In this document: one piece after another, positions 1 through 64,000 of the stretch
Numbering within the stretch: the first letter of the stretch is position 1
How the letters are laid out: each line of letters opens with the position of its first letter
Source of the DNA: a virus
Length of the DNA stretch: 64,000 nucleotides
UHGV virus genome: UHGV-0174779
Strand: one strand, 5' to 3'
Notes under the pieces: model-generated
What the model was told of the DNA's origin: nothing
The model's input: only the letters and a program-made list of their open reading frames with translations
Databases searched by the model: none
Translations under genes and position numbers: made by a program

Positions 1-911
1 TGCTTACCTTTATCAAATTGGTATGCTTTATGGAGAGCTAGGAAAATAGACGGACGGTTTTCCTTCAATACTTCTTCTTCAGTAGCACCTAAGTCAATTG
101 CGTATTGCATTAAGTTTTGATATAAGTTTTCATCCCAATTTGGAATCTCACGTTTCAGAATATTAACACATTCAATACTCTTGGCTTGGAAAGCTTCCTG
201 CTCTTTAGCTGCTGCTTCCTGCTTAATACGGACCTGAGCCTGTTCAAGCTGTTGACGGCGAGCTGTGTACTTCTCTAGGAAACGTTTGTTTTCAACATAT
301 GCTTGAGGATCTTCTACTGCAAGCTTGTCCCAATCAAAACCGTTATAATCTTCAATTACTCGGTCTGCTTCTAAAGACGCTAGTTCTAATACATCCTTCA
401 AACCTACTACACGTTCCTCGAATGCTTCCATATGACGCTGAAGAGTTGATTCTCGTTCTGTCATATCAGCACCAGTAAGATAGCCATTAGAAAGTTCTTC
501 AATAGTCATCTCACGTCCATCAGGAAGGGTGATAACGGTTTCGTAGTCTACATCAAAGACTTCACCTTCACCGTCAGCAGAATCATCTTCATATCCTGCA
601 TCACTTGAATCTTCTTCCTCTTGCTCTTCTGCTTCAGAGGATTCATCTTCATCTTCTTCGACTTCGCCTTCCTCTTCACGATCTTCCCAACCATCTTCAT
701 CTTCGAACTTAAGCTCATCGCTTTCACCGAGAAGGTCGGTATCAAAGTCAAAATCGTCACCGTCTTTTTCCGGGAACTCATCGTCAATGTCCACTTCTGG
801 TTCTTGTTCAGATTCTAATCGACCGAGTTCTTCTTTGAAAGAACCTTTCAGGTCATCCAGTTGGAGGAAAGATTTAAAATCGTTCGGGTCAATATAATTA
901 TCTTGTGGCAT
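1..911 (-). CDS. acidic protein, putative scaffolding protein (partial; continues beyond window start)
   Basis: Open minus-strand frame starting at ATG 911 (overlaps stop of upstream ORF, TAATG) and running off the window; very acidic D/E-rich product (MPQDNYIDPNDF...), position just downstream of portal in late operon. Not in ORF track because no stop in window. Confidence 0.4.
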   Translation of the reverse strand, partial: MPQDNYIDPNDFKSFLQLDDLKGSFKEELGRLESEQEPEVDIDDEFPEKDGDDFDFDTDLLGESDELKFEDEDGWEDREEEGEVEEDEDESSEAEEQEEEDSSDAGYEDDSADGEGEVFDVDYETVITLPDGREMTIEELSNGYLTGADMTERESTLQRHMEAFEERVVGLKDVLELASLEADRVIEDYNGFDWDKLAVEDPQAYVENKRFLEKYTARRQQLEQAQVRIKQEAAAKEQEAFQAKSIECVNILKREIPNWDENLYQNLMQYAIDLGATEEEVLKENRPSIFLALHKAYQFDKGK

Positions 912-1147
912 TATGAAACATCTCCTGCACTATTGATAGCAGCTTTTATGACCTCTTTTAAGCTACCCACCATTTTATACTTTTGATAACAATCTTCGCG
1001 TTTCTTATTCTCATGAGGTTCAGTTTGAACTATCTCTGTCATGAGTCTTTCTTTCAATGCCTCTAATGCTGCGTCAAGACTGCCGTTAAGATTGAGAGCC
1101 GCCAAAGCGGCGGCGTGCTCTTTATTGAATTGATGCCTAATGTTCAT
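911..1147 (-). CDS. hypothetical protein (78 aa)
   Basis: ORF between portal and scaffold-like gene, tightly packed. Confidence 0.35.
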   Translation of the reverse strand: MNIRHQFNKEHAAALAALNLNGSLDAALEALKERLMTEIVQTEPHENKKREDCYQKYKMVGSLKEVIKAAINSAGDVS

Positions 1148-1156
1148 TCGACGTCC

Positions 1157-3400
1157 TTACTTTTTACTTCCAAGACGTTTGCCTGGAATCCGTGAATCTT
1201 TGAGAGAAGCTTGTTGCTCTTTCTTAGTTACATTTGCTTCTTTCTTCTGGAGTTCCAAAGTCTTATTTTGAATGCGTGATTGCTCATTAAGCTTCTCTTG
1301 GTCAACTTGATGGGACATAACCATCTGCAATTCTTTCAGTACAGACTCATACTGACGGACCTGCTGCTGCATAAGAGCTAACTTGTGCTTAGCTTGTTCC
1401 AGAGTTGCACTGTTATCTTCTTTACGGTTTTCCAGAGTCATAGCATCTGCTGCATTTTCTTGCTTGAACTGCAACTCTTCCTGACGAAGACTTAACTCAT
1501 CCGCAGCTTTCTGCTGTTCGAATGTAGTACGTTCACGCTGGTCGAATGCATCAGCAATCATCTTCTGAGAAGAGGCCTGTACGTTCTCAACCTGTGCTTT
1601 AGTCATCTCAAGCTGGAGGATTTCCATCGGAGAAGGCTGCGGAGGCTGATACTGTTCCAGAGGCAGAAGGTATTTGTGAGTGTCCTTAATACCCATCAAC
1701 TCAAAGATCTGTGCAGTCATGTAACGGTCTTGCTCCAAACCAAAGAGAGGTGCTAACTGTGCATCTGCTGCAATCAGCTGTTTCAAGCTAATCAGTTTCT
1801 GTGCACGTTCTGCTTTCTCATTAGGAGAAATAGCTACAACAACTTGAAGATTATGACGAGCTGGCAATTGTTTAGGGTTTACCTGAACCATACCACGAGG
1901 GGTTTGTACCTCAATAGGAACTTCACCATTTTCTCGGATAAGGCTGTAAATACCACGCATCAATTCAACCATACCATTGTGAGCAATGTTACGACATACC
2001 ATACGGAGACGGTTCTGTGCAGCATTCATCATCAAACCTACGGTTGCATAAGCGTTATCATTCTTAAACACATCAGGGTTGATACCCATGCCAAGTTTAG
2101 TTACACCTGTACGTGTCTCTTTAAGCTCCTCAGACATGCCTAGGAGGCCGTCAATACCTTGAGGTAGGTTATGGTATGGGAACAGGTCAATAGCGTCCTG
2201 ACGTTCCATTTCAACCACTCCACCGGGGCGGTTATCAAGCAGAGAGCGACGGTCGTATGCACCAACAAGAGCTTTGTATCGACCATAGTTAGCATTGTTG
2301 ACGTTATCAATATAACCACGAACTAACGCGGTACGTAAATCCTGAATATCTTTCGTAATGTCATAGACTGATTGACCATAGAAGGAACCCGGAATCGGAT
2401 ACGGGCAGAAGGTTACAAACGGAATGTGAGTTACTTCTTCAGTGTGAAGGATATGCTCACCAGCTTGAATAACCTGATAGAGTTTAGACTCTTTATTCTT
2501 ATCTAGAACACCTGTACGAATGTAGTGCTCATAAACCCAAACCATAGAAGCAATATCTTCGGTATCTGTGCCAATATCAGCATCAATATCCTGACGCCAG
2601 TCAGTACGAGACCAAGCAACTGTAGATTGAGTGGTATCCATCGTGTCTGTCCAGTCGTTGAATGCTTCAATCTCATCTTTAGGGAAGCCCATAGCAACCA
2701 GATCTTCTTTAGAACGACGTACACGATGACAGAAGTATTGTGCATCTGCAAAAGAGGTAGCATGTTCATCAACAAAGATTTGCTCTGAAGGAACATATTC
2801 AACTTTCACACGTTTAACAGTTTGTTCATAAGTAACTTTAACATCTACTGTACCATCTTCATTCTCTTCAGTGAAGATTTCCAGATTCTTAAGTCCACCA
2901 GCTTCTAGTCCCTGAACATATGCAGCCAATGCTTCCGGTGGTACACCTTCAGCTTCTTCAGTTTGAGTAGAAGTGTGCTCATCCCAATAGTATTTGATAA
3001 AAGAGTTACGAGTAACCAGGCATTCTTGTGCAGCAGAAGAGATAATATTGTATCCCGGATTGTCACGCAGAAGAATTTGGTTAACTAATTTAGTTGCTAC
3101 ATCAGCAGCATCAGAATCCTGTTGGTTGTCAGCTACGAAAGTAACCGCTTCATCACCAGAACAGAATACGTTAATAATATCTTGCAGTGTACCGTTAACA
3201 GATTCCCAAACAGTACGATCTACCCAACTAGAGCTGCCAGCAGTTACTGGTGCAGGTAAGTTACCATAGAAATATTCCCAAGCTTCACGAGCATAGCCCT
3301 TAACAGCCGTGTCAACGTAACCTTGAGCGTAATTAAAACGACGTTGAAGGTCAACACGTAACTCGTCCAACACCTCTTCACTATATTTTTGCTTAGCCAT
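1157..3400 (-). CDS. portal protein (putative)
   Basis: 747-aa ORF immediately downstream of terminase large subunit; size and position typical of portal; RBS GAGGGAGAG upstream. Confidence 0.6.
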   Translation of the reverse strand: MAKQKYSEEVLDELRVDLQRRFNYAQGYVDTAVKGYAREAWEYFYGNLPAPVTAGSSSWVDRTVWESVNGTLQDIINVFCSGDEAVTFVADNQQDSDAADVATKLVNQILLRDNPGYNIISSAAQECLVTRNSFIKYYWDEHTSTQTEEAEGVPPEALAAYVQGLEAGGLKNLEIFTEENEDGTVDVKVTYEQTVKRVKVEYVPSEQIFVDEHATSFADAQYFCHRVRRSKEDLVAMGFPKDEIEAFNDWTDTMDTTQSTVAWSRTDWRQDIDADIGTDTEDIASMVWVYEHYIRTGVLDKNKESKLYQVIQAGEHILHTEEVTHIPFVTFCPYPIPGSFYGQSVYDITKDIQDLRTALVRGYIDNVNNANYGRYKALVGAYDRRSLLDNRPGGVVEMERQDAIDLFPYHNLPQGIDGLLGMSEELKETRTGVTKLGMGINPDVFKNDNAYATVGLMMNAAQNRLRMVCRNIAHNGMVELMRGIYSLIRENGEVPIEVQTPRGMVQVNPKQLPARHNLQVVVAISPNEKAERAQKLISLKQLIAADAQLAPLFGLEQDRYMTAQIFELMGIKDTHKYLLPLEQYQPPQPSPMEILQLEMTKAQVENVQASSQKMIADAFDQRERTTFEQQKAADELSLRQEELQFKQENAADAMTLENRKEDNSATLEQAKHKLALMQQQVRQYESVLKELQMVMSHQVDQEKLNEQSRIQNKTLELQKKEANVTKKEQQASLKDSRIPGKRLGSKK

Positions 3401-3425
3401 CTATTCTCTCCCTCGGTTGATAGCT

Positions 3426-3455
3426 TAAATAAAAGAAGGGAGGACAAACCTCCCC
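3426..3455 (-). terminator. hairpin (GGGAGG..CCTCCC) plus T-run between terL and portal
   Basis: Minus-strand stem-loop followed by TTCTTTTATTT; likely attenuator/RNA-stabilising hairpin inside late operon. Confidence 0.35.
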
Positions 3456-3460
3456 TTACT

Positions 3461-5002
3461 TTAGTAGCTCTGATTCCATCTGCTTACGTTTGCCTCATAC
3501 AAAGAAGCGCTTCCGTAGCTAACATCATGCTTAGAGCGACCACGATGTGTAACAGAGCACGCTGAATAGCGCATTGCATCCATTAAGTCATCATGTTCTT
3601 TAATAATCTTACCAACCTTACGGTGATATCTAGCTTTCTCTTCGAATAGCTTAGCGTTAGCGGCTGTGTTAAAGATTTTAAAGCGTCCACTCATCATTCT
3701 TTCACGGATATCTGTGATTCCCGGTTCTACAAAGAAGTTCTTTTTACCATCCATTCCAATTTTGTTGTAGAAGGTATCACTCTGTACGTTAACTCCTGCA
3801 TTCTTATAGAATTGAGCAACAGATGAACCACTACCTTTCTCAATATTGTCCGCATCATGCGGTAGGATGACAGGAATCCACTGACCACGACCATTAATAG
3901 CTGGAGCATGATACACTGGAGTAAAGCCACCTTCTTTATATGAGTCGTAAACATAGATAGTATCCGTGTTTGCGTCGTAAGCTGTCCAAACAGCAGCAGT
4001 TGGGTGATCAATACCAATATCAATTGCACAGACACGTTTCCACGTATCAGGAATTTCGAATGGTTCACATTTAATTGTGTCATCCGATACATCGTAAATC
4101 AAACCACTTCCTAACAATGGCATACCTTTTGAACGCATCTCTAATTGCCACGCTGGAATACCTTCAGTCATATCTTTTATATCTTGGTCAGTGATATGTC
4201 CACCTAGGTCTGCATGAGCATCCCACCAAGAAGCATTCTGGAAATATAGAGAACCTGTGTTCTCATCTCCTTCACCTTTCATAAATTTATCTACCAGTTC
4301 AGTTAAACCGTTCTCTGGTGTAGCTGTAATTGTAACTAGACCTTTAGTTGTGAGTGTACGTGTGACGCACTGTGCGAATATAGCCATAGACTCGTATGGA
4401 TCTTCTTCGTCTAACCAAATGTAATCAACTGTTGCACCCATCAATGTGTGTTCACCCTGTTGGGTTGAACGGAATTCTAATGTACTTAAACCGTCAAACT
4501 CTCCTCTCTCATTTTGATGTTTGATTTGTACGATTTGAAGTTTGTTACCATCTCGTTCTATCGTATCAATGACGATAGCATCACGAGGAATGACACCTGT
4601 CCCTAATAAATTTGTATCCTTTCCGATAGGTGTACCAAACAATTCCTTTTGCAATACTTTCCTTGTGGAATCCCCTGTAATACCAACTGCCCATGCTAAG
4701 ATAGGTCTTTTAAATTTATATCCTGTCCACCAAGTTGGGTAGCGACCTGTGACATGACAAGCAAACTCGTATGCCTCGCTATAAGATTTACCAACACGGT
4801 TCGCTGCACACAAGAATCTAAAGCGATGCTTCAATCCTGCTGCATAAAATTTCTTTTGGAAGTCATACGCCTTGAAAGACAAAATCCTATTATACTTCCT
4901 CCATTGGTCACGCTCTTTCAACATATTCAATAGTGCTTTCTTTTCATCTACACTAAGGTTGTTACCAGTTAGAGCTTCATAAATTTGTTTATCTAATGAC
5001 AT
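3461..5002 (-). CDS. terminase large subunit
   Basis: 513 aa; P-loop-like motif (FLCAANRVGKSYS) in N-terminal ATPase region, C-terminal nuclease-like region; RBS GGAGGAAG. Confidence 0.8.
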   Translation of the reverse strand: MSLDKQIYEALTGNNLSVDEKKALLNMLKERDQWRKYNRILSFKAYDFQKKFYAAGLKHRFRFLCAANRVGKSYSEAYEFACHVTGRYPTWWTGYKFKRPILAWAVGITGDSTRKVLQKELFGTPIGKDTNLLGTGVIPRDAIVIDTIERDGNKLQIVQIKHQNERGEFDGLSTLEFRSTQQGEHTLMGATVDYIWLDEEDPYESMAIFAQCVTRTLTTKGLVTITATPENGLTELVDKFMKGEGDENTGSLYFQNASWWDAHADLGGHITDQDIKDMTEGIPAWQLEMRSKGMPLLGSGLIYDVSDDTIKCEPFEIPDTWKRVCAIDIGIDHPTAAVWTAYDANTDTIYVYDSYKEGGFTPVYHAPAINGRGQWIPVILPHDADNIEKGSGSSVAQFYKNAGVNVQSDTFYNKIGMDGKKNFFVEPGITDIRERMMSGRFKIFNTAANAKLFEEKARYHRKVGKIIKEHDDLMDAMRYSACSVTHRGRSKHDVSYGSASLYEANVSRWNQSY

Positions 5003-5014
5003 ACTTCCTCCAGT

Positions 5015-5041
5015 TTAAAAATAGAAAAGGGAAAGTCCCTT
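5015..5041 (-). terminator. hairpin plus T-run between terS and terL
   Basis: AAGGG..CCCTT stem followed by T-rich run on minus strand. Confidence 0.3.
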
Positions 5042-5071
5042 CGTCAAAGAACCTCCCCTTCTTTCCTTTAC

Positions 5072-5545
5072 TTAACTCTCGTCCGCTTCCTCCCCCTTTT
5101 CAGCGTCCTCAGAGTTGTCTTCTTCTGGAGGCATAACGTCGATACCAAGTGCTCCAGTCAAGAAGTCCTTGATTTGTGCATTCAGTGAATCTTCGTTGAT
5201 TACATTCTCTTCCTCAATCTTAACTTCAACAGAGGCCGCCTTAGGATATACCAGATCTGCAACTTTTGATGCAGCCTTGAATCTAAGATCAGGTGGAATA
5301 TTGGGATCTTCGTAAATTTGAATTAACACTTCATCAGGAGACAAATGACTTGCAGCAACACGGTCCAACATTAATTGTGTCAGCTTACCTCTACTACCTT
5401 TGGGTCGTCCGAATTTATTTCCCTTTTGAAACTTCCCATTGCTTGGGTTCATACCACGGCCTTCAAGTTCTTCCGTTACTCCGGGTAATCTTCCTGTAAT
5501 CTCAGCTACCTGTGCAGGCGTGAGTTCTCCGTTTTCTCCAAACAT
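5072..5545 (-). CDS. terminase small subunit (putative)
   Basis: 157 aa, basic G/K/R-rich DNA-binding-like segment (GNKFGRPKGSRGK), acidic C-terminus, directly upstream of terL. Confidence 0.4.
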   Translation of the reverse strand: MFGENGELTPAQVAEITGRLPGVTEELEGRGMNPSNGKFQKGNKFGRPKGSRGKLTQLMLDRVAASHLSPDEVLIQIYEDPNIPPDLRFKAASKVADLVYPKAASVEVKIEEENVINEDSLNAQIKDFLTGALGIDVMPPEEDNSEDAEKGEEADES

Positions 5546-5568
5546 TTTATACTCCTTCTACATTATCA

Positions 5569-5596
5569 ACAACACAAAAAGCCTCCCAACGGAGGC
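5569..5596 (-). terminator. hairpin GCCTCC-CAAC-GGAGGC plus T-run
   Basis: Perfect 6-bp stem with tetraloop, followed on minus strand by TTTTTGTGTT; sits between ORF 5602-6003 and terS. Confidence 0.45.
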
Positions 5597-5601
5597 AAAC
5601 A

Positions 5602-6003
5602 TTACTTACAATCACCAACGGACAGATTAAACATCTTACCTAGAGCAATCGTCTCACCTTCCCACGGAAGTTCTGCACCCTTTCCTTCCTCTAAAAGAAT
5701 AGAGCCGTCGACCAAAAATTTTTCGTAGTCTCGCAGTGCGTCGTCTACTAATTCACTCTTGTGAATCCACGTAATTGTTTCTGTACCATCTTCTTCGATG
5801 CGAACATCACGATGCCATTCATCTTTGGAGGTAATGTAATCATGGAGCATTTCATATTCAGCTTCTTCAATCATCTCAATCATTGCACGAGCATAGTCAG
5901 GGAGGTGATCATATTTAGTAGATTCGTATTCAACTACTTCCAGAGTAGATGGTTGTGTTTTAGTTTTAGAATCAGGGCGAGTAGTGTGGATTAAATCTAA
6001 CAT
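5602..6003 (-). CDS. hypothetical protein (133 aa)
   Basis: ORF in minus-strand block, acidic product. Confidence 0.4.
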   Translation of the reverse strand: MLDLIHTTRPDSKTKTQPSTLEVVEYESTKYDHLPDYARAMIEMIEEAEYEMLHDYITSKDEWHRDVRIEEDGTETITWIHKSELVDDALRDYEKFLVDGSILLEEGKGAELPWEGETIALGKMFNLSVGDCK

Positions 6004-6006
6004 AAA

Positions 6007-6234
6007 TTAATATTCCTTATAAGTGTGTGGTTTGATAGTGGTGAACGCTCGGAAAAATAACCATCCTAGGCTACTAACTTCCATCGTTGCATCAAATTCT
6101 TCATCGTCATCTAAGTCAACCAGACGACCAATGCATTCTAATTCTTCAGGGGATATCTTAACAAAGGCACAAGTCTCTGTTCTGAACCGTGGAATCACCT
6201 CTGATAAAAAGTCTAATATTAAATTCATGATCAA
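6007..6234 (-). CDS. hypothetical protein (75 aa)
   Basis: ORF tightly packed with neighbours. Confidence 0.3.
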   Translation of the reverse strand: MIMNLILDFLSEVIPRFRTETCAFVKISPEELECIGRLVDLDDDEEFDATMEVSSLGWLFFRAFTTIKPHTYKEY

Positions 6235-6587
6235 TCTCCATAATCTAATTTAACCAACCGTCCGCCTAGGTATCCATAATTTTCTGGCTTAAGGTCTGAC
6301 AGGTAAAATTCTTTAGGAAGGGAGCCTTTCAAGGTGTGAAGCTCTGCCATCCACAATCCTCTGTGCTTAACCACCTTACACCTCTTCATTATTACTAAGA
6401 AACCAAACTTATCAGAGAAGACTACAGGACAAAGGTTGGGGTCTTTCATCTCAGAGAAATGTCTCTCTTGTAGGTTAGCAAGAATCCCTTTTAAGAAAAG
6501 CTTCCAAGATTTAAAAGTAGGAATCTTGATAGCATAACCTCTGAACAATATAACTGACCTAGTACAACCTCTTAAATCCAATCTCAT
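6231..6587 (-). CDS. hypothetical protein (118 aa)
   Basis: ORF overlapping neighbours by ATGA. Confidence 0.4.
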   Translation of the reverse strand: MRLDLRGCTRSVILFRGYAIKIPTFKSWKLFLKGILANLQERHFSEMKDPNLCPVVFSDKFGFLVIMKRCKVVKHRGLWMAELHTLKGSLPKEFYLSDLKPENYGYLGGRLVKLDYGD

Positions 6588-6694
6588 AATTCATCTCCCT
6601 TCTTTATTCCTAATAAGTCAGCGGCTATGTAACCAAACACAACAACAATAGGAACAGTGACAAAAAGAATTAAACCCAACAGTAACCATCCCAT
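6584..6694 (-). CDS. small hydrophobic peptide (36 aa, MGWLLLGLILFVTVPIVVVFGYIAADLL...)
   Basis: Alternative frame to track ORF 6618-6830; single predicted TM helix; stop overlaps ATG of next gene (ATGA). Speculative. Confidence 0.2.
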   Translation of the reverse strand: MGWLLLGLILFVTVPIVVVFGYIAADLLGIKKGDEL

Positions 6695-6871
6695 ACTTTT
6701 GTCCTCTGAGTAAAAAAAAATATAAAGGGCACATCATAAGACCTACCCGTAAAGGCCACCTCACATTAACACCCGTGAGTATACCTGTATTCCTTTTCGT
6801 AGTCTTCTTCAGAGAAGCTACCATATTCATCTTCAGTCATACATCCCTCTGATAAAAGTTAAAACATAAAG

Positions 6872-6932
6872 GGGACGTCATGTTAAGGCACTATCACATT
6901 AAGGCCATGTCACGTTAAGGCTACTTCATGTG
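6872..6932. repeat. three tandem ~18-bp iteron-like repeats (core TCAYRTTAAGGC)
   Basis: GTCATGTTAAGGCAC / ATCACATTAAGGCCA / GTCACGTTAAGGCTA read directly from sequence. Confidence 0.6.
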
Positions 6933-7097
6933 CAGTATCCAATCCCGTAATTAAACCCTCCATAGTTATATATAAGAGTTTAAAATCCTGATTTGACCGA
7001 GTGGGGCTAGCCGCTTCCCGCGCGTTTCCTAAAAAGGGGGAGTCCTCATTTAAAAAAGGGTTATTGGCAATGCCTTTACACCTCCTTCCACGTTCCA

Positions 7098-7535
7098 ACC
7101 TTTCCCCGTGCCTACTCCCCGTTATTCTTTCCCCGTGTATACTACCCAATACATTACCTACCCGTTTATTTAGTTCCCCTTTAAAGAGTGGATGAGAGGC
7201 TAGTCTTCCACTGTACCAATAGATTGAGGCGATATAATGCCCATGAGTAATAGTCACAAGCCCCCATAGTTTGAATGTAAATGATTCTAAATGTAATGAT
7301 TATGAGTGCAATAATGATGTATGTATTAATTAAGTGGATGATTGTATTTCTTTTAATAATTTCTTTTATTCCTTTCTTTTTTCAGCGTTCTGTTGGTCTT
7401 TTTCTTTTATGAGTTGATGATTATTTAAGTGGTATATTACTACCGCACTATCTAGCTACCTTTCCCCGTGGTCTGTCCTGCGGTTGTATGTCCCCGTCCT
7501 ATATAGATAGTAGAAATAGTTTACCCGTGGGCTTG
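7098..7535. repeat. cluster of CCCCGTG / CCCGT motifs flanking an AT-rich tract
   Basis: CTTTCCCCGTG occurs 3 times (about 7100, 7128, 7460) and about 10 CCCGT copies occur on one strand between 6740 and 7530; AT-rich stretch 7260-7440. Confidence 0.55.
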
Positions 7536-7594
7536 CTTTCCTTATCAGGTAGTGGTAAATTGAATCTATCGATTGAGTGGTTGGAGTAGTAGAG

Positions 7595-7762
7595 ATGATA
7601 ATCTTAGTAATGATGGTAATAGCTGTAGTGCTTCCTTTACTTGCTCTGATTGTTAGTGAAGTGGTTGAGTTGTTCACTGACAAAAGATTAGAAGTAGTTG
7701 ATAAACCAAGCAAGTTTGATGGTGCTCAGTTTAGTAGTAAGAAAGTTGAAATTAATTGTTGA
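7595..7762 (+). CDS. small membrane protein (55 aa)
   Basis: ATG with GGAG 8 nt upstream; hydrophobic N-terminal helix. Confidence 0.25.
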   Translation: MIILVMMVIAVVLPLLALIVSEVVELFTDKRLEVVDKPSKFDGAQFSSKKVEINC

Positions 7763-7787
7763 CATGTTAGGTAGTAAGAAATATATT
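7759..7787 (+). promoter_or_regulatory. sigma70-type promoter (TTGACA-17-TATATT)
   Basis: Consensus -35 and near-consensus -10 about 40 nt upstream of ATG 7829. Confidence 0.5.
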
Positions 7788-7828
7788 TATCTCATTGAAA
7801 CGAAGCATACCAACTAAAGGAATCAATC

Positions 7829-8308
7829 ATGAATAAGGCAAACTTTGTAATCGGTGCTCTGGTATTAACCTTCGGTAGCATGGCTATCGCTGACAAGATT
7901 GCTAGTGCTCCAGTTGCTCAAGCTGCTGTAGTCATGAGTGATGCTGCTGACACCTTCGTTAGCAACGCCCCTAAAGGTTGGCTGGTTTGTAAAGGATTGG
8001 ATTCAGATAATGTCACTACGTTGATGAAAGTTAAATTATCTAACGTAACCAATCGTGGCATGGTATTGTCTACTCGTACACTTGACAACCAGAATAATGA
8101 GGATATTCTGCTTTCCCGTAAAGACAATGACCCAGAGTTGATTACTTTTGGCGATGTGCAGACTATTAAAGGTTCTAAAGTTGTGACTAATCTGGTAACA
8201 TATGGCACAATGCAAGAAACCATGTTAGCCACCTCTGTCTACAGTGGGGAAGATAACAGTATTTGGACTTTCCGCTTTCAGATGGGTGATTGTGTTAAAG
8301 CAAAATAA
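7829..8308 (+). CDS. secreted protein with signal peptide (159 aa)
   Basis: N-terminal signal peptide (MNKANFVIGALVLTFGSMAIA); own promoter and leader. Confidence 0.6.
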   Translation: MNKANFVIGALVLTFGSMAIADKIASAPVAQAAVVMSDAADTFVSNAPKGWLVCKGLDSDNVTTLMKVKLSNVTNRGMVLSTRTLDNQNNEDILLSRKDNDPELITFGDVQTIKGSKVVTNLVTYGTMQETMLATSVYSGEDNSIWTFRFQMGDCVKAK

Positions 8309-8311
8309 TAG

Positions 8312-8340
8312 TTGACACGGTTATAGATTGGCAGTATTGT
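8312..8340 (+). promoter_or_regulatory. sigma70-type promoter (TTGACA-17-TATTGT)
   Basis: Leader downstream is homologous to that of gene 7829 (ACTAAAGGAATCAA). Confidence 0.45.
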
Positions 8341-8375
8341 TACCTCATTAAGACAACACTAAAGGAATCAAGACA

Positions 8376-8705
8376 ATGAAAACTCTGATTGCATCTGCTC
8401 TTTTATCTGTAGCTGTTCTCTCAACTGTAGGATGCTCTTCTTCTCCGCGTCCCAATGGTTGGTGTGCTCTGGAAGTTGAGGGCACTTGTGTGATGCGTTG
8501 GAAAGATGGTGTTAAGGTTCCTGCTGGTGAGATTGATATGAAGTACGAAGGTGCTAGTTGCTCTAATGGTGGATCTGTTGATGAGAAGGCCTATCGTGAG
8601 CGTGATATGAAAACACAAGCTGATTGGAAGAAGTCAGACTTTATTTCCCGAGCAACTCATTGCGGTGGCAACACTTCCACTAAGGGTAAAGAATGGGACA
8701 TTTAA
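8376..8705 (+). CDS. lipoprotein (109 aa), paralog of 16350-16646
   Basis: Signal peptide with lipobox (LSTVGC); shares RPxGWCA..VEGxCV.RW..G.KVP.GEIDM...GA.CSN motif with ORF 16350-16646. Confidence 0.65.
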   Translation: MKTLIASALLSVAVLSTVGCSSSPRPNGWCALEVEGTCVMRWKDGVKVPAGEIDMKYEGASCSNGGSVDEKAYRERDMKTQADWKKSDFISRATHCGGNTSTKGKEWDI

Positions 8706-8811
8706 AAAGAAGGGTTTGTAATACCAGTTCTACTTTGTTATCTTTGATTTTCACGGTGATTGCTACTGCAATTGCTTACTATTTCTTAATTGTTTTGGGA
8801 GTGTGATACCA

Positions 8812-9075
8812 ATGGGTAATGAAACTATTGCGCTGATTGATACGCATAATTACGGTGGCGTTACGCTCTCCTTTGATGAGTCAATCGACTATGCTTATTT
8901 GTCTTTTCTTACGAAAGGTGAGATAAAAACCATTAGCTTTCCTGCGGTCTATTTAGTGCAAGATTATCTCACTATTGGGAAGTATTTAGCTCAACGTGGG
9001 ATTCTTCTATCGCTGGAAGAAGTGGAACAGATCAGTATAGCATTTTTTGTCGAGGGTAGTAATGAAGAAGAGTGA
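8812..9075 (+). CDS. hypothetical protein (87 aa, C-terminus EGSNEEE)
   Basis: ATG with GGAGTG RBS. Confidence 0.4.
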   Translation: MGNETIALIDTHNYGGVTLSFDESIDYAYLSFLTKGEIKTISFPAVYLVQDYLTIGKYLAQRGILLSLEEVEQISIAFFVEGSNEEE

Positions 9076-9169
9076 TTATTTTTGGCGGTGCTTATTCGTT
9101 GTTACAGTGGCGTTATTTGTCTCTGATATGCTTTATTCTTACGTTTTATAACTATAGGTGACTATTATC

Positions 9170-9535
9170 ATGGGTGTTATCAAGTTTGTAGTGAAAGTGA
9201 TTGTAGGCTTCTTTCTGGTTGTTCTTCTGTTAGGTGTCCTGCTGTCGTCTATTGGTAGTGTAAAGGCTGCAACGTTCACGCCTGATACTATCGAAGGCTT
9301 GCAATGCACCTATCTTATAGAAGATTATGAAACTGGTAAAAAGTCACCTAAGGTTATTATTTTACATGTAGAAGATTTTGAGAGTGTCATAACCTACGAC
9401 AAGTCTATCCACATGACTAACGAAACCACTGGTAAGCAAATTACGGTCGATCACTTGCTGCGCTCGTCGTTGACGCTCTTTGATGAATCTATGAACGAAA
9501 TAAAATCCGGTAATGGTCAGTGTGTAAATCCATAG
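9170..9535 (+). CDS. membrane protein (121 aa)
   Basis: N-terminal TM helix; RBS AGGTGA. Confidence 0.5.
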   Translation: MGVIKFVVKVIVGFFLVVLLLGVLLSSIGSVKAATFTPDTIEGLQCTYLIEDYETGKKSPKVIILHVEDFESVITYDKSIHMTNETTGKQITVDHLLRSSLTLFDESMNEIKSGNGQCVNP

Positions 9536-9611
9536 GCTTAATCTTTCTGCTGTATTGTGCCGTGGTCATGCCTATGGTCATAATTTATCTGATTCTCTAA
9601 TCCTTCCTGTG

Positions 9612-9635
9612 AGCCTCCTAGTGAGGCTTTTCTCA
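9612..9635 (+). terminator. rho-independent terminator (AGCCTC-CTAGT-GAGGCT-TTTTC)
   Basis: Perfect 6-bp stem plus T-run after gene 9170-9535. Confidence 0.45.
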
Positions 9636-9894
9636 TTTCTAAGGCGATTGTATGCCTTACCCTCTTTTAGCTCGTTGTGATGCGTCTGAGAGCGTCAAAT
9701 ATTGCTTTACAAGCCTGTTCTAGTGTGTTATTCGCGTGCGCGTTCCTTTATATCTCTCCTCCCTGAAAATAATCAAAATAAAGGTTGCTTTCCTTCCTCA
9801 CTTCCTCTATTATCTATTCATCGGTTAAGCAGTACCAAGTAGACAACCTGATAAGTCGTACGAAAAACAGGTAATCGATAAGAAATAAAAAAGA

Positions 9895-9922
9895 TTGACA
9901 AGATGCTCAAACGTAGTAAGAT
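9895..9922 (+). promoter_or_regulatory. strong sigma70-type early promoter P1 (TTGACA-16-TAAGAT) with A-rich UP element
   Basis: Read from sequence; A-rich tract immediately upstream. Confidence 0.55.
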
Positions 9923-10041
9923 GGGTATCAGAAACAAAGCAAGGAAACTTGCAAATGCTCTTTAAAAACTTATCGTCCTGCCCTTTCGCAAAGATTCGCG
10001 CGAGATAAGGGAAAAGAATAAAAAGAGGACGATAAAAAGAG

Positions 10042-10069
10042 TTGACAAGGTAATCTAATAAGTTATAAT
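10042..10069 (+). promoter_or_regulatory. strong sigma70-type early promoter P2 (TTGACA-16-TATAAT)
   Basis: Perfect consensus hexamers, A-rich UP element. Confidence 0.7.
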
Positions 10070-10217
10070 GATTACCAGTTAGCAGATACACCGCTAACAA
10101 GTTCTTTAACAATATGACCTGATTCACTAGCCGAGCCGCTTAGTAATCCTCAATCAAATATAGCTGATTGATATATCCTCCCAATAAAGGGAACGACGAA
10201 AAAGATTAAAAAGATGG

Positions 10218-10246
10218 TTGACAGGCGCTGAGAGATAGGTCATAAT
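10218..10246 (+). promoter_or_regulatory. strong sigma70-type early promoter P3 (TTGACA-17-CATAAT)
   Basis: Consensus -35, 17-bp spacer, near-consensus -10, A-rich UP element. Confidence 0.65.
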
Positions 10247-11169
10247 GAGCACATTAGCTAAGGGAAACATTCCGAAGCGAAGCGAGACAACGGCTAACAG
10301 TTGCATAGCGTGAGTAAACATGCTGATAGATTTACCGCTCTTTAACAATTTAAACGTTCTTCTATATCGGTTGAACATGCTTGAAGATAATAACCATCGG
10401 AAAGTATGCCAGATAAAACGGTGTAAGATTCTCTAAACTATCAGAGGAAACAATCTTGCAATCCCTTACTGGAAACGTCACCACTGACAAACGGATTCAC
10501 TGAGTGCACGCAGAGACTTAAGCTAATCGCCCACGGTTAAGGGTAGCGGCGGTCATCGCTAACAAGGCGCTACAGTGAAAGAAGTTAATCAGGGTAGACA
10601 AGTCCGACGAATACAAGCTCAATTGCGAGCGGCGGGGAGCGGTTAAAAAGTGGCAAATTGCTATTTAACAATAAGGCTTAGTGTGAACGTTTACGATGTG
10701 AACGGCTTGAGATTCATCTTATGATGAAAGTACATAGTCGGTTTATGTAGTAAACTTGCCGAAAGATATAAAACGTCGGAACATTAGACGGTCAATGACT
10801 CTTTCGCAATAGTATCCCGTAGTGGGCGATGACTAGCGATTGAGAGTTGATACAAAAGGATAGGCGAGAGCGAAAACAAAGTAGACGATATTGCCGACGG
10901 TTACAATAAATGTAACTAATTAGAGTCGGACGCACTGCCTTATTGTGATGATTGATCATCGCTATCAGGTCGGCTTAGTTTATAGCGACTAATTAAAGAT
11001 ACCAGATGAAACATCACGGATAAGGAGGCGGAAAGGTTAACTCCTGATAAGACCGCCTCACTTACCTGTAACTACTTAAAAAGTGAGTGGTTAGAGTTAA
11101 GTTAATAGTGACTTAAGCAAGCTCATAGAGAGCGGGGCATAGTGCCCTTACAATTGAAAGGTGAATATC

Positions 11170-12069
11170 ATGGCTAAAATCTTTACTCTGGTTAACGAAT
11201 CTGGTTTTAACGCTCTGGCTAACAACATCCGCAGCAACAACGCAGCGATTAAGCAAGACGTATCTAACTTCCTGTTAGGGCACTTACAGCACTTCCGCAG
11301 CAACGGTAAGAAACTGGACGTATTACAAGCGGCGGTTGATTTCCTGTTAACTGAACGCTTCCGCGATATGGATGTTATTGCTACCGCAATCACTTTCTTA
11401 ACCCCTATCAAGTTTAACACCGATGCGGCAAATGGTCGTAAAAAGTGGATTAATCTGGAAGGTGAAGCGAAAGCTAAAGAAGATGCGAAAGAAGCGCAGA
11501 TTAAAACCAAAATGGAGCAAAACCGCGCTCGCTGGTCAAACGCTTTCGAAAACTTTGCTTTAGGTCGTGCAATTGAAGTTGATAATCCTAACTTCTACAA
11601 AGGCTGTAACGACAACGTGGCGGCACACCTGCAAATCCCGGCGAAAAACAAGGAAGATTTTAACCAAGATATTTACGCTTTGGTTGAACGCTTGAACGCA
11701 ATCCGCATTGAAGCCAAGTTGCTGGCTGATGAACGCAACGGCGCAACTAGTGATAACACTATTGCCTTAAGTGAAGAAGTTGGGAAGGTTAAGAAGTCTT
11801 TCGACTCACTCATCAAGAAAGTAACGGCCTCAACTGTAGCGATCTCTGATGACTATCTGATGAACGCATCAAGCAAGGAACTGGAATCACTTGATTCATA
11901 TGCTGATGAAATGGAAAAGGCTGTTGCAGCTATGCAGGAGAAGTTAGAAAGTCTGCGCGGTCGTATCTCTTCAACGGTTGCTACCCGTACCGAACAAGCT
12001 GCGAAAGAAGAAGAGGAAGAAGTATTGCGTAAAGCGGCTGAAATTATGGCAGCACGTCAGGCAGCATAA
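11170..12069 (+). CDS. early protein of unknown function (299 aa)
   Basis: First long ORF downstream of tandem promoters; RBS GAAAGG; followed by strong terminator. Confidence 0.7.
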   Translation: MAKIFTLVNESGFNALANNIRSNNAAIKQDVSNFLLGHLQHFRSNGKKLDVLQAAVDFLLTERFRDMDVIATAITFLTPIKFNTDAANGRKKWINLEGEAKAKEDAKEAQIKTKMEQNRARWSNAFENFALGRAIEVDNPNFYKGCNDNVAAHLQIPAKNKEDFNQDIYALVERLNAIRIEAKLLADERNGATSDNTIALSEEVGKVKKSFDSLIKKVTASTVAISDDYLMNASSKELESLDSYADEMEKAVAAMQEKLESLRGRISSTVATRTEQAAKEEEEEVLRKAAEIMAARQAA

Positions 12070-12092
12070 GTAAGACAATTTGAATAAACATG

Positions 12093-12127
12093 AGGCGCTA
12101 TCTTAACGGGTAGCGCCTTTTCTTTTA
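12093..12127 (+). terminator. rho-independent terminator (8-bp stem AGGCGCTA/TAGCGCCT plus TTTCTTTTAT)
   Basis: Read from sequence. Confidence 0.6.
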
Positions 12128-12171
12128 TCAGTGCATTGATTCAGTGTGCTAATAAAAGAATCTAATCAAAG

Positions 12172-12399
12172 GTGACGATTATGTTAACTACGCATACCAC
12201 GATCTACAGAAACCTTCGCAACGGTCAGCATTACCGCCTATCTAAAAAGTATGGCGTTGAATGTAAATGTATACTTACTGGTGAATGGTATCCGTCTCCA
12301 ATGAAGATTGAGACGTTAGAACATGAAGCGATTAGTTATACCATCACGCAAGAAACAACGTTAGGCCGTGTGCTACGTAAGTTAGGATTGAGAAAATGA
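12172..12399 (+). CDS. hypothetical protein (75 aa)
   Basis: ORF with GGTGA RBS. Confidence 0.4.
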   Translation: MTIMLTTHTTIYRNLRNGQHYRLSKKYGVECKCILTGEWYPSPMKIETLEHEAISYTITQETTLGRVLRKLGLRK

Positions 12400-12620
12400 T
12401 CATTAGTGAAGGCTTTGGTAAATGTCCTATTTGTAAGAAACATCGCAGCACCGGAAACCATCGCAAATGTAGTAGGATTCTCCAGAAACGCCATAACCAT
12501 GAAGAAGCAAAGAAGGTTTACGAAAACCAACGCTTAGAAGAGGTTAGAGCAATGGCAATTAAAGCATCATACAAACACTCCCACCGCATTGAATATATGA
12601 AAAGGTATCAAGCATCATGA
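12396..12620 (+). CDS. small Cys/His-rich protein (74 aa)
   Basis: CPICKK...H..H motif; overlapping stop/start with neighbours. Confidence 0.4.
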   Translation: MIISEGFGKCPICKKHRSTGNHRKCSRILQKRHNHEEAKKVYENQRLEEVRAMAIKASYKHSHRIEYMKRYQAS

Positions 12621-12823
12621 TTAACATTAAACCTCTTAGCAAGACCCCTATCGCCCTTCTTGGCCGTCGTGTTTCATACCGATACTTAAATAAAGGTAAG
12701 GCAATGACAGGAGTAGTTGCAACGATTAGTACACAAGGAAAGAAATTTCTCAACATGTCCGTTAAGATGGATGATGGTACAGTTTTAACACGTAGTTGGA
12801 AGTCGTTCGGTTTACTCAATTAA
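12617..12823 (+). CDS. hypothetical protein (68 aa)
   Basis: ORF, ATGA overlap with upstream gene. Confidence 0.4.
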   Translation: MINIKPLSKTPIALLGRRVSYRYLNKGKAMTGVVATISTQGKKFLNMSVKMDDGTVLTRSWKSFGLLN

Positions 12824-12892
12824 GTTGTTTGTTCAAGCCTATCGCCTTGATGGGCTTGCCCGATATAACTTATCACTGAAAGGAATAAGATT

Positions 12893-13336
12893 GTGGCTAA
12901 ATCAAAAATCAGCATGAAGGGCGGTCGTTGTTTTGCTATCTCTGAATTAGAGAAAGAGAAACCAAAGGCAACCAATCACGTCAGTAAGCGTAGTTTAAAA
13001 CGTCGTGCTGCAAAGGCTGAGGCTGAATCCCATACTCCTTCCAGTGTGGCAAAACGTGTAGGCCATCGTGTTCATCGTGCTGATGCGTTATTGTTAGCCG
13101 ATCATAAACGTTCTTTATTACAGAGCGGGGGAGCTAAAACAGAAGAGGAGAAGAAGTTAGAAATCTTCTGTAATGGTCGCACCCGTGGTAAGCAGAAGTT
13201 TAAGGGTAGCACGAAAGACCCTCAAGCATTCCCTAAGACAAGCCAGTGCGCACCTGATGTTTTCTACGCAGATAGTAAACACAAGTGGGGAGTTGAAAAA
13301 TACATTGACCCCATCAAAGAGGCAAGGGTTAAATAG
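12893..13336 (+). CDS. basic protein of unknown function (147 aa, GTG start)
   Basis: ORF with AAAGGA RBS; K/R-rich. Confidence 0.45.
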   Translation: MAKSKISMKGGRCFAISELEKEKPKATNHVSKRSLKRRAAKAEAESHTPSSVAKRVGHRVHRADALLLADHKRSLLQSGGAKTEEEKKLEIFCNGRTRGKQKFKGSTKDPQAFPKTSQCAPDVFYADSKHKWGVEKYIDPIKEARVK

Positions 13337-13416
13337 TAGGACTATAGCCCCCTCTTTTAGTACTATGACGCTCTCTCTGTCGCGTAGTGCCCTCTCCCCA
13401 TTTGAAGCTTCCGCAT

Positions 13417-13439
13417 AGCCGCCTTTGAGCGGCTTTTTG
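13417..13439 (+). terminator. rho-independent terminator (AGCCGC-CTTTGA-GCGGCT-TTTTT)
   Basis: Read from sequence. Confidence 0.55.
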
Positions 13440-13501
13440 CGTTGCTGTAAGTGCATTTGCGAGTGTATTTATAGCAACGGTCATGTGTTGCTTTCAGGTT
13501 T

Positions 13502-13528
13502 GCCCCGGCTACGGCTGGGGCTTTTTTG
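13502..13528 (+). terminator. rho-independent terminator (GCCCC..GGGGC-TTTTTT)
   Basis: GC-rich hairpin plus T6. Confidence 0.5.
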
Positions 13529-13576
13529 TACCCGTAGAATAGGAGGTAGCAAGTTCTGATAACAACGGCCCAGCTA

Positions 13577-13966
13577 ATGTTGACATTGACTATTTATTAT
13601 GAGGCAGGGAATCAGCCAACCGCATGTAAAGCTATGGTTGCGGATACCGTGATAAATAGAATGGCCCAACGAAAACTGACCGCTGAACAGGTGATAAGAC
13701 AAAAGAACCAGTTTGAGTGGATTCCGGTACTATTAAAACAGGAGAAACCTTATAAACGTTATGTAAAGCTGATTCGTGATAAAAATCCGATGACTAAGCA
13801 AGCCATTGGAGAAAGCGAGCGGCTAGCTAAACGTGCCCTTAAGAAGAATTATGTTCCGCTGTACAGTGGGACTTACTTTCAGAGTAAGAGCGAAGGGGTG
13901 CCAAAATGGTATGCCAATCCTATGTATTGTGGTGATTTAGTGTTCGATAACAGCTCTAGGGAATAA
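13577..13966 (+). CDS. SleB/CwlJ-family cell-wall hydrolase-like protein
   Basis: IYYEAGNQP...VINR motif resembles the Hydrolase_2 (SleB) signature AEARGEP..VA.V.LNR; no signal peptide evident. Confidence 0.45.
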   Translation: MLTLTIYYEAGNQPTACKAMVADTVINRMAQRKLTAEQVIRQKNQFEWIPVLLKQEKPYKRYVKLIRDKNPMTKQAIGESERLAKRALKKNYVPLYSGTYFQSKSEGVPKWYANPMYCGDLVFDNSSRE

Positions 13967-14164
13967 TCACTGGTGCCAGATTTGACAAACTAAATTCCTT
14001 TATAAACCAACCACTTAGTAAATTTATTGAAAAAGATGGTAGTATTCTGGGACTATGGTAATGCTCTGTATATAGACCCTTTGAAAATTTCTTAGAAAAT
14101 AAGTTTACTAAATATAACTTACTTAAATAATATTACTTTTAATCTCTGATAAAGGGTAAATAAT

Positions 14165-14467
14165 ATGACTTTAGAGATATATAAATTCCTTTTTGTAAGC
14201 TGTTTAACTATCAGCGTTATAGGATTTATTGTTCTAAGAAACAAAGCAGCAAGCTGGGAGAGAAAGTATAAATCTTTGATTCAAGTAGATGAGATGTATA
14301 ATGAGAAAGTTAAAGTAACACTCAACGATCTTATTATGCAAGTAGAGGACAGAAACAAGCGTCTTCAGAATCTTAACCATGAAGTATTACGCCTTGCTCG
14401 TGCTAATGAAGACTTGCGAGTAGCTATTGCTAAGCAGCAGGAGCTCTCTGACGAGCTTAAAGTATAA
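14165..14467 (+). CDS. membrane-anchored coiled-coil protein (100 aa)
   Basis: N-terminal TM helix then heptad-like region. Confidence 0.45.
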   Translation: MTLEIYKFLFVSCLTISVIGFIVLRNKAASWERKYKSLIQVDEMYNEKVKVTLNDLIMQVEDRNKRLQNLNHEVLRLARANEDLRVAIAKQQELSDELKV

Positions 14468-14778
14468 AAAACTAAGTAACATCAACCTATAGCCCTTGTG
14501 TTTATCAGAGGGCTATGTGAGGGTGTTCCTCATTAACTTATTAATTCAGGCATATGCCACACCGCTAGGGAGAGCTTGCTCAAACATCCGGTGCTAGACT
14601 AAAACCTGTTAATTTTCGATATACTTTCTGATATGTAGGGGTACATATTGGTTTGGGATTTAGGAGACTCTCTAGGGGTAGGGAGTCTTCACTAGTTTGT
14701 AGAGTAATTGGCTCTATAGTGAGAGTCATCCGCTATATCAACTGGCAATAATGCCTCCACTAATAGAGAGAGATAGGT

Positions 14779-14919
14779 ATGAAAGTATCAACCAAACGTA
14801 TGAACCGCCCTGAACGTATGGATGCAGTAGCTAATGGTGCTCTGAAACTGGAAGGCTTCTGGCTTCATGCAATGTCAGCCATCCGTAACAAGCAAGGCAA
14901 TTGGACCTATAACAGTTAA
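14779..14919 (+). CDS. small protein (46 aa)
   Basis: ATG with GAGATAGGT RBS; below track size cutoff; followed by terminator. Confidence 0.3.
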   Translation: MKVSTKRMNRPERMDAVANGALKLEGFWLHAMSAIRNKQGNWTYNS

Positions 14920-14928
14920 TAAATAAAA

Positions 14929-14957
14929 GGCTGCCTTCGGGTGGCCTTTGTTGTTTT
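14929..14957 (+). terminator. hairpin with UUCG loop plus T-rich run
   Basis: GGCTGCC-TTCG-GGTGGCC then TTTGTTGTTT. Confidence 0.4.
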
Positions 14958-15001
14958 AATTAAGGGACAGCTCTTACTTAAACTAACAAGAGGAAGCTAA
15001 A

Positions 15002-15178
15002 ATGTCTAAGCAAACAATCAAGAATACGCAAGCTGGTTACTCTTATGTTAACTCTCCTTGCTGTGGTGCTCGTGTTAATCTGGTTAAGGAAGAGGTTCAT
15101 ATCATTCAGCGTGGCGCTACTGTTGTTCGTTCATGCTGTGTCTGTGGTAATGACATTTTTATCAAAGGTAAAGTATGA
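15002..15178 (+). CDS. small zinc-ribbon-like protein (58 aa)
   Basis: CCGAR...CCVCG cysteine pairs; RBS GAGGAAG; stop overlaps next start. Confidence 0.35.
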   Translation: MSKQTIKNTQAGYSYVNSPCCGARVNLVKEEVHIIQRGATVVRSCCVCGNDIFIKGKV

Positions 15179-15447
15179 AAAAGCTTATAATCCTAGTGTG
15201 TCTTATCTCTGCATTTGGCTGTAAGGAAAGGGAGAGTATCTACAAAAGTGACTATGAAAGTTCTGGGTTTTGGTACGGAGGTTTCAGGTCAGAGCCACAT
15301 ACAGCAGATAATATGCTATTCTCCGTAAAAAGAAGCTCACAAGAACTTTCTTACTATGCATGTGCCTCTTTAGCTGAAGCTCATACCAAAACATATCCGG
15401 ACGGTGGTAGAATATATTGTCTATATCTAGGAAAATGGGAAAACTAA
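15175..15447 (+). CDS. lipoprotein (90 aa)
   Basis: Signal peptide with lipobox (ISAFGC). Confidence 0.45.
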   Translation: MKKLIILVCLISAFGCKERESIYKSDYESSGFWYGGFRSEPHTADNMLFSVKRSSQELSYYACASLAEAHTKTYPDGGRIYCLYLGKWEN

Positions 15448-15449
15448 TC

Positions 15450-15701
15450 ATGAAAAACTTCCAAGCTGCACCAATAACTAAAGTGATCGCAGTTAATGAT
15501 GTGATGATGACTGTTCCTCTGAACACTCGTCACATTGCGATTGATAAGATGGGCTATGTGTGGGCTTGGAAGATTAAGCCCTCGTACAATGAACTCTTTG
15601 ATGAGTTTGTTTGTACTGGCACATATAGCCCTACGTTCTTGGGTTTGTTTGGAGAGTTTGAAGGTCAGTATAAAATCATCACTCTCCCTGCTTGTGCTTG
15701 A
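15450..15701 (+). CDS. hypothetical protein (83 aa)
   Basis: ATG just after upstream stop. Confidence 0.4.
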   Translation: MKNFQAAPITKVIAVNDVMMTVPLNTRHIAIDKMGYVWAWKIKPSYNELFDEFVCTGTYSPTFLGLFGEFEGQYKIITLPACA

Positions 15702-15710
15702 GGATTAACG

Positions 15711-15812
15711 AGAGCTCTTAGTGAGGGTGTATCTTCCCCGCCTTCTAAGCGGTCGTTAAAGAAGTAAATGGAGTATGCAGGTTCGAGTCCTGTCACCCTC
15801 GCTAAGAGCTCT
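15711..15812 (+). other. long hairpin (about 18-bp stem) enclosing a tRNA-like T-arm (GGTTCGAGTCC); possible RNase III site or degenerate tRNA-like element
   Basis: AGAGCTCTTAGTGAGGGTG pairs with CACCCTCGCTAAGAGCTCT; internal GCAGG-TTCGAGT-CCTGT resembles a T stem-loop; a UCU anticodon-like loop (CCGC-CTTCTAA-GCGG) is present but I could not fit a canonical cloverleaf. Confidence 0.3.
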
Positions 15813-15821
15813 TGAGGTATT

Positions 15822-16337
15822 ATGAAGCTAGATCTAAGTAAAGCAGTTGTTGATAAAGGTGTTGGTTATTTGTATGTGTACCAACCAACACACCCTATGG
15901 CCAATAAAGCTGGAAAGGTGTATGTTCATAGATATGTTGCTCAAAATTTCTACGGTGTCGAACTGAACTCTGACCTAGTGGTTCATCACAAGGATGAGAA
16001 TAAGTTAAACAACGAACCATCTAATTTAGAAATCATGACTTATGAGGAGCATAGCAGGCACCATCATGGGGCTGTCATGGAAGAAAGGTTATGTTCTTTT
16101 TGTGGAGAGATTTACCTTGTTTCAGAGAATAGCAACCAAAGGTTTTGCTCACAGCTTTGTGCCAAATTAGATAGCAGACGGTTTGAAATAACAAAAGAAT
16201 CTCTTCAGTCTTTAATAGACATTTACCCCGTGTATGTAGTAGGGAGGTTACTGAGTGTTAGTGATTCGGCTGTCCATAAGAGATGTAGGATTCTTGGTGT
16301 TGTTAAAAAGCCGAAAGGTTTTTGGTTAACTAAATAG
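15822..16337 (+). CDS. HNH endonuclease
   Basis: HNH motif (VVHHKDENKLNNEPSNLEIMTYEEH). Confidence 0.6.
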   Translation: MKLDLSKAVVDKGVGYLYVYQPTHPMANKAGKVYVHRYVAQNFYGVELNSDLVVHHKDENKLNNEPSNLEIMTYEEHSRHHHGAVMEERLCSFCGEIYLVSENSNQRFCSQLCAKLDSRRFEITKESLQSLIDIYPVYVVGRLLSVSDSAVHKRCRILGVVKKPKGFWLTK

Positions 16338-16349
16338 AATGAGGTAGTT

Positions 16350-16646
16350 ATGAGTTGGGGTGGTGTAATATCCTTAATCTGTATCTTCCTTGTCTGTGTG
16401 GTCCTTACAGGCTGCGTACAGAGCCGTCCTGATGGATGGTGTGCAGTAGCAGTGGAAGGTGTTTGTGTTTCTCGCTGGCATAAGGGTGAGAAGGTTCCTT
16501 CTGGTGAAATTGATATGCGCTGGAACGGAGCAACCTGCTCTAATGCTAACCCGTCTATCAACGAAGAGAAATCTACGCCAGACAATGTTGTGATTGACAC
16601 AGCGTTGTGGTGTGGTGGCTCAGTAAAAACAACCGGTAAGGAGTGA
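16350..16646 (+). CDS. lipoprotein (98 aa), paralog of 8376-8705
   Basis: Lipobox (LTGC) and shared motifs with 8376-8705. Confidence 0.6.
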   Translation: MSWGGVISLICIFLVCVVLTGCVQSRPDGWCAVAVEGVCVSRWHKGEKVPSGEIDMRWNGATCSNANPSINEEKSTPDNVVIDTALWCGGSVKTTGKE

Positions 16647-16650
16647 TAAT

Positions 16651-16893
16651 ATGACAGCTCATTATTGGAACACAAAGAAGCTTCTTGAAGAGATGGCTGG
16701 AAGTAGCAGAGTACAGCTAATATCTATGCTTCGAAGGGATGCTCGCTCTTTACGCTTCCAAGTAAAGATTGGTAACTTCAGTGATGGTCTTTATTACACA
16801 TTGAAGGAAAGGATTAAGAAGACATACTTCATTATATATGGTTGCCCTAAGGGCGATTTTACTTATGACTTTTGGAATACTGACTACGATTAA
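16651..16893 (+). CDS. hypothetical protein (80 aa)
   Basis: ORF, tight spacing. Confidence 0.4.
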   Translation: MTAHYWNTKKLLEEMAGSSRVQLISMLRRDARSLRFQVKIGNFSDGLYYTLKERIKKTYFIIYGCPKGDFTYDFWNTDYD

Positions 16894-16902
16894 GGAGTTA
16901 TT

Positions 16903-17124
16903 ATGTTGTTAGAAGCTGAGCAATCATTGCCAGTAGTCCCTCTGTCCTCACTTCCTATCGGAAGTGCTTTTAGACATGGGGAGGTTTTTTGGATTAAGGG
17001 TAATCAAGTGGTTGGAGGGTATATCACCTGCATCAACATTGGCAACGGTGTTGTTGATGGTTTTCGTCCAGCCGCTGAAGTCACTCCTCAAGCTGATGCA
17101 AAGGTTGTAGGTTTAGTTTATTAG
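16903..17124 (+). CDS. hypothetical protein (73 aa)
   Basis: ORF with GGAG RBS. Confidence 0.4.
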   Translation: MLLEAEQSLPVVPLSSLPIGSAFRHGEVFWIKGNQVVGGYITCINIGNGVVDGFRPAAEVTPQADAKVVGLVY

Positions 17125-17441
17125 AGAGTTACCATGATCAAATCGTGACTATCGTGAAGGATTCTTACGAGAGTCCTTTGAGATAGGACTTCAGATCTCC
17201 TATCAAACTAACATTCACGTAACTAGCCCATAAGGGGCGTTACCCTTTAATAACCCAGCCCACTAAGGGGGGCGGGAGTTTAGTGCTGGATTAGCATAAC
17301 GCTTATTCCTACAAAGGCAACCGATTGTTAGATCTTACATGCAAACTTAATTAATAGGATATGGGAGGATTCGTCCCCTCCCCCTATTTTATTGAATCTT
17401 TATCTAAGCAAGTCTTATATAAATGTTTAATAGGAGGTTAT

Positions 17442-17753
17442 ATGAAACCCGCACAAATCCAATGGACTCCTTGGCAGATTGATTTGCTGAAGAAGCTTAT
17501 CAGTGAACATTCTGTTGAAGAAACGGCTGTCATGATGGGAACAACAGCACAGATTATTAATGCTGCGTGTTCTCGTTTTAAAATCTCTCGTGCTAAAGCT
17601 CGATTGAAGTGGTCTGAAGAAGAAGATCAGTTTGTTATCCGTAATGCCGGGTTCATGTCTATTCAGAGAATGGCTGACATGCTCGGTAGAAGTTATGCTG
17701 CTGTACAGAACAGGGCATGTATGCACCTTAATATTAGCCTCAAACTTAAATAG
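17442..17753 (+). CDS. tandem Myb/SANT-like helix-turn-helix DNA-binding protein (103 aa)
   Basis: Two W-containing HTH-like repeats (WTPWQIDLL..., WSEEEDQFV...); strong RBS TAGGAGG. Confidence 0.45.
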   Translation: MKPAQIQWTPWQIDLLKKLISEHSVEETAVMMGTTAQIINAACSRFKISRAKARLKWSEEEDQFVIRNAGFMSIQRMADMLGRSYAAVQNRACMHLNISLKLK

Positions 17754-17761
17754 GAATCAAT

Positions 17762-18007
17762 GTGAAGATCATTCCCAAGATTAAAGATAATACTGTTTCC
17801 TTGTCTACTATCATTCCCGGAAACCCATTCGTAATTCAACGTGGCTCAGCATCTCCTCAATATTACATGAGAGTTGAAAACACTTCTAGCAATATTAGTG
17901 TAGTTAACGGTTGGATTACTGTGGTAAATCTTCTCACAGGGGTCTTATGTGCTAAAGGTGCTGATACTCAGGTGGAAATGATTCGCATGTCAGTGGTTCA
18001 GGAGTAG
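17762..18007 (+). CDS. hypothetical protein (81 aa, GTG start)
   Basis: ORF only. Confidence 0.35.
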   Translation: MKIIPKIKDNTVSLSTIIPGNPFVIQRGSASPQYYMRVENTSSNISVVNGWITVVNLLTGVLCAKGADTQVEMIRMSVVQE

Positions 18008-18158
18008 CGTAATTATTCGGTTCGTAAACGGACAGAAAAAGGTAGCTAAATAAGCCCTCTTCTCTCCTCCTTTTAGTACTATGACGCCTCTTTTTAGGCG
18101 GCCCAATTTGCGTAGGGAATTCCCTCTACGCAGCCATAATTTTTAAGGAATTTCCCCT

Positions 18159-18392
18159 ATGTCTAAAGTAAGTGCAATTGATGCAATCCGTCAACCGTTC
18201 CAGTTCCAATCCAAATCAACCCAAACCTTCAGCGAATCTAAGCAAATTCGCTTGGGTGGCACAGAGAAAACTGTGTTCGATCTGGCTAAAAACAAGAGCG
18301 TTACCGTAGTTGATGGTGGCACTCTGGTTAACGTTTCTCATCGCATCCGCACTGGCAAAACTGCCAAAGACCGTACCAAGAAAGGTGAGTAA
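18159..18392 (+). CDS. hypothetical protein (77 aa)
   Basis: ORF only. Confidence 0.45.
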   Translation: MSKVSAIDAIRQPFQFQSKSTQTFSESKQIRLGGTEKTVFDLAKNKSVTVVDGGTLVNVSHRIRTGKTAKDRTKKGE

Positions 18393-18574
18393 CACCTATA
18401 GCCTTCTTCGGAGGGCTATGTGAGTTATTCTGACTCAACTAACCTAATCTTAATATATTTCCCGTATGGGGCCGATGCTAGGGCGAGGAGTATTCCTCAA
18501 ACATCCGTCGGATAGATATTTTAAGAGCAGGTTATCCACAGATATTGGGTAATATCTTTTTGTGTTTAAAGCTT

Positions 18575-18600
18575 GACTCTTTTCGGAGAGTCCTTTTTTA
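18575..18600 (+). terminator. rho-independent terminator (GACTCT-TTTCGG-AGAGTC-CTTTTTT)
   Basis: Perfect stem plus T-run. Confidence 0.55.
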
Positions 18601-18618
18601 AATTCAAAGAGAGGAAAT

Positions 18619-18771
18619 ATGTCTAAATTAGATTTAAAACTGCTAGCAGCAGCGGTAGTGATTTGTGCACTAGCACTGGTAACGCAGAGAACATCTGGAT
18701 TTATTCAGTGTTTCTTTTCTGGGCAATCCACTTATCAGTGGATTATTGACGAGTGTAAACAACAGGAGTAA
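18619..18771 (+). CDS. small membrane protein (50 aa)
   Basis: ATG with GAGAGGAAAT RBS; hydrophobic helix. Confidence 0.3.
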   Translation: MSKLDLKLLAAAVVICALALVTQRTSGFIQCFFSGQSTYQWIIDECKQQE

Positions 18772-18773
18772 GC

Positions 18774-19136
18774 ATGAATACACGTCCCATTAAGGGCAAC
18801 GTTAATATTGAAACTCTGAACAAGGTTGCATCAAACCTCGGTGGTATGTCCAACGAAGAACTTGAGCAAGAGCTTGCTTGGATTGCAAATGGTATTACGG
18901 TAGCGAAAAGTAAGATTGCTCGTGAGCAAAGTAATATGAAAGCTCACAAGTATGTTATACGTCGCGCAAACACGTTACCAGAGCGGGTTGTACATCTTGC
19001 CCGCCAGAACTACGAAAGTGCTAAAGAAGCTCTGCTTGAAGCTGAGTTTCAGAAGCACCAATTTATGAACAACTACAGAAACTTCCGAGATATTCTTTAT
19101 ATCCGTAAGTCAATTGAGTTGATTAAAAACCAATAG
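18774..19136 (+). CDS. hypothetical protein (120 aa)
   Basis: RBS AGGAG. Confidence 0.5.
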   Translation: MNTRPIKGNVNIETLNKVASNLGGMSNEELEQELAWIANGITVAKSKIAREQSNMKAHKYVIRRANTLPERVVHLARQNYESAKEALLEAEFQKHQFMNNYRNFRDILYIRKSIELIKNQ

Positions 19137-19147
19137 AGGTTGGTACA

Positions 19148-20347
19148 ATGTTTCCAGTAACATTAGAAGATACTGAAGGTAATGTTTTAACGGTTTATCC
19201 TCCTTGCTATGGATTCCTTCAGCTCCGCAACTATAACGGTGGTGCTGATGAAGGTGATGATGGCAAATACGATGAATATTTTGAACCTAACACCTATGAG
19301 GCAACTCGTGGGTGGAATATGCACGTTAAGGTTTGGAGCGAAGCATCTAATATTCGTAGTGCAGATGGGCAAGACTGCCTGTTAAGTGACGAGATGGATA
19401 TGTGCGATATTAAACATATCTGGAACTCTGGAACCCACTTAGATATGTTAGGTTTTCTGAGTTATCGTGACAAAAAGCCTGTAACCAAAGGGTTGGGTTG
19501 GGGTAATATTGATCAGGAAGGTGAGCTTAAAAATAACATTGAACGTTGGAATGACAAAAACCCTGAGTATCAAACCACACCTCGTGCTGTACTGGAAGCT
19601 ATGGAAGCATTTGTGGACAAAGACCGTCCCTCCTGTTTACGCTGGCACGAAAAAGGTTTTATGGGTGTAGCAACTGAGAATGTCCATGCTGACCGTTGTC
19701 TGTTCTATTTGATGTTAGACCGAACCTTCTATTGTGAAGATGAAGAGAGTCAGGTTGAAACCTTCCTTCATAAATGGTTGGTTGAAGGCTGGACAATCCT
19801 TCAGGCCTATGTTTACTCACGAATGGTTAGCACTTACACTAACCTCTTAGGAGAAACAAAAACAACTCTGGTTGGTAATGATTGGGATGCTTGTATCTTC
19901 CCAGCATCACTGTTTACAGTTGGTATGGCTGATAAGTATACTGAAGCATTTAAAGTGCCTTGGCGTCAGCAGTCGTACAATCATGGTTGTGGTCACTTCC
20001 GTGATGAAGATTTTAAATGGATTAGTTATGAAAATAACGAAACATCAGATTTACGAGTTAATAACTCAATGTTCTTGCCGGTGATGCACCCCGATTTAGT
20101 AAAGAGTGGATCAGAAACACTTGAATGTGACAACCTTCTGGTTAACTTTGTTCGTCGGGTATCTAAAGGTGAAAGAACAGCTGACAAATTACTCTACGGT
20201 AATCGTATCGAGACTAAGGATATGTTCAACATCTATAACATTATTCAGCGATTTAGTAGTGGAACTCTGGACCAAAGTTCGGAGTATTCAGTGGTTCCAT
20301 CCTCTGAATGGGATGGTATTATGAGCGGATTATTTTTAGGAAAATAA
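19148..20347 (+). CDS. protein of unknown function (399 aa), first gene of amidoligase cluster
   Basis: RBS AGAGGT; tightly linked to cluster. Confidence 0.65.
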   Translation: MFPVTLEDTEGNVLTVYPPCYGFLQLRNYNGGADEGDDGKYDEYFEPNTYEATRGWNMHVKVWSEASNIRSADGQDCLLSDEMDMCDIKHIWNSGTHLDMLGFLSYRDKKPVTKGLGWGNIDQEGELKNNIERWNDKNPEYQTTPRAVLEAMEAFVDKDRPSCLRWHEKGFMGVATENVHADRCLFYLMLDRTFYCEDEESQVETFLHKWLVEGWTILQAYVYSRMVSTYTNLLGETKTTLVGNDWDACIFPASLFTVGMADKYTEAFKVPWRQQSYNHGCGHFRDEDFKWISYENNETSDLRVNNSMFLPVMHPDLVKSGSETLECDNLLVNFVRRVSKGERTADKLLYGNRIETKDMFNIYNIIQRFSSGTLDQSSEYSVVPSSEWDGIMSGLFLGK

Positions 20348-20357
20348 AAGGTTAGTT

Positions 20358-21329
20358 ATGTCAATCTCCACAACGATCGTACCTCTGAATCTTCAACAAG
20401 ATTTAGGGGAACAGAAGTTCTTAGGTCGTGGGTGCTTCGGTATTCACAACTACATGCAAGGCCAAGTCATAAATGACATTAATGGCGACTCTGTAATGGA
20501 AGAAGGGATTCATAAACGCTTCAACCGTGATATCAACTTGCAATTGGAGATGTTGAATTACTGGACTCACTCTTTTCATGGTCTCGCTGCATCTGACATT
20601 GAAAAGAACTTGGTTGAAACAGCAGACATTATGAACTCTATGTCTTGCTATCGTGATGTATTTACGATCACTTCAGCGAATAGTGTTGCTGTCAACCTCC
20701 GTGAGCATCCAGCAGATCAAATCTTCACAGGACTTATGCTCTTCCGTAGTATTCTGGAAGGGCAGTATCGTGGAATGGATTTCCTATCAGAAGGAATTGA
20801 AGACAGGGAAGAGTGGCTGAAGCGTAAACGCATCGGAATTGCTCTAGTGTTAGCTGGGTTAGGTCGAGACTTCTTCGGTGGATGGTCTCAACGAGGAACC
20901 TCCAATGGGAGTGGAGAGAACACATCCATTGTTATTAACAACAATATGTCAGCAGCAGCATTCCTTCCTTTGGTTGTAGACTCTGATGAATACACGAAAC
21001 AAGTGTGGGTTCAAAACCCCTTCGGTGTTGGTGACAACAAGGACGGTTATGTTCGCAACCATAACCAAGATGCCTTACGAAGATTTGCTCGTGCTAAAGA
21101 TCAAGACCCGGACGAGTATGAAACAATGTCAGAGTGGTTAAGACTCTGGTCCAGCTGTCATGGTCACAAACGTGAAACAATAGACAATAAGTTGGAAAAC
21201 ATTACAGTACAAAACTTTACAGCCCGATTGATTCAGCGTACTGGTCCAACTTCTGGCCTTACGACTGAAGAAGTTGGTAACACAATCTCATCTCTCTTTT
21301 CTGAACTAGTGGAGTATTACAATGACTAA
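20358..21329 (+). CDS. protein of unknown function (323 aa), amidoligase cluster
   Basis: RBS AAAGG; overlaps next gene. Confidence 0.65.
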   Translation: MSISTTIVPLNLQQDLGEQKFLGRGCFGIHNYMQGQVINDINGDSVMEEGIHKRFNRDINLQLEMLNYWTHSFHGLAASDIEKNLVETADIMNSMSCYRDVFTITSANSVAVNLREHPADQIFTGLMLFRSILEGQYRGMDFLSEGIEDREEWLKRKRIGIALVLAGLGRDFFGGWSQRGTSNGSGENTSIVINNNMSAAAFLPLVVDSDEYTKQVWVQNPFGVGDNKDGYVRNHNQDALRRFARAKDQDPDEYETMSEWLRLWSSCHGHKRETIDNKLENITVQNFTARLIQRTGPTSGLTTEEVGNTISSLFSELVEYYND

Positions 21330-22128
21330 GCGCAAATTCTTAATAGGCAGCGACCCTGAGCTCTTCGTTCGTACTAGCAACGGAATCATCACCTCTGTAG
21401 CCGGTCTTCTAGGCTGCTCTAAGGACGATAAGATCGCTCTGGCTAAGGATGTTCGTCTTCAAGAGGACAACGTATTGGCTGAGTTTGATATTGACCCACA
21501 GAGCGGTTTTGAAGCGTTTAATGATAACATGCAACGTGGTATTGATCTCACCAATAGAGTCCTGAACAAACTGGACATGGAAACAGCTCCGGGTGTTAGC
21601 TCTCACATCTTCACTGAAGAGGAGATGAAGACTTTCAATGAATCAGCGTTCATCTTCGGATGTACTCCTGATTTCAACGCTTTCACTGGTCAGAAGAATC
21701 CATCCCCGACTTCTCAGAACAAGGGGCTTCGTACTGCCGGTGGTCACGTACATCTTGGCGTAGTTGGTTCTTTGGATATCACTCTGCAAACTCAGATGAT
21801 GCTGGGTGTGCTGTGTGACTACTTCCTATCACTCCCAGCAGTTATCATGGATAAAGATACTCGCCGTAAAGAACTTTATGGCAAAGCATCTGCAATCCGT
21901 TATAAGGACTACGGTATTGAATACCGTTCACTGTCCAACTTCTGGATTAACGATCGTGAAAATCGTAAGTTTGTTTACGATCAGGTTGACAAGGTTGTTC
22001 AGCAGTGTGATATGTCCACTCTGATGGCATTGCACTCTCGTCTTCCGATTGAGAAGCTTCACGAAATTATTAACGGTAATAACGTTAAAGAAGCGGACCA
22101 GCAGATCAAACTCCTTCAGGTAGCATAA
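21322..22128 (+). CDS. COOH-NH2 ligase (glutamine-synthetase/GCS2-like fold), putative
   Basis: N-terminal IGSDPELFV and GGHVHLG motifs resembling carboxylate-amine ligases. Confidence 0.5.
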   Translation: MTKRKFLIGSDPELFVRTSNGIITSVAGLLGCSKDDKIALAKDVRLQEDNVLAEFDIDPQSGFEAFNDNMQRGIDLTNRVLNKLDMETAPGVSSHIFTEEEMKTFNESAFIFGCTPDFNAFTGQKNPSPTSQNKGLRTAGGHVHLGVVGSLDITLQTQMMLGVLCDYFLSLPAVIMDKDTRRKELYGKASAIRYKDYGIEYRSLSNFWINDRENRKFVYDQVDKVVQQCDMSTLMALHSRLPIEKLHEIINGNNVKEADQQIKLLQVA

Positions 22129-22137
22129 GAGGTTATC

Positions 22138-22755
22138 GTGAGCTTAGTAGCTGATTTTTCTCATTACTATAGTGGCACATGGATTGCTAAACGAGCAGGC
22201 AACATCAACCTTCCCTGTTTTGTGATTGGTGTTGAGCAGAGAGGTAACTTCCGCAGCGACGACTTCTCACATGAAGCAGAACAAGCTCTGTACTTTGTTG
22301 TAGAGCAATGGTACAAGAATGAGAACGGGATTCTCCGAAACACTACGATGAATATTCCAGTGTTTGACCCAACCTTGATTCTTGAATCACCTGATGTTGG
22401 CTATCTGTTCCATAATGGTAACACTGTAAGCTGGACTCATATCAACCCTGTTCGTCAGAGAGCGAAGGGTTTGGTGGGTAACAAGATTCGAAATGCTCCG
22501 GGGGTTGGTCGTTCTATCTCTGGGGAAATGGTTTACAGTCTATTCAATCCTGAATTTGATGGATTGGTTACTCGTTACATTTACATCAACCCTACAGATG
22601 GTAAAGTGCATTATAAAGGTGCACGGGTAGGTCAGGTAGATCTGGAAGCACCTCGTGACTCTTACGGTCAGCAACCGATGCGACTTCTGGAACATTTTCA
22701 TCACATCTCTGAAAACCTTAGCAATTATAATATTACGTTGGTGGATTCGTTATGA
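22138..22755 (+). CDS. protein of unknown function (205 aa, GTG start), amidoligase cluster
   Basis: RBS AAGAGG. Confidence 0.5.
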   Translation: MSLVADFSHYYSGTWIAKRAGNINLPCFVIGVEQRGNFRSDDFSHEAEQALYFVVEQWYKNENGILRNTTMNIPVFDPTLILESPDVGYLFHNGNTVSWTHINPVRQRAKGLVGNKIRNAPGVGRSISGEMVYSLFNPEFDGLVTRYIYINPTDGKVHYKGARVGQVDLEAPRDSYGQQPMRLLEHFHHISENLSNYNITLVDSL

Positions 22756-23855
22756 CAACTGTAGCGCAAACTTTTGGATATCGAGAAGGTCGTTTAACTG
22801 AGGCGCATAGTTCAATTGCACTTCAGTGCGGTGTCGGTATTGAACTTGAACTCGAAGGTTCTGAACATATCGAAGCAGATATGTGGGATTGCACAGAGGA
22901 TGGTTCCCTGCGTAACGGTTGTGAAATGGTATGTTCACGACCTTACAACGGACAGGAGTTGTTAGACGCTATCAACAACCTGAGTGAAGCAGTAGCTGAA
23001 TCGCACGCCGAGGGGACTTGGCGTTGCTCTACTCACGTTCATATGGATATGAGGGATGCTGATAGTAATATCCTCAAGAAGACCATTCTAGCTTGGACCT
23101 TCTATGAAAAGATGTTGTTCAAGTGTTCAGGCTACCATCGTTACCGTAGCAACTTCTGCCCTGCTTTCGCAGTGGTACAAGCACAGGTAATGAATGCCTC
23201 TGACGCATTTAACTACGACGATGAAGAGTTCTTCAACCGTCTGGTTCGTTCATGGGATAAATATACATCTCTGAACCTTCTGCCACTTGCCCAATATGGT
23301 TCGATCGAGTTCCGTATCAGTGAGCCTAAGTGGAAACGTGGTCAACTTCTCAATCTGGTTAACCGCTTCTTAATGTTGAAGAAGCTGGCTTTAGATAACG
23401 CAGAGATGAGCAATGATCAGTTTATCGAGCATTTAAATACTGTACGATTTGCCCCAATGCTTCCTTATCTTCCACTAGATTACAGTCTGGATGAATTGGA
23501 TTTGCATTCAGGGTATTGTATGGCCCGTGATGTTTTGTACTGCCGTTCTCATGAAGTAGAGCAGTCTGGTCGTATTCGTTTACGTCGAACCAACCCAAGT
23601 GGAGAAGTTCTTGTTGACTTACGTCTTATCTCAGACTTCTATGGATACCTTGGATATGTCCGAGGGAATGCTAACAACTTGTACCAAGAGATTTTGGTCA
23701 TGCTTAATACAACAGATCTATCTACTGTACGATCTGCACCAGAGCAATGTATCCGTGAGATCTTTGACTTACTTCGTGAGTCAGGCCATATTGATAATAA
23801 TATCACAGGGTACATTCCAGATCATCTGGAGTATCAGTTAGAGCAAGCGCTGTAA
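22752..23855 (+). CDS. amidoligase (glutamine-synthetase-like fold), putative
   Basis: GVGIELELEG...EDGSL...CSTHVHMD motifs typical of predicted amidoligases. Confidence 0.6.
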   Translation: MTTVAQTFGYREGRLTEAHSSIALQCGVGIELELEGSEHIEADMWDCTEDGSLRNGCEMVCSRPYNGQELLDAINNLSEAVAESHAEGTWRCSTHVHMDMRDADSNILKKTILAWTFYEKMLFKCSGYHRYRSNFCPAFAVVQAQVMNASDAFNYDDEEFFNRLVRSWDKYTSLNLLPLAQYGSIEFRISEPKWKRGQLLNLVNRFLMLKKLALDNAEMSNDQFIEHLNTVRFAPMLPYLPLDYSLDELDLHSGYCMARDVLYCRSHEVEQSGRIRLRRTNPSGEVLVDLRLISDFYGYLGYVRGNANNLYQEILVMLNTTDLSTVRSAPEQCIREIFDLLRESGHIDNNITGYIPDHLEYQLEQAL

Positions 23856-23934
23856 TCAATGGGTGCCTCTGATAAAGGGGCACAATTTAAAGGTTAATTA
23901 GATGAAAGGGTTTACCCTTCAGGTGGATTAGAAA

Positions 23935-25965
23935 ATTTGCGGCATCGTATTAGCTGGCGGTAATCTGTCAAGCACCGATTTAGACGTATTCAACCAACTC
24001 TTTTATGCTGGGGTATTCCGAGGACAACATTCCTCTGGTATCTTTGGTCAGCGTAAAAGTACTAAGGAAGTCTTCACTTATAAGGAAGCTCTTCCCTCTT
24101 TCGCATTCATCCTACAAGATGAGTATAAGAAGCACACCACTGGTGAAACATCTTATACTGTAGCACCTTCATGGATTGTTGGTCACAGTCGTCATGCAAC
24201 GAAAGGTGCAGTTAACGCCAAGAACGCCCATCCTTTCCAACACGGTAACATCACTCTGGTTCATAACGGAACCTTGATGGACCAAGATCTGTTACCTGAC
24301 AGTAAAAACTTCGAGGTAGACAGTGAGAACATCTGCTACTCTATTAACACTATTGGTGCAGCAGAGACTATTCAAAAGCTGGATGGTGCTTTCACCTTAA
24401 TCTGGCATGATGCTTCTGATAACCGTCTTCATATTATTCGTAACGAAGAGCGTCCTTTCCATCTCGCACGTTGTAATAGAGATTGGTTTGGTGCTTCTGA
24501 AGAAGATATGCTGATGTGGATTCTGAAGCGTTCTAAGTCTCACAAAAACCGAATTGATGAGCACTTTGAATGTAAAGTTGGTACAGAATATATCTTTGAT
24601 ATGTCAAACAACAGCATGACTCTGGTTGAAGAGGTCGCCCATGAGCTTCCGGTTTTTACGGTAGTCAATCGTTGGGCCAGTTACTACTCGAACAACTACA
24701 GCCAAAGCAATTATCAAAGCTCCTCAAAAAGCAGTACAAGCAATCCTTACGACACGAAGCCGGGAGTGACAGCGGCAGACGTTCGTCGAAGAAACGCAGT
24801 GGTAAGTCAAAACAAAATCGCAAGCGATCGAAACATTGATATTCGCCGCGACATGACTGTGGAAATCACACCACATGAATTTGTTCCCTATGCAACTGCT
24901 GGTGCTGTTCCTTCTCGTGGTAAGATGATTGGTTATATCTACGATGAGAAATCTCAAGAGTACATTGAAGGTGATGTTCATAACGTAGACATTAAGGCTT
25001 ATCAGGATGCCCTGAAAGACCCTAAAATTGTTTACCGTGGGACAGTATCCTGCATCTCCGAAGTCGATGCTATGGTTCGTTTAGTAATCACAGCAGGTCG
25101 TTTTGTTGACCCATCTCTGGAGAAAAAGGAGCCTGAGTCAACTACTGCTGACTTCGATGATGATATCCCTTTTGACATGAATGATAGTTTCGTCAACAAG
25201 AATGGCGTTACTATCACTCGTAAATTCTGGGAAGCACACTCTCATGGTGATTGTGGTGGTTGTGACAAGCACATTGATTGGAAGGATGCACCTAAAGCAG
25301 TCTTCGCATATCAGTGCTACTGGCATCCCGAGTGTCTGGAAAGGTTGACTAAACCTAAAGAGGAAGAAGAGGAGGAGACTCCTATCGGTGTTTGTGAAAT
25401 CTGTGGTGAGGTTAAAACAGAGAATGAGTTCGATGAAGAACTTAGCCGCCTCCGTGGTGAAGATATCTGTAAAGACTGTGCTGTAGAAGTAAAGAAGAAA
25501 GTGTCTAATGCTACGATCAAAGATGGTTATGTCTGGATTAAAGCAACAGATACAACAAACACCCGTCGTCCTGAAATTGCTGTACGTGTAACTGAGGAAA
25601 TGATTGGTCGTATGACCGTATTACCCTCCTCAGCGAAACAAACAGGTATCACTCTGGAAGATGTTGTTGATGCTTATGTTGAGAAACGTGGCAACAGTAT
25701 TTTTGCAATCTCGACTAAGCCAAAAAAGGAGGAACCTGCTGAGAAAGCAGGTGTGTTTCCTGAATCACGAACAGCTCTCCGCAAAACTGTTGTCAGCTTC
25801 GACGGAAATCGAAGCACTGACTTCACCAAAGCCATGTGGTCAACCCTCGGATACTGCTCAGAGTGTTTTAAGCAGATTCCGTGGCGCGATGCTGAAAGTT
25901 GTACGCTTGGTTCTATGAATCAAGTTTATTGTAATTCTCCTAAATGTTCATTGAATAGAGGTTAA
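23935..25965 (+). CDS. class-II (Ntn) glutamine amidotransferase domain fused to Cys-rich zinc-ribbon repeats; predicted AUU start
   Basis: Frame is open from stop at 23929; translation CGIVLAGG...RGQHSSGIFG...HSRHATKGAVNAKNAHPFQHGNITLVHNG matches the GATase-II N-terminus (MCGIVG). The only codon that puts Cys at position 2 is ATT 23935, 8 nt after AGGTGG. The track ORF 24274-25965 (TTG) would remove the catalytic domain. Confidence 0.65.
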   Translation: MCGIVLAGGNLSSTDLDVFNQLFYAGVFRGQHSSGIFGQRKSTKEVFTYKEALPSFAFILQDEYKKHTTGETSYTVAPSWIVGHSRHATKGAVNAKNAHPFQHGNITLVHNGTLMDQDLLPDSKNFEVDSENICYSINTIGAAETIQKLDGAFTLIWHDASDNRLHIIRNEERPFHLARCNRDWFGASEEDMLMWILKRSKSHKNRIDEHFECKVGTEYIFDMSNNSMTLVEEVAHELPVFTVVNRWASYYSNNYSQSNYQSSSKSSTSNPYDTKPGVTAADVRRRNAVVSQNKIASDRNIDIRRDMTVEITPHEFVPYATAGAVPSRGKMIGYIYDEKSQEYIEGDVHNVDIKAYQDALKDPKIVYRGTVSCISEVDAMVRLVITAGRFVDPSLEKKEPESTTADFDDDIPFDMNDSFVNKNGVTITRKFWEAHSHGDCGGCDKHIDWKDAPKAVFAYQCYWHPECLERLTKPKEEEEEETPIGVCEICGEVKTENEFDEELSRLRGEDICKDCAVEVKKKVSNATIKDGYVWIKATDTTNTRRPEIAVRVTEEMIGRMTVLPSSAKQTGITLEDVVDAYVEKRGNSIFAISTKPKKEEPAEKAGVFPESRTALRKTVVSFDGNRSTDFTKAMWSTLGYCSECFKQIPWRDAESCTLGSMNQVYCNSPKCSLNRG

Positions 25966-25970
25966 ATCAG

Positions 25971-26204
25971 ATGGAAATTCGTAAGATGATGTTGGATAAT
26001 GTTGTAACTACTCGACGTATCCCGATGACGAGCACAGGATGTGACAACCTTCGTGCAATCCAGAAGTGGATGCAAGCTGGTATTGGTCAAGTACTTGAGA
26101 CACAGGTTGAGGTTCCGTTCCCAACGGTGATCAATAACGTACTTGCTGATTATGTAAAAATCAAAGGCATTAAGGTAGAACCTCATGTCAAATCTGGTTC
26201 CTAA
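25971..26204 (+). CDS. hypothetical protein (77 aa)
   Basis: ORF only. Confidence 0.4.
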   Translation: MEIRKMMLDNVVTTRRIPMTSTGCDNLRAIQKWMQAGIGQVLETQVEVPFPTVINNVLADYVKIKGIKVEPHVKSGS

Positions 26205-26409
26205 GAAACCGAAGATTACTCTCCTACAGTATTACATAGGAGTTCATATCGAATTAGTAACGGAGCAGCGAAAGCTGTATCCGTTCGCTTTCGGTCTGAT
26301 TGATGCACCATCCGATGAAGTAGAGAACGATGCGTTCAATGACTACTTCGAAATTGAAGCTCAGATTCAAAAAACTCGTAACGAAATTCTTAAACTTAAA
26401 GGTATCTAA
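26185..26409 (+). CDS. hypothetical protein (74 aa)
   Basis: ORF only. Confidence 0.4.
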   Translation: MSNLVPKKPKITLLQYYIGVHIELVTEQRKLYPFAFGLIDAPSDEVENDAFNDYFEIEAQIQKTRNEILKLKGI

Positions 26410-26411
26410 CA

Positions 26412-27608
26412 ATGACTACTCGTATCCGTGTTCTCCCTTATGGCCCTTCTGATTCAGTTCGTGAACTTACTTCTGCTATTAATGCTAAGATTCAGGAACT
26501 TCGACTGAATGCTAACGTAATGTCTCTGGTATCAGAAAACTCTCGTTATCGTTCTCGAGCCGGTGATATTGTTGTAAACTATGGCAACCGTCGTTATGAT
26601 GCTTCTTTCTTTGGTGGTGCAACCGTACTGAACCCTGTTGAAGCCCTGAACCGAGCAGCTAATAAAGTTGCAGCATTTAACGCATTACGGTTGGCTGGAG
26701 TTAAGACTGTTGAATATACCGTTGATCGTGAAGTAGCTCAGAGCTGGAACCAAAACGAAATCGTTTATGAGCGTGCAACCTTAACTGGACATTCTGGTGA
26801 AGGCATCACCGTACGTCTTCCGGGAGAAGGTACTGCAAGTGCTCCTCTGTATACGAAAGGTATTCAAGGTCCGCGTCGTGAATGGCGTGTTCATGTGTTC
26901 GAAGGTGTTATCACTTACGTTCAGAAGAAGATTCGTCGTAATGGATATCGTGAACTGGAAAGCTATCGTGAAAATATTCGCAACCATCACACTGGCTGGG
27001 TTTACTCTAACTCTTTCACTGAAGCTCCTCCTGATCAAGTTCTGATTCAAGCCCACAAAGCTGTGTCTGCTCTGGGTTTAAACTTCGGCGCTGTTGACCT
27101 GATTAGTAAAGGCTCTAACGCTTGGGTTCTGGAAGTAAACACTGCTCCGGGTCTGACTGGTACAACTCTGGAAACTTACACTCACAACATTGTTGAGTTT
27201 GTTAAGAGCTTCTCTGGTGTTGAGCCTGACTACCGCGTTGCTTACGAACTGCCTGTTGAAGAGTCGGAAGTTGAGTTTGCTGACTCAGCGGATGATGAGA
27301 ACTTTGCATTGACAGCTGAGCCAGTTGCTGAAGAGTCATCTGAACCTGTTCCTGAAACAATGCAAGTGGAAGAACAAGGGTTAGAGATCAACCCAATCAC
27401 CCGTCGTACCCTGCGTCGTGGTTATTATATCGCGAACATCAAGCATCCTGAAAACGGCTCAACTGTAGCAAGTAATGTAATTGTTTTCTTCTGCGGTCGT
27501 AACTTCTACCGCTCTGGTTGGAACGCACCAATTAGTGATCGTCAGCTTGGTCGTGTGTTGCAGATTAATAGCCTTACCCTGAATGATGGCACTGTTGTAA
27601 ACTACTAA
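26412..27608 (+). CDS. ATP-grasp ligase (RimK/GshB-like) with C-terminal extension
   Basis: ATP-grasp motifs: GHSGEGITV, REWRVHVFEG, GLNFGAVDLISKGSNAWVLEVNTAPGL. Confidence 0.8.
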   Translation: MTTRIRVLPYGPSDSVRELTSAINAKIQELRLNANVMSLVSENSRYRSRAGDIVVNYGNRRYDASFFGGATVLNPVEALNRAANKVAAFNALRLAGVKTVEYTVDREVAQSWNQNEIVYERATLTGHSGEGITVRLPGEGTASAPLYTKGIQGPRREWRVHVFEGVITYVQKKIRRNGYRELESYRENIRNHHTGWVYSNSFTEAPPDQVLIQAHKAVSALGLNFGAVDLISKGSNAWVLEVNTAPGLTGTTLETYTHNIVEFVKSFSGVEPDYRVAYELPVEESEVEFADSADDENFALTAEPVAEESSEPVPETMQVEEQGLEINPITRRTLRRGYYIANIKHPENGSTVASNVIVFFCGRNFYRSGWNAPISDRQLGRVLQINSLTLNDGTVVNY

Positions 27609-27614
27609 GGATAT

Positions 27615-27863
27615 ATGGATATGTTTTCATTGGAAGATCTAGTACAAAATGGAATGATGGAACAAAAAGAGCCTCTGATTGTAGGCTCTCGTAAAGAGTT
27701 GCGTAAGTTGTGTGAGGAATGGGGTATTACTAATCAGCGAATGATTGGTAATCAATTCTCTGCAATTGTAACTTTCCTGAAACGTGGTGATAAGTATTCT
27801 ATGGAATGTGTAGAACGTATCATCGCTGAAGCACAACAAGACAAAGGAGTGACCTATCTGTGA
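27615..27863 (+). CDS. hypothetical protein (82 aa)
   Basis: ORF only. Confidence 0.45.
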   Translation: MDMFSLEDLVQNGMMEQKEPLIVGSRKELRKLCEEWGITNQRMIGNQFSAIVTFLKRGDKYSMECVERIIAEAQQDKGVTYL

Positions 27864-28045
27864 ATAAGTATAAAGTTCTGTTTAAAGATACCAATGCCGC
27901 TGGTGAAATGCGAGCTATGGACCTAGATGCTGATATGTTTAACTTCTCTGATGGCAAAGTGACCTTCTTTCAGGGAAGTGAAGCTGTTGCAATGTTTGAG
28001 AGTGCAGCAATCTGTGGTGTAATCAAAATCTTTATTACAGAGTAA
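27860..28045 (+). CDS. small protein ending in ...ITE (61 aa)
   Basis: ORF overlapping upstream stop; C-terminal Glu. Confidence 0.4.
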   Translation: MNKYKVLFKDTNAAGEMRAMDLDADMFNFSDGKVTFFQGSEAVAMFESAAICGVIKIFITE

Positions 28046-28114
28046 TCTGCTTTAGCCTCTTCGAAAGAGGGGGCTAGTTCGGATAAACTAAACAAACCAA
28101 CAAAGGTATAGATA

Positions 28115-28534
28115 ATGTCAGAAGTAATTTACGTAGCAACTTATGGAAGTTTGAGAAGCGGTCAAGCTAACTATTTAATTAATGACCGAGCTGGTGCTAA
28201 ATCTATTGGTGAAGGTTGGACTGAAGATAACTTCGATCTGTTCCGTTACGGTGGTTCCTACTTCCCGAGCATCTCTCTCGCACACAGCAATAACAATAAG
28301 CCTGTTCGTGTAGAAGTGTTTGCTACTGACAAAGCAGGTCTGGAAGGTCCATATGACCGTCTGGAAGGCTACAACAAACATAGCCCTGAAGATAGCTTCT
28401 ATCAGCGTACCCAGATTGCTGTTAAGATGGACTCAGGTGAAACTGTTATCGCTTGGATTTATCATATCGACGAAGAACAAGATGTTCTGGTTGAGTCAGG
28501 AGACTGGTCAGAGTATCTAAAAAACGAGGGTTAA
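28115..28534 (+). CDS. gamma-glutamyl cyclotransferase (AIG2/GGCT)-like protein
   Basis: N-terminal VATYGSLRSG motif characteristic of the GGCT/AIG2 fold. Confidence 0.55.
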   Translation: MSEVIYVATYGSLRSGQANYLINDRAGAKSIGEGWTEDNFDLFRYGGSYFPSISLAHSNNNKPVRVEVFATDKAGLEGPYDRLEGYNKHSPEDSFYQRTQIAVKMDSGETVIAWIYHIDEEQDVLVESGDWSEYLKNEG

Positions 28535-28535
28535 T

Positions 28536-28769
28536 ATGGAGTTCGAAAAGATAAAATGTGTATCCGCATTCTATGATGAGGATACTGATATTGTTTTTTA
28601 TAACTTCTCCACAATCCCCCAGATAGAGAATGGAGATTGGGCCATCTCTGAGGGAGGTGATGTAGCCTATAATACAAGAACTGACCGTATCACTCAAGAT
28701 GATTTCCCGCCTGAGCTCCTAGAGCTTCTACCCTATATTGACTATGATATAGAAGTAGAGTATGACTAA
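28536..28769 (+). CDS. hypothetical protein (77 aa)
   Basis: ORF only. Confidence 0.4.
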   Translation: MEFEKIKCVSAFYDEDTDIVFYNFSTIPQIENGDWAISEGGDVAYNTRTDRITQDDFPPELLELLPYIDYDIEVEYD

Positions 28770-28974
28770 AATGAATTTTGAGAAAAGGCAGGCTCTTCGG
28801 AGGCTTGAAGCCAAGTATTTAATGTTACGGTGCAAAATCAACCGACACGAGCGTTTCGTTGAAGCTGCACAAACCAAAAACTTTGAATCATCAGTGGAGA
28901 TGTTCAAGACCCAACTTTCTTTTTATAGGAAAGAACAGGAACAAGTGTGGGATGAAATCCGTTCGTTCTACTAA
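28762..28974 (+). CDS. hypothetical protein (70 aa)
   Basis: ORF only. Confidence 0.4.
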   Translation: MTKMNFEKRQALRRLEAKYLMLRCKINRHERFVEAAQTKNFESSVEMFKTQLSFYRKEQEQVWDEIRSFY

Positions 28975-29000
28975 GCTCAAGGATTCCAAGGAGGAAGAGC

Positions 29001-30566
29001 ATGTCAAAGATCATTTTGGGAGACACAGGCTGTAAGGAATGTATCTCTCATGGTCGTGATAAAACCCACAACCACATGATTCTCTTCCGTAACGAAGAGA
29101 CCGGTGAGGAGTGGGGAAGTTGTAACCGTTGTGGGAATTACGAAGTGTTCGAAAAGGGCACTACACCTACTCCAAACGAGAAGAAAGAGTTATCCCCTGA
29201 AGAGTTGAGAGAAGTCTTAGATGATTGCTTAGAGCTTCCTCAGGGTGAACTTACTCGACGTTTAATCCCTAAAGCCGTATCAGAGCGTTTTGAGTGTCGC
29301 ATTGGCCTCAGCCAAACTGATGGTCAGACACCAGACAGTTACTTCTTTCCTCGTGAACGTGATGGAAACATCGTTGGTTACGAGGTTAAACTGCTAGATA
29401 GTAAGAAGTTTTATTACGTTGGCAGTGTGAAAGAAGCAGATTTATTTGGTATGGCACAGGCTCAGCGTGGTGATGTGTACAACAAGAAGCTATTCATTTT
29501 TGAAGACCCGCTATCTTGTATGTCTGGTTTCCATGTCCTTACAGCTTTTACAAATGCAACAAACATTAAGCCAGCATGTGTTTCTTTACCGTTCGGTGCA
29601 GGTTCAATCTCTTCTGTGTTGTCTCGTAATCGAGACTTCGTAAATGGTTTTGAGGAGGTTGTGCTCTGCATGGACAACGATGATGCAGGTGAGATAGCTT
29701 TAACAAAAGGTCGTTCTTTATTCCCTCATGTCAAGTTTGCTCGTATTCCTAAAGGAACTTTCCCATACAACGGTGTGGAGAAAGAGATTAAGGATGCGAA
29801 TGACATGCTTCTGTCTGGTCGTGGTCAAGAGTTATTCAACATTCTCAAGTATTCAGCAAAGCGGGAATCTCCTGCTGGTGCTGTAACAATCTTTGATTGT
29901 CTTGATGATGCTCTGAAGAAAGCAGAATGGGGTATCCCCTATCCGTGGAAGACTCTGAATGAAATGACCTTCGGTATTCGATGGGGAGAGGTGGTAGCAA
30001 TTGGTGGTGGAGTAGGGAGTGGTAAAACACTCATTGCTCACGAGCTGGTTGCTCATCTGTGCTTAGAGCATGGTTTTAATGGAGGTGGCTTCTTCTTGGA
30101 AGAGAAGGTAGGCATGTCTGTTAAGAACATTGCTGGTAAGTCAGCATCTATTCCTTTCCACCGACCAGATGTTGAATATGATGAGGAGGATTTGCGTAAT
30201 GAAGCACTTCGTTATGCAGACAAATTCTTCTTGTATGACAACTTCGGACAGAACGAATGGGAAGACATTAAACAGTGTATCCGTTTCTGGGTAGTTGAAA
30301 ACCAGTGTAAGTTTATCATCCTTGATAACATTACCGCTCTGGTATCTCATTTAACACCTTCAGAGATTAACACTGAAATCAGTAAGATTGCTTCCGAGCT
30401 TGCTGGTATGTGTAAAGAATTAGACTTTACCGCTTTCGTTCTATCTCACCTCAATGCTCCGGCAGGTGGTGCTCCTCACGAAGAAGGTGGACAGGTACGT
30501 GAAGTGCAGTTCACTGGTTCTCGTTCCCTTATGCGTAAACAAACCTGCGCATGTAAAACCTATTGA
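29001..30566 (+). CDS. DNA primase-helicase (T7 gp4-like), 5' portion; reading frame interrupted after helicase motif
   Basis: N-terminal Cys4 zinc ribbon, TOPRIM motifs (EDPLS, MDNDDAGE), Walker A GGGVGSGKT, Walker B FIILDN; C-terminal 11 residues before the stop look non-homologous; the remaining helicase C-terminus is encoded at 31133-31411. Confidence 0.8.
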   Translation: MSKIILGDTGCKECISHGRDKTHNHMILFRNEETGEEWGSCNRCGNYEVFEKGTTPTPNEKKELSPEELREVLDDCLELPQGELTRRLIPKAVSERFECRIGLSQTDGQTPDSYFFPRERDGNIVGYEVKLLDSKKFYYVGSVKEADLFGMAQAQRGDVYNKKLFIFEDPLSCMSGFHVLTAFTNATNIKPACVSLPFGAGSISSVLSRNRDFVNGFEEVVLCMDNDDAGEIALTKGRSLFPHVKFARIPKGTFPYNGVEKEIKDANDMLLSGRGQELFNILKYSAKRESPAGAVTIFDCLDDALKKAEWGIPYPWKTLNEMTFGIRWGEVVAIGGGVGSGKTLIAHELVAHLCLEHGFNGGGFFLEEKVGMSVKNIAGKSASIPFHRPDVEYDEEDLRNEALRYADKFFLYDNFGQNEWEDIKQCIRFWVVENQCKFIILDNITALVSHLTPSEINTEISKIASELAGMCKELDFTAFVLSHLNAPAGGAPHEEGGQVREVQFTGSRSLMRKQTCACKTY

Positions 30567-31132
30567 ACTCAGGGAAAGCTAAGTCGAAAGATATGCCAAT
30601 CCTGAGCTAAGCTAGACAGTCTTCCAAGAGCAAGGAGGCTTTATGGAAGAGAAACAAATAGAAGGTGCATCTAATTATTGGGTGCGGCCTGATGGTACGA
30701 TTTATAATAGTAAAACAGGCAATGTTATCTTAGGGGCCAGACATGGCAACGGATATTTAACTGTTTACTTAAGAATGGATACGGGACAAAGAAAGAAATT
30801 CTACATGCACCGACTAGTAGCTATTGCCTTTGTTCCTAACCCTCACAATTATCCATTTATTGATCACTTGGACCATACAAGAGATAATAACGTGGCAACT
30901 AATTTGGAGTGGGTAACCAACGCTGAGAATGTTCAGAGAGGTTACAATTTCTTTAATTATAAACGGAAGACTGTTTAGAAAGTGCAGAGACTAGGGTGGT
31001 CATAAGACCGAAGTACAGCCAAGTGGTGTCATTAACATTGACTTAAATGGAAGCAGTAGGCACACTTTTGTGTGGTGAGATAGTCCGATCTTGCAGGAAA
31101 CTGTAAGCAGCATGTAGTGGTGCGGGGTATGA
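30531..31132 (+). mobile_element. putative self-splicing (group I-like) intron carrying an HNH homing-endonuclease ORF, inserted in the primase-helicase gene (boundaries approximate)
   Basis: Helicase homology stops near 30530 and resumes near 31133 in an open frame without a start codon or RBS; intervening 0.6 kb contains HNH ORF 30643-30978. Confidence 0.45.
30643..30978 (+). CDS. HNH homing endonuclease (HNH_3 type)
   Basis: HRLVAIAFVPNPHNYPFIDHLDHTRDNNVATNLEWVTNAEN signature; RBS AAGGAGG. Confidence 0.8.
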   Translation: MEEKQIEGASNYWVRPDGTIYNSKTGNVILGARHGNGYLTVYLRMDTGQRKKFYMHRLVAIAFVPNPHNYPFIDHLDHTRDNNVATNLEWVTNAENVQRGYNFFNYKRKTV

Positions 31133-31411
31133 GTAGCGATCATATCTGAACTTTTGTGGTGTCAGTGTATCATTGGCTTTGAGCGTGACAAGCAAGCTGA
31201 TGGCTTAGCTAAGAACCTCTCAGTCATTCGATTACTGAAAGAACGTAACTACGGTCAGACAGGTGTCTGTTATACTAAGTATATCAGTGAGACCGGCAGA
31301 CTTGTAGAAAGGGAAGACTTTGAAGTTGACGAAGATAATCCATTCGTTTTAACTAACGGAGAGGATGCAGCTTCTCTCGTCAGTCAAGCAGATGGAGCTT
31401 CACCGTGGTAA
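31133..31411 (+). CDS. primase-helicase C-terminal segment (exon 2 or split C-terminal fragment)
   Basis: [47 protein letters not shown] aligns to the T7 gp4 C-terminal region ([46 protein letters not shown]); no ATG or RBS. Confidence 0.6.
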
Positions 31412-31962
31412 AGAAAAAGAAGAAAGTGTTTGCATTCGATATCGAGAGTAATGCACTATACGATGATATAACCAAAGTGTGGTGTATTTATATTTTCGAT
31501 GTTGAAACTGATGAAAGGTGGGGCTATCGGCCTCACCAAATTGAAGATGGGATTCGTAAGCTTACAGAAGCTGATGTGATCTTAGGTCATAACATTATTG
31601 ACTTCGACCTTTGTGCTCTGAAGAAAATGTATCCCAATCTGATCGACTATCGTTTTAACGTCTTCGACACTTTATGTCTTAGTCGATATCTTAAACCTGA
31701 CCGTATTGGTGACAGTCCTGAGTATCCGAAAGGCGACCCTAGACATGGCCCAAGAGGTCATGGCTTGAAGCAATGGGGTGAGTTCTTAGGGGAACTTAAA
31801 GGTGATTACGGTGAGCAAGAGGAAGCATGGGATGCTTTCACTGAGGATATGTTTACTTATTGTGAACAGGACGTTAACTTAACTGTTAAGGTTTATAAAT
31901 ACTTGTGTGAACTCACAGGATTTGACCCTTACGACCCACCTTCATTATATTGGAAAATGTAA
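31405..31962 (+). CDS. DNA polymerase A 3'-5' exonuclease domain, encoded as a separate ORF
   Basis: Exo I FDIES, Exo II HNIIDFD, Exo III YCEQD motifs. Confidence 0.8.
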
Positions 31963-31963
31963 A

Positions 31964-33250
31964 ATGATTGTTATCCCGATTAACCGAATTGCAGATAAGG
32001 TTGCTCAACAACCTGATATCACTGTTGGTCGTCACTTCATTGAACAGTTGATTAACAACAACTTGATTCCAGACTGTATTTGTCCCATCATCACTGGTGG
32101 GGCTGTTCGTGATGCTGTTCTTAATAACAGAGCACCTCATGACATTGATATCTTTATTGTCAGAGGACAGGCCCCAAGAACTCGAAATACCTTTATCCAC
32201 CATGACCAGTGGCAAGATCTCGGACGAGAGGTTGAAAGTAATGTGAAGGAATGGCTAGAATCACAAGATATTGAATATGCATCCCTTCTTGCTGAATCTA
32301 CAGATGAGCCGTATACTGGGACTTCTCAACTAACATTCACTGATATTATTGAGTTTCAGTGGAATGGGGTTCGTATCCAATTCATGTTTAATTATCCTAC
32401 TTCTATTGAAGAGGTATTGGATAATTTTCCTATGATGTGCCGTGGTGCGATGACTCTTGACAAGCTGTTCATGACCCCCCAGGGATATTTGGCTATGACC
32501 TCTCCTTGTCCAGTGGTTGTCTCTAGTCGTGAAATCAAGTATGTTCACAAGAAGTGGCCTAATTCACAGGTATTAAGATTCTCCGATCCATCTGTTGCAT
32601 ATCAATATATGGCACAAACTCGATACCTTCCTACACCTCAACCAGTTAGTCATCTGGTCAACGAACGAGGTCAGGTTGCTCTTATTGAGGATACAACAAG
32701 TGCTCATTATTGTGTTAATCGTGACATGAGTCGATTCTTTGGGATCCCTTATGAAGAGATTCAGTTAATGTCAAGCATTCATAGCTCTAGCCAGATTCAT
32801 GCGTATTGGTCTGAAGGGTTGACAAATTTAACAACTAACACGGGTGGTGATCTGCTTGGTCGAGAAGAAGACTCTAACCGACACAATGCAATTGAAGGGG
32901 TTTTTGTATCCCCTACAATGCGTCGAGCACAAGAGTCACGAAGAGTAAGCCCTACTCGTAGAATATCTTTTGAAGATCTTGGTATTACAAGCGATTCTAT
33001 GGAGCAATGGATGGCTAGACCTTCTCGTGGTCGATCAAATGGCTTTACTGTCGGCGCACGTCAGTTCTCTGGTCAGGGTTTTGCTGTTGGTGATATCAAC
33101 GCACCTGTTAGGGCTGTGTGGACTGATGAAGATATGGTAGAGAGTCGCGCTGATCAATTTGTTTCAAATAATCCTGAAGTATTAGAACCTCAAACCCGTA
33201 CAGTTCGGTTTGCCGATGAATCGGGTCGCGGTTTCTCTTTTGAAATGTGA
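31964..33250 (+). CDS. nucleotidyltransferase (Pol-beta superfamily, CCA/poly(A)-polymerase-like head motif) with R/S-rich C-terminal region
   Basis: ITGGAVRDAVL...PHDIDIFIV matches the GGxVRD...DxD nucleotidyltransferase signature. Confidence 0.5.
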   Translation: MIVIPINRIADKVAQQPDITVGRHFIEQLINNNLIPDCICPIITGGAVRDAVLNNRAPHDIDIFIVRGQAPRTRNTFIHHDQWQDLGREVESNVKEWLESQDIEYASLLAESTDEPYTGTSQLTFTDIIEFQWNGVRIQFMFNYPTSIEEVLDNFPMMCRGAMTLDKLFMTPQGYLAMTSPCPVVVSSREIKYVHKKWPNSQVLRFSDPSVAYQYMAQTRYLPTPQPVSHLVNERGQVALIEDTTSAHYCVNRDMSRFFGIPYEEIQLMSSIHSSSQIHAYWSEGLTNLTTNTGGDLLGREEDSNRHNAIEGVFVSPTMRRAQESRRVSPTRRISFEDLGITSDSMEQWMARPSRGRSNGFTVGARQFSGQGFAVGDINAPVRAVWTDEDMVESRADQFVSNNPEVLEPQTRTVRFADESGRGFSFEM

Positions 33251-33271
33251 ACAAATAACTAAGGAATAAGA

Positions 33272-33826
33272 ATGAGTTTACTAGGAAGCCCAGAGTTACA
33301 TAAATTAATTGACGATGGTGTTATTGATGCACCACACTCAGCTGTTAATTCCTCCAGCATTGATGTTCGTATTGGAGATCGCGTTCTGATGGAAGGTGCA
33401 GCTAATGGGGTTGTTGATATCTCTGCTAAAGAGTCCCCTAACTTCAATGAGGTTATGATTCCAGAGGAGGGGTTGGTGATCAAACCGGGTGAGTGTTTCT
33501 TAGCTCATACAGTGGAGACATTCAACCTTCCAGACAACATTAGCTGTGACTTCATGCTACGGTCTACTGTCGGTCGTTGCTTCTTAGAGCACATGCACGC
33601 TGGTCATGCTGATGGCGGTTGGCATGGCAGTCAGTTAACTATGGAATTCAAGAATGTCCTACAGCACCACTCTTTGCTAATTAAACCGGGGATGCGTATA
33701 GGTCAAATGGAGTTCTTTAAACATTCCTCCTCGGAAGAGGATAGCTACGCAACGAAAGGTTCCTATAATAATCAACAAGGGCCAACAAAAGCTTTTGGTG
33801 GAACAAATCATGCTGATATGGTATGA
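33272..33826 (+). CDS. dcd: dCTP deaminase / dUTPase-family protein
   Basis: IDVRIGD, IKPGECFLAHTVE, RSTVGR, GWHGSQLTMEFKN, IKPGMRIGQMEFF motifs typical of dCTP deaminase. Confidence 0.65.
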   Translation: MSLLGSPELHKLIDDGVIDAPHSAVNSSSIDVRIGDRVLMEGAANGVVDISAKESPNFNEVMIPEEGLVIKPGECFLAHTVETFNLPDNISCDFMLRSTVGRCFLEHMHAGHADGGWHGSQLTMEFKNVLQHHSLLIKPGMRIGQMEFFKHSSSEEDSYATKGSYNNQQGPTKAFGGTNHADMV

Positions 33827-33868
33827 TGAAGTCTACTTCATCTCTCTTTTAATGTGGATGAAAGATAA

Positions 33869-34063
33869 ATGAAAAAATTCTGGTTAGCAAAGATTAAGTG
33901 GGCATCAGGAAGTATGACTATGACCGCATTACCTACTCGTCAACAGGCTCGAGATTTTAAAAAGTCTATGTTCCATGGGGACTTAACTAAGAGCGTTAGT
34001 ATTCATAAGGCCAAGGAGTACTCCTCTGGTCGTGTTTATATCAGTGGAAAAGTGCACTACTAA
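33869..34063 (+). CDS. hypothetical protein (64 aa)
   Basis: ORF only. Confidence 0.35.
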   Translation: MKKFWLAKIKWASGSMTMTALPTRQQARDFKKSMFHGDLTKSVSIHKAKEYSSGRVYISGKVHY

Positions 34064-34135
34064 TTGGTAGTAGATATGATAACTCTCAAATGTATATAGA
34101 GTACAATAAGAATTTGTATTTTACAGGAGAGAGTT

Positions 34136-34465
34136 ATGTTAGATTTGAGTAAAGTGGCCCCGCCCACTGAAGAGATTACAAAATCCAAGGTGATGCAACA
34201 GTTTTATCATCGTGATATGCTTGGTCGCTTTATCAAGAATCGTGATGTTGTTGCTTGGTCTATCGGTAATCAGGGATATCTGTTGAAGGTTCTTCAGGTT
34301 ACAGGTTCAACTGCTAAGCGAGTTAAGGTGTATGACCCTGAAATGGGGCGTTCTAAGTCAGTAGACCCACAGAACTGCATCGTAATTACCCAGCAGGTAA
34401 TGGATAATATTGCACGTAACGTTGCTAACTCAGTTGAACTTGATGGAGAAAACCCAAATGCATAA
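34136..34465 (+). CDS. hypothetical protein (109 aa)
   Basis: RBS GGAGAGAG. Confidence 0.45.
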   Translation: MLDLSKVAPPTEEITKSKVMQQFYHRDMLGRFIKNRDVVAWSIGNQGYLLKVLQVTGSTAKRVKVYDPEMGRSKSVDPQNCIVITQQVMDNIARNVANSVELDGENPNA

Positions 34466-35021
34466 GAATGTCTTTGATTTACCTGAGATTGGTCGTGACA
34501 GCTATAGTGTGTTAGACCGGTCTGAGCTTTCAATCTCTCGCCTTGAAACAATGCAGGGTATGATTAGTGGAAACAGCCTAGAACACATCCTGAGCTGCTT
34601 ACAAGCTAACATGGAACTCTTGCATATCAAAGCTAAAAACTACCACTGGAACGTCTCTGGTGCAGGATTTCAGGGTGTTCATGGTATGTTTGATGAGCTG
34701 GAAGATTACGCACGACAAGTAGGAGATCGTATTGCTGAACGTATGCGATACCACTGTGTTAAGGTGGATGCTACAGCAGCTAATTATCTTTCTCACGCTT
34801 GGTTCTCAGAGGGTAATGCTGACCTAGATATGGACGGTATGCTCTCTGATATGTGCATGACCTTGATGTGTATTATCGAGAAGATGGATGAGTTTGATGG
34901 CGATTTAGCCTCCTATCCTGTCGACCAGAGTATGCTTCAAGAAATTAATGAAGGTCTTGGCAAGTATTGTTACTTCGTCAAGAGTAACATGTCCCATTCC
35001 AGTGGTGATGTGTCTTACTAA
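34458..35021 (+). CDS. Dps/ferritin-like protein
   Basis: NYHWNVSGAGFQGVHGMFDELEDYARQVGDRIAERM matches the Dps signature (HWNV.G..F..LH..F.E.Y). Confidence 0.55.
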   Translation: MHKNVFDLPEIGRDSYSVLDRSELSISRLETMQGMISGNSLEHILSCLQANMELLHIKAKNYHWNVSGAGFQGVHGMFDELEDYARQVGDRIAERMRYHCVKVDATAANYLSHAWFSEGNADLDMDGMLSDMCMTLMCIIEKMDEFDGDLASYPVDQSMLQEINEGLGKYCYFVKSNMSHSSGDVSY

Positions 35022-35081
35022 AACTCAAGCCCTGCCTCCTAACCCGAGGTGGGGCGAACTTATTTATAAGGATATAGATAT

Positions 35082-35261
35082 ATGTTATCAGCAATCGTAT
35101 GGGGTATTTGGGCTATCTTTATCGGTGGTGGTATTTATTGGGCTTCTGGTAAGCTTATTGAAGAAACTCCTGATAAGAAAGGTGAGATTCAAACAGCATC
35201 AACCATCATGGTTATCGTAGCTGTTGTTATCCCGTTCCTGCTTCACCTCCTGACTGCATAA
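35082..35261 (+). CDS. small two-helix membrane protein (59 aa)
   Basis: Two hydrophobic segments; below track cutoff. Confidence 0.3.
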   Translation: MLSAIVWGIWAIFIGGGIYWASGKLIEETPDKKGEIQTASTIMVIVAVVIPFLLHLLTA

Positions 35262-35269
35262 GGATTTAC

Positions 35270-35548
35270 ATGTCTAAAGTAATTAAGTTTTATAGTGATC
35301 AGTGTGCTCCATGTAAAGCAATGGCTCCTACCTTTGAGAAGGTTGTTAAGGAGTTTGATGTAGAAGTGGAAGAGATTAACATCCTTGAAGGTGATGGTCG
35401 TGAACAAGCTGTTAAGTATGGTGTACGAAGTATCCCTGCTTTCGTTGTGCCTGACCGTAACAGTGGTGCACACTACAGCCTCTCTGGTATGCAGACTGAA
35501 GCAAACCTGAAAGCATTTTTGGATACAGCTCTGAATGGTAATCGATGA
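35270..35548 (+). CDS. thioredoxin/glutaredoxin-like protein (CAPC active site)
   Basis: FYSDQCAPCKAMAP CxxC motif in thioredoxin-fold context. Confidence 0.65.
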   Translation: MSKVIKFYSDQCAPCKAMAPTFEKVVKEFDVEVEEINILEGDGREQAVKYGVRSIPAFVVPDRNSGAHYSLSGMQTEANLKAFLDTALNGNR

Positions 35549-36005
35549 TTTAGAGTATATCCCTGAAACTGGAGAGTTCTTTCGAAAAGGTAAGAAATTA
35601 GGAGGAACTCGAAGTAAGTACATAACCCTGCGGTTTAAAGGGAAAGTACACAAAGCTCATAAAGTGGCATGGTTCTTTTACTATGGAGAATGGCCTTCTT
35701 CTCAGATAGACCATATCGATAGAAATAAGAAGAACAACTCAATACAGAACTTGAGGTTGGTGGACACCTCGACAAACTGCCACAACCAGTTCGGGGCTAG
35801 AGTATCAAACAAGGAAACAGGGCTTCAAGGTGTTAAGGTTGTCAAATACAGATCAGGCACTATCAGATATAGGGCTGTTATTTGTATTGATAAAGTAGAT
35901 ATACATCTAGGTATGTATGGAACTGCCGAAGAAGCTCATCAAGTTTACATGAATCGAAAAAAGGAACTTTTAATTGAACGAACAACTACAAGCAACACTG
36001 ATTGA
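35535..36005 (+). CDS. HNH homing endonuclease (HNH_3 plus AP2-like domain)
   Basis: KAHKVAWFFYYGEWPSSQIDHIDRNKKNNSIQNLRLVDTSTNCHNQ plus RYRAVICIDKVDIHLGMYGTAEEAHQVY. Confidence 0.7.
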   Translation: MVIDDLEYIPETGEFFRKGKKLGGTRSKYITLRFKGKVHKAHKVAWFFYYGEWPSSQIDHIDRNKKNNSIQNLRLVDTSTNCHNQFGARVSNKETGLQGVKVVKYRSGTIRYRAVICIDKVDIHLGMYGTAEEAHQVYMNRKKELLIERTTTSNTD

Positions 36006-36630
36006 AGCAATGGGAAGTGACAAATCTGTAGTCAATGCAGCTAGAGTATCTTTCGGTGTTGTTCGAGAAGGTGACTTAAATGAGAGAGACACAAAACTTA
36101 TCAACTTCCTTGCACGGGAAAAACACTGTACTCCATTCCGACACCCGCAAGTCAGTTTCCGATGCAAAGCACCTATCGCAATTGCGAGACAGTTGGGCAA
36201 GCATCAGGTTGGATTCTCGTGGAACGAAATGTCCCGGCGGTATAAAGATGGAGCAGTTGAAGTCTTCATCCCTAAAGAGATTTTTGCGAGACCTTCGGAC
36301 CTCCATGCAGGTTCAGGGATTCAACTCCTCAACGGAGAACGAGCTGAAGCATTAATGCTGATTAACGATGCATATGAAGCTTCTCTAGCAGCATATGACA
36401 AGTTGATTGAATTCGTTGCACCAGAGCAAGCCCGATTTGTTCTTCCTCAGGGGATGATCACTGAGTGGGTGTGGACTGGTTCTTTATATGGCTGGTTTGA
36501 GTTGTGTCGTCAGCGACTCTCCTCTCATGCTCAGTATGAAGTTCGAGTGTTTGCCCAATCTCTAGATGAAGAAATGGCTAAGCTCTACCCAGTCTCATGG
36601 GCAGCTTTGAAGAAAACTTTGGAGAATTAA
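35974..36630 (+). CDS. thyX: flavin-dependent thymidylate synthase (ThyX)-like
   Basis: AARVSFG near N-terminus and ARQLGKHQVGFSWNEMSRRY resembling the ThyX RHR..S...SxRY signature (with K/Q substitutions). Confidence 0.55.
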   Translation: MNEQLQATLIEAMGSDKSVVNAARVSFGVVREGDLNERDTKLINFLAREKHCTPFRHPQVSFRCKAPIAIARQLGKHQVGFSWNEMSRRYKDGAVEVFIPKEIFARPSDLHAGSGIQLLNGERAEALMLINDAYEASLAAYDKLIEFVAPEQARFVLPQGMITEWVWTGSLYGWFELCRQRLSSHAQYEVRVFAQSLDEEMAKLYPVSWAALKKTLEN

Positions 36631-36631
36631 A

Positions 36632-36874
36632 ATGGTTAGGAAGAATATTTGGATTCTGAGTCGTGTTGAGGATACAGACAGAGGAGAGGATACAGAAATT
36701 CTTTGCTCTTTCACTGACTATCCTACAAAGCAGCAGCTTGAGGATGTTGGAGTAGAAGAGGATGTTTCTCAATCTCTTTTTGATAAAAGGGTTTCCAACT
36801 TAACAGCCAAACCCTTTGGTTACTCCTACTACATGCTTGACAGTGTGGAATTATTCTCACCCAACAACATTTAA
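36632..36874 (+). CDS. hypothetical protein (80 aa)
   Basis: ORF only. Confidence 0.4.
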   Translation: MVRKNIWILSRVEDTDRGEDTEILCSFTDYPTKQQLEDVGVEEDVSQSLFDKRVSNLTAKPFGYSYYMLDSVELFSPNNI

Positions 36875-36889
36875 ATTTAAGGTTGTGAA

Positions 36890-37093
36890 ATGAAAACATT
36901 GTGGACTTTTGACTGCCAAGATGATGATGGAGAACGTTGGACTTGGAAATATTTCCTAGGGAAACCAACACCTGATACTCCTGCTTTGGATTGTGTTTCA
37001 TACAAAGATGCTAAGAAATTAGTAAATGGAGAAAAGGTTTGGTCTCCGGATAATGAAGTTCAGTACTTTTTAACAGAACGGAAATTTTCATAA
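36890..37093 (+). CDS. hypothetical protein (67 aa)
   Basis: ORF only. Confidence 0.4.
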   Translation: MKTLWTFDCQDDDGERWTWKYFLGKPTPDTPALDCVSYKDAKKLVNGEKVWSPDNEVQYFLTERKFS

Positions 37094-37422
37094 TGATTGA
37101 CAGTAATACATTTAAGACTTCAAATGGAAGTGAGATAAGTCCCGCTGAAGTAATCAATCGGCACAGAAGGCAATTGATCATCCATTCCTATTTGTATTAC
37201 TGGTTGGATGACCCTATCTGGTCTGATGATAAATGGCAACAAGTTGCTAATGATTTGGTTGAGTTGCAAGCTTTGTATCCAGATCCTACCGGAGTCTTTG
37301 ACAATGAGTTCAGGGATTGGGATGGTTCTACAGGGATGCACCTCCCACATAATGAGGCTGTTGCTTGTATGGCTACAGCTGTTTACAGGATTCATAAAGA
37401 TATGAACCATGAAGTGCTCTAA
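37093..37422 (+). CDS. hypothetical protein (109 aa)
   Basis: ORF only. Confidence 0.4.
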   Translation: MIDSNTFKTSNGSEISPAEVINRHRRQLIIHSYLYYWLDDPIWSDDKWQQVANDLVELQALYPDPTGVFDNEFRDWDGSTGMHLPHNEAVACMATAVYRIHKDMNHEVL

Positions 37423-37594
37423 ATGCGAAGGAACAAACCTTCATTTAAGTAACAAGGTTATCAGAGAGCTTGCCAAAGGCTCTCCAACCAAAGGGAAGAA
37501 CAAACGATTTACTAACGTCAGGGTTTATACAGCAATCTGTAAAGACTGTTTAACCACTGAGTGTCATTACGAAGAAATTGGAGAGCGTAAATGA
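37409..37594 (+). CDS. small zinc-ribbon protein (61 aa)
   Basis: CSKC...CKDC motif. Confidence 0.35.
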   Translation: MKCSKCEGTNLHLSNKVIRELAKGSPTKGKNKRFTNVRVYTAICKDCLTTECHYEEIGERK

Positions 37595-38328
37595 GTCGTC
37601 GTCAATCACGGAAAGAATCACGGAAAGATCTTCGTCGGGAAGCACTTGTTACTCGTAAGGGTAAGCGAGAGTATGAAGAGGTGGTTTTAGCAAAGCCTGT
37701 AGTCCCTCAGAACCAGTTTCAGTCTGAGCTACTCAATGCTATTAAGACTAAACAAGTTGTGTTCACAGACGCTCCTGCGGGCTGTGGTAAGACCTTTGTA
37801 ATCACTTCCACGGTTATTGATGCACTGAAGAGTGGTAAGATTCAGAAGATCATCCTAAGTCGACCTTCAGTTGGCATGGGTAACTCTCTTGGGTTACTTC
37901 CTGGAGGGATGCGTGAGAAGTTTGAACCGTACCTGATGCCTATTATTGATGTTATTACTCAGCGATATGGTAAGGGATTCTATGAATGCCAAATCGGAAA
38001 TGGTAACATTGAATTTGTACCTCTGGAATATCTCCGTGGTCGTTCTTTCAATGATGCTATTGTTATCGTAGACGAGTTCCAGAACACAACTAAGGATGAA
38101 GCCTTCTCCATCATGACTCGATTGGGAGAAACCTCTCAACTGTTCTGCATGGGTGATACAAACCAGCATGATATGCGTGGTCGTGAGAGTGGCCTAACTT
38201 GGGCTACTAATTTTATTGATGAACACGATCTGTATGAGTATGCTGAGATTGTAGATGGTGAATCGGATGACATTGTTCGTTCTGGTTTCTGTAAGGCGAT
38301 TGTTAAAGCAATGGAAAAGAAAGCTTAA
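37591..38328 (+). CDS. phoH: PhoH-like ATPase
   Basis: Walker A DAPAGCGKTF, LPGGMREKFEPYLMP, IVDEFQN, GDTNQ motifs. Confidence 0.75.
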   Translation: MSRRQSRKESRKDLRREALVTRKGKREYEEVVLAKPVVPQNQFQSELLNAIKTKQVVFTDAPAGCGKTFVITSTVIDALKSGKIQKIILSRPSVGMGNSLGLLPGGMREKFEPYLMPIIDVITQRYGKGFYECQIGNGNIEFVPLEYLRGRSFNDAIVIVDEFQNTTKDEAFSIMTRLGETSQLFCMGDTNQHDMRGRESGLTWATNFIDEHDLYEYAEIVDGESDDIVRSGFCKAIVKAMEKKA

Positions 38329-38339
38329 ATAGTAACTTA

Positions 38340-38348
38340 TAATGTATA
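38340..38348 (+). promoter_or_regulatory. TAATGTATA element, candidate phage-sigma-dependent (middle/late) promoter
   Basis: Exact 9-mer 37 nt upstream of ATG 38385; same 9-mer recurs at 42799 (+) and 51252-51260 (-). Confidence 0.4.
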
Positions 38349-38384
38349 CTCCTTAGTGTACACTGATATATTAAGGAGTTCTAA

Positions 38385-38702
38385 ATGGCAGACCATGTAG
38401 GAAAGAGAGATTATGCACAAGAAAGACGTACCGCAATTGCCCGTGGTGAAACAGGCGTTGGGAGCAAGAGCGGAGATGCTCAGCGCCACCGTGCACGTCG
38501 CATCGTTGAAAAGCGCGATGGAAAAGCTGCTGTCAGAGGTAAAGACGTTGGACACAAACGAGCTGTCAAGTCTGGAGGCTCTAATGCGTCAAGCAACTTA
38601 CGTGTTGAATCAGTCAGCTCAAACCGTTCAAACGGCGGCAAAAGTGGTGATCGAGCTGGAAAAGCAGCTGGATCTCGCAAAGGAGCTTTAAGCTCATCAT
38701 AA
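38385..38702 (+). CDS. basic low-complexity protein (105 aa); alternative overlapping frame 38413-38691 possible
   Basis: Strong RBS AAGGAG 7 nt upstream of ATG 38385; followed by terminator. Confidence 0.35.
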   Translation: MADHVGKRDYAQERRTAIARGETGVGSKSGDAQRHRARRIVEKRDGKAAVRGKDVGHKRAVKSGGSNASSNLRVESVSSNRSNGGKSGDRAGKAAGSRKGALSSS

Positions 38703-38707
38703 TATGA

Positions 38708-38737
38708 GGCTACCCAATCGGGTGGCCTTTTCTTTTA
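38708..38737 (+). terminator. rho-independent terminator (GGCTACCC-AATC-GGGTGGCC-TTTTCTTTT)
   Basis: 8-bp stem (one G-U) plus T-run. Confidence 0.55.
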
Positions 38738-38773
38738 TATAAACTAAAATTAATCTTATTAGGTAAATAAAAT

Positions 38774-39022
38774 ATGTCTATTGTAAAAACTGTAACCATT
38801 ACTGATAACACTAAATTTGGCTCCATTACAACTACCTTTTACGCTGCAACCAAATTGACTTCCCAGCAATGTGTATCAGCTATCAAGCAGGTCCCTTCTA
38901 CAGCTCGTACTAATGTAATCCTTCGTGGAGCTGACGGGAAGTTTATCTCTTATAAGAATAAAAAAGTAAACAAAGGAATTCGCGTTGCAGTAGAAAACCT
39001 GATCCCATTCCCAAAAGGTTGA
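38774..39022 (+). CDS. hypothetical protein (82 aa)
   Basis: ORF only. Confidence 0.4.
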   Translation: MSIVKTVTITDNTKFGSITTTFYAATKLTSQQCVSAIKQVPSTARTNVILRGADGKFISYKNKKVNKGIRVAVENLIPFPKG

Positions 39023-39025
39023 GTT

Positions 39026-39430
39026 ATGTCATTACCAACTAGACATCAAAACAGATTCTTAGTCCTCAAGTGGGATGATATCGAAATGAATCTCACTGAA
39101 CATGAACTAGATTTGTTTCATGAATTATTATCAGAGATTCGCTCTGGTATACCTGAACGTCAGTATGTAGTTATCAGTGATAAGCACCCTCAAGAGTTTG
39201 AAGAAGCTTGGGGTATGAAGCTGGCTTACATCCAAAGAGCTATTCGAGAAAGAGAAGAAGTTGCTAATCAGAGGGTCATGGCCCATCTAGTCAGAGAGCA
39301 GCCTCTTGAAGTTAGGTCTTCACCTACGTCATCTCCGTGGAGAGTTGAAGGTAACATTATCCGAGTATCCCCTAATGACCTAGATGCAATAGCTGACAAT
39401 CAAGCATTTACAGATTTACTTTACCAATAA
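39026..39430 (+). CDS. hypothetical protein (134 aa)
   Basis: ORF only. Confidence 0.45.
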   Translation: MSLPTRHQNRFLVLKWDDIEMNLTEHELDLFHELLSEIRSGIPERQYVVISDKHPQEFEEAWGMKLAYIQRAIREREEVANQRVMAHLVREQPLEVRSSPTSSPWRVEGNIIRVSPNDLDAIADNQAFTDLLYQ

Positions 39431-39446
39431 TTTAAAGGAGTATAAA

Positions 39447-41291
39447 GTGAGCAACCCGGACGCTCTTCCATTTTTGACAGAGATGACTGTCGCTGATATA
39501 ATCTCTAAGCAAGCAAAGCACGGAGTGAGTTTCAACCGAAGAAATGCTCGGTGGTATGTTCACCTCCTTAAAGAGATTATTGTTAATATTGATAAAGAAC
39601 TAATTCCTCTCTTACCTAAGATGAGATTAGACGGCTCTACTTATATGAAGCCGTTTAAGAAGTCTGGAGCTTTGCAGAAGTGGCCTCAAGCCTATTGTGA
39701 TAGGGTTGGGCTGAAGAGGGAGGACATTGGTGGAGCTTTCACCTGTGTCGAATACGTAGACTTTGACCCATCGAAGGATGCACGAGTTAAAGAAGCTCTT
39801 ATGGATGAGGGCTTTCTTCCTCCAGAGTTTAACGTATCTAAAAAGCCTTGGAATACTTTCGAAATTAAGAAAGATATGAGAAAGTATGGAACATACCAAG
39901 CATGGTATACTGCTTGGATGCGAGGCAATGCTAAGCAAAAGCAGACAGCCGAGATGGTTGACGCTGATATAAAGAAATTCTTAGAAAAGCATTTTAGATT
40001 TAAGACTAAGAATTACATGAAGGCTTACGTATTTGGTTTGGGATTAAACCCGAATCGCCGTAATCCTGTAACGTTTGATGAGATTAAGAAAGCACTAGCC
40101 ACATCAAACAAGTGGCCTACAGCTCCTACAAACCTCGAGGAGACTCTTGAAGAAGGGCTAGGGGGTGAGCTAGGGAGTGTTGGGAGTTTGCTTAAGAGAC
40201 GCGTTGTAGCGGCTCACAGGCTAGGTCTTATCAGTGGACTTATAGCAAAGGAACGCGAAGATGGTAAACTTTCAGCAGAAGCTAACAGCTGCGCTACGCC
40301 GACTTTTCGATTCAAACATCGTATCGTGGTTAATATTCCCTCCCGTGGTCTGTTTGGTCACGAGTGTCGCAGTTTGTTTGAGTCTGACTATAACTCAGAC
40401 AGTGATCACTCTCGTCCTTTCGTTATTACTAACGTTGTTCCTGATGGTTGTTATATACGAAAAGGTACTAACGTAATTTACGAGAAAGGTAAGCCGGGGA
40501 AGAAAGACAAACCTGTAGGTGCTTACAAATATTACATACCCGCTGGTAAAGAAGTATTCTTAGGGTATGATGGTTCTGGGTTAGAGTTGCGTATGTTAGT
40601 GCACTATCTTGTGAAAGAGTGCCTTGACATGATGGAAGAAGCCAAAGCAGAGAACGATAAAATTAAGTATCTTAGGGCTGAGAAAGGCTTAGAGGCTGCT
40701 TATACTTATCGAGAGGTTCTTCTCTCAGGTGATATCCATTCCCACAATCAGAAACTAGCTGGCCTACCAACTAGAGATAATGCAAAAACTTTTATCTATG
40801 GATTTCTATATGGGGCAGGCGCAGCTAAGATTGGAGAGATTGTTGGAGGAGGTGCTCAAGAGGGTGAAATTCTCAGAGAACGTTTCTTAGCAGAATGCCC
40901 TTGTATCCCAATTGTCTTGGAGAGAGTACAAGCTCGTGCAGAAACAGGTACTCTTGAAGGTGTGGATGGTCGTAAGTTGACCATGAGACGGGATGCTACT
41001 GGTAAGGTTATGGTGCATAAAGCCCTGAATACCCTACTCCAGAGTGCAGGTGCCATTGTCATGAAATACTCCATTTTGTTCACAAATAAATGGGTAGAGC
41101 AGCAGGGTATTAGAGGAAATAAGGTGATTGACTATCATGATGAAGCACAGTGGTCTGTCAACCGTAACGACATTGATAAAATGAAAGAGATAGCTGAGAC
41201 TTGTGTTAAAAAAGCAGGAGAATATCTAAACATGCACTGTGAATTAGCATCTGATTGTCAGATTGGATTAAATTGGATGCACACCCATTGA
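39447..41291 (+). CDS. DNA polymerase A (T7 gp5-like) polymerase domain, separate ORF (GTG start)
   Basis: Motif B RDNAKTFIYGFLYGAG and motif C YHDEAQW; lacks exonuclease domain, which is at 31405-31962. Confidence 0.85.
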   Translation: MSNPDALPFLTEMTVADIISKQAKHGVSFNRRNARWYVHLLKEIIVNIDKELIPLLPKMRLDGSTYMKPFKKSGALQKWPQAYCDRVGLKREDIGGAFTCVEYVDFDPSKDARVKEALMDEGFLPPEFNVSKKPWNTFEIKKDMRKYGTYQAWYTAWMRGNAKQKQTAEMVDADIKKFLEKHFRFKTKNYMKAYVFGLGLNPNRRNPVTFDEIKKALATSNKWPTAPTNLEETLEEGLGGELGSVGSLLKRRVVAAHRLGLISGLIAKEREDGKLSAEANSCATPTFRFKHRIVVNIPSRGLFGHECRSLFESDYNSDSDHSRPFVITNVVPDGCYIRKGTNVIYEKGKPGKKDKPVGAYKYYIPAGKEVFLGYDGSGLELRMLVHYLVKECLDMMEEAKAENDKIKYLRAEKGLEAAYTYREVLLSGDIHSHNQKLAGLPTRDNAKTFIYGFLYGAGAAKIGEIVGGGAQEGEILRERFLAECPCIPIVLERVQARAETGTLEGVDGRKLTMRRDATGKVMVHKALNTLLQSAGAIVMKYSILFTNKWVEQQGIRGNKVIDYHDEAQWSVNRNDIDKMKEIAETCVKKAGEYLNMHCELASDCQIGLNWMHTH

Positions 41292-41667
41292 TTCAGAACT
41301 GAAAAACTGGAACACTAATGAACTAGTCTTATTGATTGGTTCATAACAAGGAGATTGAAGTGGAAGAGATGCCATCGGATTGGTGCTATCGTCAAAGCAC
41401 CATCTGTAATGAACAAGGACGTGCTGATGAAGCGCAATACTATTTGGAATTAGCTGAATTATGGAAAGAGAGAGAGGAAAAGAATGACTGCAACTGAACT
41501 GAAAGAAACCCTATCCACTGAAGAAGGTAAAGCTTTCTTCTTATCTCAAGTACACTCCATGGGTAAAGATGCCCTTCGCCAAGCAGTTGTTGAGCTTACT
41601 GGTGTAGTGATTGATTTGAGCATTGAAAATGAAACACTTGAAGCTAAAGTGAACAGTTAAATAAAAA

Positions 41668-41690
41668 GCTGCCTTAGGGCGGCTTTTCTT
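41668..41690 (+). terminator. hairpin plus T-run after polymerase operon
   Basis: AGCTGCC-TTAG-GGCGGCT-TTTT. Confidence 0.45.
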
Positions 41691-41701
41691 GTCTAAAGGA
41701 T

Positions 41702-42100
41702 TTGGATATGAATATTGGTTTAGATTATGACGACACTTACACAGCAGATAGACGTCTGTGGAGAGATGTAATAGGCTTGATGAAAGAGTATGGACATGAT
41801 GTAAGATTCGTGACTTTCCGTTTCTCAGAGCCTAATGGTTATGATAACGTGGATATCCTGTACGATGCAGAGACCCTGCAAATCCCTGTCATCTTTTGTA
41901 ATGGTGTGCAGAAGGATGAGGTATGTCGACAGTTAGGTTTCTTTGTAGATATCTGGATTGACGACTTCCCTGTTGGAATCCCCAAAAAGGACCACCTAGA
42001 CGGTATGCTGAAGGGCGTAAGACTTAATGACCTTAGGGCAGCACCTCCTGTAGAAATAGCCGCTCCTGTGTACTCTGAAGAGCCTCTGGTTATACGTTAA
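41702..42100 (+). CDS. HAD-superfamily phosphatase-like protein (possible nucleotidase)
   Basis: N-terminal LDYDDT (DxDxT) motif. Confidence 0.4.
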   Translation: MDMNIGLDYDDTYTADRRLWRDVIGLMKEYGHDVRFVTFRFSEPNGYDNVDILYDAETLQIPVIFCNGVQKDEVCRQLGFFVDIWIDDFPVGIPKKDHLDGMLKGVRLNDLRAAPPVEIAAPVYSEEPLVIR

Positions 42101-42249
42101 TAAGGAAATTAAATGATTTGGATTCACACCTATAAGATTGGAAAGAAAGAGATCACCGTTGTGCATCACTCTGAAGAAAGTGCTAATGCTTCCAAAGAAG
42201 TTCTTAAAGGAGAAGTTAAAGTATACGCTGAAGTAAAAGGAAATGAAGA

Positions 42250-42438
42250 ATGATTAATAAAATTAAAGATAATGAATATTTACTTAACTCTTCTATTTTA
42301 GATAATGGAAATACTATTGATTTCATTACTCTTTCAGAGTTAAAAGAGTTAGTAGATTCTTTATATTCAGAGGAACAAAATCGTTTGTTACAAGAGTCTC
42401 TTAGTGGAGATTATGTTTGTGATGGATGCTTGATTTAA
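42250..42438 (+). CDS. hypothetical protein (62 aa)
   Basis: ORF only. Confidence 0.35.
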   Translation: MINKIKDNEYLLNSSILDNGNTIDFITLSELKELVDSLYSEEQNRLLQESLSGDYVCDGCLI

Positions 42439-42540
42439 CTTTCTTTATAATAGGTAATAAGTAATGGGTGTTTATGAGAAGTTTCTTGTTTTTGTATCAA
42501 TTTGTTTAGTGTTAGATGTAATAATTATCTATTCTTTTAA

Positions 42541-42606
42541 ATAGAGAATCAAAGTCCCTAGGAGTCCCTACAACCTAAATCAAGGATTCCTTAATTCTCT
42601 ATTTTT
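42541..42606. repeat. 11-bp perfect inverted repeat (AAATAGAGAAT / ATTCTCTATTT) flanking direct AGTCCCT repeats
   Basis: Read from sequence in ORF-free region upstream of SSB gene. Confidence 0.55.
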
Positions 42607-42798
42607 ATCACGCAGGTGGCTCCTGCCCTTCCGGTAGTCTCTCAATTTCTTACAAACTTATGAGAGATTGTCGTCTGCGCCTTATCGTCGTCAGTCCCGT
42701 GCAATAACTTTATCAGCTATACAATATATACATTACTGGTATGTTATATCTACTACCAAAGATACTTATACTATATAGTACTCTTATCGGTATAAGCG

Positions 42799-42807
42799 TA
42801 ATGTATA
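42799..42807 (+). promoter_or_regulatory. TAATGTATA element, candidate phage-sigma-dependent promoter
   Basis: Exact 9-mer 60 nt upstream of SSB ATG; reverse-oriented copy at 42727-42735. Confidence 0.4.
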
Positions 42808-42866
42808 CTATACATAACCGCTCAAAGAGAGCAACAATCTTTCAAACTAAATAAGGAAATTTAATA

Positions 42867-43613
42867 ATGAGCATGATTCCAACTATCGCAACTTCTTCCC
42901 GTAAATCCAACTACGATGTAATCCCTGATGGTGAATACGAAGCACGTATTGTTCGTGTAGTAGGTTTGGGTGTTCACAATCGTGACCCTTGGATTGACCC
43001 GAAGACCAAAGCAGTAACTCCTAAGAATCCAGCATTCCGTATGGATTTAGCTTTCGAGCTGATTGGCGTTGATGCTACTGGTAAAGATTCCGATGGTAAG
43101 GCATTAGAACCACGTCCGGCTTGCCAGTTCAAGAGCTATGATGTAAACCCACGAGCTAAGAACTCTGGTATTCTTGATCTTTGCAAGATGATTGACCCAA
43201 GCATTCAAGCACTGAAAGGTGATCTATCTTGGTTCAAGGATGTTCTGTTAGGTCAGCCTGTTAACATTCTGGTTAACTCTTACACTAATAAAGCTGGTGA
43301 AGTTAAAAACTCCATCAAGACCATTTCTCCAATCCCAACCAAATACCGTGCAGCAGTTGGTGAAGCTCGTAGTCCTCTGGTATTCTTCGAACCATATGCT
43401 GAAACCGATGAGAACGTAGCATCCTATCAACTGATGTTCCCGTTCCAGCGCAACCTGCTTACTCAAGCTAATGACGCTAAGAACATGCCTCTGGCTGGTC
43501 GTGAAATTACTCGTGCTTCTGAAACAGAACAGAAAGAAGCTACTCCTTCAATCCCTACGATTGATAAAGAGCCTGCTTCTACTTATGAAGATGATAACGA
43601 TTCGCCTTTCTGA
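42867..43613 (+). CDS. single-stranded DNA-binding protein (T7 gp2.5-like), putative
   Basis: Acidic C-terminal tail ending in Phe (EDDNDSPF), as in T7 gp2.5; followed by strong terminator. Confidence 0.5.
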   Translation: MSMIPTIATSSRKSNYDVIPDGEYEARIVRVVGLGVHNRDPWIDPKTKAVTPKNPAFRMDLAFELIGVDATGKDSDGKALEPRPACQFKSYDVNPRAKNSGILDLCKMIDPSIQALKGDLSWFKDVLLGQPVNILVNSYTNKAGEVKNSIKTISPIPTKYRAAVGEARSPLVFFEPYAETDENVASYQLMFPFQRNLLTQANDAKNMPLAGREITRASETEQKEATPSIPTIDKEPASTYEDDNDSPF

Positions 43614-43634
43614 TAACTCTCCTTGTTATAGCTT

Positions 43635-43658
43635 AGCCACCTTCGGGTGGCTTTTTTC
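43635..43658 (+). terminator. rho-independent terminator (AGCCACC-TTCG-GGTGGCT-TTTTTT)
   Basis: Perfect 7-bp stem, UUCG loop, T6. Confidence 0.7.
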
Positions 43659-43905
43659 GTTGGAGACAATATGAAAAGTACATTAAGTGATAATGTAGGT
43701 TTTATCATCTTCTCTGCTCTCGTGTTCTTTGGAGGTATGAAGTTCAATGAATACCGAACAGACAGTAACAATCTTGATAAAGAGAAGCATCAACAAGAGT
43801 TAGAGATTGAAAGAAGTAAGGCAGCTGATGAAGTTGCTCAGAGGGTTCTTACTGGTTTATCCGACTGGAAGAAGAACACGGAAACTGTTTATAAAGAGAT
43901 GCATT

Positions 43906-45076
<1,171 letters not shown>

Positions 45077-45077
45077 C

Positions 45078-45899
45078 ATGGAAGAAGTTAAGCTCCCTGA
45101 AGTAGCAATTGTGGACGCGGATGTTCTTCGATATGAGGTGGGTGCCCTTACTCAGGAGCATCCATTCCTTGACACAGGACGTGTTCCAGTCGATTACAAT
45201 TTCATGATTGAACGACTTCAGTACAAGATTGATACAATTATAGCTCGCTCGGGTTGTAGTAAGGTTGTATTCTACTTCAGCGAAGGTGGTAACTTCCGTT
45301 TCGATATCGCTAAGCAACAGGATTATAAAGGTAATCGAGCAATATCTGAGAAACCCTTCCACTGGAAAGCGGTCGGAGATTATATCAAAGAGCACTATGA
45401 GTATATTGACGTCTTTGGTAGAGAAGCAGATGACGCTTTAGCTGAAAGGCAGCGTAGAGACAAGAACACTATCATCTGTACTAGAGACAAAGATTTATTA
45501 ATAACCCCCGGATGGCATTATCGCTGGGCTTGTGGAGAAAGGCAGAAAGAGGTTCCCCCTCACTACGTATCCGATTTAGTTTCATGGCAAAACTTCTTCT
45601 ATCAAATGTTGATTGGAGATGGTACGGATAATATCCCCGGATGTGGGGAACGCAAAGAAGTTATGTGGGGTGGTAAGCTTCAGCTTCGACGTCAAGGAAT
45701 AGGGAAGAAGGCAGCAGCTAAATTACTAGCTGGTGTTACAGACAAATGGACCATGTATCATATAGTGCGAATGGAATATTATAAGAAGTTCGATACTGAA
45801 GATGAAGAGAAAATGCTTGAGAATGCTCGGCTTCTCTTTGTTGGTCAGACTCCAGAAGACCTATTTGATTGGTCATGGTTAAACAAATCTTGGGAATAA
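45078..45899 (+). CDS. 5'-3' exonuclease (T7 gp6 / FEN-like)
   Basis: IVDADVLRY, YKGNR, GREADD, CTRDKDL, GDGTDNIPG motifs aligning with T7 gene 6 exonuclease. Confidence 0.7.
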   Translation: MEEVKLPEVAIVDADVLRYEVGALTQEHPFLDTGRVPVDYNFMIERLQYKIDTIIARSGCSKVVFYFSEGGNFRFDIAKQQDYKGNRAISEKPFHWKAVGDYIKEHYEYIDVFGREADDALAERQRRDKNTIICTRDKDLLITPGWHYRWACGERQKEVPPHYVSDLVSWQNFFYQMLIGDGTDNIPGCGERKEVMWGGKLQLRRQGIGKKAAAKLLAGVTDKWTMYHIVRMEYYKKFDTEDEEKMLENARLLFVGQTPEDLFDWSWLNKSWE

Positions 45900-45909
45900 G
45901 GATGTTATA

Positions 45910-46089
45910 ATGGGTAAATTTGATTATCGTTCATATGATGAAAACTCCTCCAATCGTGAATCTCGTAAAGACCAAAAGATTAAGCATCAACTGTTTGATC
46001 AGCGGACTGGACGTATTCCTCGTGAAGGCAAAGTAAGTCATCGTGTAAACAAACGAGTTTGGGAAGAAGCTGATTATGGCGAAGTCTGA
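45910..46089 (+). CDS. small basic protein (59 aa)
   Basis: ATG with AAGGA RBS; below track cutoff. Confidence 0.3.
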   Translation: MGKFDYRSYDENSSNRESRKDQKIKHQLFDQRTGRIPREGKVSHRVNKRVWEEADYGEV

Positions 46090-46477
46090 GAAGACACGCT
46101 GTAGCGGAACGTGGACTGAAGCTCGTTACAACTCTTTCATCAAGTCAGGGATTCGTTCTCTGACTAGAAAGTGGAAGCCCATGTTCGATGCACTAGCAGA
46201 CGCCAAGACAGAGCAGAAGATTAACCCGAAGACAGGTAGACTGGCAATGCACTTTAAGTGTGCCATGTGTGGTTCTGACCACCCTGTAAAGGATATGGCT
46301 TTAGATCATATAAATCCTATCGTTCCTCTAGACCATGAGGCTAGCTGGGATGAAATTATCTCTCGTGCTCTGTGTGAGAAAGAAGGTTTTCAGGTTCTGT
46401 GTAAAGACCCTTGTCATAAACTAAAAACAAAGATGGAAAACGATGCAAGAAAACAATTCAAGAAAGGAAACGAGTGA
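46076..46477 (+). CDS. HNH nuclease-domain protein
   Basis: CAMCGSDHPVKDMALDHINP...LCKDPCHKLK HNH-like motif. Confidence 0.5.
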   Translation: MAKSEKTRCSGTWTEARYNSFIKSGIRSLTRKWKPMFDALADAKTEQKINPKTGRLAMHFKCAMCGSDHPVKDMALDHINPIVPLDHEASWDEIISRALCEKEGFQVLCKDPCHKLKTKMENDARKQFKKGNE

Positions 46478-46698
46478 TGATCAAAAAATCTACGCAACAA
46501 GTGCTTCGCTTTCGCTATCGCAACTGGAGAGGCGAGGTTGCTGACCGGTCCGTTATTCCACTCCGAACCTCCGTTGCTAGCTCCCGTTTTCATAACGGTG
46601 GCAAACCTTGTTGGATTATGACAGCGATAGATATAGAGAAAGATGAGATTCGAGAGTTCAAGCTCTCTGATATTATTCAATATTATGATTTGATCTAG
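46474..46698 (+). CDS. hypothetical protein (74 aa)
   Basis: ORF only. Confidence 0.4.
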   Translation: MMIKKSTQQVLRFRYRNWRGEVADRSVIPLRTSVASSRFHNGGKPCWIMTAIDIEKDEIREFKLSDIIQYYDLI

Positions 46699-46706
46699 GA
46701 GAAAAT

Positions 46707-46832
46707 ATGATCTATAGTCAAGATATTCTGGATGAATTGCTTAAAATGACAAATCGCCTTACAGAGATTATTGAAGAAATAAAAGCCAGAGAAGAGTCTT
46801 ACTTAGCATCCGAGGAAAATTGGGATGTATGA
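46707..46832 (+). CDS. small acidic protein (41 aa)
   Basis: ATG with TAGGAG RBS. Confidence 0.25.
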   Translation: MIYSQDILDELLKMTNRLTEIIEEIKAREESYLASEENWDV

Positions 46833-46866
46833 TGAATTTGACGGTTTTTAAAACTTAGAAACAAAT

Positions 46867-46906
46867 AAAGCCCTCTTGGATTTCTCCTTGAGGGCTTTTC
46901 TTTTAT
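46867..46906. terminator. bidirectional terminator between convergent plus and minus gene blocks
   Basis: AAAGCCCTC...GAGGGCTTT hairpin flanked by A-rich (left) and T-rich (right) runs. Confidence 0.55.
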
Positions 46907-49900
46907 CACTCCTTAGGTCGAACTCTTACACGGAGTCTCGATTGACGCTTACTGCGTTCAAGCTTCTCTGACAATGAGCCACGTTTAATCTTCGGCTTCC
47001 CTTCGTCATTAAACTTCTCCAAGAACTGTAAGTACTCAGTACGATTCGTTGTCTTGTAAGAAGGAATCTTAATATCAGGGTTCTCTTCAATCACGCGTCT
47101 CATCTTCGCTACATCATCCCTGCCAAGCAACTTACTCTTAGCCTGTTCAGCTGTAGAACCAAAGATCTTCTCCAGTGCTCTGGATTTGTTACCACCTGCG
47201 GAAGAAGCACCAAGTTTAGCAATGGCAGAATAATCATCAGCACTAAACCAAGCTACTGGATTATCACCATACTTCTTCTTGTTTTCAGCAGCAGTCTGCA
47301 ATGCACGTACAAAGCGACGGTTGTTACCAGCCTTGTCAGCACCATGAACCCTGTCTAAAACTTCAGCCACACTGACTAACTCATCTAAGCTCTTCCCATT
47401 TAAGAAAGCTTTCTCTGCTTTATCAGCAAAGGCTTCTTCCTGTTGTTTGATACTTTCCAAGATATCGGAACTTGCTTGAGATCTTTCATCGTCAGGCAGA
47501 GCAGAACGAACCTTCTCCATCTCCAACTCTTCCTCTTGCAGTTTCTTAATATCAGAGTCAACCTTCTGAGCCTCCTCAACAGCCTTCCTAGTATCCGCAT
47601 CCAAGTTATCAAGCTTACCTTCAGTATCTCCAGTAACCTTAACAATCTCTTTCTCGATAGGAGTCATTGATTCGTACTTCTTAGCAAACTTCTCAACATC
47701 AGCCTCGATACGAGAACGAGCATTCTGATGCTCAGTCGGAGTCATAGGCTTCTCAAGAAGTGCATAACGGTTATCCATATAGGAACCAGCAAATGCTTCA
47801 GCATCCTCTCTAGATATGCCCTTATCTTCCATAGTACGCATCAGGCGGCGATGAATATCATCACGTTGACGTTGTACTGCCATAAGATCATTCTCACGCT
47901 CTTGGGCCGCTTTAAGCTCTTCACTGCGCTTAACTCTCTTGTCCACATCAAACTTACGGTTCATTTCTTCCGCTTGCTCATACATCCTGTTCCACTTAGC
48001 CTGACGAGCATCTTCCTCTGCATCAGTTAAACGACGCTGACGATCAAGGTAATCTGACTCGGCGTTATGGATACGTTCAATGTAACTACGGAACTTCTCT
48101 GGAGGAACTGGAGAGTTCTTATCGTGGTGAGCAGCCAACTGTTTCAATGTACGAGATTCCTGAGCCTCACGAACAGGTTTAGGTAAACCTTCCATCATCT
48201 TCTCAATCTCACTCTTCTGAGCTGCAATAGCCTCTAGAGTTTTACGTTCATTCTCAACAGCAGCCTTAGCATCTGAACGAGCCTGAGCTTTGTTTTTCAG
48301 AGTAGCAAGACGTTCTTCACGAGCTTGTATGTGTTTAGCAAAAGCTTCGTACTGAGAGTTTTTGTTAGCTTTATTGAAGGCATTCACTTCTCTGTTATAG
48401 GTGTTAATAAACCCATCCCAAATATCCTTCATCTGACCAACTTCCAAAGCCTCCTCCCTACCAGCCTTCTCTGAAGATTTAAACTTCCCATCTACAAAGT
48501 CATTCATCAACTTACGCATAGCATCTTTCTGAGCAGGACGTAAAGGTTCTGAATCAATCAAAGCATCAATCTCAGACTGAAGCTCTTTCTTCTGGTCAAC
48601 CAGTTTAGGAGCATCTTTCCTATCAAAAGCTTTGTTCTCTTCTAGAGCTTGTTGATACAACCTATCAAACTCATCCTCACGCTGCTTCTGATACAATCTT
48701 TCAGCACGACGTTTCAGACTATCCAAGTTAGTCACGTTCCCACCTAAACCTTTCTCCTCAGCACGTAATGCCTTAGTAGCAATGTCTTCTGGTAGACCAC
48801 GTTCCTTAACCCATTCAGCAAAATTAGTTCGTACAGTGTTGTTCTTAGCAGTAGCAATACCTTGCTGAGAAGCTAGCTGGTTACGAGCCATTTCTTCATG
48901 ACGTTCAGTGTTGATAGCATTATCTTCCTGACGAATGCGACGCATCAATTCCTTAGGGTCACCTTTATAAGCCAAGAAGTTTTCAGCAGTAGCTTTAGCC
49001 TTAGCAGCTTTAGAGTACAGAGAACGAGCAAAACGTTCTGCACGATCTTTAGTAGCCTGACGAGCAGCACTAGACATAGCAGCTAAACGTTCTACACCAC
49101 TTGCCGGTTTAACGTCCTGTACAGCTTCCTTAGGAGCTTTAGGAGCACGGGCAGGTAATGGCTCAGCTTTGACTGTTGGTTCCTCTACAGTTGGTTCTGG
49201 AGCCTGTGCGGCCTCTTCTTGAGCACGACGTTGTTCTGCCTGTTTAACTGCGCGTCTTTGAGCAACTAAATCACGAGCCGTAAGAGGGGTTTCTTGAGGA
49301 GCAGAGGAAGGAAGATTTTCTTCCGTCACAGTACTAGAAGAAGGCTCCCGAACCGGTTCGGTTTCCACATCATTTTGAGTCTTAAATTTAATGTCATCAA
49401 CAACTGGTTCTTCTTCCATCTTAGCCCGAGCTTCATCAGCAGTAGATTTAGCACGAGCAACTTCCAAATCACCACGAGCTAAAGAGCGGATAGCTTCACT
49501 GTTAGATTCTTGTTGCTTAACACGTTGAGAGCGAGCACGCTGAGAAGAGAAGCGATTCAGAGCATATTTAGCAGCACCGAGAGTATTCATTACCAGACTA
49601 GGAGAAGAAGCCTCACGGAAGCCATCATCAGTCAGGGAAGTCCAGCCACGATCTTGGTTGCTCATGAACTTAGCCGTATTGTTCAGAGTGTAAGCATCTT
49701 GGATAGGATTAAAACCTTCAGGCATACCTTTCAGTTTCTTCAACCCACCGATAGCTTTCTTCATCTCTGGAGAAACATTATCAGCCATCTTCTGTAGTTC
49801 AGTAGCTTTCTCTACAAAGTTATTAAAATCTTCACCTTCACGAGCTTTGAATCGATTTGCTTCATTGTAGAAAGTCTTGTAAGCATCAATGAAATCACGG

Positions 49901-51213
49901 TCAGCTTGTGTACGATTCTTAATATCAATCGGACTACCAGTAAAATCACCAGAAGCTCGGAGAGAAGTTAATTCACGGTCTAGGTTATCTAGAACATCTG
50001 TAAGAGCTTTCGTGTTGTCTTTGGTGTAGTCAGCCATCGCATCCTTCATAGCAACAGCCTGTTTCTGGTTGTGCTCATTATCAGCGAAAGCTTTACCACG
50101 AGTCTTAGCAGGAGAAGCTAAAGGATTAAGGCCAGGAATATTGGAATGTTCTTTCTGAACAGAAGCAGCTTTCTCAGCACGAGCTTGGTCAGTATTAAGA
50201 ATACGCTGAGCAGCAGGAGAATCTACAGCAACAGCATCTGTAATACGGAATCCATTCTCATCCAGAAGATTCAGAGCAGAAGCAGCGTTAGCAGTTTCAG
50301 CTTTAGAGTAAGCTTCTTTCAATTCATCAATATTTTTAGCACTACGAATCAGTTCGTCATCAGCAGCAATATCAGTCTTCGCATACTCTGGAGTGTTCTT
50401 GAAGACAGCAGAATCCGGACGGCTAATCAAACCATGAACTCCACCAACTGCGCCACCAAATGCAGCACCCATAGCCCCTTCTTCTATAACACCTTCCAAT
50501 GTCTTAGCTAGATCATTGTCATCACCATATTTGTTCTGAACCTCAGCAGCACCAACAAGAGCACCACCTTTAGCACCAGCCACTGCGTTACTAGCAACGT
50601 TCTGACCGATACGACCAAGAGCTGATTCAGCTGTCCCAACAGCACCCGGAAGGATTCTTTGAGCTGCATAGTTAGCACCACCAACTAGGGCTGCATCTAG
50701 AACAGACTTATCTTCCCCCTCTTTAGGGGTTTGGTCTGCATATGCACGACCGGTCTCACGACCTGCAATGATAGCAGCGGCAGCTAATGGGTTAGCAACT
50801 GTCAGACCAATGTCGGCAACCACCCCAGCATACTGACCAGCAGACTTACCAATCCCATCCTCAATCTTATCCATACGTTCTTTCAAGAGGTTTTGAGCGT
50901 TCTCTTGCATACGCTTCCCGTAACCAGTTTGTGCTCCAGTTAGATCTTCACCAATCTCAACTAAGCCTCCAATACCTCTAGCAAGATTAGCAGAGATATT
51001 TGCACCACCAGATTGAAGAGCATTTGACACACCTTGAGCAAACTCACCTATAGCACCACGTTCTTCTTGTTGTGGTTGTGCTACTGGTTGTTCCTCAGGA
51101 ATAGAGCCACCTGCTGCCTTATATTGTTCTCTCATTTGAGCTTGACGCTCCGGAGAGGCATTCAGATACGCAGGAGCTTTGGAAGCTTCTTCCCACGGTT
51201 TAATGTTAGCCAT
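46906..51213 (-). CDS. large virion protein (1435 aa), glycine-rich hydrophobic N-terminal region plus long coiled coil; putative internal/ejection or tape-measure-like protein
   Basis: Start at ATG 51213 (MANIKPWEE) with AAGGAG RBS rather than track start 51258; composition typical of phage internal/ejection proteins. Confidence 0.7.
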   Translation of the reverse strand: MANIKPWEEASKAPAYLNASPERQAQMREQYKAAGGSIPEEQPVAQPQQEERGAIGEFAQGVSNALQSGGANISANLARGIGGLVEIGEDLTGAQTGYGKRMQENAQNLLKERMDKIEDGIGKSAGQYAGVVADIGLTVANPLAAAAIIAGRETGRAYADQTPKEGEDKSVLDAALVGGANYAAQRILPGAVGTAESALGRIGQNVASNAVAGAKGGALVGAAEVQNKYGDDNDLAKTLEGVIEEGAMGAAFGGAVGGVHGLISRPDSAVFKNTPEYAKTDIAADDELIRSAKNIDELKEAYSKAETANAASALNLLDENGFRITDAVAVDSPAAQRILNTDQARAEKAASVQKEHSNIPGLNPLASPAKTRGKAFADNEHNQKQAVAMKDAMADYTKDNTKALTDVLDNLDRELTSLRASGDFTGSPIDIKNRTQADRDFIDAYKTFYNEANRFKAREGEDFNNFVEKATELQKMADNVSPEMKKAIGGLKKLKGMPEGFNPIQDAYTLNNTAKFMSNQDRGWTSLTDDGFREASSPSLVMNTLGAAKYALNRFSSQRARSQRVKQQESNSEAIRSLARGDLEVARAKSTADEARAKMEEEPVVDDIKFKTQNDVETEPVREPSSSTVTEENLPSSAPQETPLTARDLVAQRRAVKQAEQRRAQEEAAQAPEPTVEEPTVKAEPLPARAPKAPKEAVQDVKPASGVERLAAMSSAARQATKDRAERFARSLYSKAAKAKATAENFLAYKGDPKELMRRIRQEDNAINTERHEEMARNQLASQQGIATAKNNTVRTNFAEWVKERGLPEDIATKALRAEEKGLGGNVTNLDSLKRRAERLYQKQREDEFDRLYQQALEENKAFDRKDAPKLVDQKKELQSEIDALIDSEPLRPAQKDAMRKLMNDFVDGKFKSSEKAGREEALEVGQMKDIWDGFINTYNREVNAFNKANKNSQYEAFAKHIQAREERLATLKNKAQARSDAKAAVENERKTLEAIAAQKSEIEKMMEGLPKPVREAQESRTLKQLAAHHDKNSPVPPEKFRSYIERIHNAESDYLDRQRRLTDAEEDARQAKWNRMYEQAEEMNRKFDVDKRVKRSEELKAAQERENDLMAVQRQRDDIHRRLMRTMEDKGISREDAEAFAGSYMDNRYALLEKPMTPTEHQNARSRIEADVEKFAKKYESMTPIEKEIVKVTGDTEGKLDNLDADTRKAVEEAQKVDSDIKKLQEEELEMEKVRSALPDDERSQASSDILESIKQQEEAFADKAEKAFLNGKSLDELVSVAEVLDRVHGADKAGNNRRFVRALQTAAENKKKYGDNPVAWFSADDYSAIAKLGASSAGGNKSRALEKIFGSTAEQAKSKLLGRDDVAKMRRVIEENPDIKIPSYKTTNRTEYLQFLEKFNDEGKPKIKRGSLSEKLERSKRQSRLRVRVRPKE

Positions 51214-51251
51214 AACGTCTCCTTTTATAAATAAAAATGTCCTACCCCCTA

Positions 51252-51260
51252 TATACATTA
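51252..51260 (-). promoter_or_regulatory. TAATGTATA element (minus strand), candidate late promoter for the 1435-aa gene
   Basis: Exact 9-mer on minus strand about 40 nt upstream of ATG 51213, within a hairpin-forming segment. Confidence 0.4.
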
Positions 51261-51280
51261 TAGAAGGCAGGACTTAGGTC

Positions 51281-52930
51281 TTATTGCGTGAACCAGCTAG
51301 TGTCTTCGACAGCTGATAAAGCACCATTAAGCTTAGGGTTGGTTGCTGCACCCCCAACAGATTCTTCCGCTTGCTCAGAGAAAACACCTAGAGGGTCATA
51401 GAAACCACCAGAAGGAATTGCACGGTTAACCAATGCAGTAGCTCTCTTCTTATCCATACCAGAACCGATGTAAGCTTCAATTGTCGCTTTCTTAGCATCA
51501 GCAACACCTTTCATTGCAGAGGTGTGACCAACGTTAGCTTGCTTACGAGCATAAGAAAGAGCAGCATCAGTAGGACGCCATCCAGACTTCAGTGCAAACT
51601 TGTTGCCAACACGAATGAAGATTGATGGGTCTTCTGCAAAGTGCCCCAAGTCTTCTTCGGTAAGAGAACGAGTAGCACCAATTTCAGCCCTTGCGGAGTT
51701 CATGATAGCCTGCATGTAAGCAGAACGAGCTGTCTGATAGTCTTTATCCTTAACAGCCTTGTCAGCCAAATCCAAGTCTTTGTTGGACTGGTTAAACAGA
51801 CCACCTTTCTCTGCCCACTGCTTAGCAACTGTACCCTCAGCTGTGTTCTGAGCAAGACGAACTTCTTTCGGGTTAAAGTTAAAACTCTGAGCAGCTTGTT
51901 CAGCACGTTCAGCCTTAACCTTATCACGGAAGCCAATCAACTCTTTCTGACGTTCAAAGTTCATGTTAGCTCTTTCTTCAGCGGCACGACGAGTCTCATC
52001 AGCACGCTCACGCATAGTCTGCTCTTGAATCTGTTGACGTCTATCCCATTCAGCATTCTGACGTTCTTCACGAGCAGCATACAATGCTTCTTTCTGAGCA
52101 GGGTCTACAGCTTTCATCTTCAGCAGTGATGGGTCTCCGTTAGCAATAGCAGCTGCGATTGAGTCTTGAGAGAAGCCTTGTTCAATCAAAGCATCACGGT
52201 TAGCTTCCAGTTGCTTCTTAGTCTCGTCTTGGTTAGCCATACCTTGACCAATCTGGAAAGCTTCGATAGGAGACTTACCTGACATGATTGAAAGACCAAC
52301 ACCCATCAAACCTGTATAGAAACTAGAGTTCTGATAGAATGGCTCTTTCTGTAGCTTGTTCCAAGCTTCTGAAGGGTCTTTAGCTTTCGCAACTTGCAAG
52401 ATATCATTGTTAACACGCTCTTGATCTTTAGCACGAGTAGCAGCAGCCATTCCATCACCAGTGTCTTGTCCTTGAGCAAGAGTGTTAATCACACCTTGTG
52501 CCTGTTCCACCTGAGAAGGAGTAAACTCCATAGGACCAGCTTCTAGCGGTTTAGTAGGAGGCGTTACCGGAAGAGGTTCTGATTCTTGAGGAATAGAAGA
52601 AGGAGAAAGTCCAGCAGCTTGCATGGTTTCTTGGTTCTCAAACTCAGGAAGAGTTACAGCCTGTTGTGCTTGAGGTTGTACATCATTCGGAATATCAGAA
52701 GGAAGCCCGTTACTCTGAACAGGATTCAACATATTCTGATAGTCGACTGAAGTCTGACCTACAAGAGAAGAAAGTCCAGCAGGTATAGCAGGTCGTTGAT
52801 ACATAGAAATATCTGCTGTCTGAGTAGGTCTCGCCATATAAGGAGAGGCCGAAGCCGCTCCCGGATTAACACCATAGAAAGTATTTCTCGGGTCACGACT
52901 TCTGACCTGAGCGTAAGTTGTCTGTTGCAT
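51281..52930 (-). CDS. virion structural protein (549 aa)
   Basis: ORF in structural block; coiled-coil segments. Confidence 0.6.
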   Translation of the reverse strand: MQQTTYAQVRSRDPRNTFYGVNPGAASASPYMARPTQTADISMYQRPAIPAGLSSLVGQTSVDYQNMLNPVQSNGLPSDIPNDVQPQAQQAVTLPEFENQETMQAAGLSPSSIPQESEPLPVTPPTKPLEAGPMEFTPSQVEQAQGVINTLAQGQDTGDGMAAATRAKDQERVNNDILQVAKAKDPSEAWNKLQKEPFYQNSSFYTGLMGVGLSIMSGKSPIEAFQIGQGMANQDETKKQLEANRDALIEQGFSQDSIAAAIANGDPSLLKMKAVDPAQKEALYAAREERQNAEWDRRQQIQEQTMRERADETRRAAEERANMNFERQKELIGFRDKVKAERAEQAAQSFNFNPKEVRLAQNTAEGTVAKQWAEKGGLFNQSNKDLDLADKAVKDKDYQTARSAYMQAIMNSARAEIGATRSLTEEDLGHFAEDPSIFIRVGNKFALKSGWRPTDAALSYARKQANVGHTSAMKGVADAKKATIEAYIGSGMDKKRATALVNRAIPSGGFYDPLGVFSEQAEESVGGAATNPKLNGALSAVEDTSWFTQ

Positions 52931-52943
52931 ATTTGTCTCCTAA

Positions 52944-53912
52944 TTAAGTACTAGCCAACCCACCGATCACGCCCCCAGCTAATGCACCCCAAGGTCCAAA
53001 GGAAGAACCTGCTGCTGCACCACTCATAGCTCCACCAAGGAAACCACCTTTGCCACCAGATGTTTTAGTAGTTGTAGTTTGTCCGAGAGCACCGTTAAGT
53101 ACACCTGCTGCACCGAGTTGGTTGTTGATATCTTGCCATCCCCAATTAGCTGCGTTCTGAGCATTCTGGTAGGCATTATCATATTCATTCTGTTGTTGCT
53201 GTTGTTGCTGCAACCCTGCATTCCATTGATTCATCATTTGCTGTTGAGACAAATTAGCACCTTGCTGACCTAAGTTAGAAAGATTAGAACCGATAGTAGA
53301 AAGACCTGAGAGAGCAGCTGCCTGATTCTGTCTGTTACCAGAGAGGATACTTTCAGCCTGATTGATAGCAGAGTTATAGGCACTGTTGGTAATATCTGTT
53401 GCTTGCCCTTGCATCTGATTCAGAGCATCACCTTGGGCAAAAGATTTAGCCATACGAGCACCTGAGCCTTGCTGACCAGCATACTGTTGAGCTAACTGAG
53501 GAAGAGCATTACGTGCTAGATTCTGTTGAACCTGTTCATTATTAGCTGTAATGGCTGCTTGCACAGCGTCATCATCATACAGTTGACCAGCGAGAGCACC
53601 AATCTGTTCTCCAGTAATCCCACCTTGTCCAGAGAGGCTCTGATAACCTTTATAGGCATTATCTAGGTATCCTAACCCTTGACCTGCTGCATCCATATAT
53701 TGCTGTGAGAGAGTTCCTAGAGCGCCAGATTGTGCCAAGTTATTAAGAGCTTCTGTCTGGTTGTTATTAAACCCTACATTGTCACGATAAACATAATCCC
53801 CTGAACTAGTATTACCAATCTGTTGGTTAAGCTGGTCAATATACTGTTGAATGTATTCAGGGCGAATCATTTGGGAAGTAGTTTTACTACCCCCGCCTCC
53901 GAAAAGTCCCAT
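52944..53912 (-). CDS. Q/N/G-rich virion protein (322 aa), paralog of 53925-54977
   Basis: Low-complexity Q/N-rich sequence, similar N-terminus (MGLFGGGGSKTTS) and Gly-rich hydrophobic C-terminus. Confidence 0.6.
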   Translation of the reverse strand: MGLFGGGGSKTTSQMIRPEYIQQYIDQLNQQIGNTSSGDYVYRDNVGFNNNQTEALNNLAQSGALGTLSQQYMDAAGQGLGYLDNAYKGYQSLSGQGGITGEQIGALAGQLYDDDAVQAAITANNEQVQQNLARNALPQLAQQYAGQQGSGARMAKSFAQGDALNQMQGQATDITNSAYNSAINQAESILSGNRQNQAAALSGLSTIGSNLSNLGQQGANLSQQQMMNQWNAGLQQQQQQQNEYDNAYQNAQNAANWGWQDINNQLGAAGVLNGALGQTTTTKTSGGKGGFLGGAMSGAAAGSSFGPWGALAGGVIGGLAST

Positions 53913-53924
53913 ATCAAATCTCCT

Positions 53925-54977
53925 TTAGTTTGCTCCGAATGCCCCTAAGACACCACCTAAGATATTACTACCTGCTGTGGATAACCAGTTAGACTGACCT
54001 CTCTGTTGAGAAAGATTAGAACCTCCAATCATAGGACCAGCCATTCCAGATTGCCCACCTGAGTTGTTATAGGAACTCCAAGCATTCTGAGTCTGTTGAT
54101 TAGGAGAGAAAGCACCCATACGCCCTGCAATACCTAATCCAGTGATACCAGCACCTAGGAGCTGTTGTCCAGTGTTAACCCCCGGAGCAGCATTCTTAAT
54201 CGTGTACCCAGCCATTGGGCTTACACTGTTTAATACATTAAGCTGGTTGTTAAGCTGATTCCACCCATACTGCTGAGAACCAATAGCGTTCTGCCAATTA
54301 ATATCAGCTTGAGCTTGGGCTTGTTGCTGTTGTAGATTACCAGCCATGAGTTGATTCTGAATAGCCTGTTGAGTTGCCTGAACACCTTGGGCACCAAGAT
54401 TGAGGTTCTGTCCAGCTAAACCAGACTGAGCACCAAGCAAACCTCTCTGGAAGTTCTGATCTTGTTGAAGAGCACTTACACCCATGTTCTTGCCACTGAT
54501 AGTACGAGACAGGTTAGTGTTAGCACCATTCAAAGCAGCCCCTTGAGCCGCAGCCCTACGGAGGGAGCCGGAGTCAGAGCCATTGCCAAGAGAGACATTA
54601 GAAGCTGCTTTGCTAGTAGCTTGTGCAAGAGCCGAATTATTCAAACCTTTACTAAAGTTATTAACCCCTTCAGCCGTTACTCCACCACCATTAACAATAT
54701 TCTGATACTGTTGAGCAAGAGCGTTTAATTGGTCCAACCCTTGCTGTGTACGAGGTGTGTACATATCAGCCAATTGCTTCTGAGTAGTAGAAGCTGCTAA
54801 GTTGTTCAGAGCACCCTGTTGGTTGCCATTAAACCCAGCCAGCTGTTGGGAGATGAATCCCGGATCGTTGTTCTGCATATTCTGAGCATTAGCAACAATC
54901 TGCTTCAGCAGGGCATCAACCTGAGAGGAAGGGGCTACTGTGGTTTTGCTAGAAGCTGATTTTCCAAATAAAGACAT
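53925..54977 (-). CDS. Q/N/G-rich virion protein (350 aa), paralog of 52944-53912
   Basis: MSLFGKSASSKTT N-terminus, Q/N-rich body, Gly-rich C-terminus. Confidence 0.6.
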   Translation of the reverse strand: MSLFGKSASSKTTVAPSSQVDALLKQIVANAQNMQNNDPGFISQQLAGFNGNQQGALNNLAASTTQKQLADMYTPRTQQGLDQLNALAQQYQNIVNGGGVTAEGVNNFSKGLNNSALAQATSKAASNVSLGNGSDSGSLRRAAAQGAALNGANTNLSRTISGKNMGVSALQQDQNFQRGLLGAQSGLAGQNLNLGAQGVQATQQAIQNQLMAGNLQQQQAQAQADINWQNAIGSQQYGWNQLNNQLNVLNSVSPMAGYTIKNAAPGVNTGQQLLGAGITGLGIAGRMGAFSPNQQTQNAWSSYNNSGGQSGMAGPMIGGSNLSQQRGQSNWLSTAGSNILGGVLGAFGAN

Positions 54978-54996
54978 AAGTCCTCCTTAAAGATTA

Positions 54997-55779
54997 TTAC
55001 TTTACACCAATGCTAGCCAAACGTCTGAGCACTGCCTGTGTTTGTGGACTGTACTGAGAACCTGCTGCATGTGGTGCACTTGCCCTCTGAACTGTTTGAG
55101 AAGTAGGAGGTTTACCTGCAAGCATAGCAGCTACTCCTAATACTGCATTACCAAAGTTCTGTTGAGGCTTCTGATCTTCTCCATCTTGCACTTCATCAGA
55201 GTAAAACTCTACCGGATTGCCACCTAAAACACCAGTCTTAGAAGCAGCAATTTCTGCCTGAGTCGGAGCTTGTGCGGCCTTCTCTCTATCTAACAAGTCA
55301 GGACTAAACTGATTAACTGGTTGAACAGCTTGCAAAGCTCCAACAGGGTTAGCAATCTGAGAAGCTGCATCACCATAGAAAGGAAGAAAGTGTTTATTGT
55401 TCATAGAGTCAAGAGCTTGTGGAGTAAACCCTCTTTTACCAGCGAACATTTGCTTAGCACCACCGATACCTTCCGAGTAACCAACCATTGCTTTCTTAAC
55501 ATCGCCATTAAAAGCTTTTAAGTTATCTCTGATATAACGAGCACCCATGTCAATATTCTTTGCTGGGTCCAGTCTATCTTCCAGTTTGTATCCATAGTCT
55601 TTAGCCAACCCCTTACTAATCTGCATTAAACCTACAGGACCAGTTCCAGAAGCCACCGTAGGACGACCACTAGACTCTCTTTGGATTACAGCATGAATCA
55701 AAGCAGCAGGAATCCCATACTTCTTTGAAGCCTGTTGAACCATTGGGTCTAGTTCTTCAATACCCATCTTAATTGCCAT
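54997..55779 (-). CDS. lytic transglycosylase (SLT-domain) virion protein
   Basis: IQRESSGRP...GPVGLMQI motif of SLT domain. Confidence 0.7.
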   Translation of the reverse strand: MAIKMGIEELDPMVQQASKKYGIPAALIHAVIQRESSGRPTVASGTGPVGLMQISKGLAKDYGYKLEDRLDPAKNIDMGARYIRDNLKAFNGDVKKAMVGYSEGIGGAKQMFAGKRGFTPQALDSMNNKHFLPFYGDAASQIANPVGALQAVQPVNQFSPDLLDREKAAQAPTQAEIAASKTGVLGGNPVEFYSDEVQDGEDQKPQQNFGNAVLGVAAMLAGKPPTSQTVQRASAPHAAGSQYSPQTQAVLRRLASIGVK

Positions 55780-55791
55780 AATATCTCCTTG

Positions 55792-56823
55792 TTATAGTCC
55801 AGCAAAAACCTTAGCTGCATTTATTACAGGAACCGATAAATTAACTACAGTGTCAGCTCCTAGGTCGTAATTTTGATCCCACTGAAACAGATACCTTCCA
55901 TAGCCAGTTCCTATCGCAGAACCACTCATGGTGTGAGATCTCATTTGCTGATATCTCCATCCACTGCCTTGGCCTTTTATTGCACCTATTCCAGAGGTAA
56001 GAGGTATCATGGGGTATGACATTCCAGTGTTACCACCTCCTGAGCCTATAAAAGTATCCACAGTGAAAGGTGTTCTGTTAGTAGAGAAGACACATTGTGT
56101 GGTACCCGGAGAGTAGATATTCAAACCTCCATTATGTTCCGGAACCCCTGCCCCATTGCAGAATACTGCAACTCTAGCAAACACTGAACCACCCTCATTA
56201 GTGTTGCCGTTTACGTAAGGTCTGTTCTGGTAGACACGAATAACTCTGTCATCAGATGTGTAAGACAGGCCAAGACCTCCATCAGACCAGTTAGCGAACA
56301 CAACAGCGTTTGCCATATTGAACCCACCGATATTTGGTATCTGAAGGGCATTGTTTATGACCCCCTGCCAAGCCCAAATACATTGACCAACAACTCCAGC
56401 ATCTGATATGGAAAAATAGTCTGCTGTATTTGAGAAAGTGATTCCGTAATTCCTATCAGCTCTAGGCCAAATTTGATAAACGTTGAACCCACAATCAAAC
56501 AGGGGGTTACTGCCAGGATTCTGGTTCAGAGTAACCCTAAAAGATGAGGCATTTTCTACATAGATGTTATTTACACAATAAACATCAGGGACTAAGTTAG
56601 GAGGGACTTCCCATTGCCAGCACAGAGAACCAGTGGGGACAATAATTATCTGACCACTACCATCCCATCCACTAATAGGGAAAGATCTCCCAGCTCCATT
56701 AAAGTTAAAACTCCCTCTTATACTATTCTTGAACTGAGGGAAAGTACTTCCGCTATCAATAAATAAGGGAGCAGGGGTTGCTGGCCCCGGCCCTACTGGT
56801 TGTGCCCATATTCCATATGCCAT
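55792..56823 (-). CDS. tail protein (343 aa)
   Basis: ORF in tail block, G/N/S-rich beta-rich composition. Confidence 0.55.
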   Translation of the reverse strand: MAYGIWAQPVGPGPATPAPLFIDSGSTFPQFKNSIRGSFNFNGAGRSFPISGWDGSGQIIIVPTGSLCWQWEVPPNLVPDVYCVNNIYVENASSFRVTLNQNPGSNPLFDCGFNVYQIWPRADRNYGITFSNTADYFSISDAGVVGQCIWAWQGVINNALQIPNIGGFNMANAVVFANWSDGGLGLSYTSDDRVIRVYQNRPYVNGNTNEGGSVFARVAVFCNGAGVPEHNGGLNIYSPGTTQCVFSTNRTPFTVDTFIGSGGGNTGMSYPMIPLTSGIGAIKGQGSGWRYQQMRSHTMSGSAIGTGYGRYLFQWDQNYDLGADTVVNLSVPVINAAKVFAGL

Positions 56824-56824
56824 A

Positions 56825-57793
56825 TTACCAACTCCCTATTCTAATTCTCAGAGCACCACTTCCATCGTAGAAGTCTATTCTGTTTCCATTCATCCACAAC
56901 TGTGCCCCACCTGTACCACCCATAACAAAATCACCACCAACGGTGAATCTCCAGTTAGTCCCTGACATTGTACCGGCTGTTATTTTATCCGCTGATAGAC
57001 TTTGGATCTGAGCGTTGGTTATTGATACATTAGTAATCTGTCCCCACTCAATAGTCGCAGTTGCAATTTGAGCAGAGGTGATAACTACGTTAGTAATGTC
57101 AGCAAACTCCATAACAGCCCTACCGTTCTCAACCTTGAATGGTGTACTTCCTGATGTGCCATCAGATACCACAAACTTATCAGCTGTTACTTGGAATTGG
57201 CTTATAGATCCATTGTTTGTTAACTTTACCCCTGCTGTCTTACCATTTACTGTGGAATTAACACCCCAAGTAGCTTCATACTCAGTTAGTTTCATATACT
57301 GAGAAGCACTACCTGTCCCATTCGTTAAATCAGATTGAATAAGGGCAATCTCTTGTCCTTGATCATTGACGATACCTTCAACAGTTTGAATAGATGCCGT
57401 ATTGCCTTCTATTGAAGTCTTAATACCAGACATAGTTGAATCCAATTTGACAGGAGGGCTAACCGAATTATCCCAAATATCATCGGTGGATAGATTACCC
57501 ATTTGTGTTATGATATCTGCAATGGCAGTCTCAATCTCTGTCGTAACACGGTTCTCTAGTTCATCGAATTGCAAATTCATAGCATGAAGGGCTTTAATAC
57601 GAACATCAATCTCCTCATGGATTTCATCTATAGCTTGGAACATTTGATTAGTTGCAGTACTAATATTCTGGAGTTCATCATATATTGCAACGTTATTAGT
57701 TTCTACACTCTCAGAGGTGTTTAGAAAGCCCACACTATAAGGTTGTGTTGTGTTGTTTCTTCCGGTATTCTTACGAAAGCCACCAGCACCCAT
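56825..57793 (-). CDS. tail fiber-like protein (322 aa)
   Basis: RBS TAAGGAGG; T/S/G-rich. Confidence 0.55.
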   Translation of the reverse strand: MGAGGFRKNTGRNNTTQPYSVGFLNTSESVETNNVAIYDELQNISTATNQMFQAIDEIHEEIDVRIKALHAMNLQFDELENRVTTEIETAIADIITQMGNLSTDDIWDNSVSPPVKLDSTMSGIKTSIEGNTASIQTVEGIVNDQGQEIALIQSDLTNGTGSASQYMKLTEYEATWGVNSTVNGKTAGVKLTNNGSISQFQVTADKFVVSDGTSGSTPFKVENGRAVMEFADITNVVITSAQIATATIEWGQITNVSITNAQIQSLSADKITAGTMSGTNWRFTVGGDFVMGGTGGAQLWMNGNRIDFYDGSGALRIRIGSW

Positions 57794-57807
57794 AGAACCT
57801 CCTTACA

Positions 57808-57840
57808 ATAAACAAGAAAAGGGAGCACGAAGCTCCCTTG
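57808..57840 (-). terminator. hairpin (AAGGGAGC-ACGA-GCTCCCTT) plus T-run inside tail operon
   Basis: Perfect 8-bp stem followed on minus strand by TTCTTGTTTATT. Confidence 0.5.
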
Positions 57841-57843
57841 TTA

Positions 57844-60801
57844 TTATCTTCGCCCGCCAACAGCAAACTCAATAGTTAACCCATTGATAGCTGCATTACT
57901 GTTAACATCATTATCTATAACATTATAGAATAGATACGGATGGTTCAGTCGGACGCTTACATGCCTGTCCACACCAATTATATAAGGCTTTTCACTGTGG
58001 ATATGCCTATCCTCCTGGTCCGAATACTGACTACCGCCAGCTTGGAATATGTAGGTACCCGACCCTGTTACTTGTGGACGGAATCGATTTATGTGCTTCT
58101 GATTCCATTCATTAGTTACATTGTCAAAATCAATACCAGTTCTTTCCAGTCTCATCTCTAAAGGCTTTTTGACAACAATGTCATTCAGCCTATCATAAGA
58201 ATAGTCATAAGGGCCTATGTCTACTTGGTAAAAACCTTTCATCCAAGAACCTACTACAGTTACTCTCTGACGGAAGTTAGTAGAATCCTTTCTCCACACA
58301 AGCTCACTAATTGATGGATCATCCCAAGTATACTCTTGGAAATCAACCCAAGTAGGACCTTTCTCTAAAGTCGGAGGATCCACTAAACCAATACAATGAG
58401 AGAATGGAATTGTACGAAAAGACCATGTATCAAACTCATAATTCCATACAGCAGCTTTTGTACAAGCAAAACTCCCAGCAGGTTCTCCGGGACCAACATA
58501 GAGGATCCACACTTCCTTCTTATCCTGATGCAGATGAACCTTAGTGGCTAAAGGGTTTACTAAACACACCTCATTGATAAGCATATTCTTGACCCTGTTG
58601 GATGCAATAGACTTCTTGGTTGCACCATTGTGTAGAATAACATCATTCTGAGTAACAACAAAGTGACCACTTTCAACTTCAACTACACACTCAGGTGCTA
58701 AGATTCCAGAATCATTGAATAGTTTCTTGAACATCAGTGGCTGATATGTGTTGTTAGTTGGAGATCCAATGTAAGTCTCAAACTCTGTATAGATAAACAG
58801 GTAATCTTTAAGAGGAAGAATCTCAACTAAACTACCATTTGAGTCAGCTAGATCTATATACCCGGCATACCCATTTTCCAGAGCCTCAGTCTGTCCTACA
58901 ACATTTGCTGCTAAGTCTGAAGTCACATATCTATCATAAGCAAAATCATCCCATAGAGTAGGTGCCTTATTCTCATTAGCATAGTTAGACCAGCGAAGGC
59001 GAAGAGGGTAATGAGTAGTAACCCCTGATGCATTAGACTCTCGCATATTAAGAGCAAATAGGCGATTATTAAATGCACGAATCCTCTCGCACTTCCAGTT
59101 ATATTTCACAACAGATGGATTTCCGTTAGCATCAACTATTGTTTGCTCACCCCACCCCGGAAGATCTGTGAAATACTCAGAGGCAAACTCTTTTACTTGA
59201 GGGGTTTCGTAGTGAGTAGTGAATACTGCGCAGTTAGAGATGATCGTATTATACCAGGGATACTCCTCAAATGCTTCATAATCTCTACGAGCTACTTGAC
59301 TAGCAGTGCAGGTTATCTTCACTTTGCCAGTCTTAATAGCAGTTAAGGTAAAAGAAGGGTCGGTAGTGGAGGTAGAGGATAGATACCCCGGCTGGTCTAC
59401 CACCCAATTATAAAGATACTCCCCTTCAGGGAATGCCGTTGCAGTTATTACTAATTCATCCCCAACATCAATTTCGGTATCCACAATGTCAAGAGTTAAG
59501 GATTCAAGCTGAGTTGACCTAGACATAGCTTCATTTATCGAATAAGCTTCAACGCCATCAACCATAGAGTAATCATAAAAAGGGTTTCCCTCTGACATTG
59601 ATGAGGTGTCGATACCTGAATCCATAGAACTGGATTCTTCAGAAGGAGCTGATGCAGCAGCAAAAAGAGTTCTGCTTGATAACTCAACCCTAACATTACA
59701 AGTGGCTGCTCTCCCCCCTTCTTCCGTGGTTGCTGTTATAACTGTAAATCCAGCTGTGAGTCCAGAGACAGTGCCTTGAAGACCTGTTCCCGAAACAGTA
59801 GCAATGTTTGGGTTAGAGGAAGTCCAAGTTATTTTCTGATTTGCAGCATTTGATGGGATTAGGCTAGCATACAGAACATAAGACGTCCCACGGTTAATCT
59901 GTAAATCTGTTTGACTTAAAGATATACTGTCAATCTGATTAATAACACTAACAGAGCATTCTGAGGTCTTAGACCCGTTGCTTACAGTTATCAGCGCATT
60001 ACCTACCCCTTGAGCGGTTAACACTGCTGTAGTAGTGTCACCGTTAGGTGCTACAGAGATAATGGCTGGGTTAGAAGAAGTCCATGTTAGTGGAGTCTTA
60101 CTTGTTGTTGCTGTAAGAGTGGTTGTTCCACCTTTTCGTAGTTGCACAGAATCTCGGTTAAGAAAAATACCAGAATCCGAATCGACAACCCTTACGGAAA
60201 TGCTGGTAGTCACAGATTCATCTTCATTAGAGATCGTGACAGTGAAGCTTCCCTCATTAGACAAGACGCTTAATGTAGCTTTCTTACTATCGACAGGGTC
60301 AACTAGTATTGAGCCATAAGAAGGGTTACTAACCTCCCACACGAGGGATGGAGAAGTAACACCCTCTGGAAGAAGAGATACCTCGAGAATCTTGCTTTCA
60401 TTAAAATTCATAATGACAGATGTTTCTTTAGGGATGATCTCTGTTAATACAGGATTGATTTTAATATAAGACACAGCTTTTTTGGTAACTGTAGCCACTC
60501 TTCGACTAACATCAACCATAGATTCATTATTTAACCTAAAAATACTCTTATCTGTACCTACTAGTAAGAAACTTTTGTTAGCACTGAAGTAGTCAAAAGG
60601 CATTGAAGTGAATGATAATGGTTTTATTTCTTTATCACTCTCGACGTAAGAAAGAGGGGCAGAGCCCCCCGTTTTAAAGACGCGTTGTTCTACAAACCGA
60701 GCATTGATTGCATTGGTGAATGCATTAGGAGCCAGATCTGTAGGAGATTGGTCGGCAATAACACCAACCGCACCCAAAGATTTTATTGGGTAGAGAGCCA
60801 T
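57844..60801 (-). CDS. large tail protein with multiple bacterial Ig-like (Big_2-type) domains (985 aa)
   Basis: Repeated segments of the form LTWTSSNPAIISVAPNG...TAQGVGNALITV typical of Big_2 domains. Confidence 0.65.
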   Translation of the reverse strand: MALYPIKSLGAVGVIADQSPTDLAPNAFTNAINARFVEQRVFKTGGSAPLSYVESDKEIKPLSFTSMPFDYFSANKSFLLVGTDKSIFRLNNESMVDVSRRVATVTKKAVSYIKINPVLTEIIPKETSVIMNFNESKILEVSLLPEGVTSPSLVWEVSNPSYGSILVDPVDSKKATLSVLSNEGSFTVTISNEDESVTTSISVRVVDSDSGIFLNRDSVQLRKGGTTTLTATTSKTPLTWTSSNPAIISVAPNGDTTTAVLTAQGVGNALITVSNGSKTSECSVSVINQIDSISLSQTDLQINRGTSYVLYASLIPSNAANQKITWTSSNPNIATVSGTGLQGTVSGLTAGFTVITATTEEGGRAATCNVRVELSSRTLFAAASAPSEESSSMDSGIDTSSMSEGNPFYDYSMVDGVEAYSINEAMSRSTQLESLTLDIVDTEIDVGDELVITATAFPEGEYLYNWVVDQPGYLSSTSTTDPSFTLTAIKTGKVKITCTASQVARRDYEAFEEYPWYNTIISNCAVFTTHYETPQVKEFASEYFTDLPGWGEQTIVDANGNPSVVKYNWKCERIRAFNNRLFALNMRESNASGVTTHYPLRLRWSNYANENKAPTLWDDFAYDRYVTSDLAANVVGQTEALENGYAGYIDLADSNGSLVEILPLKDYLFIYTEFETYIGSPTNNTYQPLMFKKLFNDSGILAPECVVEVESGHFVVTQNDVILHNGATKKSIASNRVKNMLINEVCLVNPLATKVHLHQDKKEVWILYVGPGEPAGSFACTKAAVWNYEFDTWSFRTIPFSHCIGLVDPPTLEKGPTWVDFQEYTWDDPSISELVWRKDSTNFRQRVTVVGSWMKGFYQVDIGPYDYSYDRLNDIVVKKPLEMRLERTGIDFDNVTNEWNQKHINRFRPQVTGSGTYIFQAGGSQYSDQEDRHIHSEKPYIIGVDRHVSVRLNHPYLFYNVIDNDVNSNAAINGLTIEFAVGGRR

Positions 60802-60810
60802 ACTTCCTCC

Positions 60811-61614
60811 TTAGCTAATACGTCTCCAGATATATGCTGCACGGAAAGGTGGTAACGTATTTATAGGTTGACGAGATACGTCATCATAGCCAAATGTTGC
60901 ATCACCCGTGATAGAGTGGGTGTGGGTATCAGAGCTTGTTACAGCAGAATATCCACTACCGGGGTTGTACCAGTTAGGTGAACTGTTATGACCACTAGCA
61001 TCTCCTCGCCCAAACGTTGTTGTATGGGTGTGTGTATAGTTAGAAAGAGAAAAACTAGAACCAGAGATTGTGGTTAATGGTAGATTCTCTGTCTTAATCG
61101 TGTTGTAAACACGACCACCAGTAGCACCAGCAGTAAACTCCACACGCTGAGCATTAGGGACTGTTCCGTCAGGGTTCACAACTCCGGCACCCATAATAAC
61201 ACCAGTAACAGCTGTCCAGATACCAAACCCTAAAGATGTAGAATCCCCCGGATTGATATCCTCCTCAGTGATGTAGTAGGACCCAACCCTATAAATCTTG
61301 TTTTGCATCCAGTTAAGCATAAAAGCTTCCATTTGAGCTTTAGTGGTAAAATCATTATTACCAGTGCCTGCTGTACCATTTTTAATCATCAGGCCGCCAA
61401 CATCCATATAATCCCCAGCAAAAGAAATTTTGTCAGAGATAGCGGCTAGTGTATCAGAATCTACAGTCATAGGTTCTGTTAAATTAGGGAATGTGTTCTG
61501 TAATACTTGTTTAACTAGGCGCAGCTGGGCTGCACCTTCATAAATATAATCTCTATCACGAGGATAGAGAGGGTTTAAGTCGGTAACTACTACCGCATTA
61601 GTTTCAATAGCCAA
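60811..61614 (-). CDS. tail fiber protein with collar-like domain (267 aa)
   Basis: HTHT...HTHS motif and G/T-rich region as in phage tail collar fibers. Confidence 0.5.
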   Translation of the reverse strand: MAIETNAVVVTDLNPLYPRDRDYIYEGAAQLRLVKQVLQNTFPNLTEPMTVDSDTLAAISDKISFAGDYMDVGGLMIKNGTAGTGNNDFTTKAQMEAFMLNWMQNKIYRVGSYYITEEDINPGDSTSLGFGIWTAVTGVIMGAGVVNPDGTVPNAQRVEFTAGATGGRVYNTIKTENLPLTTISGSSFSLSNYTHTHTTTFGRGDASGHNSSPNWYNPGSGYSAVTSSDTHTHSITGDATFGYDDVSRQPINTLPPFRAAYIWRRIS

Positions 61615-61626
61615 GAGGCACCTCCA

Positions 61627-62118
61627 TTAATATTTACCTTCGGTATAAAGATCAGCTTCTGCAACCCTTCTGTTATGAAGACCCTGACTTCTCTGCTTCT
61701 CTCCCTTGACCGTTATCTTATCCCAACGAAGAAATTCGGAATAAACATCACCTTTCACTTCTCCATTGATAACCTTTCTTAGCTTAGATGTGCTCAAAGC
61801 CCCACTACCAACATTGAAGTTGAAAGAAGTGAGCGCATCAAACTCATGAACTAACAAAGGAACCTTTATGTTCTTCTGAGTAGCACGAACAGAGTCTTGC
61901 GTGTCTCTATCTAGCAGAGCTAGACAATCCTCTATAGAATACGTTAATCCTTGTCTAACCGGATACCCATTCATGTCGCGCGTAGCCCCTACACATATCG
62001 TCCAGATACCTGCGGAATCTTTATAAGCTTTGGTTCTCATACCCTCATGCTTCATGATGAATTCCATTCCAGCTGGGCTTAAGTTTAGCTGTACAGGTGG
62101 CAATGCGGCGTTGTCCAT
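61627..62118 (-). CDS. lysozyme (GH24, T4 lysozyme/lambda R-like)
   Basis: FIMKHEGMRTKAYKDSAGIWTICVGAT signature. Confidence 0.8.
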   Translation of the reverse strand: MDNAALPPVQLNLSPAGMEFIMKHEGMRTKAYKDSAGIWTICVGATRDMNGYPVRQGLTYSIEDCLALLDRDTQDSVRATQKNIKVPLLVHEFDALTSFNFNVGSGALSTSKLRKVINGEVKGDVYSEFLRWDKITVKGEKQRSQGLHNRRVAEADLYTEGKY

Positions 62119-62148
62119 TTCTAACCTCCTTTTTGTAATCCCTTTAAA

Positions 62149-62367
62149 TTAAGGTAGTATCTTTCTCAGAGCGTTAGATTCAGCATCAGGACAAATAACG
62201 ACTAAATTATTCTGAATTGTCCTCTGCTTGCACTGAGAACTAAGCTTCTCTACCTGAGCAGGGACAGTTACTAATGGGTGAACTGCGCCTACAGGAACTG
62301 CGGTAGATACCACAACACCTGCACTTAGACACACTAAACCGTATACAGCTTGTTTCATCATTTTCAT
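62149..62367 (-). CDS. small secreted/membrane protein next to lysozyme (72 aa)
   Basis: N-terminal hydrophobic signal-like segment. Confidence 0.4.
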   Translation of the reverse strand: MKMMKQAVYGLVCLSAGVVVSTAVPVGAVHPLVTVPAQVEKLSSQCKQRTIQNNLVVICPDAESNALRKILP

Positions 62368-62469
62368 TTTTAATGTCTCCTATATATTAACCTCTTATTA
62401 GTATAATGATTTCATTACCACTTATTGACACTCGCTACTAACCCCTCCCATTACGGGAGGGACTATAGA

Positions 62470-64000
62470 TTATGCCAGCTTAACAAAGGACCCACCACCT
62501 GATACGGTTGGATCGACACCTGTAGTCCCTATATAGATGACCTTAGTGTTTGCACTACCTACTACCGGGTTTGTTAGATTAGCTAGTGATGCCTTACCTA
62601 GTTCACACGACTGGAAAACTACGTTTAGTACATTACCACCACCATCAATGTTGTAATATGGGGTGCTTATAGAAGGGTTTTGTTGGTCTATTGCTACATA
62701 TCCAGTGACATTTAAGGCAGCACTAAAGCTCGGATTAGTAAAGCCTCTTACCTTAATCTGACCTCCTGATATGAACTCAGTAGCACACCCATTCATAGAA
62801 ATCATATAAGGATCAATGAATTCGAAAGCCCAAGCCTCCCCACCTTCAGGTCGAGGAAATACCTCTTCAACAGAGCAATCAGTCATGGTGCTATGCTGAA
62901 GTCTACCTAAAGAAAAACCAGTCTGGTACCCTCTGATTCCGACGTTTCTAATATCCATGCTGGTGCCAGATTGATATAAAACTCCAGTCTCAGAGTTATA
63001 GTAAGAAATGTCAAACCCCGTAATACCAACCCTGTTAAACTGAACAAAAGAGGTTCGGATGATTCCTCCAGAAAAAGCATTATATGCCTTAAGCCCGGTC
63101 TTACCCCCTTCAAAGATACAATCCTCTACTACAGGAGAAGCTGCCTTCCCTAAGAAGAGACCATATTGTGGTGCAATAGACTCCGCTGTTGATGCAGACA
63201 TGCCAAGACGTCTAAACATACACTTACTAACATGGGCATGAGAACAATAGGATTTCATCTCATGGTCTGATAAATCCCAGACAGAAGGTATAAACACACA
63301 GAGAGCATCCACTGAATAACTAGGACCTACTTGGGTGTAAGAGTTTGATGTTTTATAAAACACTGTAGACTCAGCCCTACCTTTTCCCCTTATTCCACAA
63401 TTGTCATAAATAGGAACGGCTACAGAAGTGTGGATGTTCCCAGCTGGGAAATCAATAATCACTTTATTTCGTTTAGCATAATCCATAGCTCTCTGGATAG
63501 CAACAGCGTTATCAGTAGATCCGTCAGGAACAACTCCCCAAAATTCTGCTTCATATGTAGTAACGTTCAAACGTTTCCAACAATATAAACCTTCTTCAAC
63601 AGGGAAAACGACTATACCATAGTCATTCACCTGACCCTCTCTAGGGATGCTTTGGAACAACCCACCGCCTCGCATCGCCTGAGCTTCTGATGATGCAAAA
63701 GCAGATGCAACTCTGATAGTAATCCCAGCGGAAGGAGGGTTTACTGTTTGAAGTGCGGAGAGGTTTAAGACTCGGCCTATGGAATTAAACCCATCGTAAG
63801 AGGATACCTTGCTTGACATTTCTAGAGCTGGGAATACTTGACCATAGGAAGCAGCTTCTGTACTAACTGTCGCATCAGGGATGCTAACTGGTTGTGTAAA
63901 ACTCACTTTGTTAGTAAAAGAGGTAATATCAGAGTTATCTCCACTTTTTGCTGCTACAAGTGCTAATCGAGCATTCTCAGCACTAGTGGAACCTGTACCA
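62470..64000 (-). CDS. tailspike with pectate-lyase-like beta-helix (putative depolymerase), 5' end beyond window
   Basis: WGVVPDGSTDNAVAIQRAMDYA motif typical of pectate-lyase-3 tailspikes; reading frame remains open upstream of the track GTG start through position 64000 with no in-frame start codon. Confidence 0.65.
   Translation of the reverse strand, partial: GTGSTSAENARLALVAAKSGDNSDITSFTNKVSFTQPVSIPDATVSTEAASYGQVFPALEMSSKVSSYDGFNSIGRVLNLSALQTVNPPSAGITIRVASAFASSEAQAMRGGGLFQSIPREGQVNDYGIVVFPVEEGLYCWKRLNVTTYEAEFWGVVPDGSTDNAVAIQRAMDYAKRNKVIIDFPAGNIHTSVAVPIYDNCGIRGKGRAESTVFYKTSNSYTQVGPSYSVDALCVFIPSVWDLSDHEMKSYCSHAHVSKCMFRRLGMSASTAESIAPQYGLFLGKAASPVVEDCIFEGGKTGLKAYNAFSGGIIRTSFVQFNRVGITGFDISYYNSETGVLYQSGTSMDIRNVGIRGYQTGFSLGRLQHSTMTDCSVEEVFPRPEGGEAWAFEFIDPYMISMNGCATEFISGGQIKVRGFTNPSFSAALNVTGYVAIDQQNPSISTPYYNIDGGGNVLNVVFQSCELGKASLANLTNPVVGSANTKVIYIGTTGVDPTVSGGGSFVKLA

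What the first reader, a model, noticed from the sequence alone, without database searches (positions are those of the whole stretch)
29001..31411. Primase-helicase gene interrupted by a 0.6-kb insert carrying an HNH homing endonuclease
T7 gp4-like homology runs through the helicase H4 region, then the frame diverges and stops at 30566. The missing C-terminal helicase segment resumes at about 31133 in a frame with no start codon or RBS. Between them lies an HNH_3 ORF with its own RBS. This fits a self-splicing group I intron with a homing endonuclease; the alternative is a gene split into two polypeptides.
Basis: partly seen in the sequence, partly recalled or inferred. Interest (0 to 1): 0.65.

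Follow-up and report, generated by a model that had tools for sequence, protein, structure and literature searches.

The report
Mobile group I intron in helicase gene
The primase-helicase gene of this E. coli phage (a Kuravirus) is interrupted by a 620-base self-splicing-type (group I) intron that carries its own small DNA-cutting enzyme; this is a familiar kind of selfish phage element, found here at a site not present in the catalogued phage genomes I searched.

Summary
Compared with the intron-less gene of phage SU10 (about 97% identical DNA), the insert is exactly window 30537-31156 (620 nt). Removing it gives a 596-aa protein that differs from SU10's at 2 residues.

The insert has the hallmarks of a group I intron:
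- It follows a U and ends in G.
- Exon AUGCGU pairs with intron GCGCAU, with a U.G pair at the splice site (P1).
- It matches Rfam Intron_gpI across P3-P9, though below the gathering score.
- Its helices covary in 10 related introns: 92.8% of cells paired against 30-39% in slid controls, and 34 pairs changed on both sides.

The 111-aa HNH ORF (30643-30978) sits in the P6 loop. It matches the N-terminal two thirds of I-HmuI and is under strong purifying selection (dN/dS 0.02-0.07).

The intron splits helicase motif H4. Exon 2 encodes the residue aligned with the T7 arginine finger, so splicing should be essential.

None of 99 related catalogued phages has this intron at this site, but several metagenome assemblies do.

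Verdict: a new member of a known kind, of modest interest. Splicing itself was not tested.

The parts
29001..30536 (+). Exon 1 of the T7 gp4-like primase-helicase gene (codons 1-512; ends ...CTT ATG CGT)
   Evidence: ORF list. Pfam DnaB_C and Toprim_2. Alignment to intron-less SU10 ends at 30536. T7 gp4 alignment puts R512 opposite T7 R493, inside motif H4 (motif H4 = residues 480-500 per PMC1616965).
30537..31156 (+). Group I intron, 620 nt: starts AAACAAACC, ends ...CUGAACUUUUG with terminal G at 31156
   Evidence: Exact gap in the alignment to SU10. Rfam Intron_gpI match. Covariation. Same insert in L004-L009, L011 and a divergent version in L010.
30530..30553 (+). P1 hairpin: exon (U)AUGCGU 30530-30536 pairs with internal guide sequence GCGCAU(G) 30547-30553. 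U30536.G30547 is the splice-site wobble pair. Loop ACC 30543-30545 can pair with exon-2 GGU 31158-31160 (weak P10).
   Evidence: Read from the sequence. Recovered by unconstrained MFE folding. In one search the splice-site pair is U.G in 9 of 10 rows. By reading the sequences, equivalent P1 helices form from different sequences in the site-A intron (CUUCGGU/GCCGAAG) and the site-C intron (GGAAGU/GCUUCC).
30564..30566 (+). TGA that ends translation of unspliced mRNA nine codons into the intron (giving the 521-aa truncated product)
30559..30623 (+). Ribozyme 5' half: P3 5' strand (30559-65), P4 (30568-74/30600-06), P5 with GAAA loop (30578-96), P6 5' strand (30612-23)
   Evidence: cmscan alignment, MFE fold, pair counts. 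Positions 30537-30642 are 100% identical in all same-site copies.
30632..30638 (+). Shine-Dalgarno sequence AAGGAGG for the intron ORF, 4 nt before the ATG
   Evidence: Sequence. The same motif sits in the P6 loop of the related introns in L002, L003 and L010.
30643..30978 (+). Intron-encoded HNH endonuclease, 111 aa, I-HmuI-like but lacking the C-terminal helix-turn-helix part. Its last codons and UAG stop lie in the P6 3' strand.
   Evidence: Pfam HNH_3. PHROG 59. PDB 1u3e, E 9.9e-13, over residues 1-99 of 174. AlphaFold model pLDDT 93; Foldseek to 1u3e TM 0.79. dN/dS 0.016-0.07.
30967..31107 (+). Ribozyme 3' half: P6 3' strand (30967-78), P7 5' GACUA (30989-93), P7.1 (30997-31010), P7.2 (31019-50), P3 3' strand (31054-60), P8 (31061-74), P7 3' UAGUC (31081-85), P9 with GAAA loop (31090-31107)
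   Evidence: cmscan alignment, MFE fold, pair counts and covariation, compensatory changes between natural copies.
31108..31156 (+). 3' extension with terminal hairpin GUAUGA/UCAUAU (31127-32/31140-45), then CUGAACUUUUG ending in the terminal G (31156). A candidate helix at 31108-31122 is not supported.
   Evidence: G31131-C31141 becomes A-U and U31130-A31142 becomes C-G in L004 and L011. Helix 13 is supported and helix 12 is not.
31157..31411 (+). Exon 2 of the primase-helicase gene (codons 513-596 plus TAA). It encodes R542, aligned with the T7 arginine finger R522. Its stop overlaps the GTG start (31405) of the DNA polymerase exonuclease gene.
   Evidence: Alignment to SU10. Spliced translation. 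T7 alignment. R522 is the arginine finger per PMC1616965.

Best explanation
Window 30537-31156 is a mobile group I intron in the gp4-like primase-helicase gene of a Kuravirus-type E. coli phage. It resembles subgroup IA: it has P7.1 and P7.2 and no evident P2. The gene is transcribed through the intron. The RNA folds into the P1-P9 ribozyme, and an external guanosine attacks after U30536, which lies in the U.G pair of P1. The freed exon 1 then attacks after G31156 and joins ...CUU AUG CGU to UGG UGU CAG.... The spliced mRNA encodes a full 596-aa primase-helicase. Unspliced mRNA would give a 521-aa protein cut inside motif H4 and lacking the arginine finger, so splicing should be needed for replication. 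The 111-aa HNH enzyme encoded in the P6 loop has its own ribosome-binding site. It most likely nicks or cuts the intron-less allele in co-infecting relatives, so that repair copies the intron in (homing). Shown here: the anatomy, the RNA structure conservation and covariation, selection on the ORF, and presence/absence polymorphism. Inferred: splicing chemistry, endonuclease activity and target, and homing.
For: Precise insertion: the gap against SU10 is exactly 30537-31156. The spliced product matches SU10 at 595 of 597 compared positions, stop included.

Splice-site hallmarks: U before the 5' site, G at 31156, and P1 AUGCGU/GCGCAU with a U.G pair.

Rfam RF00028: 30.5 bits, E 1.3e-5 over model positions 1-253 in a 1.2-kb search. 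Same-site copies score 45.0 and 41.7 bits. A GenBank-annotated phage DNA-polymerase intron (phage AlexBoehm) scores 39.1, also below the cut-off of 50.

Covariation over 10 introns from 4 insertion sites: 92.8% of cells paired against 30-39% with slid partners; 34 pairs changed on both sides against 6-13; 0 of 500 shuffles reach the observed values. P3 and P9 are 100% paired and covary. P4 (one U.G for C-G change) and P7 are essentially invariant.

Between near-identical copies, the changes in the 3' non-coding part fall in loops or joining regions, or keep their helices paired (compensatory pairs or G-C/G.U/A-U switches). The one exception is G31119A in L011, which lies in the unsupported candidate helix.

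Window against L005: the non-coding ribozyme differs at 3 of 284 positions, while the ORF has dS 0.97 and dN/dS 0.016.

HNH ORF: Pfam HNH_3 above its cut-off. I-HmuI is matched by sequence (E 9.9e-13) and by fold (TM 0.79). D74, H75 and N96 of the window protein align with the same-numbered I-HmuI residues; H75 is invariant and N96 nearly so among 32 homologues.

Polymorphism: 0 of 99 related phage records carry the intron at this site. O18-011 lacks it yet has identical flanking exon sequence (45 of 45 nt upstream, 44 of 45 downstream).

A diverged phage (L010; exon 1 about 59% aa identity) has a diverged intron at exactly the same site.

Exon 2 holds the residue aligned with the T7 arginine finger R522.
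Against: There is no RNA evidence, so splicing is inferred. The Rfam score is below the curated gathering score (30.5 against 50), and the default whole-window scan missed the intron. P10 is weak (3 bp) and no P2 helix is evident. The HNH protein lacks the C-terminal DNA-binding helix-turn-helix of I-HmuI, so its target specificity and activity are uncertain. The pair counts include five near-identical same-site copies, so the shuffle control overstates significance; the slid-partner control and the divergent introns carry the weight.
Confidence: 0.9

Rival explanations
1. The gene is truly split. A free-standing HNH endonuclease cassette was inserted, and the helicase is made as two polypeptides (521 aa and about 85 aa) that associate after translation, as in some phage genes split by mobile endonuclease genes.
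For: the ORF listing reports an ORF at 31154-31411 starting at TTG. Free-standing short HNH homologues exist in other phages, and this window has two free-standing HNH genes.
Against: TTG 31154 has no Shine-Dalgarno sequence upstream. The 284 nt of flanking non-coding sequence fold into a covarying group I core and are more conserved than synonymous sites, which a simple cassette does not explain. The split would fall inside motif H4 and detach the arginine-finger segment. The insert boundaries show U/G and P1 features.
Confidence: 0.03
2. The insert is a decayed intron that no longer splices, or splices only with host or phage protein help. The helicase gene in this phage would then be a pseudogene or poorly expressed.
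For: The Rfam score is below the gathering score. P2 is absent, P10 is weak, and the endonuclease is short.
Against: A replicative helicase is expected to be essential for the phage. The same intron persists in several distinct phage genomes with compensatory substitutions and a fully conserved 5' core. Both exons remain intact and in frame. The ORF is under strong purifying selection. A GenBank-annotated intron control also scores below the gathering score.
Confidence: 0.05
3. The insert is an assembly artefact or chimera that joins unrelated sequence into the helicase gene.
For: None specific. This is only a generic risk if the window comes from a metagenome assembly.
Against: The same 620-nt insert lies at the same junction in independent assemblies from IMG/VR, ENA, Logan and a GenBank WGS record. 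These copies differ by point substitutions.
Confidence: 0.01

Closest known systems
ORF-containing group I introns in phage DNA-metabolism genes (T4 td, nrdB, nrdD; SPO1 and T7-like phage DNA polymerase; Vequintavirus DNA polymerase, e.g. phage AlexBoehm; Staphylococcus Twort-like phage helicase, polymerase and reductase genes)
   Same: Same core architecture with an endonuclease ORF looped out of a peripheral helix. Inserted in a highly conserved motif of a replication gene. Present or absent among close relatives. The 3' 85 nt of this intron are about 77% identical to the annotated AlexBoehm DNA polymerase intron region. Introns in phage helicase genes are reported for Staphylococcus phages (PMC5526547).
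   Different: Different host gene and site: the gp4-like primase-helicase of a Kuravirus, after the codon aligned with T7 R493. No P2 is evident. No paper on Kuravirus introns was found in the searchable library. No catalogued phage record carries this intron at this site.
I-HmuI (SPO1 DNA polymerase intron HNH nicking endonuclease, PDB 1u3e)
   Same: 35% identity over residues 1-99. The predicted fold matches (TM 0.79). D74, H75 and N96 align with the same-numbered I-HmuI residues. Both are encoded inside a phage group I intron.
   Different: 111 aa against 174 aa. The C-terminal helical and helix-turn-helix DNA-binding part of I-HmuI is absent. Many homologues of about 110-120 aa exist, some free-standing. 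Nicking and site preference are untested.
Sister introns in the same Kuravirus replication module (site A in VTCCBPA_211 and MAUZ01000001.1; site C in ENA NODE_35; the O18-011 element after the helicase stop codon)
   Same: Same family. P4 and P7 are nearly identical. The P3-P5 segment of this intron is 90% identical to the site-A intron, and its P7-P7.2 segment is 96% identical to the O18-011 element. All have an HNH ORF with an AAGGAGG motif in the P6 loop.
   Different: Different insertion sites: Walker A codons GVGS|GKT; codons FG|QN; and the helicase/polymerase gene junction. Their guide sequences and P3, P6, P8 and P9 sequences differ, and their HNH proteins are longer (164-176 aa).

Membership tests
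Group I intron (Rfam RF00028) | P1 helix between the end of exon 1 and an internal guide sequence, with a U.G wobble pair at the 5' splice site | tested here: met
   AUGCGU (30531-36) pairs with GCGCAU (30547-52), with U30536.G30547. In one search this pair is U.G in 9 of 10 related introns.
Group I intron (Rfam RF00028) | Terminal G (omega G) immediately before the 3' splice site | tested here: met
   G31156 is the last base of the insert as defined by alignment to SU10. The site-A and site-C introns also end in ...UUG.
Group I intron (Rfam RF00028) | Conserved catalytic core: P3-P9 with the P3/P7 pseudoknot and P7 consensus sequences | tested here: met
   cmscan aligns model positions 1-253, and AGACUA ... 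GAUAGUC match the consensus. In one search, P3, P4, P7 and P9 are 100% paired across 10 introns; P3, P6, P8 and P9 have 4-8 pairs changed on both sides.
Group I intron (Rfam RF00028) | Score at or above Rfam's gathering cut-off (a curated search threshold, not a biological property) | tested here: not met
   30.5 bits against 50, and no hit in gathering mode. Controls: same-site copies score 45.0 and 41.7; the GenBank-annotated AlexBoehm DNA polymerase intron scores 39.1. All are below 50. The 343-nt ORF insert and the P7.1/P7.2 insert are penalised by the model.
Group I intron (Rfam RF00028) | Removal restores an uninterrupted reading frame identical to intron-less homologues | tested here: met
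   The spliced translation matches SU10 at 595 of 597 compared positions, stop included.
Group I intron (Rfam RF00028) | Guanosine-initiated self-splicing of the RNA | not testable with these tools
   Needs in vitro transcription and splicing assays, or RNA-seq.
I-HmuI-like HNH homing endonuclease (Pfam HNH_3, with NUMOD4-type N-terminus) | HNH_3 domain above the Pfam cut-off, with the key HNH residues aligned to I-HmuI | tested here: met
   34.2 bits against 24.8. D74, H75 and N96 align with the same-numbered I-HmuI residues. H75, N83 and N87 are invariant and N96 nearly invariant in 32 homologues. That D74, H75 and N96 are the I-HmuI catalytic residues is from memory.
I-HmuI-like HNH homing endonuclease (Pfam HNH_3, with NUMOD4-type N-terminus) | Overall fold: N-terminal beta-sheet DNA-binding domain plus beta-beta-alpha metal core | tested here: met
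   AlphaFold model pLDDT 93.2. Foldseek to 1u3e: E 9.5e-10, TM 0.79 on the query.
I-HmuI-like HNH homing endonuclease (Pfam HNH_3, with NUMOD4-type N-terminus) | C-terminal helix-turn-helix DNA-binding domain as in I-HmuI | tested here: not met
   The protein ends at residue 111, and only I-HmuI residues 1-99 are matched. The protein therefore works like, and is related to, I-HmuI, but it is a shorter architectural variant. This short form is common among homologues.
I-HmuI-like HNH homing endonuclease (Pfam HNH_3, with NUMOD4-type N-terminus) | Site-specific nicking or cleavage of the intron-less allele, and homing in mixed infection | not testable with these tools
   Indirect support only: presence/absence polymorphism on identical exon backgrounds and purifying selection on the ORF.
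T7 gp4-like primase-helicase (host gene) | Toprim primase region plus DnaB/RecA-type helicase domain with Walker A, motif H4 and an arginine finger | tested here: met
   Pfam DnaB_C is above its cut-off; Toprim_2 is weak. T7 gp4 structures match at E 1.5e-32 over residues 117-571. GSGKT is present, and R512 and R542 align with T7 R493 and R522.

The most novel reading that the evidence does not exclude
The Kuravirus replication-module introns may form one recombining family that swaps ribozyme segments and occasionally jumps to new sites by illegitimate DNA events. The family includes this intron, two further sites in the same helicase gene, and the O18-011 element. The O18-011 element ends in a 43-nt copy of the helicase sequence that lies just upstream of this intron's 5' splice site. 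That copy stops 5 nt before the insertion site, which might mark the endonuclease's cut position. If so, it would be a preserved molecular scar of ectopic intron transposition. In addition, the 111-aa HNH enzyme without a helix-turn-helix would be a minimal homing nuclease.
Probability: 0.25. Interest if true: 0.5.

Novelty: new member of a known kind. Interest (0 to 1): 0.3.

Why it matters
Practically, automatic annotation will call this essential replication gene as a truncated helicase plus an orphan 85-aa ORF. The relatives O18-011 and VTCCBPA_211 are already annotated in that fragmented way. The correct gene model is join(29001..30536, 31157..31411).

Biologically, this adds the gp4-like primase-helicase of Kuraviruses to the phage replication genes colonised by mobile introns. 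Kuraviruses are a group used in phage-therapy collections. At least three insertion sites lie in conserved parts of this one gene (one in the Walker A codons, this one in motif H4). The family could serve as a natural system for studying intron competition, core-segment exchange and exclusion between co-infecting phages. It does not change what is known about how such introns work.

Tried and rejected
- Rfam at gathering thresholds over the whole window found only a marginal tRNA hit and missed the intron. The E-value mode was needed.
- The P1 that cmscan placed at 30374-30410 is spurious. The real P1 was found by hand from the splice site fixed by homology.
- A candidate helix at 31108-31122 from the MFE fold is not supported: 72% paired, no covariation, and G31119A in L011 breaks it.
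- MFE folding cannot show P7 because P3 and P7 form a pseudoknot. P7 was assigned from the Rfam alignment and tested by pair counting.
- The MAFFT alignment puts P1, P6 and P8 of the most divergent introns partly out of register, so some unpaired cells are alignment artefacts. I did not build a structure-aware alignment.
- I could not find a canonical P1 with a U.G pair, or an in-frame splice, for the O18-011 element. Whether it splices or is an intergenic relic is unresolved.
- My first script check of the exon-copy haplotype was off by one base and uninformative. BLAST confirmed the copy instead.
- The dN/dS script failed on L006 (math domain error), so those values are not reported.
- Literature searches for Kuravirus or phiEco32 introns, or for introns in gp4-like primase-helicase genes, found nothing directly relevant.
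- Intein, group II intron and translational bypass were considered and dropped. The insert has in-frame stops, a group I core, and is 620 nt long.
Full report
**1. What is in the sequence**

The region holds three ORFs on the + strand:
- 29001-30566 (521 aa). This is a T7 gp4-like primase-helicase: Pfam DnaB_C at 41.6 bits (cut-off 27) with a weak Toprim_2 hit, and T7 gp4 structures at E 1.5e-32.
- 30643-30978 (111 aa). This is an HNH_3 protein at 34.2 bits (cut-off 24.8), preceded by AAGGAGG at 30632-30638.
- 31154-31411 (85 aa). It has no Pfam hit. Its frame is open from 31133, and its only start-like codon (TTG 31154) has no Shine-Dalgarno sequence upstream.

**2. Exact boundaries**

The window is a Kuravirus (subfamily Gordonclarkvirinae, the SU10/ES17/phiEco32 group). 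A search with 28900-31500 matched 99 phage records; 70 of them are 95-99% identical. Almost all cover 76% of the query in two pieces, which means they lack about 620 nt. No record covers 80% or more.

A global alignment to the intron-less SU10 gene (L001) leaves one gap, exactly window 30537-31156. Neither boundary can shift. Joining 30536 to 31157 gives ...SLMR|[10 protein letters not shown]... and a 596-aa protein. It matches SU10's product at 595 of 597 compared positions, stop included.

**3. Group I intron hallmarks**

- The base before the insert is U30536, and the last base of the insert is G31156.
- Exon AUGCGU (30531-36) pairs with GCGCAU (30547-52) ten bases into the insert. This gives a P1 helix with a U.G pair at the splice site, and unconstrained folding recovers it.
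- Rfam's Intron_gpI model aligns end to end (positions 1-253) at 30.5 bits, E 1.3e-5 in a 1.2-kb search. In the whole-window E-value search the two halves score 28.7 and 24.8 bits.
- This is below the gathering score of 50, and the default scan missed the intron.
- As a control, the DNA polymerase intron annotated in GenBank for phage AlexBoehm scores 39.1 bits. The same-site copies in L006 and L011 score 45.0 and 41.7. ORF-bearing phage introns of this type therefore fall below the cut-off as a rule.

The cmscan alignment and the fold give this layout:
- P3: 30559-65 with 31054-60
- P4: 30568-74 with 30600-06
- P5, with a GAAA loop
- P6: a 12-bp helix, 30612-23 with 30967-78, that encloses the ORF
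- P7: GACUA 30989-93 with UAGUC 31081-85, forming a pseudoknot with P3
- P7.1 and P7.2, two extra hairpins between P7 and the 3' strand of P3
- P8: 31061-74
- P9, with a GAAA loop: 31090-31107
- a terminal hairpin: 31127-45

The P7.1/P7.2 pair is the feature I recall as typical of subgroup IA; this is from memory and was not tested. No P2 is evident. P10 would be only 3 bp.

**4. Independent copies and covariation**

The exon-intron junction occurs in another IMG/VR phage genome, L004. It also occurs in the GenBank WGS record MAUZ01000001.1 (L011). The HNH protein cluster led to further ENA and Logan contigs, L005-L009. These are distinct phages, 93-97% identical to the window.

Among the full-length copies (L004-L007, L011), the 106 nt before the ORF are invariant. 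Changes in the 3' non-coding part fall in loops or joining regions, or keep their helices paired:
- U31000-A31007 becomes G-C (in L004, L005 and L007).
- G31131-C31141 becomes A-U and U31130-A31142 becomes C-G (in L004 and L011).
- C31008U in L004 gives G.U, and G31127A in L004, L006 and L011 gives A-U.
- The one exception is G31119A in L011, which lies in the unsupported candidate helix.

A much more divergent phage, L010, has exon 1 about 59% identical in protein. It carries a diverged intron at exactly the same codon. Its P6, P8 and P9 sequences are different but still pair.

Related introns sit at other places in the module:
- site A, at codons FG|QN (VTCCBPA_211, L011)
- site C, in the Walker A codons GVGS|GKT (L006)
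- an element after the helicase stop codon in O18-011

I aligned ten ORF-excised cores and counted pairs on my structure:
- 92.8% of cells are paired, against 30-39% with partners slid by 1-3 columns.
- 34 pairs have changes on both sides, against 6-13 in the slid controls.
- 0 of 500 shuffles reach the observed values.
- P3 and P9 are 100% paired, with 4 and 6 covarying pairs.
- P4 and P7 are 100% paired and essentially invariant (P4 shows a single C-G to U.G change).
- The candidate helix at 31108-31122 is not supported.

Five rows are near-identical, so the shuffle statistic is inflated. The slid control and the divergent rows carry the argument.

**5. The endonuclease**

The 111-aa protein matches I-HmuI (PDB 1u3e) residues 1-99 at E 9.9e-13. 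D74, H75 and N96 of the window protein align with the same-numbered I-HmuI residues. H75 is invariant and N96 nearly invariant in 32 homologues. An AlphaFold model (pLDDT 93.2) matches 1u3e at TM 0.79, E 9.5e-10.

It lacks the C-terminal helical and helix-turn-helix region of I-HmuI (about 75 aa). Short forms of about 110-120 aa are common among homologues, and some are free-standing phage genes.

Against the other copies, dN/dS is 0.016-0.07 with dS up to 0.97. Against L005, the non-coding ribozyme differs at only 3 of 284 positions. Both the protein and the RNA are therefore under purifying selection. The ORF has diverged far more at silent sites than the ribozyme has.

**6. Consequence for the host gene**

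In the T7 gp4 alignment, R512, the last codon of exon 1, aligns with T7 R493. That residue lies inside motif H4 (residues 480-500). R542 in exon 2 aligns with R522, the arginine finger (PMC1616965). A 521-aa unspliced product would lack the arginine finger, so it should be inactive. Splicing is therefore expected to be essential. Insertion in a conserved catalytic motif is typical of homing introns.

**7. Mobility**

O18-011 lacks the intron, yet its flanking exon sequence is identical to the window's: 45 of 45 nt upstream and 44 of 45 downstream. Intron-bearing copies sit on at least two exon haplotypes. This is the presence/absence pattern expected for homing. Homing itself was not shown.

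**8. Comparison with known systems and novelty**

This is the standard phage arrangement: a group I intron with an HNH endonuclease in a replication gene. Examples are T4 td and nrdB, SPO1 and T7-like DNA polymerase introns, and Staphylococcus phage helicase introns (PMC5526547).

Segments of this core are 77-92% identical to introns or unannotated intergenic sequence in Vequintavirus, Aeromonas, Vibrio and Pseudoalteromonas phages.

I found no report of Kuravirus introns in the searchable literature. No catalogued phage carries this intron at this site. It is therefore a new member of a known kind. Interest is modest (0.3). The value lies in correct annotation and in a multi-site intron family within one gene.

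**9. Rivals**

- A truly split gene (0.03) lacks a start and ribosome-binding site for the C-terminal piece. It also does not explain the conserved, covarying non-coding RNA.
- A dead intron (0.05) conflicts with the selection seen on the RNA, the ORF and the exons.
- An assembly artefact (0.01) is excluded by the independent assemblies.

Noticed in passing
L002 (Escherichia phage O18-011) 2392-3231, especially 3188-3230: An intron-like element with an HNH ORF sits between the helicase stop codon and the polymerase-exonuclease start. It ends in a 43-nt copy of the helicase exon sequence that lies just upstream of this window's intron site (window about 30488-30530), stopping 5 nt before the insertion site. 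BLAST matches those 43 nt to the primase/helicase gene of about 30 Kuraviruses at 95.5-97.7%. The element is unique to O18-011 in the phage collection. I found no canonical P1 or in-frame splice for it. It may be a scar of ectopic movement.
   Followed up: partly
L003 1850-2588; L011 3984-4722; L006 1080-1878: Two further intron sites lie in the same primase-helicase gene of relatives. Site A is at codons F-G|Q-N. Site C is in the Walker A codons GVGS|GKT. Each has its own P1 with a U.G pair, a terminal G, and an HNH ORF in P6. L006 and L011 each carry two introns at once. The exon codons next to site A differ at synonymous positions between intron-bearing VTCCBPA_211 and intron-less SU10.
   Followed up: partly
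window 30553-30612 and 30978-31054, compared with L003 and L002: The introns are mosaic. The P3-P5 segment of this intron is 90% identical to the site-A intron. Its P7-P7.2 segment is 96% identical to the O18-011 element. The rest differs, which suggests exchange of core segments between introns.
   Followed up: no
window 30643-30978 compared with L005 and L006: The HNH ORF has near-saturated synonymous divergence (dS 0.74-0.97) between copies whose ribozyme parts are about 99% identical and whose exon 2 shows dS of about 0.16 (window against L005). The ORF and the ribozyme seem to have different histories or constraints.
   Followed up: partly
window 15723-15801 and 15822-16337: Rfam reports a marginal tRNA hit (30.2 bits, cut-off 29) that ARAGORN does not find. 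It is followed immediately by a 171-aa HNH-like ORF.
   Followed up: no
window 35535-36005: A second apparently free-standing HNH-like ORF (156 aa) lies between two ORFs and overlaps both. It has a weak phmmer match to the VTCCBPA_211 intron HNH protein. No group I signal was found nearby.
   Followed up: no
L005 375-866: One intron-bearing relative also has an extra NUMOD4/HNH_3 gene (163 aa) inserted just upstream of the primase-helicase start.
   Followed up: no
window 31405-31411: The helicase stop codon TAA overlaps the GTG start of the DNA polymerase exonuclease-subunit gene (GTGGTAA). This is the same spot where the O18-011 element is inserted.
   Followed up: no

Follow-up and report, generated by a model that had tools for sequence, protein, structure and literature searches.

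A gene in the replication module of an E. coli phage encodes a nucleotidyltransferase (NTase) of class II ancestry that is reduced to the head domain and keeps intact active-site residues; the gene is accessory, and its family was found on phage contigs only. The protein appears to be a stand-alone and putatively competent enzyme, in which a class II/PAP-type head is followed by a small helical extension and a lineage-specific disordered tail. The gene was studied in the window, that is, the whole stretch of 64,000 nucleotides from the virus genome UHGV-0174779.

Identity of the gene and its family

Megablast and tblastn identified the source of the window as a Kuravirus (Gordonclarkvirinae), one of the phiEco32-like prolate E. 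coli podophages. The gene is complete and reads as follows.

31964..33250, + strand: nucleotidyltransferase CDS, complete, ATG to TGA, 428 aa plus stop, ortholog of phiEco32 gp73 (phi32_73)

The product is 85% identical over the full length to phiEco32 gp73 (phi32_73, YP_001671818), which is labelled 'nucleotidyltransferase' in RefSeq, and 76-89% identical to the other Kuravirus orthologs. The PHROG 12715 profile covers residues 1-428 with E=7e-230. By this full-length match and by its syntenic slot between the genes of the polymerase exonuclease (Pol exo) subunit and dCTP deaminase, the window ORF is a member of PHROG 12715. The nr database already contains an identical protein under the name 'classII CCA-adding enzyme-like protein'; both the gene and its annotation as a nucleotidyltransferase are public, and the annotation is not new. 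Nothing of substance sets the window copy apart from gp73 and the Kuravirus orthologs, and it lacks a tail segment of 9-25 residues and the C-terminal ETNN that are present in many of them. For the SU10 ortholog, a peptide has been observed in mass spectrometry data (PMC4281155). We found no biochemical study of any gp73-family member in the searchable literature, where no substrate is indicated either. PF26128 is listed as a precomputed Pfam entry on homologs; it was not recovered by our own Pfam scans, no mention of it was found in the literature searched, and an NCBIfam search with the window protein gave no match.

Among 1.84 billion representative proteins, a profile search yielded just 31 relatives, and 26 of these, 21-35% identical to the query, were used for the family alignment. 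All family loci examined were phage contigs. When 185,579 genomes of bacteria and archaea were scanned with a single peptide pattern, a search of limited sensitivity, no relatives emerged.

Motif A is invariant in the family

The first-pass annotation had pointed to ITGGAVRD...DIDIF as the catalytic motif, and this assignment held both in the family alignment and in profile searches.

32090..32155, + strand: motif A, I-T-G-G-A-V-R-D ... D-I-D-I-F, NTP/metal-binding catalytic motif (residues 43-64), with the family invariants

ITGGAVRD corresponds to residues 43-50 and DIDIF to residues 60-64. G45, G46, R49, D50, D60, D62, and F64 of this motif are invariant in the 26-member alignment, as are Y117, I128, Q139, P156, Y193, and K197 outside it. 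The Pol-beta-like superfamily signature hG[GS] ... [DE]x[DE] is thus present as G45-G46 ... D60-x-D62 in all 26 divergent homologs, and the class II motif A pattern, GGxVRD-x(8-10)-DxD, takes the form GGAVRD-x9-DID. The dN/dS ratio was 0.10-0.16 for the core and 0.27-0.47 for the tail. The gene is under purifying selection, and the tail is constrained, but loosely.

After D62 there is no invariant acidic residue in the family alignment, and the alignment and the predicted structure place the invariant Gln139 on the strand of residues 136-146. Q139 lies beside the DxD strand, where, by our positional reading, a third carboxylate might be expected, and motifs B to E are not recognisable. These features would suit a catalytically dead scaffold that merely keeps the fold. 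We consider such a scaffold very improbable, since all the motif A residues for NTP and metal binding are invariant over deep divergence and the core dN/dS is about 0.1, a pattern typical of an active site.

Predicted fold and domain layout

The AlphaFold model built on the family alignment was confident for residues 1 to about 285, with 211 residues at pLDDT 90 or more, and the alpha/beta NTase core fold of the Pol-beta-like superfamily is present in this predicted structure. The protein is divided as follows.

31964..32578, + strand: conserved NTase core, an N-terminal strand and two helices followed by a class II-type head domain (residues 1-205)
32426..32443, + strand: F-P-M-M-C-R, candidate for the motif B position (residues 155-160; P156 invariant, F155 invariant in the closer subgroup)
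32528..32560, + strand: R-E-I-K-Y-V-H-K-K-W-P helix, candidate counterpart of EDxxR (residues 189-199; Y193 and K197 invariant)
32579..32830, + strand: family-specific, mostly helical extension (residues 206-289; pLDDT 74-96)
32801-32821, + strand: A-Y-W-S-E-G-L, conserved short aromatic motif that closes the helical extension (residues 280-286)
32831..33247, + strand: predicted disordered tail rich in S, R, and G (residues 290-428; pLDDT below 50)

When the model was searched against the PDB with Foldseek, each of the top 42 matches was either a class II CCA/CC/A-adding enzyme or poly(A) polymerase I (PAP I), and the profile matches in PDB and Pfam were solely CCA-adding enzymes and the PolyA_pol head. 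The superposition on class II enzymes extends over about 155-166 residues; with about 166 residues aligned, the matches among solved structures leave residues 206-289 uncovered. Within the motif that closes this extension, W282 is invariant in the closer subgroup, and most members carry an aromatic residue at that position.

Since the invariance of motif A, the AlphaFold model, and the Foldseek matches agree, the reading of an incidental motif in an unrelated fold fails. A Pol-beta-superfamily NTase of the CCA/poly(A)-polymerase type had been proposed in the first-pass annotation, and the profile searches and structure prediction suggested there as a check bore out the fold, returning a class II-type NTase. 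The same annotation had described a long R/S-rich tail without recognisable domains after the motif. This is correct for residues 290-428, which are predicted to be disordered and gave no match in a Pfam scan, whereas the folded part reaches about 285 aa, well beyond the motif region.

Comparison with class II enzymes

The resemblance to class II enzymes is close in fold and narrow in sequence. The Pfam PolyA_pol head (PF01743) scored 21.9 bits with the full protein and 22.8 bits with residues 1-285, in both cases below the gathering threshold of 23 bits. Weak PolyA_pol matches were obtained for 18 of 26 family members (best E=2.3e-4), and for two other members, each searched on its own, Pfam returned nothing even at E up to 10. 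Identity to the window protein is just 13-18% for the class II tRNA nucleotidyltransferases (1MIV, 3H37, 1OU5, 4WBY) and E. coli PAP I (3AQL). HMMER and hhalign aligned the family with class II enzymes at motif A only. We also tried to map motifs B to E by hhalign; the forced longer alignment had a confidence of <=3 and contradicted the order of secondary-structure elements, and it was dropped.

In class II enzymes, motif B (RRD) reads the ribose 2'-OH and motif D (EDxxR) reads the base, serving as the amino-acid template for CTP/ATP. In a reference alignment of six class II enzymes (E. coli Cca, PcnB, and four phage enzymes), R90-R91-D92 of motif B and E130-D131-R134 of motif D were invariant. 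The RRD of motif B is absent from the folded part of the window protein and from the family invariants. By secondary-structure order, FPMMCR (residues 155-160) may lie roughly at the place of motif B, a placement to which the alignments lend no support. EDxxR is likewise absent among the family invariants. The sole candidate helix for motif D reads R-[DE]-x-x-Y-x-x-K-K; in the predicted model it spans residues 188-197, where the family consensus is RDxxYxxKKxP. By the same order of secondary-structure elements, the segment of residues 189-199 is a candidate for roughly the place of motif D, with Tyr replacing Arg. An EDSNR string at residues 302-306 was rejected as motif D, since its place in the disordered tail does not correspond to that of the motif.

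The neck, body, and tail domains that bind tRNA or RNA in class II enzymes are not present, and no further Pfam domain was found. The window protein has in place of the class II body and tail an 80-aa family-specific extension and an acidic disordered tail of roughly 140 aa, and it has neither an HD domain nor a basic C-terminal region like that of PAP I. Genuine CCA-adding enzymes are common among phages, with 423 records that contain one; they share 35-56% identity with E. coli Cca and resemble the window protein at motif A alone. Because motif A is all they have in common and the tRNA-binding domains are missing, the window protein, as judged from its sequence and model, is not a bona fide CCA-adding enzyme.

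A CCA-adding or CCA-repair enzyme that restores damaged tRNA 3' ends during infection would explain the presence of CCA-adding enzymes near the top of the structural matches, and Kuraviruses carry one tRNA-Arg(TCT) (PMC9965538). We nevertheless regard this reading as quite improbable. The window protein aligns to Cca at motif A alone, unlike the genuine phage CCA enzymes, its Pfam score is under the gathering threshold, RRD and EDxxR are missing from the family invariants, and there is no body, tail, or HD domain. In addition, the phiEco32 tRNA gene carries an encoded CCA. A phage tRNA was also rejected as an explanation of the gene itself: the tRNA-Arg of phiEco32 encodes its own CCA, the window has just a degenerate tRNA-like element, and the NTase occurs in both. 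Acidic charge was considered as an argument against RNA binding and set aside as well, since the head domain is equally acidic in E. coli Cca and in the phage CCA enzymes and charge does not discriminate.

Genomic context

The placement in a replication module, as first annotated, is evident from the neighbouring genes.

31405..31962, + strand: DNA polymerase 3'-5' exonuclease subunit gene, upstream neighbour (Pfam DNA_pol_A_exo1)
33272..33826, + strand: dCTP deaminase gene, immediately downstream (Pfam DCD, E=1e-31)
35974-36630: ThyX gene
39447-41291: DNA polymerase subunit gene

The TAA stop of the exonuclease-subunit gene lies 1 nt before the NTase ATG, and no promoter or terminator signals above chance were found around the NTase gene. 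This junction and the lack of such signals indicate that the NTase gene is co-transcribed with its neighbours, and it is probably translationally coupled to the upstream gene. The order primase/helicase, Pol exo subunit, NTase, and dCTP deaminase was constant in all loci examined, namely phiEco32, the BASEL isolates Bas88, Bas89, and Bas91, and the metagenomic phages L009, L010, and L031, three distant phages of 82-90 kb. Since all the NTase-bearing loci come from one lineage, this synteny amounts to one observation. Cronobacter phage GAP52 keeps the primase/helicase, the split polymerase, and the dCTP deaminase and has a 37-aa ORF in the NTase slot, which indicates that the NTase is accessory and not a core part of the replisome. 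In other parts of this module GAP52 encodes RNA ligase 2 and RtcB; enzymes that act on RNA ends are thus typical accessory genes in modules of this kind.

The locus has been discussed in connection with restriction. [quoted passage not shown] 2025 suggested that the dCTP deaminase and nucleotidyltransferase locus might produce a DNA modification (PMC11990801). The window contains 28 EcoRV, 7 EcoRI, 8 EcoKI, and 92 EcoP1 sites; given the plentiful sites for EcoRV, EcoKI, and EcoP1, we rejected site avoidance as the cause of the resistance to these three. A part for the NTase in covalently modifying phage DNA or its precursors, which would account for the RM resistance, is in keeping with the published suggestion, which concerns this very locus, and with the position of the NTase gene, flanked in every member by the genes of the polymerase exonuclease subunit and of dCTP deaminase. 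This activity seems improbable to us. The closest structural relatives work on RNA 3' ends and not on bases or dNTPs, the phage-encoded ThyX speaks against replacement of dT by dU, and no hydroxymethylase or other known hypermodification enzyme is annotated in phiEco32. Furthermore, nanopore reads of native YF01 DNA had a mean quality of Q20.3 and polishing made zero corrections, and the termini of phiEco32 were mapped via restriction profiling (PMC9965538); a pervasive bulky modification is thus unlikely.

The disordered tail

The tail contains two RRxS repeats (RRVSP and RRISF) and a conserved C-terminal block, NNPEVLEPQTRTVRFADE.GRG.SF. Kuravirus tails are 71-81% identical among themselves, with indels. 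The sister genera have proteins of 426 and 478 aa; their tails are about as long as the Kuravirus tail and show no detectable similarity to it, and distant members end 70-110 residues past the core. The whole protein is acidic, with a pI of 5.2 and a core net charge of -7. The C-terminal residue is F, W, or Y in 9 of the 26 family members and is not aromatic in the Kuravirus tails.

The primase/helicases of the clade likewise end in an aromatic residue (SPW, LPF). In T7, gp4 and gp2.5 use their aromatic C-terminal tails to dock on the polymerase. The resemblance of the aromatic endings of family members to these docking tails is a lead. It would fit a terminal transferase tethered to the replisome, whose tail docks on the T7-like polymerase or helicase and which adds nucleotides to the 3' ends of primers or DNA. 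Besides the aromatic C-termini in the NTase family and in the clade primase/helicases, the strict gene order with the likely translational coupling to the polymerase exonuclease subunit would agree with such a tether, as would the head-domain NTases of PHROG 1614 found near the DNA polymerase gene in four Autographiviridae genomes (see below). Even so, we hold this reading to be doubtful and rather improbable: GAP52 has the same split polymerase and primase/helicase and no NTase, DNA-metabolism genes neighbour each other anyway in small podophage genomes, the synteny counts once because it stems from a single lineage, and the Kuravirus tails lack a terminal aromatic residue. It is similarly a long shot that the enzyme, coupled to the replisome via its tail, nucleotidylates DNA, replication primers, or a DNA precursor and thereby produces an undetected modification that would explain the RM resistance of the Gordonclarkvirinae.

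Related phage nucleotidyltransferases

Stand-alone podophage NTases with a PolyA_pol head are also found in PHROG 1614 of the Autographiviridae (for example, phiAS7_00003 of an Aeromonas phage, and proteins of Klebsiella, Vibrio, and Pectobacterium phages). Like the window gene, PHROG 1614 members sit within the DNA-replication block near the DNA polymerase; in the four Autographiviridae genomes, which represent three lineages, they are 0-2 genes from the polymerase gene. The similarity is remote: the window protein matched the PHROG 1614 profile with E=8e-8, and Foldseek in BFVD matched PHROG 1614 proteins with E values of 1e-6 to 4e-8. The PHROG 1614 proteins are 180-203 aa long, have no tail, and retain an F/H-D-x-x-x-N motif that resembles motif B. 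With an identity of about 13-19%, and with just 31 proteins returned by the window-family profile among the representatives, PHROG 1614 is a separate family, likewise biochemically uncharacterised. A bacterial protein of 191 aa from S. pneumoniae (NP_344798.1, PDB 2LA3), described as a 'CCA-adding enzyme head domain' protein, matched far less well than the full-length class II enzymes did.

Phage Pol-beta NTases of the MNT type make 3'3'-cGAMP and c-di-AMP and thereby jam TIR-STING (Ho et al. 2022, bioRxiv 10.1101/2022.06.09.495361). As is the window protein, the MNT-like NTases are stand-alone members of the Pol-beta superfamily from lytic phages, with no effector partner. The two belong to different clades: the MNT-like NTases have GS-x-AY[GAN]T-x4-SDxD and NP-x-h2[DE], whereas the window protein has GGAVRD...DIDIF. 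The genomic settings also differ, as the MNT-like NTases adjoin anti-defence genes and the window NTase adjoins replication genes.

This precedent raises the question of whether the window protein acts on a small molecule or a protein, either by synthesizing or modifying small nucleotides, such as a decoy cyclic or linear oligonucleotide, or by protein nucleotidylation, in the service of counter-defence or host takeover. The protein is acidic and has no nucleic-acid-binding domain, its gene is accessory, and its tail changes rapidly from genus to genus, as often happens in proteins that contact host factors; all these features would be in line with such a target. The clade and motif as well as the structural neighbours differ from those of the MNT type, however, PADLOC gave no match for the nucleotidyltransferase, and the gene is located among replication genes and not in an anti-defence island. 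On balance we consider a small-molecule or protein target unlikely, while giving it some weight.

Proposed activity

The explanation that we tentatively prefer, as a real possibility that falls somewhat short of probable, is that the window protein is active, that it adds NMPs to an RNA 3'-OH independently of a template, and that its specificity is provided by its own extension or by a partner bound to the tail. The gene is accessory cargo of phiEco32-like phages, transcribed together with the replication genes. The enzyme would take an NTP and transfer the NMP without a template to a ribose 3'-OH, as its closest structural relatives do. The acceptor would most probably be an RNA 3' end, and the reaction would result in tailing or mending rather than full CCA synthesis. 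Since neither tRNA-measuring body and tail domains nor the RRD and EDxxR selection motifs are present, the acceptor and nucleotide specificity would have to come from the protein's own extension, in which case the conserved Tyr117, Tyr193, Lys196/197, and the Trp282 motif may take part; a partner bound by the disordered tail could contribute to it.

Several observations speak against this reading. The protein is acidic and no domain for binding RNA or tRNA is detectable in it, the host already has Cca and PAP I, and the tRNA-Arg gene of phiEco32 encodes its own CCA. Because motifs B and D have no counterpart among the family invariants, neither a preference for NTP over dNTP nor an RNA acceptor is readable from the sequence, and we infer RNA as the acceptor from the nearest structural relatives alone.

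Significance

The present value of the gene, which was correctly recognised and previously annotated, is that of a lead. Kuraviruses are candidates for phage therapy and are unusually restriction-resistant, and the NTase locus has been named in a 2025 paper as a candidate cause (PMC11990801). The BASEL isolates grow on E. coli K-12, which makes a knockout and a biochemical test straightforward. PHROG 1614, as a remote sister family, occupies a similar spot by the DNA polymerase in many T7-like phages. The gp73 family itself is a very small family of head-only class II-type NTases, found on phage contigs alone, in which every tRNA- or RNA-specificity element of the relatives has been lost while the active site is intact under strong selection.

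An interrupted gene in the replication module

In the window, an insertion with its own ORF for an HNH endonuclease splits the T7 gp4-like primase/helicase gene. The features concerned are as follows.

29001-30536 and 31157-31411, + strand: primase/helicase gene, split
30537-31156, + strand: insertion of ~620 nt in the primase/helicase gene
30643-30978: HNH endonuclease ORF carried by the insertion
31154-31411, + strand: C-terminal part of the primase/helicase

In phiEco32 and the metagenomic relatives, by contrast, the gene is uninterrupted (...SLMR|WCQC...). The group I intron model of Rfam matched 30491-31107 over its full length in an 801-nt scan, with a score of 37.6 bits (E=6.5e-8) that lies below the gathering score of 50. 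The insertion is directly preceded by a T and ends with a G, as is the case in group I introns.

The primase/helicases were also compared at their C-termini, using the window copy and those of three distant metagenomic phage relatives (L009 5627-7459, L010 5671-7467, and L031 2641-4437). Every primase/helicase of this clade finishes with an acidic stretch whose last residue is aromatic (...DGASPW, ...DESLPF, ...NDKSPW, and ...GKDSPW), and these ends resemble the C-terminal Phe of T7 gp4, which docks on the polymerase.

The window contains a second HNH ORF, located between the thioredoxin gene and ThyX, where phiEco32 has none; the ThyX ORF, as listed, begins within it.

35535-36005, + strand: HNH homing-endonuclease ORF (Pfam HNH_3, E=1.6e-13)

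Accessory enzymes and the early-gene cluster

In Cronobacter phage GAP52, which lacks the nucleotidyltransferase, the equivalent module (L023 530-1495 and 10335 onward) encodes RNA ligase 2 (RnlB), an RtcB-type ligase, a phosphatase, and an anaerobic ribonucleotide reductase. Because of this gene set, the accessory nucleic-acid enzymes of the module differ between the GAP52 lineage and the nucleotidyltransferase lineage.

The early genes of the window were named by correspondence to the phiEco32 annotation.

19148-28534, + strand: early-gene cluster
24274-25965, + strand: GlmS-like glutamine amidotransferase ORF, counterpart of phiEco32 gp83

Homologs in this cluster, which is common to the clade, include an amidoligase / COOH-NH2 ligase, GATase, an ATP-grasp 'S6 glutaminyl transferase', and a gamma-glutamyl cyclotransferase; the cluster looks like a putative peptide- or metabolite-modifying system. 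The amidotransferase ORF begins ...MMDQDLLPDSK and encodes 563 aa, whereas gp83 has 676 aa. About 110 N-terminal residues, including the catalytic Cys, are out of frame (window ~23935-24273, + strand). A frameshift or an assembly error could account for this, or the gene could be a pseudogene.

A tRNA-like element

15723-15801, + strand: tRNA-like element (Rfam tRNA match, 30.2 bits; gathering score 29)

ARAGORN made no tRNA call for this element. Its D-arm is nearly missing, its variable region is ~20 nt, and GCTA stands in place of GCCA at its 3' end. The anticodon loop has UCU (Arg), and the T-arm is similar to that of the canonical phiEco32 tRNA-Arg(TCT). A longer inverted repeat (AGAGCTCTTAG...CTAAGAGCTCT) encloses the element, which may be a decayed or unusual form of the single Kuravirus tRNA.

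Palindromes and restriction sites

Over the whole window, six-base palindromes were rarer than expected (688 observed, where base composition predicts 1076 and a Markov model 806), and 10 GC-containing ones, among them the PstI, SphI, and SmaI sites, were missing. Dcm sites (CCWGG) numbered 8 against ~73 expected, and GATC 129 against ~238. No avoidance was found in the window for EcoRV (28), HindIII (39), EcoKI (8), or EcoP1 (92) sites. These counts are relevant to the reported resistance of Gordonclarkvirinae to restriction-modification systems (PMC11990801).

Follow-up and report, generated by a model that had tools for sequence, protein, structure and literature searches.

A repeated TAATGTATA element in a phiEco32-like phage is the known gp36 promoter element, and an extra minus-strand copy is probably a further promoter

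What is the function of a nine-base element that recurs between genes on both strands of a viral genome? In the stretch of DNA analyzed here, a window of 64,000 nucleotides, exact copies of TAATGTATA lie at 38340-38348 (+), 42727-42735 (-), 42799-42807 (+) and 51252-51260 (-). A sequence-only reading had listed these four sites together with a near match, AAATGTATA at 34088-34096 (+), as candidate promoters for a phage sigma factor, and all five are present. A scan of the whole window finds the four exact copies against 0.64 expected (the earlier estimate was about 0.5), and none of 100 dinucleotide-preserving shuffles reached four. Were the copies chance repeats of an AT-rich 9-mer, sharing no function, they would fit the AT-rich composition of the intergenic DNA in the window and the behavior of looser matches. 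One-mismatch variants, taken together, number 22 against 20.7 expected, and the pattern AATGTANA is found 11 times against 12.7, neither of which is an enrichment. Chance does not, however, account for the excess of exact copies, for their invariance at orthologous positions across three genera while the flanks diverge, or for their falling on experimentally mapped phiEco32 promoters. Given this conservation and the literature, the chance explanation is already contradicted and is considered next to impossible.

Among variants of the element, only those allowed by the published consensus, tAATGTAtA, count. Two neighboring one-mismatch copies, 42718-42726 (-) and 42809-42817 (-), lack conservation as motifs in relatives. 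The sole further copy of AATGTATA is at 12265 (+), within a coding ORF, and a search for its counterpart in phiEco32 found none. By a crude gene map, which leaves about 13% of the window non-coding, the six promoter-type sites (the five above and P6, described below) are all in non-coding DNA. This agrees with the intergenic placement first claimed. The map puts 7 bases of the 51252 site in coding DNA, solely an effect of taking the longest ORF; with its true start at 51213, preceded by a Shine-Dalgarno sequence, the downstream gene yields 1435 aa, the length originally assigned to it.

Judged by sequence, the window is from a phiEco32-like coliphage (Kuravirus), with about 90% identity to many phiEco32-like phages. 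Its sigma factor gene, the gp36 homologue that would read the element, lies at 44166-44810 (+). The product shares 98% identity with phi32_gp36; PDB 9m7y chain F is matched at E=3e-142 and Pfam Sigma70_r2 weakly. At 27615-27863 (+) lies the gene for a homologue of gp79 (99% identity to phi32_79), which is both an inhibitor of the sigma70 holoenzyme and a co-activator of the gp36 holoenzyme (PMC12276001). The cognate sigma factor and its co-activator are thus encoded in the same genome as the promoter elements.

The mapping of the phiEco32 promoters (Pavlova et al., 2012) is taken here from later papers that cite it. According to these, gp36 promoters are defined by a single element, tAATGTAtA; six of them lie upstream of phiEco32 genes 6, 13, 26, 40, 58, and 68, and transcription starts 6-8 bp 3′ of the element (PMC8948821; PMC4331800; PMC4281155). 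The resemblance to phiEco32 promoters noted at the outset is correct, as this consensus confirms. In vitro, the gp36 holoenzyme transcribes phiEco32 P26 and P68 and is stimulated by gp79 (PMC12276001).

Five of the sites, P6, P26, P40, P58, and P68, are positional orthologues of mapped phiEco32 promoters with near-identical flanks, while the 42727 copy has no mapped orthologue. The same promoter sites also occur in Suseptimavirus and Nieuwekanaalvirus relatives. The counterpart of P13 falls outside the window. Two of the five correspond to late promoters on the minus strand. P26 (TAATGTATA, 51252-51260; predicted +1 at 51245) has the flanks of phiEco32 P26 and precedes the 1435-aa gene at 46906-51213. 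Its element sits at the apex of a 15-bp terminator-like hairpin followed by a U-run (51239-51273, minus strand). The hairpin reaches -22.9 kcal/mol (z = -4.2), a stability attained by none of 200 shuffles. P6 (TAATGTAGA, 5557-5565; predicted +1 at about 5550), which the initial site list had missed, shares both element and flanks with phiEco32 P6 (record 1677-1685) and precedes the phi32_6 homologue, a 157-aa ORF at 5072-5545. Its -37 base is G and its -34 base is A. Directly upstream, the sequence GCCUCC-GUUG-GGAGGC forms a terminator hairpin that a U-run follows.

The other three are orthologous to middle promoters on the plus strand. P40 (TAATGTATA, 42799-42807; predicted +1 at 42814) is invariant in 23 of 23 relatives and lies upstream of a 248-aa ORF at 42867-43613. 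The name SSB initially given to this ORF is a label used by some GenBank annotators; in phiEco32, PHROGs, and Pfam the protein is only hypothetical. P68 (AAATGTATA, 34088-34096; predicted +1 at 34103) is identical in sequence to phiEco32 P68, is kept in the Suseptimavirus relatives L011 and L012, and precedes the phi32_68 homologue, a 109-aa ORF at 34136-34465. P58 (TAATGTATA, 38340-38348; predicted +1 at 38355) is invariant in relatives L003-L007, L011, and L012 and lies upstream of a 105-aa ORF at 38385-38702. The promoter reading proposed at the outset is thus supported, four of the listed sites being orthologues of P26, P40, P58, and P68 in a genome with near-identical gp36 and gp79 homologues. 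It is also already known, because the sites are orthologous to published gp36 promoters.

P58 overlaps a 13-bp hairpin (38348-38379, plus strand), kept in eight relatives, in which the Shine-Dalgarno sequence AAGGAG pairs with CUCCUU. The predicted start falls in the 5′ arm; folding gives -14.7 kcal/mol for a read-through RNA against -1.3 for an RNA beginning at 38355. In phage T4, the e, soc, and I-TevI genes carry hairpins that sequester the ribosome binding site and are bypassed by a late promoter initiating inside them. P58 resembles these cases in that its predicted start lies inside a conserved Shine-Dalgarno-pairing hairpin and only the read-through RNA would be occluded, which suggests a similar bypass.

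The published structure adds a second point of contact to the element. In the cryo-EM open complex on P68, gp36 R187 and Y186 touch -37G and -34A, in addition to gp36 contacts at -14 to -11 (PMC12276001). The P68 -35 region here, the 14-mer TTGGTAGTAGATAT (34064-34077, plus strand; -39 to -26), holds both -37G and -34A. A purine at -37 with A at -34 is found at all seven sites compared. Within the window, 11 of 46 AATGTA hexamers have this combination, the six promoter sites among them (6/6, against 5/40 of the other hexamers), for which a hypergeometric estimate from the hexamer counts gives about 5e-5. This common feature supports the structural claim that gp36 promoters are not truly single-element.

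The TAATGTATA element is therefore not new; it is the already-characterized promoter element of the phiEco32-like sigma factor. Spanning -15 to -7, the copies very probably serve as the -10-like elements of promoters at which the gp36 homologue works with the E. coli core polymerase. What is directly observed of the sites is their sequence identity, position, conservation, and architecture. The mechanism, drawn from published phiEco32 structure and biochemistry, would begin with the gp36 homologue directing the E. coli RNA polymerase core with the assistance of the gp79 homologue. The gp36 N-terminal domain would recognize the bases AATG from -14 to -11 and melt the DNA from -11 to +2, while the C-terminal domain would contact -37 and -34. 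By dislodging sigma70 region 4, gp79 would shut off host and early transcription, and it would also stabilize the gp36 C-terminal domain. Transcription would start about 7 nt past the 9-mer. Use of the sites in this phage, their start positions, and their dependence on gp36 are presumed to carry over from phiEco32.

T4 late promoters consist of TATAAATA read by gp55, and AsiA and MotA constitute the T4 middle-mode switch. Like T4 late promoters, gp36 promoters present a compact -10-type element to a phage sigma-like reader, and like AsiA/MotA, gp79 is a small phage protein that both inactivates sigma70 region 4 and favors phage-specific transcription (PMC12276001). Unlike the gp55 system, gp36 possesses a sigma4-like C-terminal domain that touches -37 and -34 (PMC12276001). 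gp79 is unrelated to AsiA. The gp36 system is not known to have sliding-clamp coupling. In phage 7-11, a related C3-morphotype podovirus, late promoters at equivalent genome positions are likewise read by a phage sigma factor, SaPh711_gp47, on the host core polymerase (PMC8948821). In contrast to the element described here, the 7-11 consensus is two-part, GTAAtg-(16)-aCTA. The 7-11 sigma factor is only about 15% identical, and this phage has neither a gp79 homologue nor a middle class (PMC8948821). No sites of the TAATGTATA type have been reported in 7-11 or GAP52 (PMC8948821). From the gp36 promoters of phiEco32, as the later papers and the structural paper describe them, the five orthologous sites do not differ materially (PMC8948821; PMC4331800; PMC4281155; PMC12276001).

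The fourth exact copy, 42727-42735 (-), here termed Pas, may be the only new part of the finding. The sequence-only reading had listed it correctly and had offered no interpretation. Pas is on the strand opposite the middle genes, with a predicted +1 at 42720 (-), and lies back-to-back with P40 at a distance of 63 bp. Its -35 region (42746-42759, minus strand) is the P68 -35 region, TTGGTAGTAGATAT, at the same 10-bp spacing, and these two are the only exact copies of the 14-mer in the window. In 22 of 23 distinct intergenic sequences from relatives in three genera, the Pas element is exact amid hypervariable flanks; the exception, L029, carries TAATATATA. The -35 box is likewise found in relatives from three genera. 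Across the 23 sequences, next to no variation is seen at -37 to -27 and none in the element (-15 to -5), while the 10-bp spacer between them is hypervariable. By sequence pattern, such conservation at exact spacing around a freely varying spacer is the signature of a working promoter. phiEco32 itself carries the same copy (record 36704-36712), and the six-promoter lists for phiEco32, as given in PMC8948821, PMC4331800, and PMC4281155, do not include it. An ORF search found none for 280 nt downstream. Pas is thus probably a seventh gp36 promoter, one that would yield a non-coding minus-strand transcript.

Host sigma70 might instead use these sites, alone or in addition, through TATA-rich -10 hexamers and TTGGTA or TAGATA as -35 elements. 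A sigma70-type scan does place TAGATA-18-TATATT over Pas (9 of 12 positions), and the authors of the SU10 paper annotate P68 with sigma70 -35 and -10 elements, taking TTGGTA of the P68 box as the -35, and suggest that both holoenzymes express middle genes (PMC4281155). Sigma70-like sites in the scanned Pas region are nevertheless not enriched (7 against 5.2 expected), P26 and P68 are transcribed in vitro by the gp36 holoenzyme, and the protein seen by cryo-EM on the -10 and -35 regions of P68 is gp36 and not sigma70 (PMC12276001). Moreover, gp79 shuts off sigma70 transcription when these genes are expressed (PMC8948821; PMC12276001). A sigma70 explanation is accordingly held to be very unlikely, and recognition by gp36 is retained in what follows.

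All features of the Pas transcript described here are predicted ones. At its 5′ end, alignment and folding place a hairpin, AUAGCU-GAUAA-AGUUAU (42704-42720, minus strand), in which 98.5% of cells are paired and two of the six pairs show compensatory changes; its covariation score was equalled in none of 500 shuffles. Half of the distinct sequences have G-U at one of the pairs, a combination that would be an A-C mismatch on the plus strand, and in folding the hairpin forms on the minus strand only. It is weak (-3.0 kcal/mol, z = -0.33). Farther along, the transcript would contain a 93-nt non-coding block (42539-42631, minus strand) with 93-99% identity in those relatives in which the adjacent gene-40 DNA reaches just 79-81%. 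The block was searched for an ORF, with none found, and neither E. coli genomes nor bacterial genome contigs contain a copy of it. It yields no covariation because it is nearly invariant. Both strands fold about equally well, and the minus strand forms a continuous 14-bp helix with two G-U pairs where the plus strand would have A-C mismatches. Rfam gave no match for 42300-42900 at E<=10, and none in the window at the gathering threshold except one borderline tRNA elsewhere. Between 41500 and 43500, an interval that covers about 1.2 kb past the predicted Pas start, neither strand has a predicted terminator, so that the Pas RNA would run antisense into the ORF at 42250-42438.

One possible role for Pas is the production of a regulatory non-coding RNA, a proposal we hold tentatively and with some doubt. 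Such an RNA could be an antisense one, directed against read-through of the upstream middle operon (the homologues of genes 41-47) or against its 3′ end, or it could act in trans or bind a protein, with the conserved block as its functional core. The covarying hairpin lies exactly at the predicted +1, the typical place of a stabilizing 5′ stem-loop, and is specific to the minus strand; the 14-bp minus-strand helix and a conservation of the block exceeding that of the adjacent gene point in the same direction. Against this, the RNA has no Rfam family, no covariation inside the invariant block, and neither a target nor a 3′ end assigned to it, and on the plus strand the same inverted repeat, with U5 after it, could instead terminate the upstream operon.

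A second, rather unlikely role is that of a replication origin, in which the Pas transcript would act as a primer or form an R-loop beside the replication genes. The T4 origins ori(uvsY) and ori(34) comprise a middle promoter and a downstream unwinding element and are primed by transcription, and the primary origin of T7 combines the promoters phi1.1A/B with an AT-rich region. Pas may offer comparable parts: a promoter directed into 280 nt that hold no ORF, a structured conserved block, and an AT-rich, potentially unwinding region at 42250-42550 (14-30% GC), past the block and 170-470 nt downstream of Pas. The locus sits amid genes for DNA polymerase, exonuclease, and primase-helicase, and no phiEco32 origin is described in the literature searched. 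Plus-strand GC skew is negative over 42525-42800, which would make the Pas RNA G-rich, whereas it is positive in the surrounding plus-strand genes. Yet the support is purely architectural, skew in this phage largely tracks transcription, and AT-rich intergenic DNA and spacers are common in the genome. Neither iterons nor DnaA boxes were noticed on reading the sequence by eye, and the arrangement is missing in the more distant relatives L008-L010. The likeness to the T4 and T7 origins, a gene-less middle-type promoter facing structured and then AT-rich DNA among replication genes, is only an analogy between dissimilar sequences.

Lastly, the gp36 holoenzyme might bind Pas with no productive role for a transcript. 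Pas would then stop read-through into the gene-40 operon as a roadblock or insulator, act as a sigma sink, or belong to a DNA-level element conserved for another reason. Pas has no downstream gene and lies back-to-back with P40, and in several relatives an insertion of about 120 bp comes between the two and leaves both intact. This reading explains neither why a covarying hairpin should sit where the transcript is predicted to start nor why the -35 and -10 regions are conserved at exact spacing around a free spacer, and is judged quite improbable. Taken as a whole, the proposal that Pas is an undescribed P68-like gp36 promoter in Kuravirus, Nieuwekanaalvirus, and Suseptimavirus, producing a structured non-coding RNA that serves as a replication primer or in regulatory or antisense control, is put forward as a candidate at somewhat less than even confidence.

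As first written, the finding recovered, in a further phiEco32-like isolate, a class of promoters already published, and it is of use mainly for annotation, where it supplies this genome's promoters and the limits of its operons. The shared -37 purine and -34 A across all sites back the recent structural view that gp36 promoters have more than a single element (PMC12276001). phiEco32 gp36 and gp79 constitute a structural and biochemical model of sigma replacement for which only six promoters have been catalogued. Pas, if a conserved orphan promoter, would lend itself readily to such work, since no other site matches the structurally defined P68 architecture as well. It may also mark a non-coding RNA or a replication origin, either of which would be a first for phiEco32-like phages, the literature searched for an origin having described none.

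The repeated element TAATGTATA and its variants in this phage very probably act as promoters of the gp36 holoenzyme, working as they do in phiEco32. One account places gp36 promoters before phiEco32 genes 6, 13, 26, 40, 58, and 68 (PMC4331800), and the same six are given for phage SU10 (PMC4281155, Table S2). The experimental facts used here come from these and other papers later than the primary mapping study (Pavlova et al. 2012). A cryo-EM open complex contains RNA polymerase with gp36 and gp79 on P68, where the N-terminal domain of gp36 reads -14A, -13A, -12T, and -11G and the DNA is melted between -11 and +2 (PMC12276001). In the C-terminal domain, R187 touches -37G and Y186 touches the T opposite -34A; mutation at gp36-contacted positions abolishes activity, and gp79 raises transcription from P26 and P68 three- to four-fold and blocks sigma70 (PMC12276001). 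Positions are numbered throughout as in that study, which places the 9-mer at -15 to -7 and +1 seven bases beyond its end.

Over its 36-46 kb portion, the window shares 88-92% identity with some 60 phiEco32-like E. coli phages (Gordonclarkvirinae, mostly Kuravirus). The window runs in reverse complement to the phiEco32 record, relative to which it is also circularly permuted. Minus-strand genes are 9 to 1 (0.9-7.7 kb) and, beginning at 46.9 kb, the late genes 26 to 15; the early and middle genes between them (7.8 to 46.7 kb) are on the plus strand. Both partners of the published complex are encoded: ORF 44166-44810 is 98% identical to phiEco32 gp36 and matches PDB 9m7y_F (E=3e-142), and ORF 27615-27863 is 99% identical to gp79. 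A segment at about 7050-7210 (-) has its homologue in the left terminal repeat of the phiEco32 record (roughly the opening 150 bp), and this phage's genome probably has its physical end near 7200. The early region of phiEco32 has an annotated tRNA-Arg; here an Rfam tRNA match at 15723-15801 (+) is borderline (30.2 bits, gathering score 29), and a search of the whole window with ARAGORN gave no tRNA.

A whole-window scan recovered four exact copies of TAATGTATA, at 38340-38348 (+), 42727-42735 (-), 42799-42807 (+), and 51252-51260 (-), against 0.64 expected; none of 100 dinucleotide-preserving shuffles reached four. The coordinates and the chance expectation of about 0.5 in the sequence-only reading were therefore correct. 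That reading also listed the AAATGTATA copy at 34088-34096 (+); its sites all stand, but it overlooked the variant TAATGTAGA at 5557-5565 (-), the P6 element. A crude gene map assigns about 87% of the window to coding DNA, yet all six element copies are non-coding. The seeming coding overlap of the 51252 site is an artefact of choosing the longest ORF, as an ATG at 51213 preceded by a Shine-Dalgarno (SD) sequence yields the 1435-aa product. The signal is lost on relaxing the pattern, and particular variants alone count: one-mismatch versions of TAATGTATA (22, with 20.7 expected) and the pattern AATGTANA (11, with 12.7 expected) are at chance level across the window.

Site by site, the copies correspond to mapped phiEco32 promoters. 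In the phiEco32 record the motif stands at 1677 (P6, TAATGTAGA), 9101 (P13), and 26014 (P26), and on the minus strand at 36632 (P40), 42937 (P58), and 46862 (P68, AAATGTATA). The window counterparts are P6 at 5557-5565 (-), just upstream of the 157-aa ORF 5072-5545, P68 at 34088-34096 (+), P58 at 38340-38348 (+), P40 at 42799-42807 (+), and P26 at 51252-51260 (-). Their flanks, compared over 30 bp upstream and 45 bp downstream, are identical or nearly identical to those of phiEco32. P13 is grouped with genes 10-14, beyond the window. The same five sites recur in three Suseptimavirus records (L006, L011, L012) and one of Nieuwekanaalvirus (L007). Published spacing predicts starts at 5550 (-), 34103, 38355, 42814, and 51245 (-). 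This orthology to five of the six published promoters supports the proposal that the elements are phage sigma-factor promoters as in phiEco32, and the feature is already known: these are known promoters in another isolate. The name 'SSB' given earlier to the gene downstream of P40 was dropped, since PHROGs and Pfam assign it no function. Chance repetition of the 9-mer and a reading of the copies as purely sigma70 promoters are both contradicted by conservation, literature, and structure, and are effectively excluded. Use of the middle promoters by both sigma70 and gp36 has been suggested for SU10 (PMC4281155), and such dual use may occur here as well.

The upstream contacts of the structure are also found at these sites. 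Alignment on the 9-mer of the six window sites and phiEco32 P13 gives a purine at -37 and A at -34 in all seven. Among the 46 AATGTA hexamers of the window, 11 have this combination, comprising all six promoter-type sites and five of the remaining 40 (hypergeometric estimate ~5e-5, in a post hoc test, though one prompted by the structure). At the sequence level, the pattern agrees with the 2025 structural claim that these promoters are not strictly single-element. Late P13 (phiEco32 record, L001, 9056-9100) and P26 (window 51261-51305, -) have TAAGACCTA in common at about -38 to -30, and P68 and the minus-strand copy at 42727-42735, here called Pas, share TTGGTAGTAGATAT in the corresponding -35 region. 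These similarities suggest -35-region subclasses, which might underlie middle versus late timing.

Several other matches were rejected as promoters. The AAATGTATA at 12265 (+) is coding and has no counterpart in phiEco32. The TAATGTATT at 7148-7156 (-), in the terminal-repeat region, has G at -37 and A at -34, but its phiEco32 counterpart is TAATGAATA. The TAATATATA at 62381-62389 (-) is probably not a gp36 promoter, because A replaces the critical G at -11 and C stands at -34; it is kept in phiEco32 and stands just ahead of the SD of the holin gene (62149-62367). The motif copies at 42718 (-) and 42809 (-) are not kept in relatives. Two of the Suseptimavirus records share an antisense AAATGTATA in coding DNA with conserved flanks (L006, 261-269, -; L011, 3288-3296, -), which has no equivalent in the window.

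At P58, a conserved 13-bp hairpin (38348-38379, +) pairs CUCCUU with the SD AAGGAG of the gene-58 homologue, and the predicted start at 38355 falls within its 5' arm. Read-through RNA folds at -14.7 kcal/mol versus -1.3 for P58-initiated RNA; given the position of the start, the former would be occluded and the latter open. In T4 e and soc late transcripts, a hairpin that sequesters the ribosome-binding site is bypassed by a late promoter starting inside it, and the P58 layout has the same design. A 15-bp terminator-like hairpin (51239-51273, -; -22.9 kcal/mol, z = -4.2), with a U-run to about 51227, carries the P26 element at its apex, so that the terminator of the upstream late gene and P26 overlap; several stem positions differ in Suseptimavirus relatives. 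Directly upstream of P6, a terminator hairpin with a U-run (5545-5605, -; GCCUCC-GUUG-GGAGGC) covers the -37/-34 positions. An SD, AGGAG, lies between the P6 element and its predicted +1, and P6-initiated mRNA would thus have a ~5-nt leader without an SD. The PHROG profile alignment of the downstream protein begins at residue 16.

Pas occupies part of the 428-bp gap that separates ORF 42250-42438 from the gene-40 homologue; P40 stands at a distance of 63 bp, with Pas directed away from it, and phiEco32 carries a copy at 36704-36712. No seventh promoter appears in the published lists compared, all later than the 2012 mapping paper (PMC8948821, PMC4331800, and PMC4281155 with Table S2). Across 23 distinct relatives, drawn from GenBank phages of three genera, IMG/VR contigs, and metagenome contigs, the Pas 9-mer is exact in 22 and reads TAATATATA in one metagenome contig. 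Almost no variation occurs at positions -37 to -27 or -15 to -5, and each position of the 10-bp spacer departs from consensus in at least six of the 23 sequences. This conserved, variable, conserved layout at fixed spacing has the look of a two-part promoter. The upstream 14-mer TTGGTAGTAGATAT occurs exactly twice in the window, the second copy being P68 -39 to -26; in both cases it stands 10 bp from the 9-mer, includes the -37G and -34A of the cryo-EM structure, and is kept in relatives. Judged by these shared features, Pas is the closest match in the genome to the structurally characterised promoter, with a -10 part better than that of P68 itself, and it is likely to be a working gp36 promoter.

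The surroundings of Pas vary among relatives. An insertion of ~120 bp between Pas and P40 in L003 (about 9760-9900), L022, and L029-L032 holds a further GGTAGTAGGT-like box and its own inverted repeats. Relatives L008-L010, whose gene-40 protein is 67-70% identical, have neither Pas nor the conserved block described below; they give no information on function and were set aside as a functional comparison. Their spacer, ~145 bp upstream of the gene-40 homologue, is different and conserved, with TATAATGGATAAAG and repeated GCTTAGCTT/GCTAGCTTTGCTAG, and may represent a promoter type of their own sigma factor.

No credible ORF follows Pas on the minus strand; the small ORFs there have 20-21 codons and TTG starts and were discounted, lying inside a module swapped among relatives. 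Starting at the predicted +1, a 17-nt segment (42720-42704) folds into a small hairpin, AUAGCU-GAUAA-AGUUAU, whose stem varies in a compensatory manner (AGUU/AACU, AGA/UCU, AGCU/AGCU, AGAGUUA/UAACUCU). Paired cells amount to 98.5%, two of six pairs show double changes, and none of 500 shuffles reaches the covariation score. The segment folds, weakly (-3.0 kcal/mol), as minus-strand RNA only, which fits one pair being G-U in half of the distinct sequences, where the plus strand would give A-C. Searched at the gathering threshold over the whole window and at E<=10 over 42300-42900, Rfam gave no match to the Pas region. A regulatory or antisense non-coding RNA ranks first among explanations for the predicted Pas transcript.

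Beyond the hairpin, the module has two alternative versions that assort independently among relatives, giving a mosaic spacer, and is followed by a 93-nt block (42539-42631) with 93-99% identity where the adjacent gene-40 DNA has just 79-81%. As minus-strand RNA, the block folds into a 14-bp helix that includes two G-U pairs and lacks covariation because the sequence does not vary. Read on the plus strand, this inverted repeat precedes a U5 run and might terminate transcription of the upstream operon. Both strands of 41500-43500, which spans ~1.2 kb downstream of Pas, were scanned for intrinsic terminators, and none was predicted. Fold energies of the whole region (-52.5 kcal/mol minus, -48.9 plus, similar z-scores) do not discriminate between strands. 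No further copy of the block was found in the window, E. coli genomes, or bacterial genome contigs, and IMG/VR and metagenome scans returned phiEco32-like contigs only.

Past the block, the DNA has 14-30% GC. In the explanation ranked second, modelled on T4 ori(uvsY)/ori(34) and the T7 primary origin, Pas RNA would serve a replication origin as a primer or in an R-loop. In the third, polymerase would bind at Pas without productive transcription, the site acting for example as a roadblock or sink. A literature search returned nothing on Kuravirus transcript 5' ends, antisense RNA, or replication origin, nor any description of Pas and its conserved non-coding target, the 2012 primary paper being outside that search. 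The promoters are otherwise familiar, and it is this conserved orphan promoter, together with its conserved non-coding target, that slightly raises the value of the finding.
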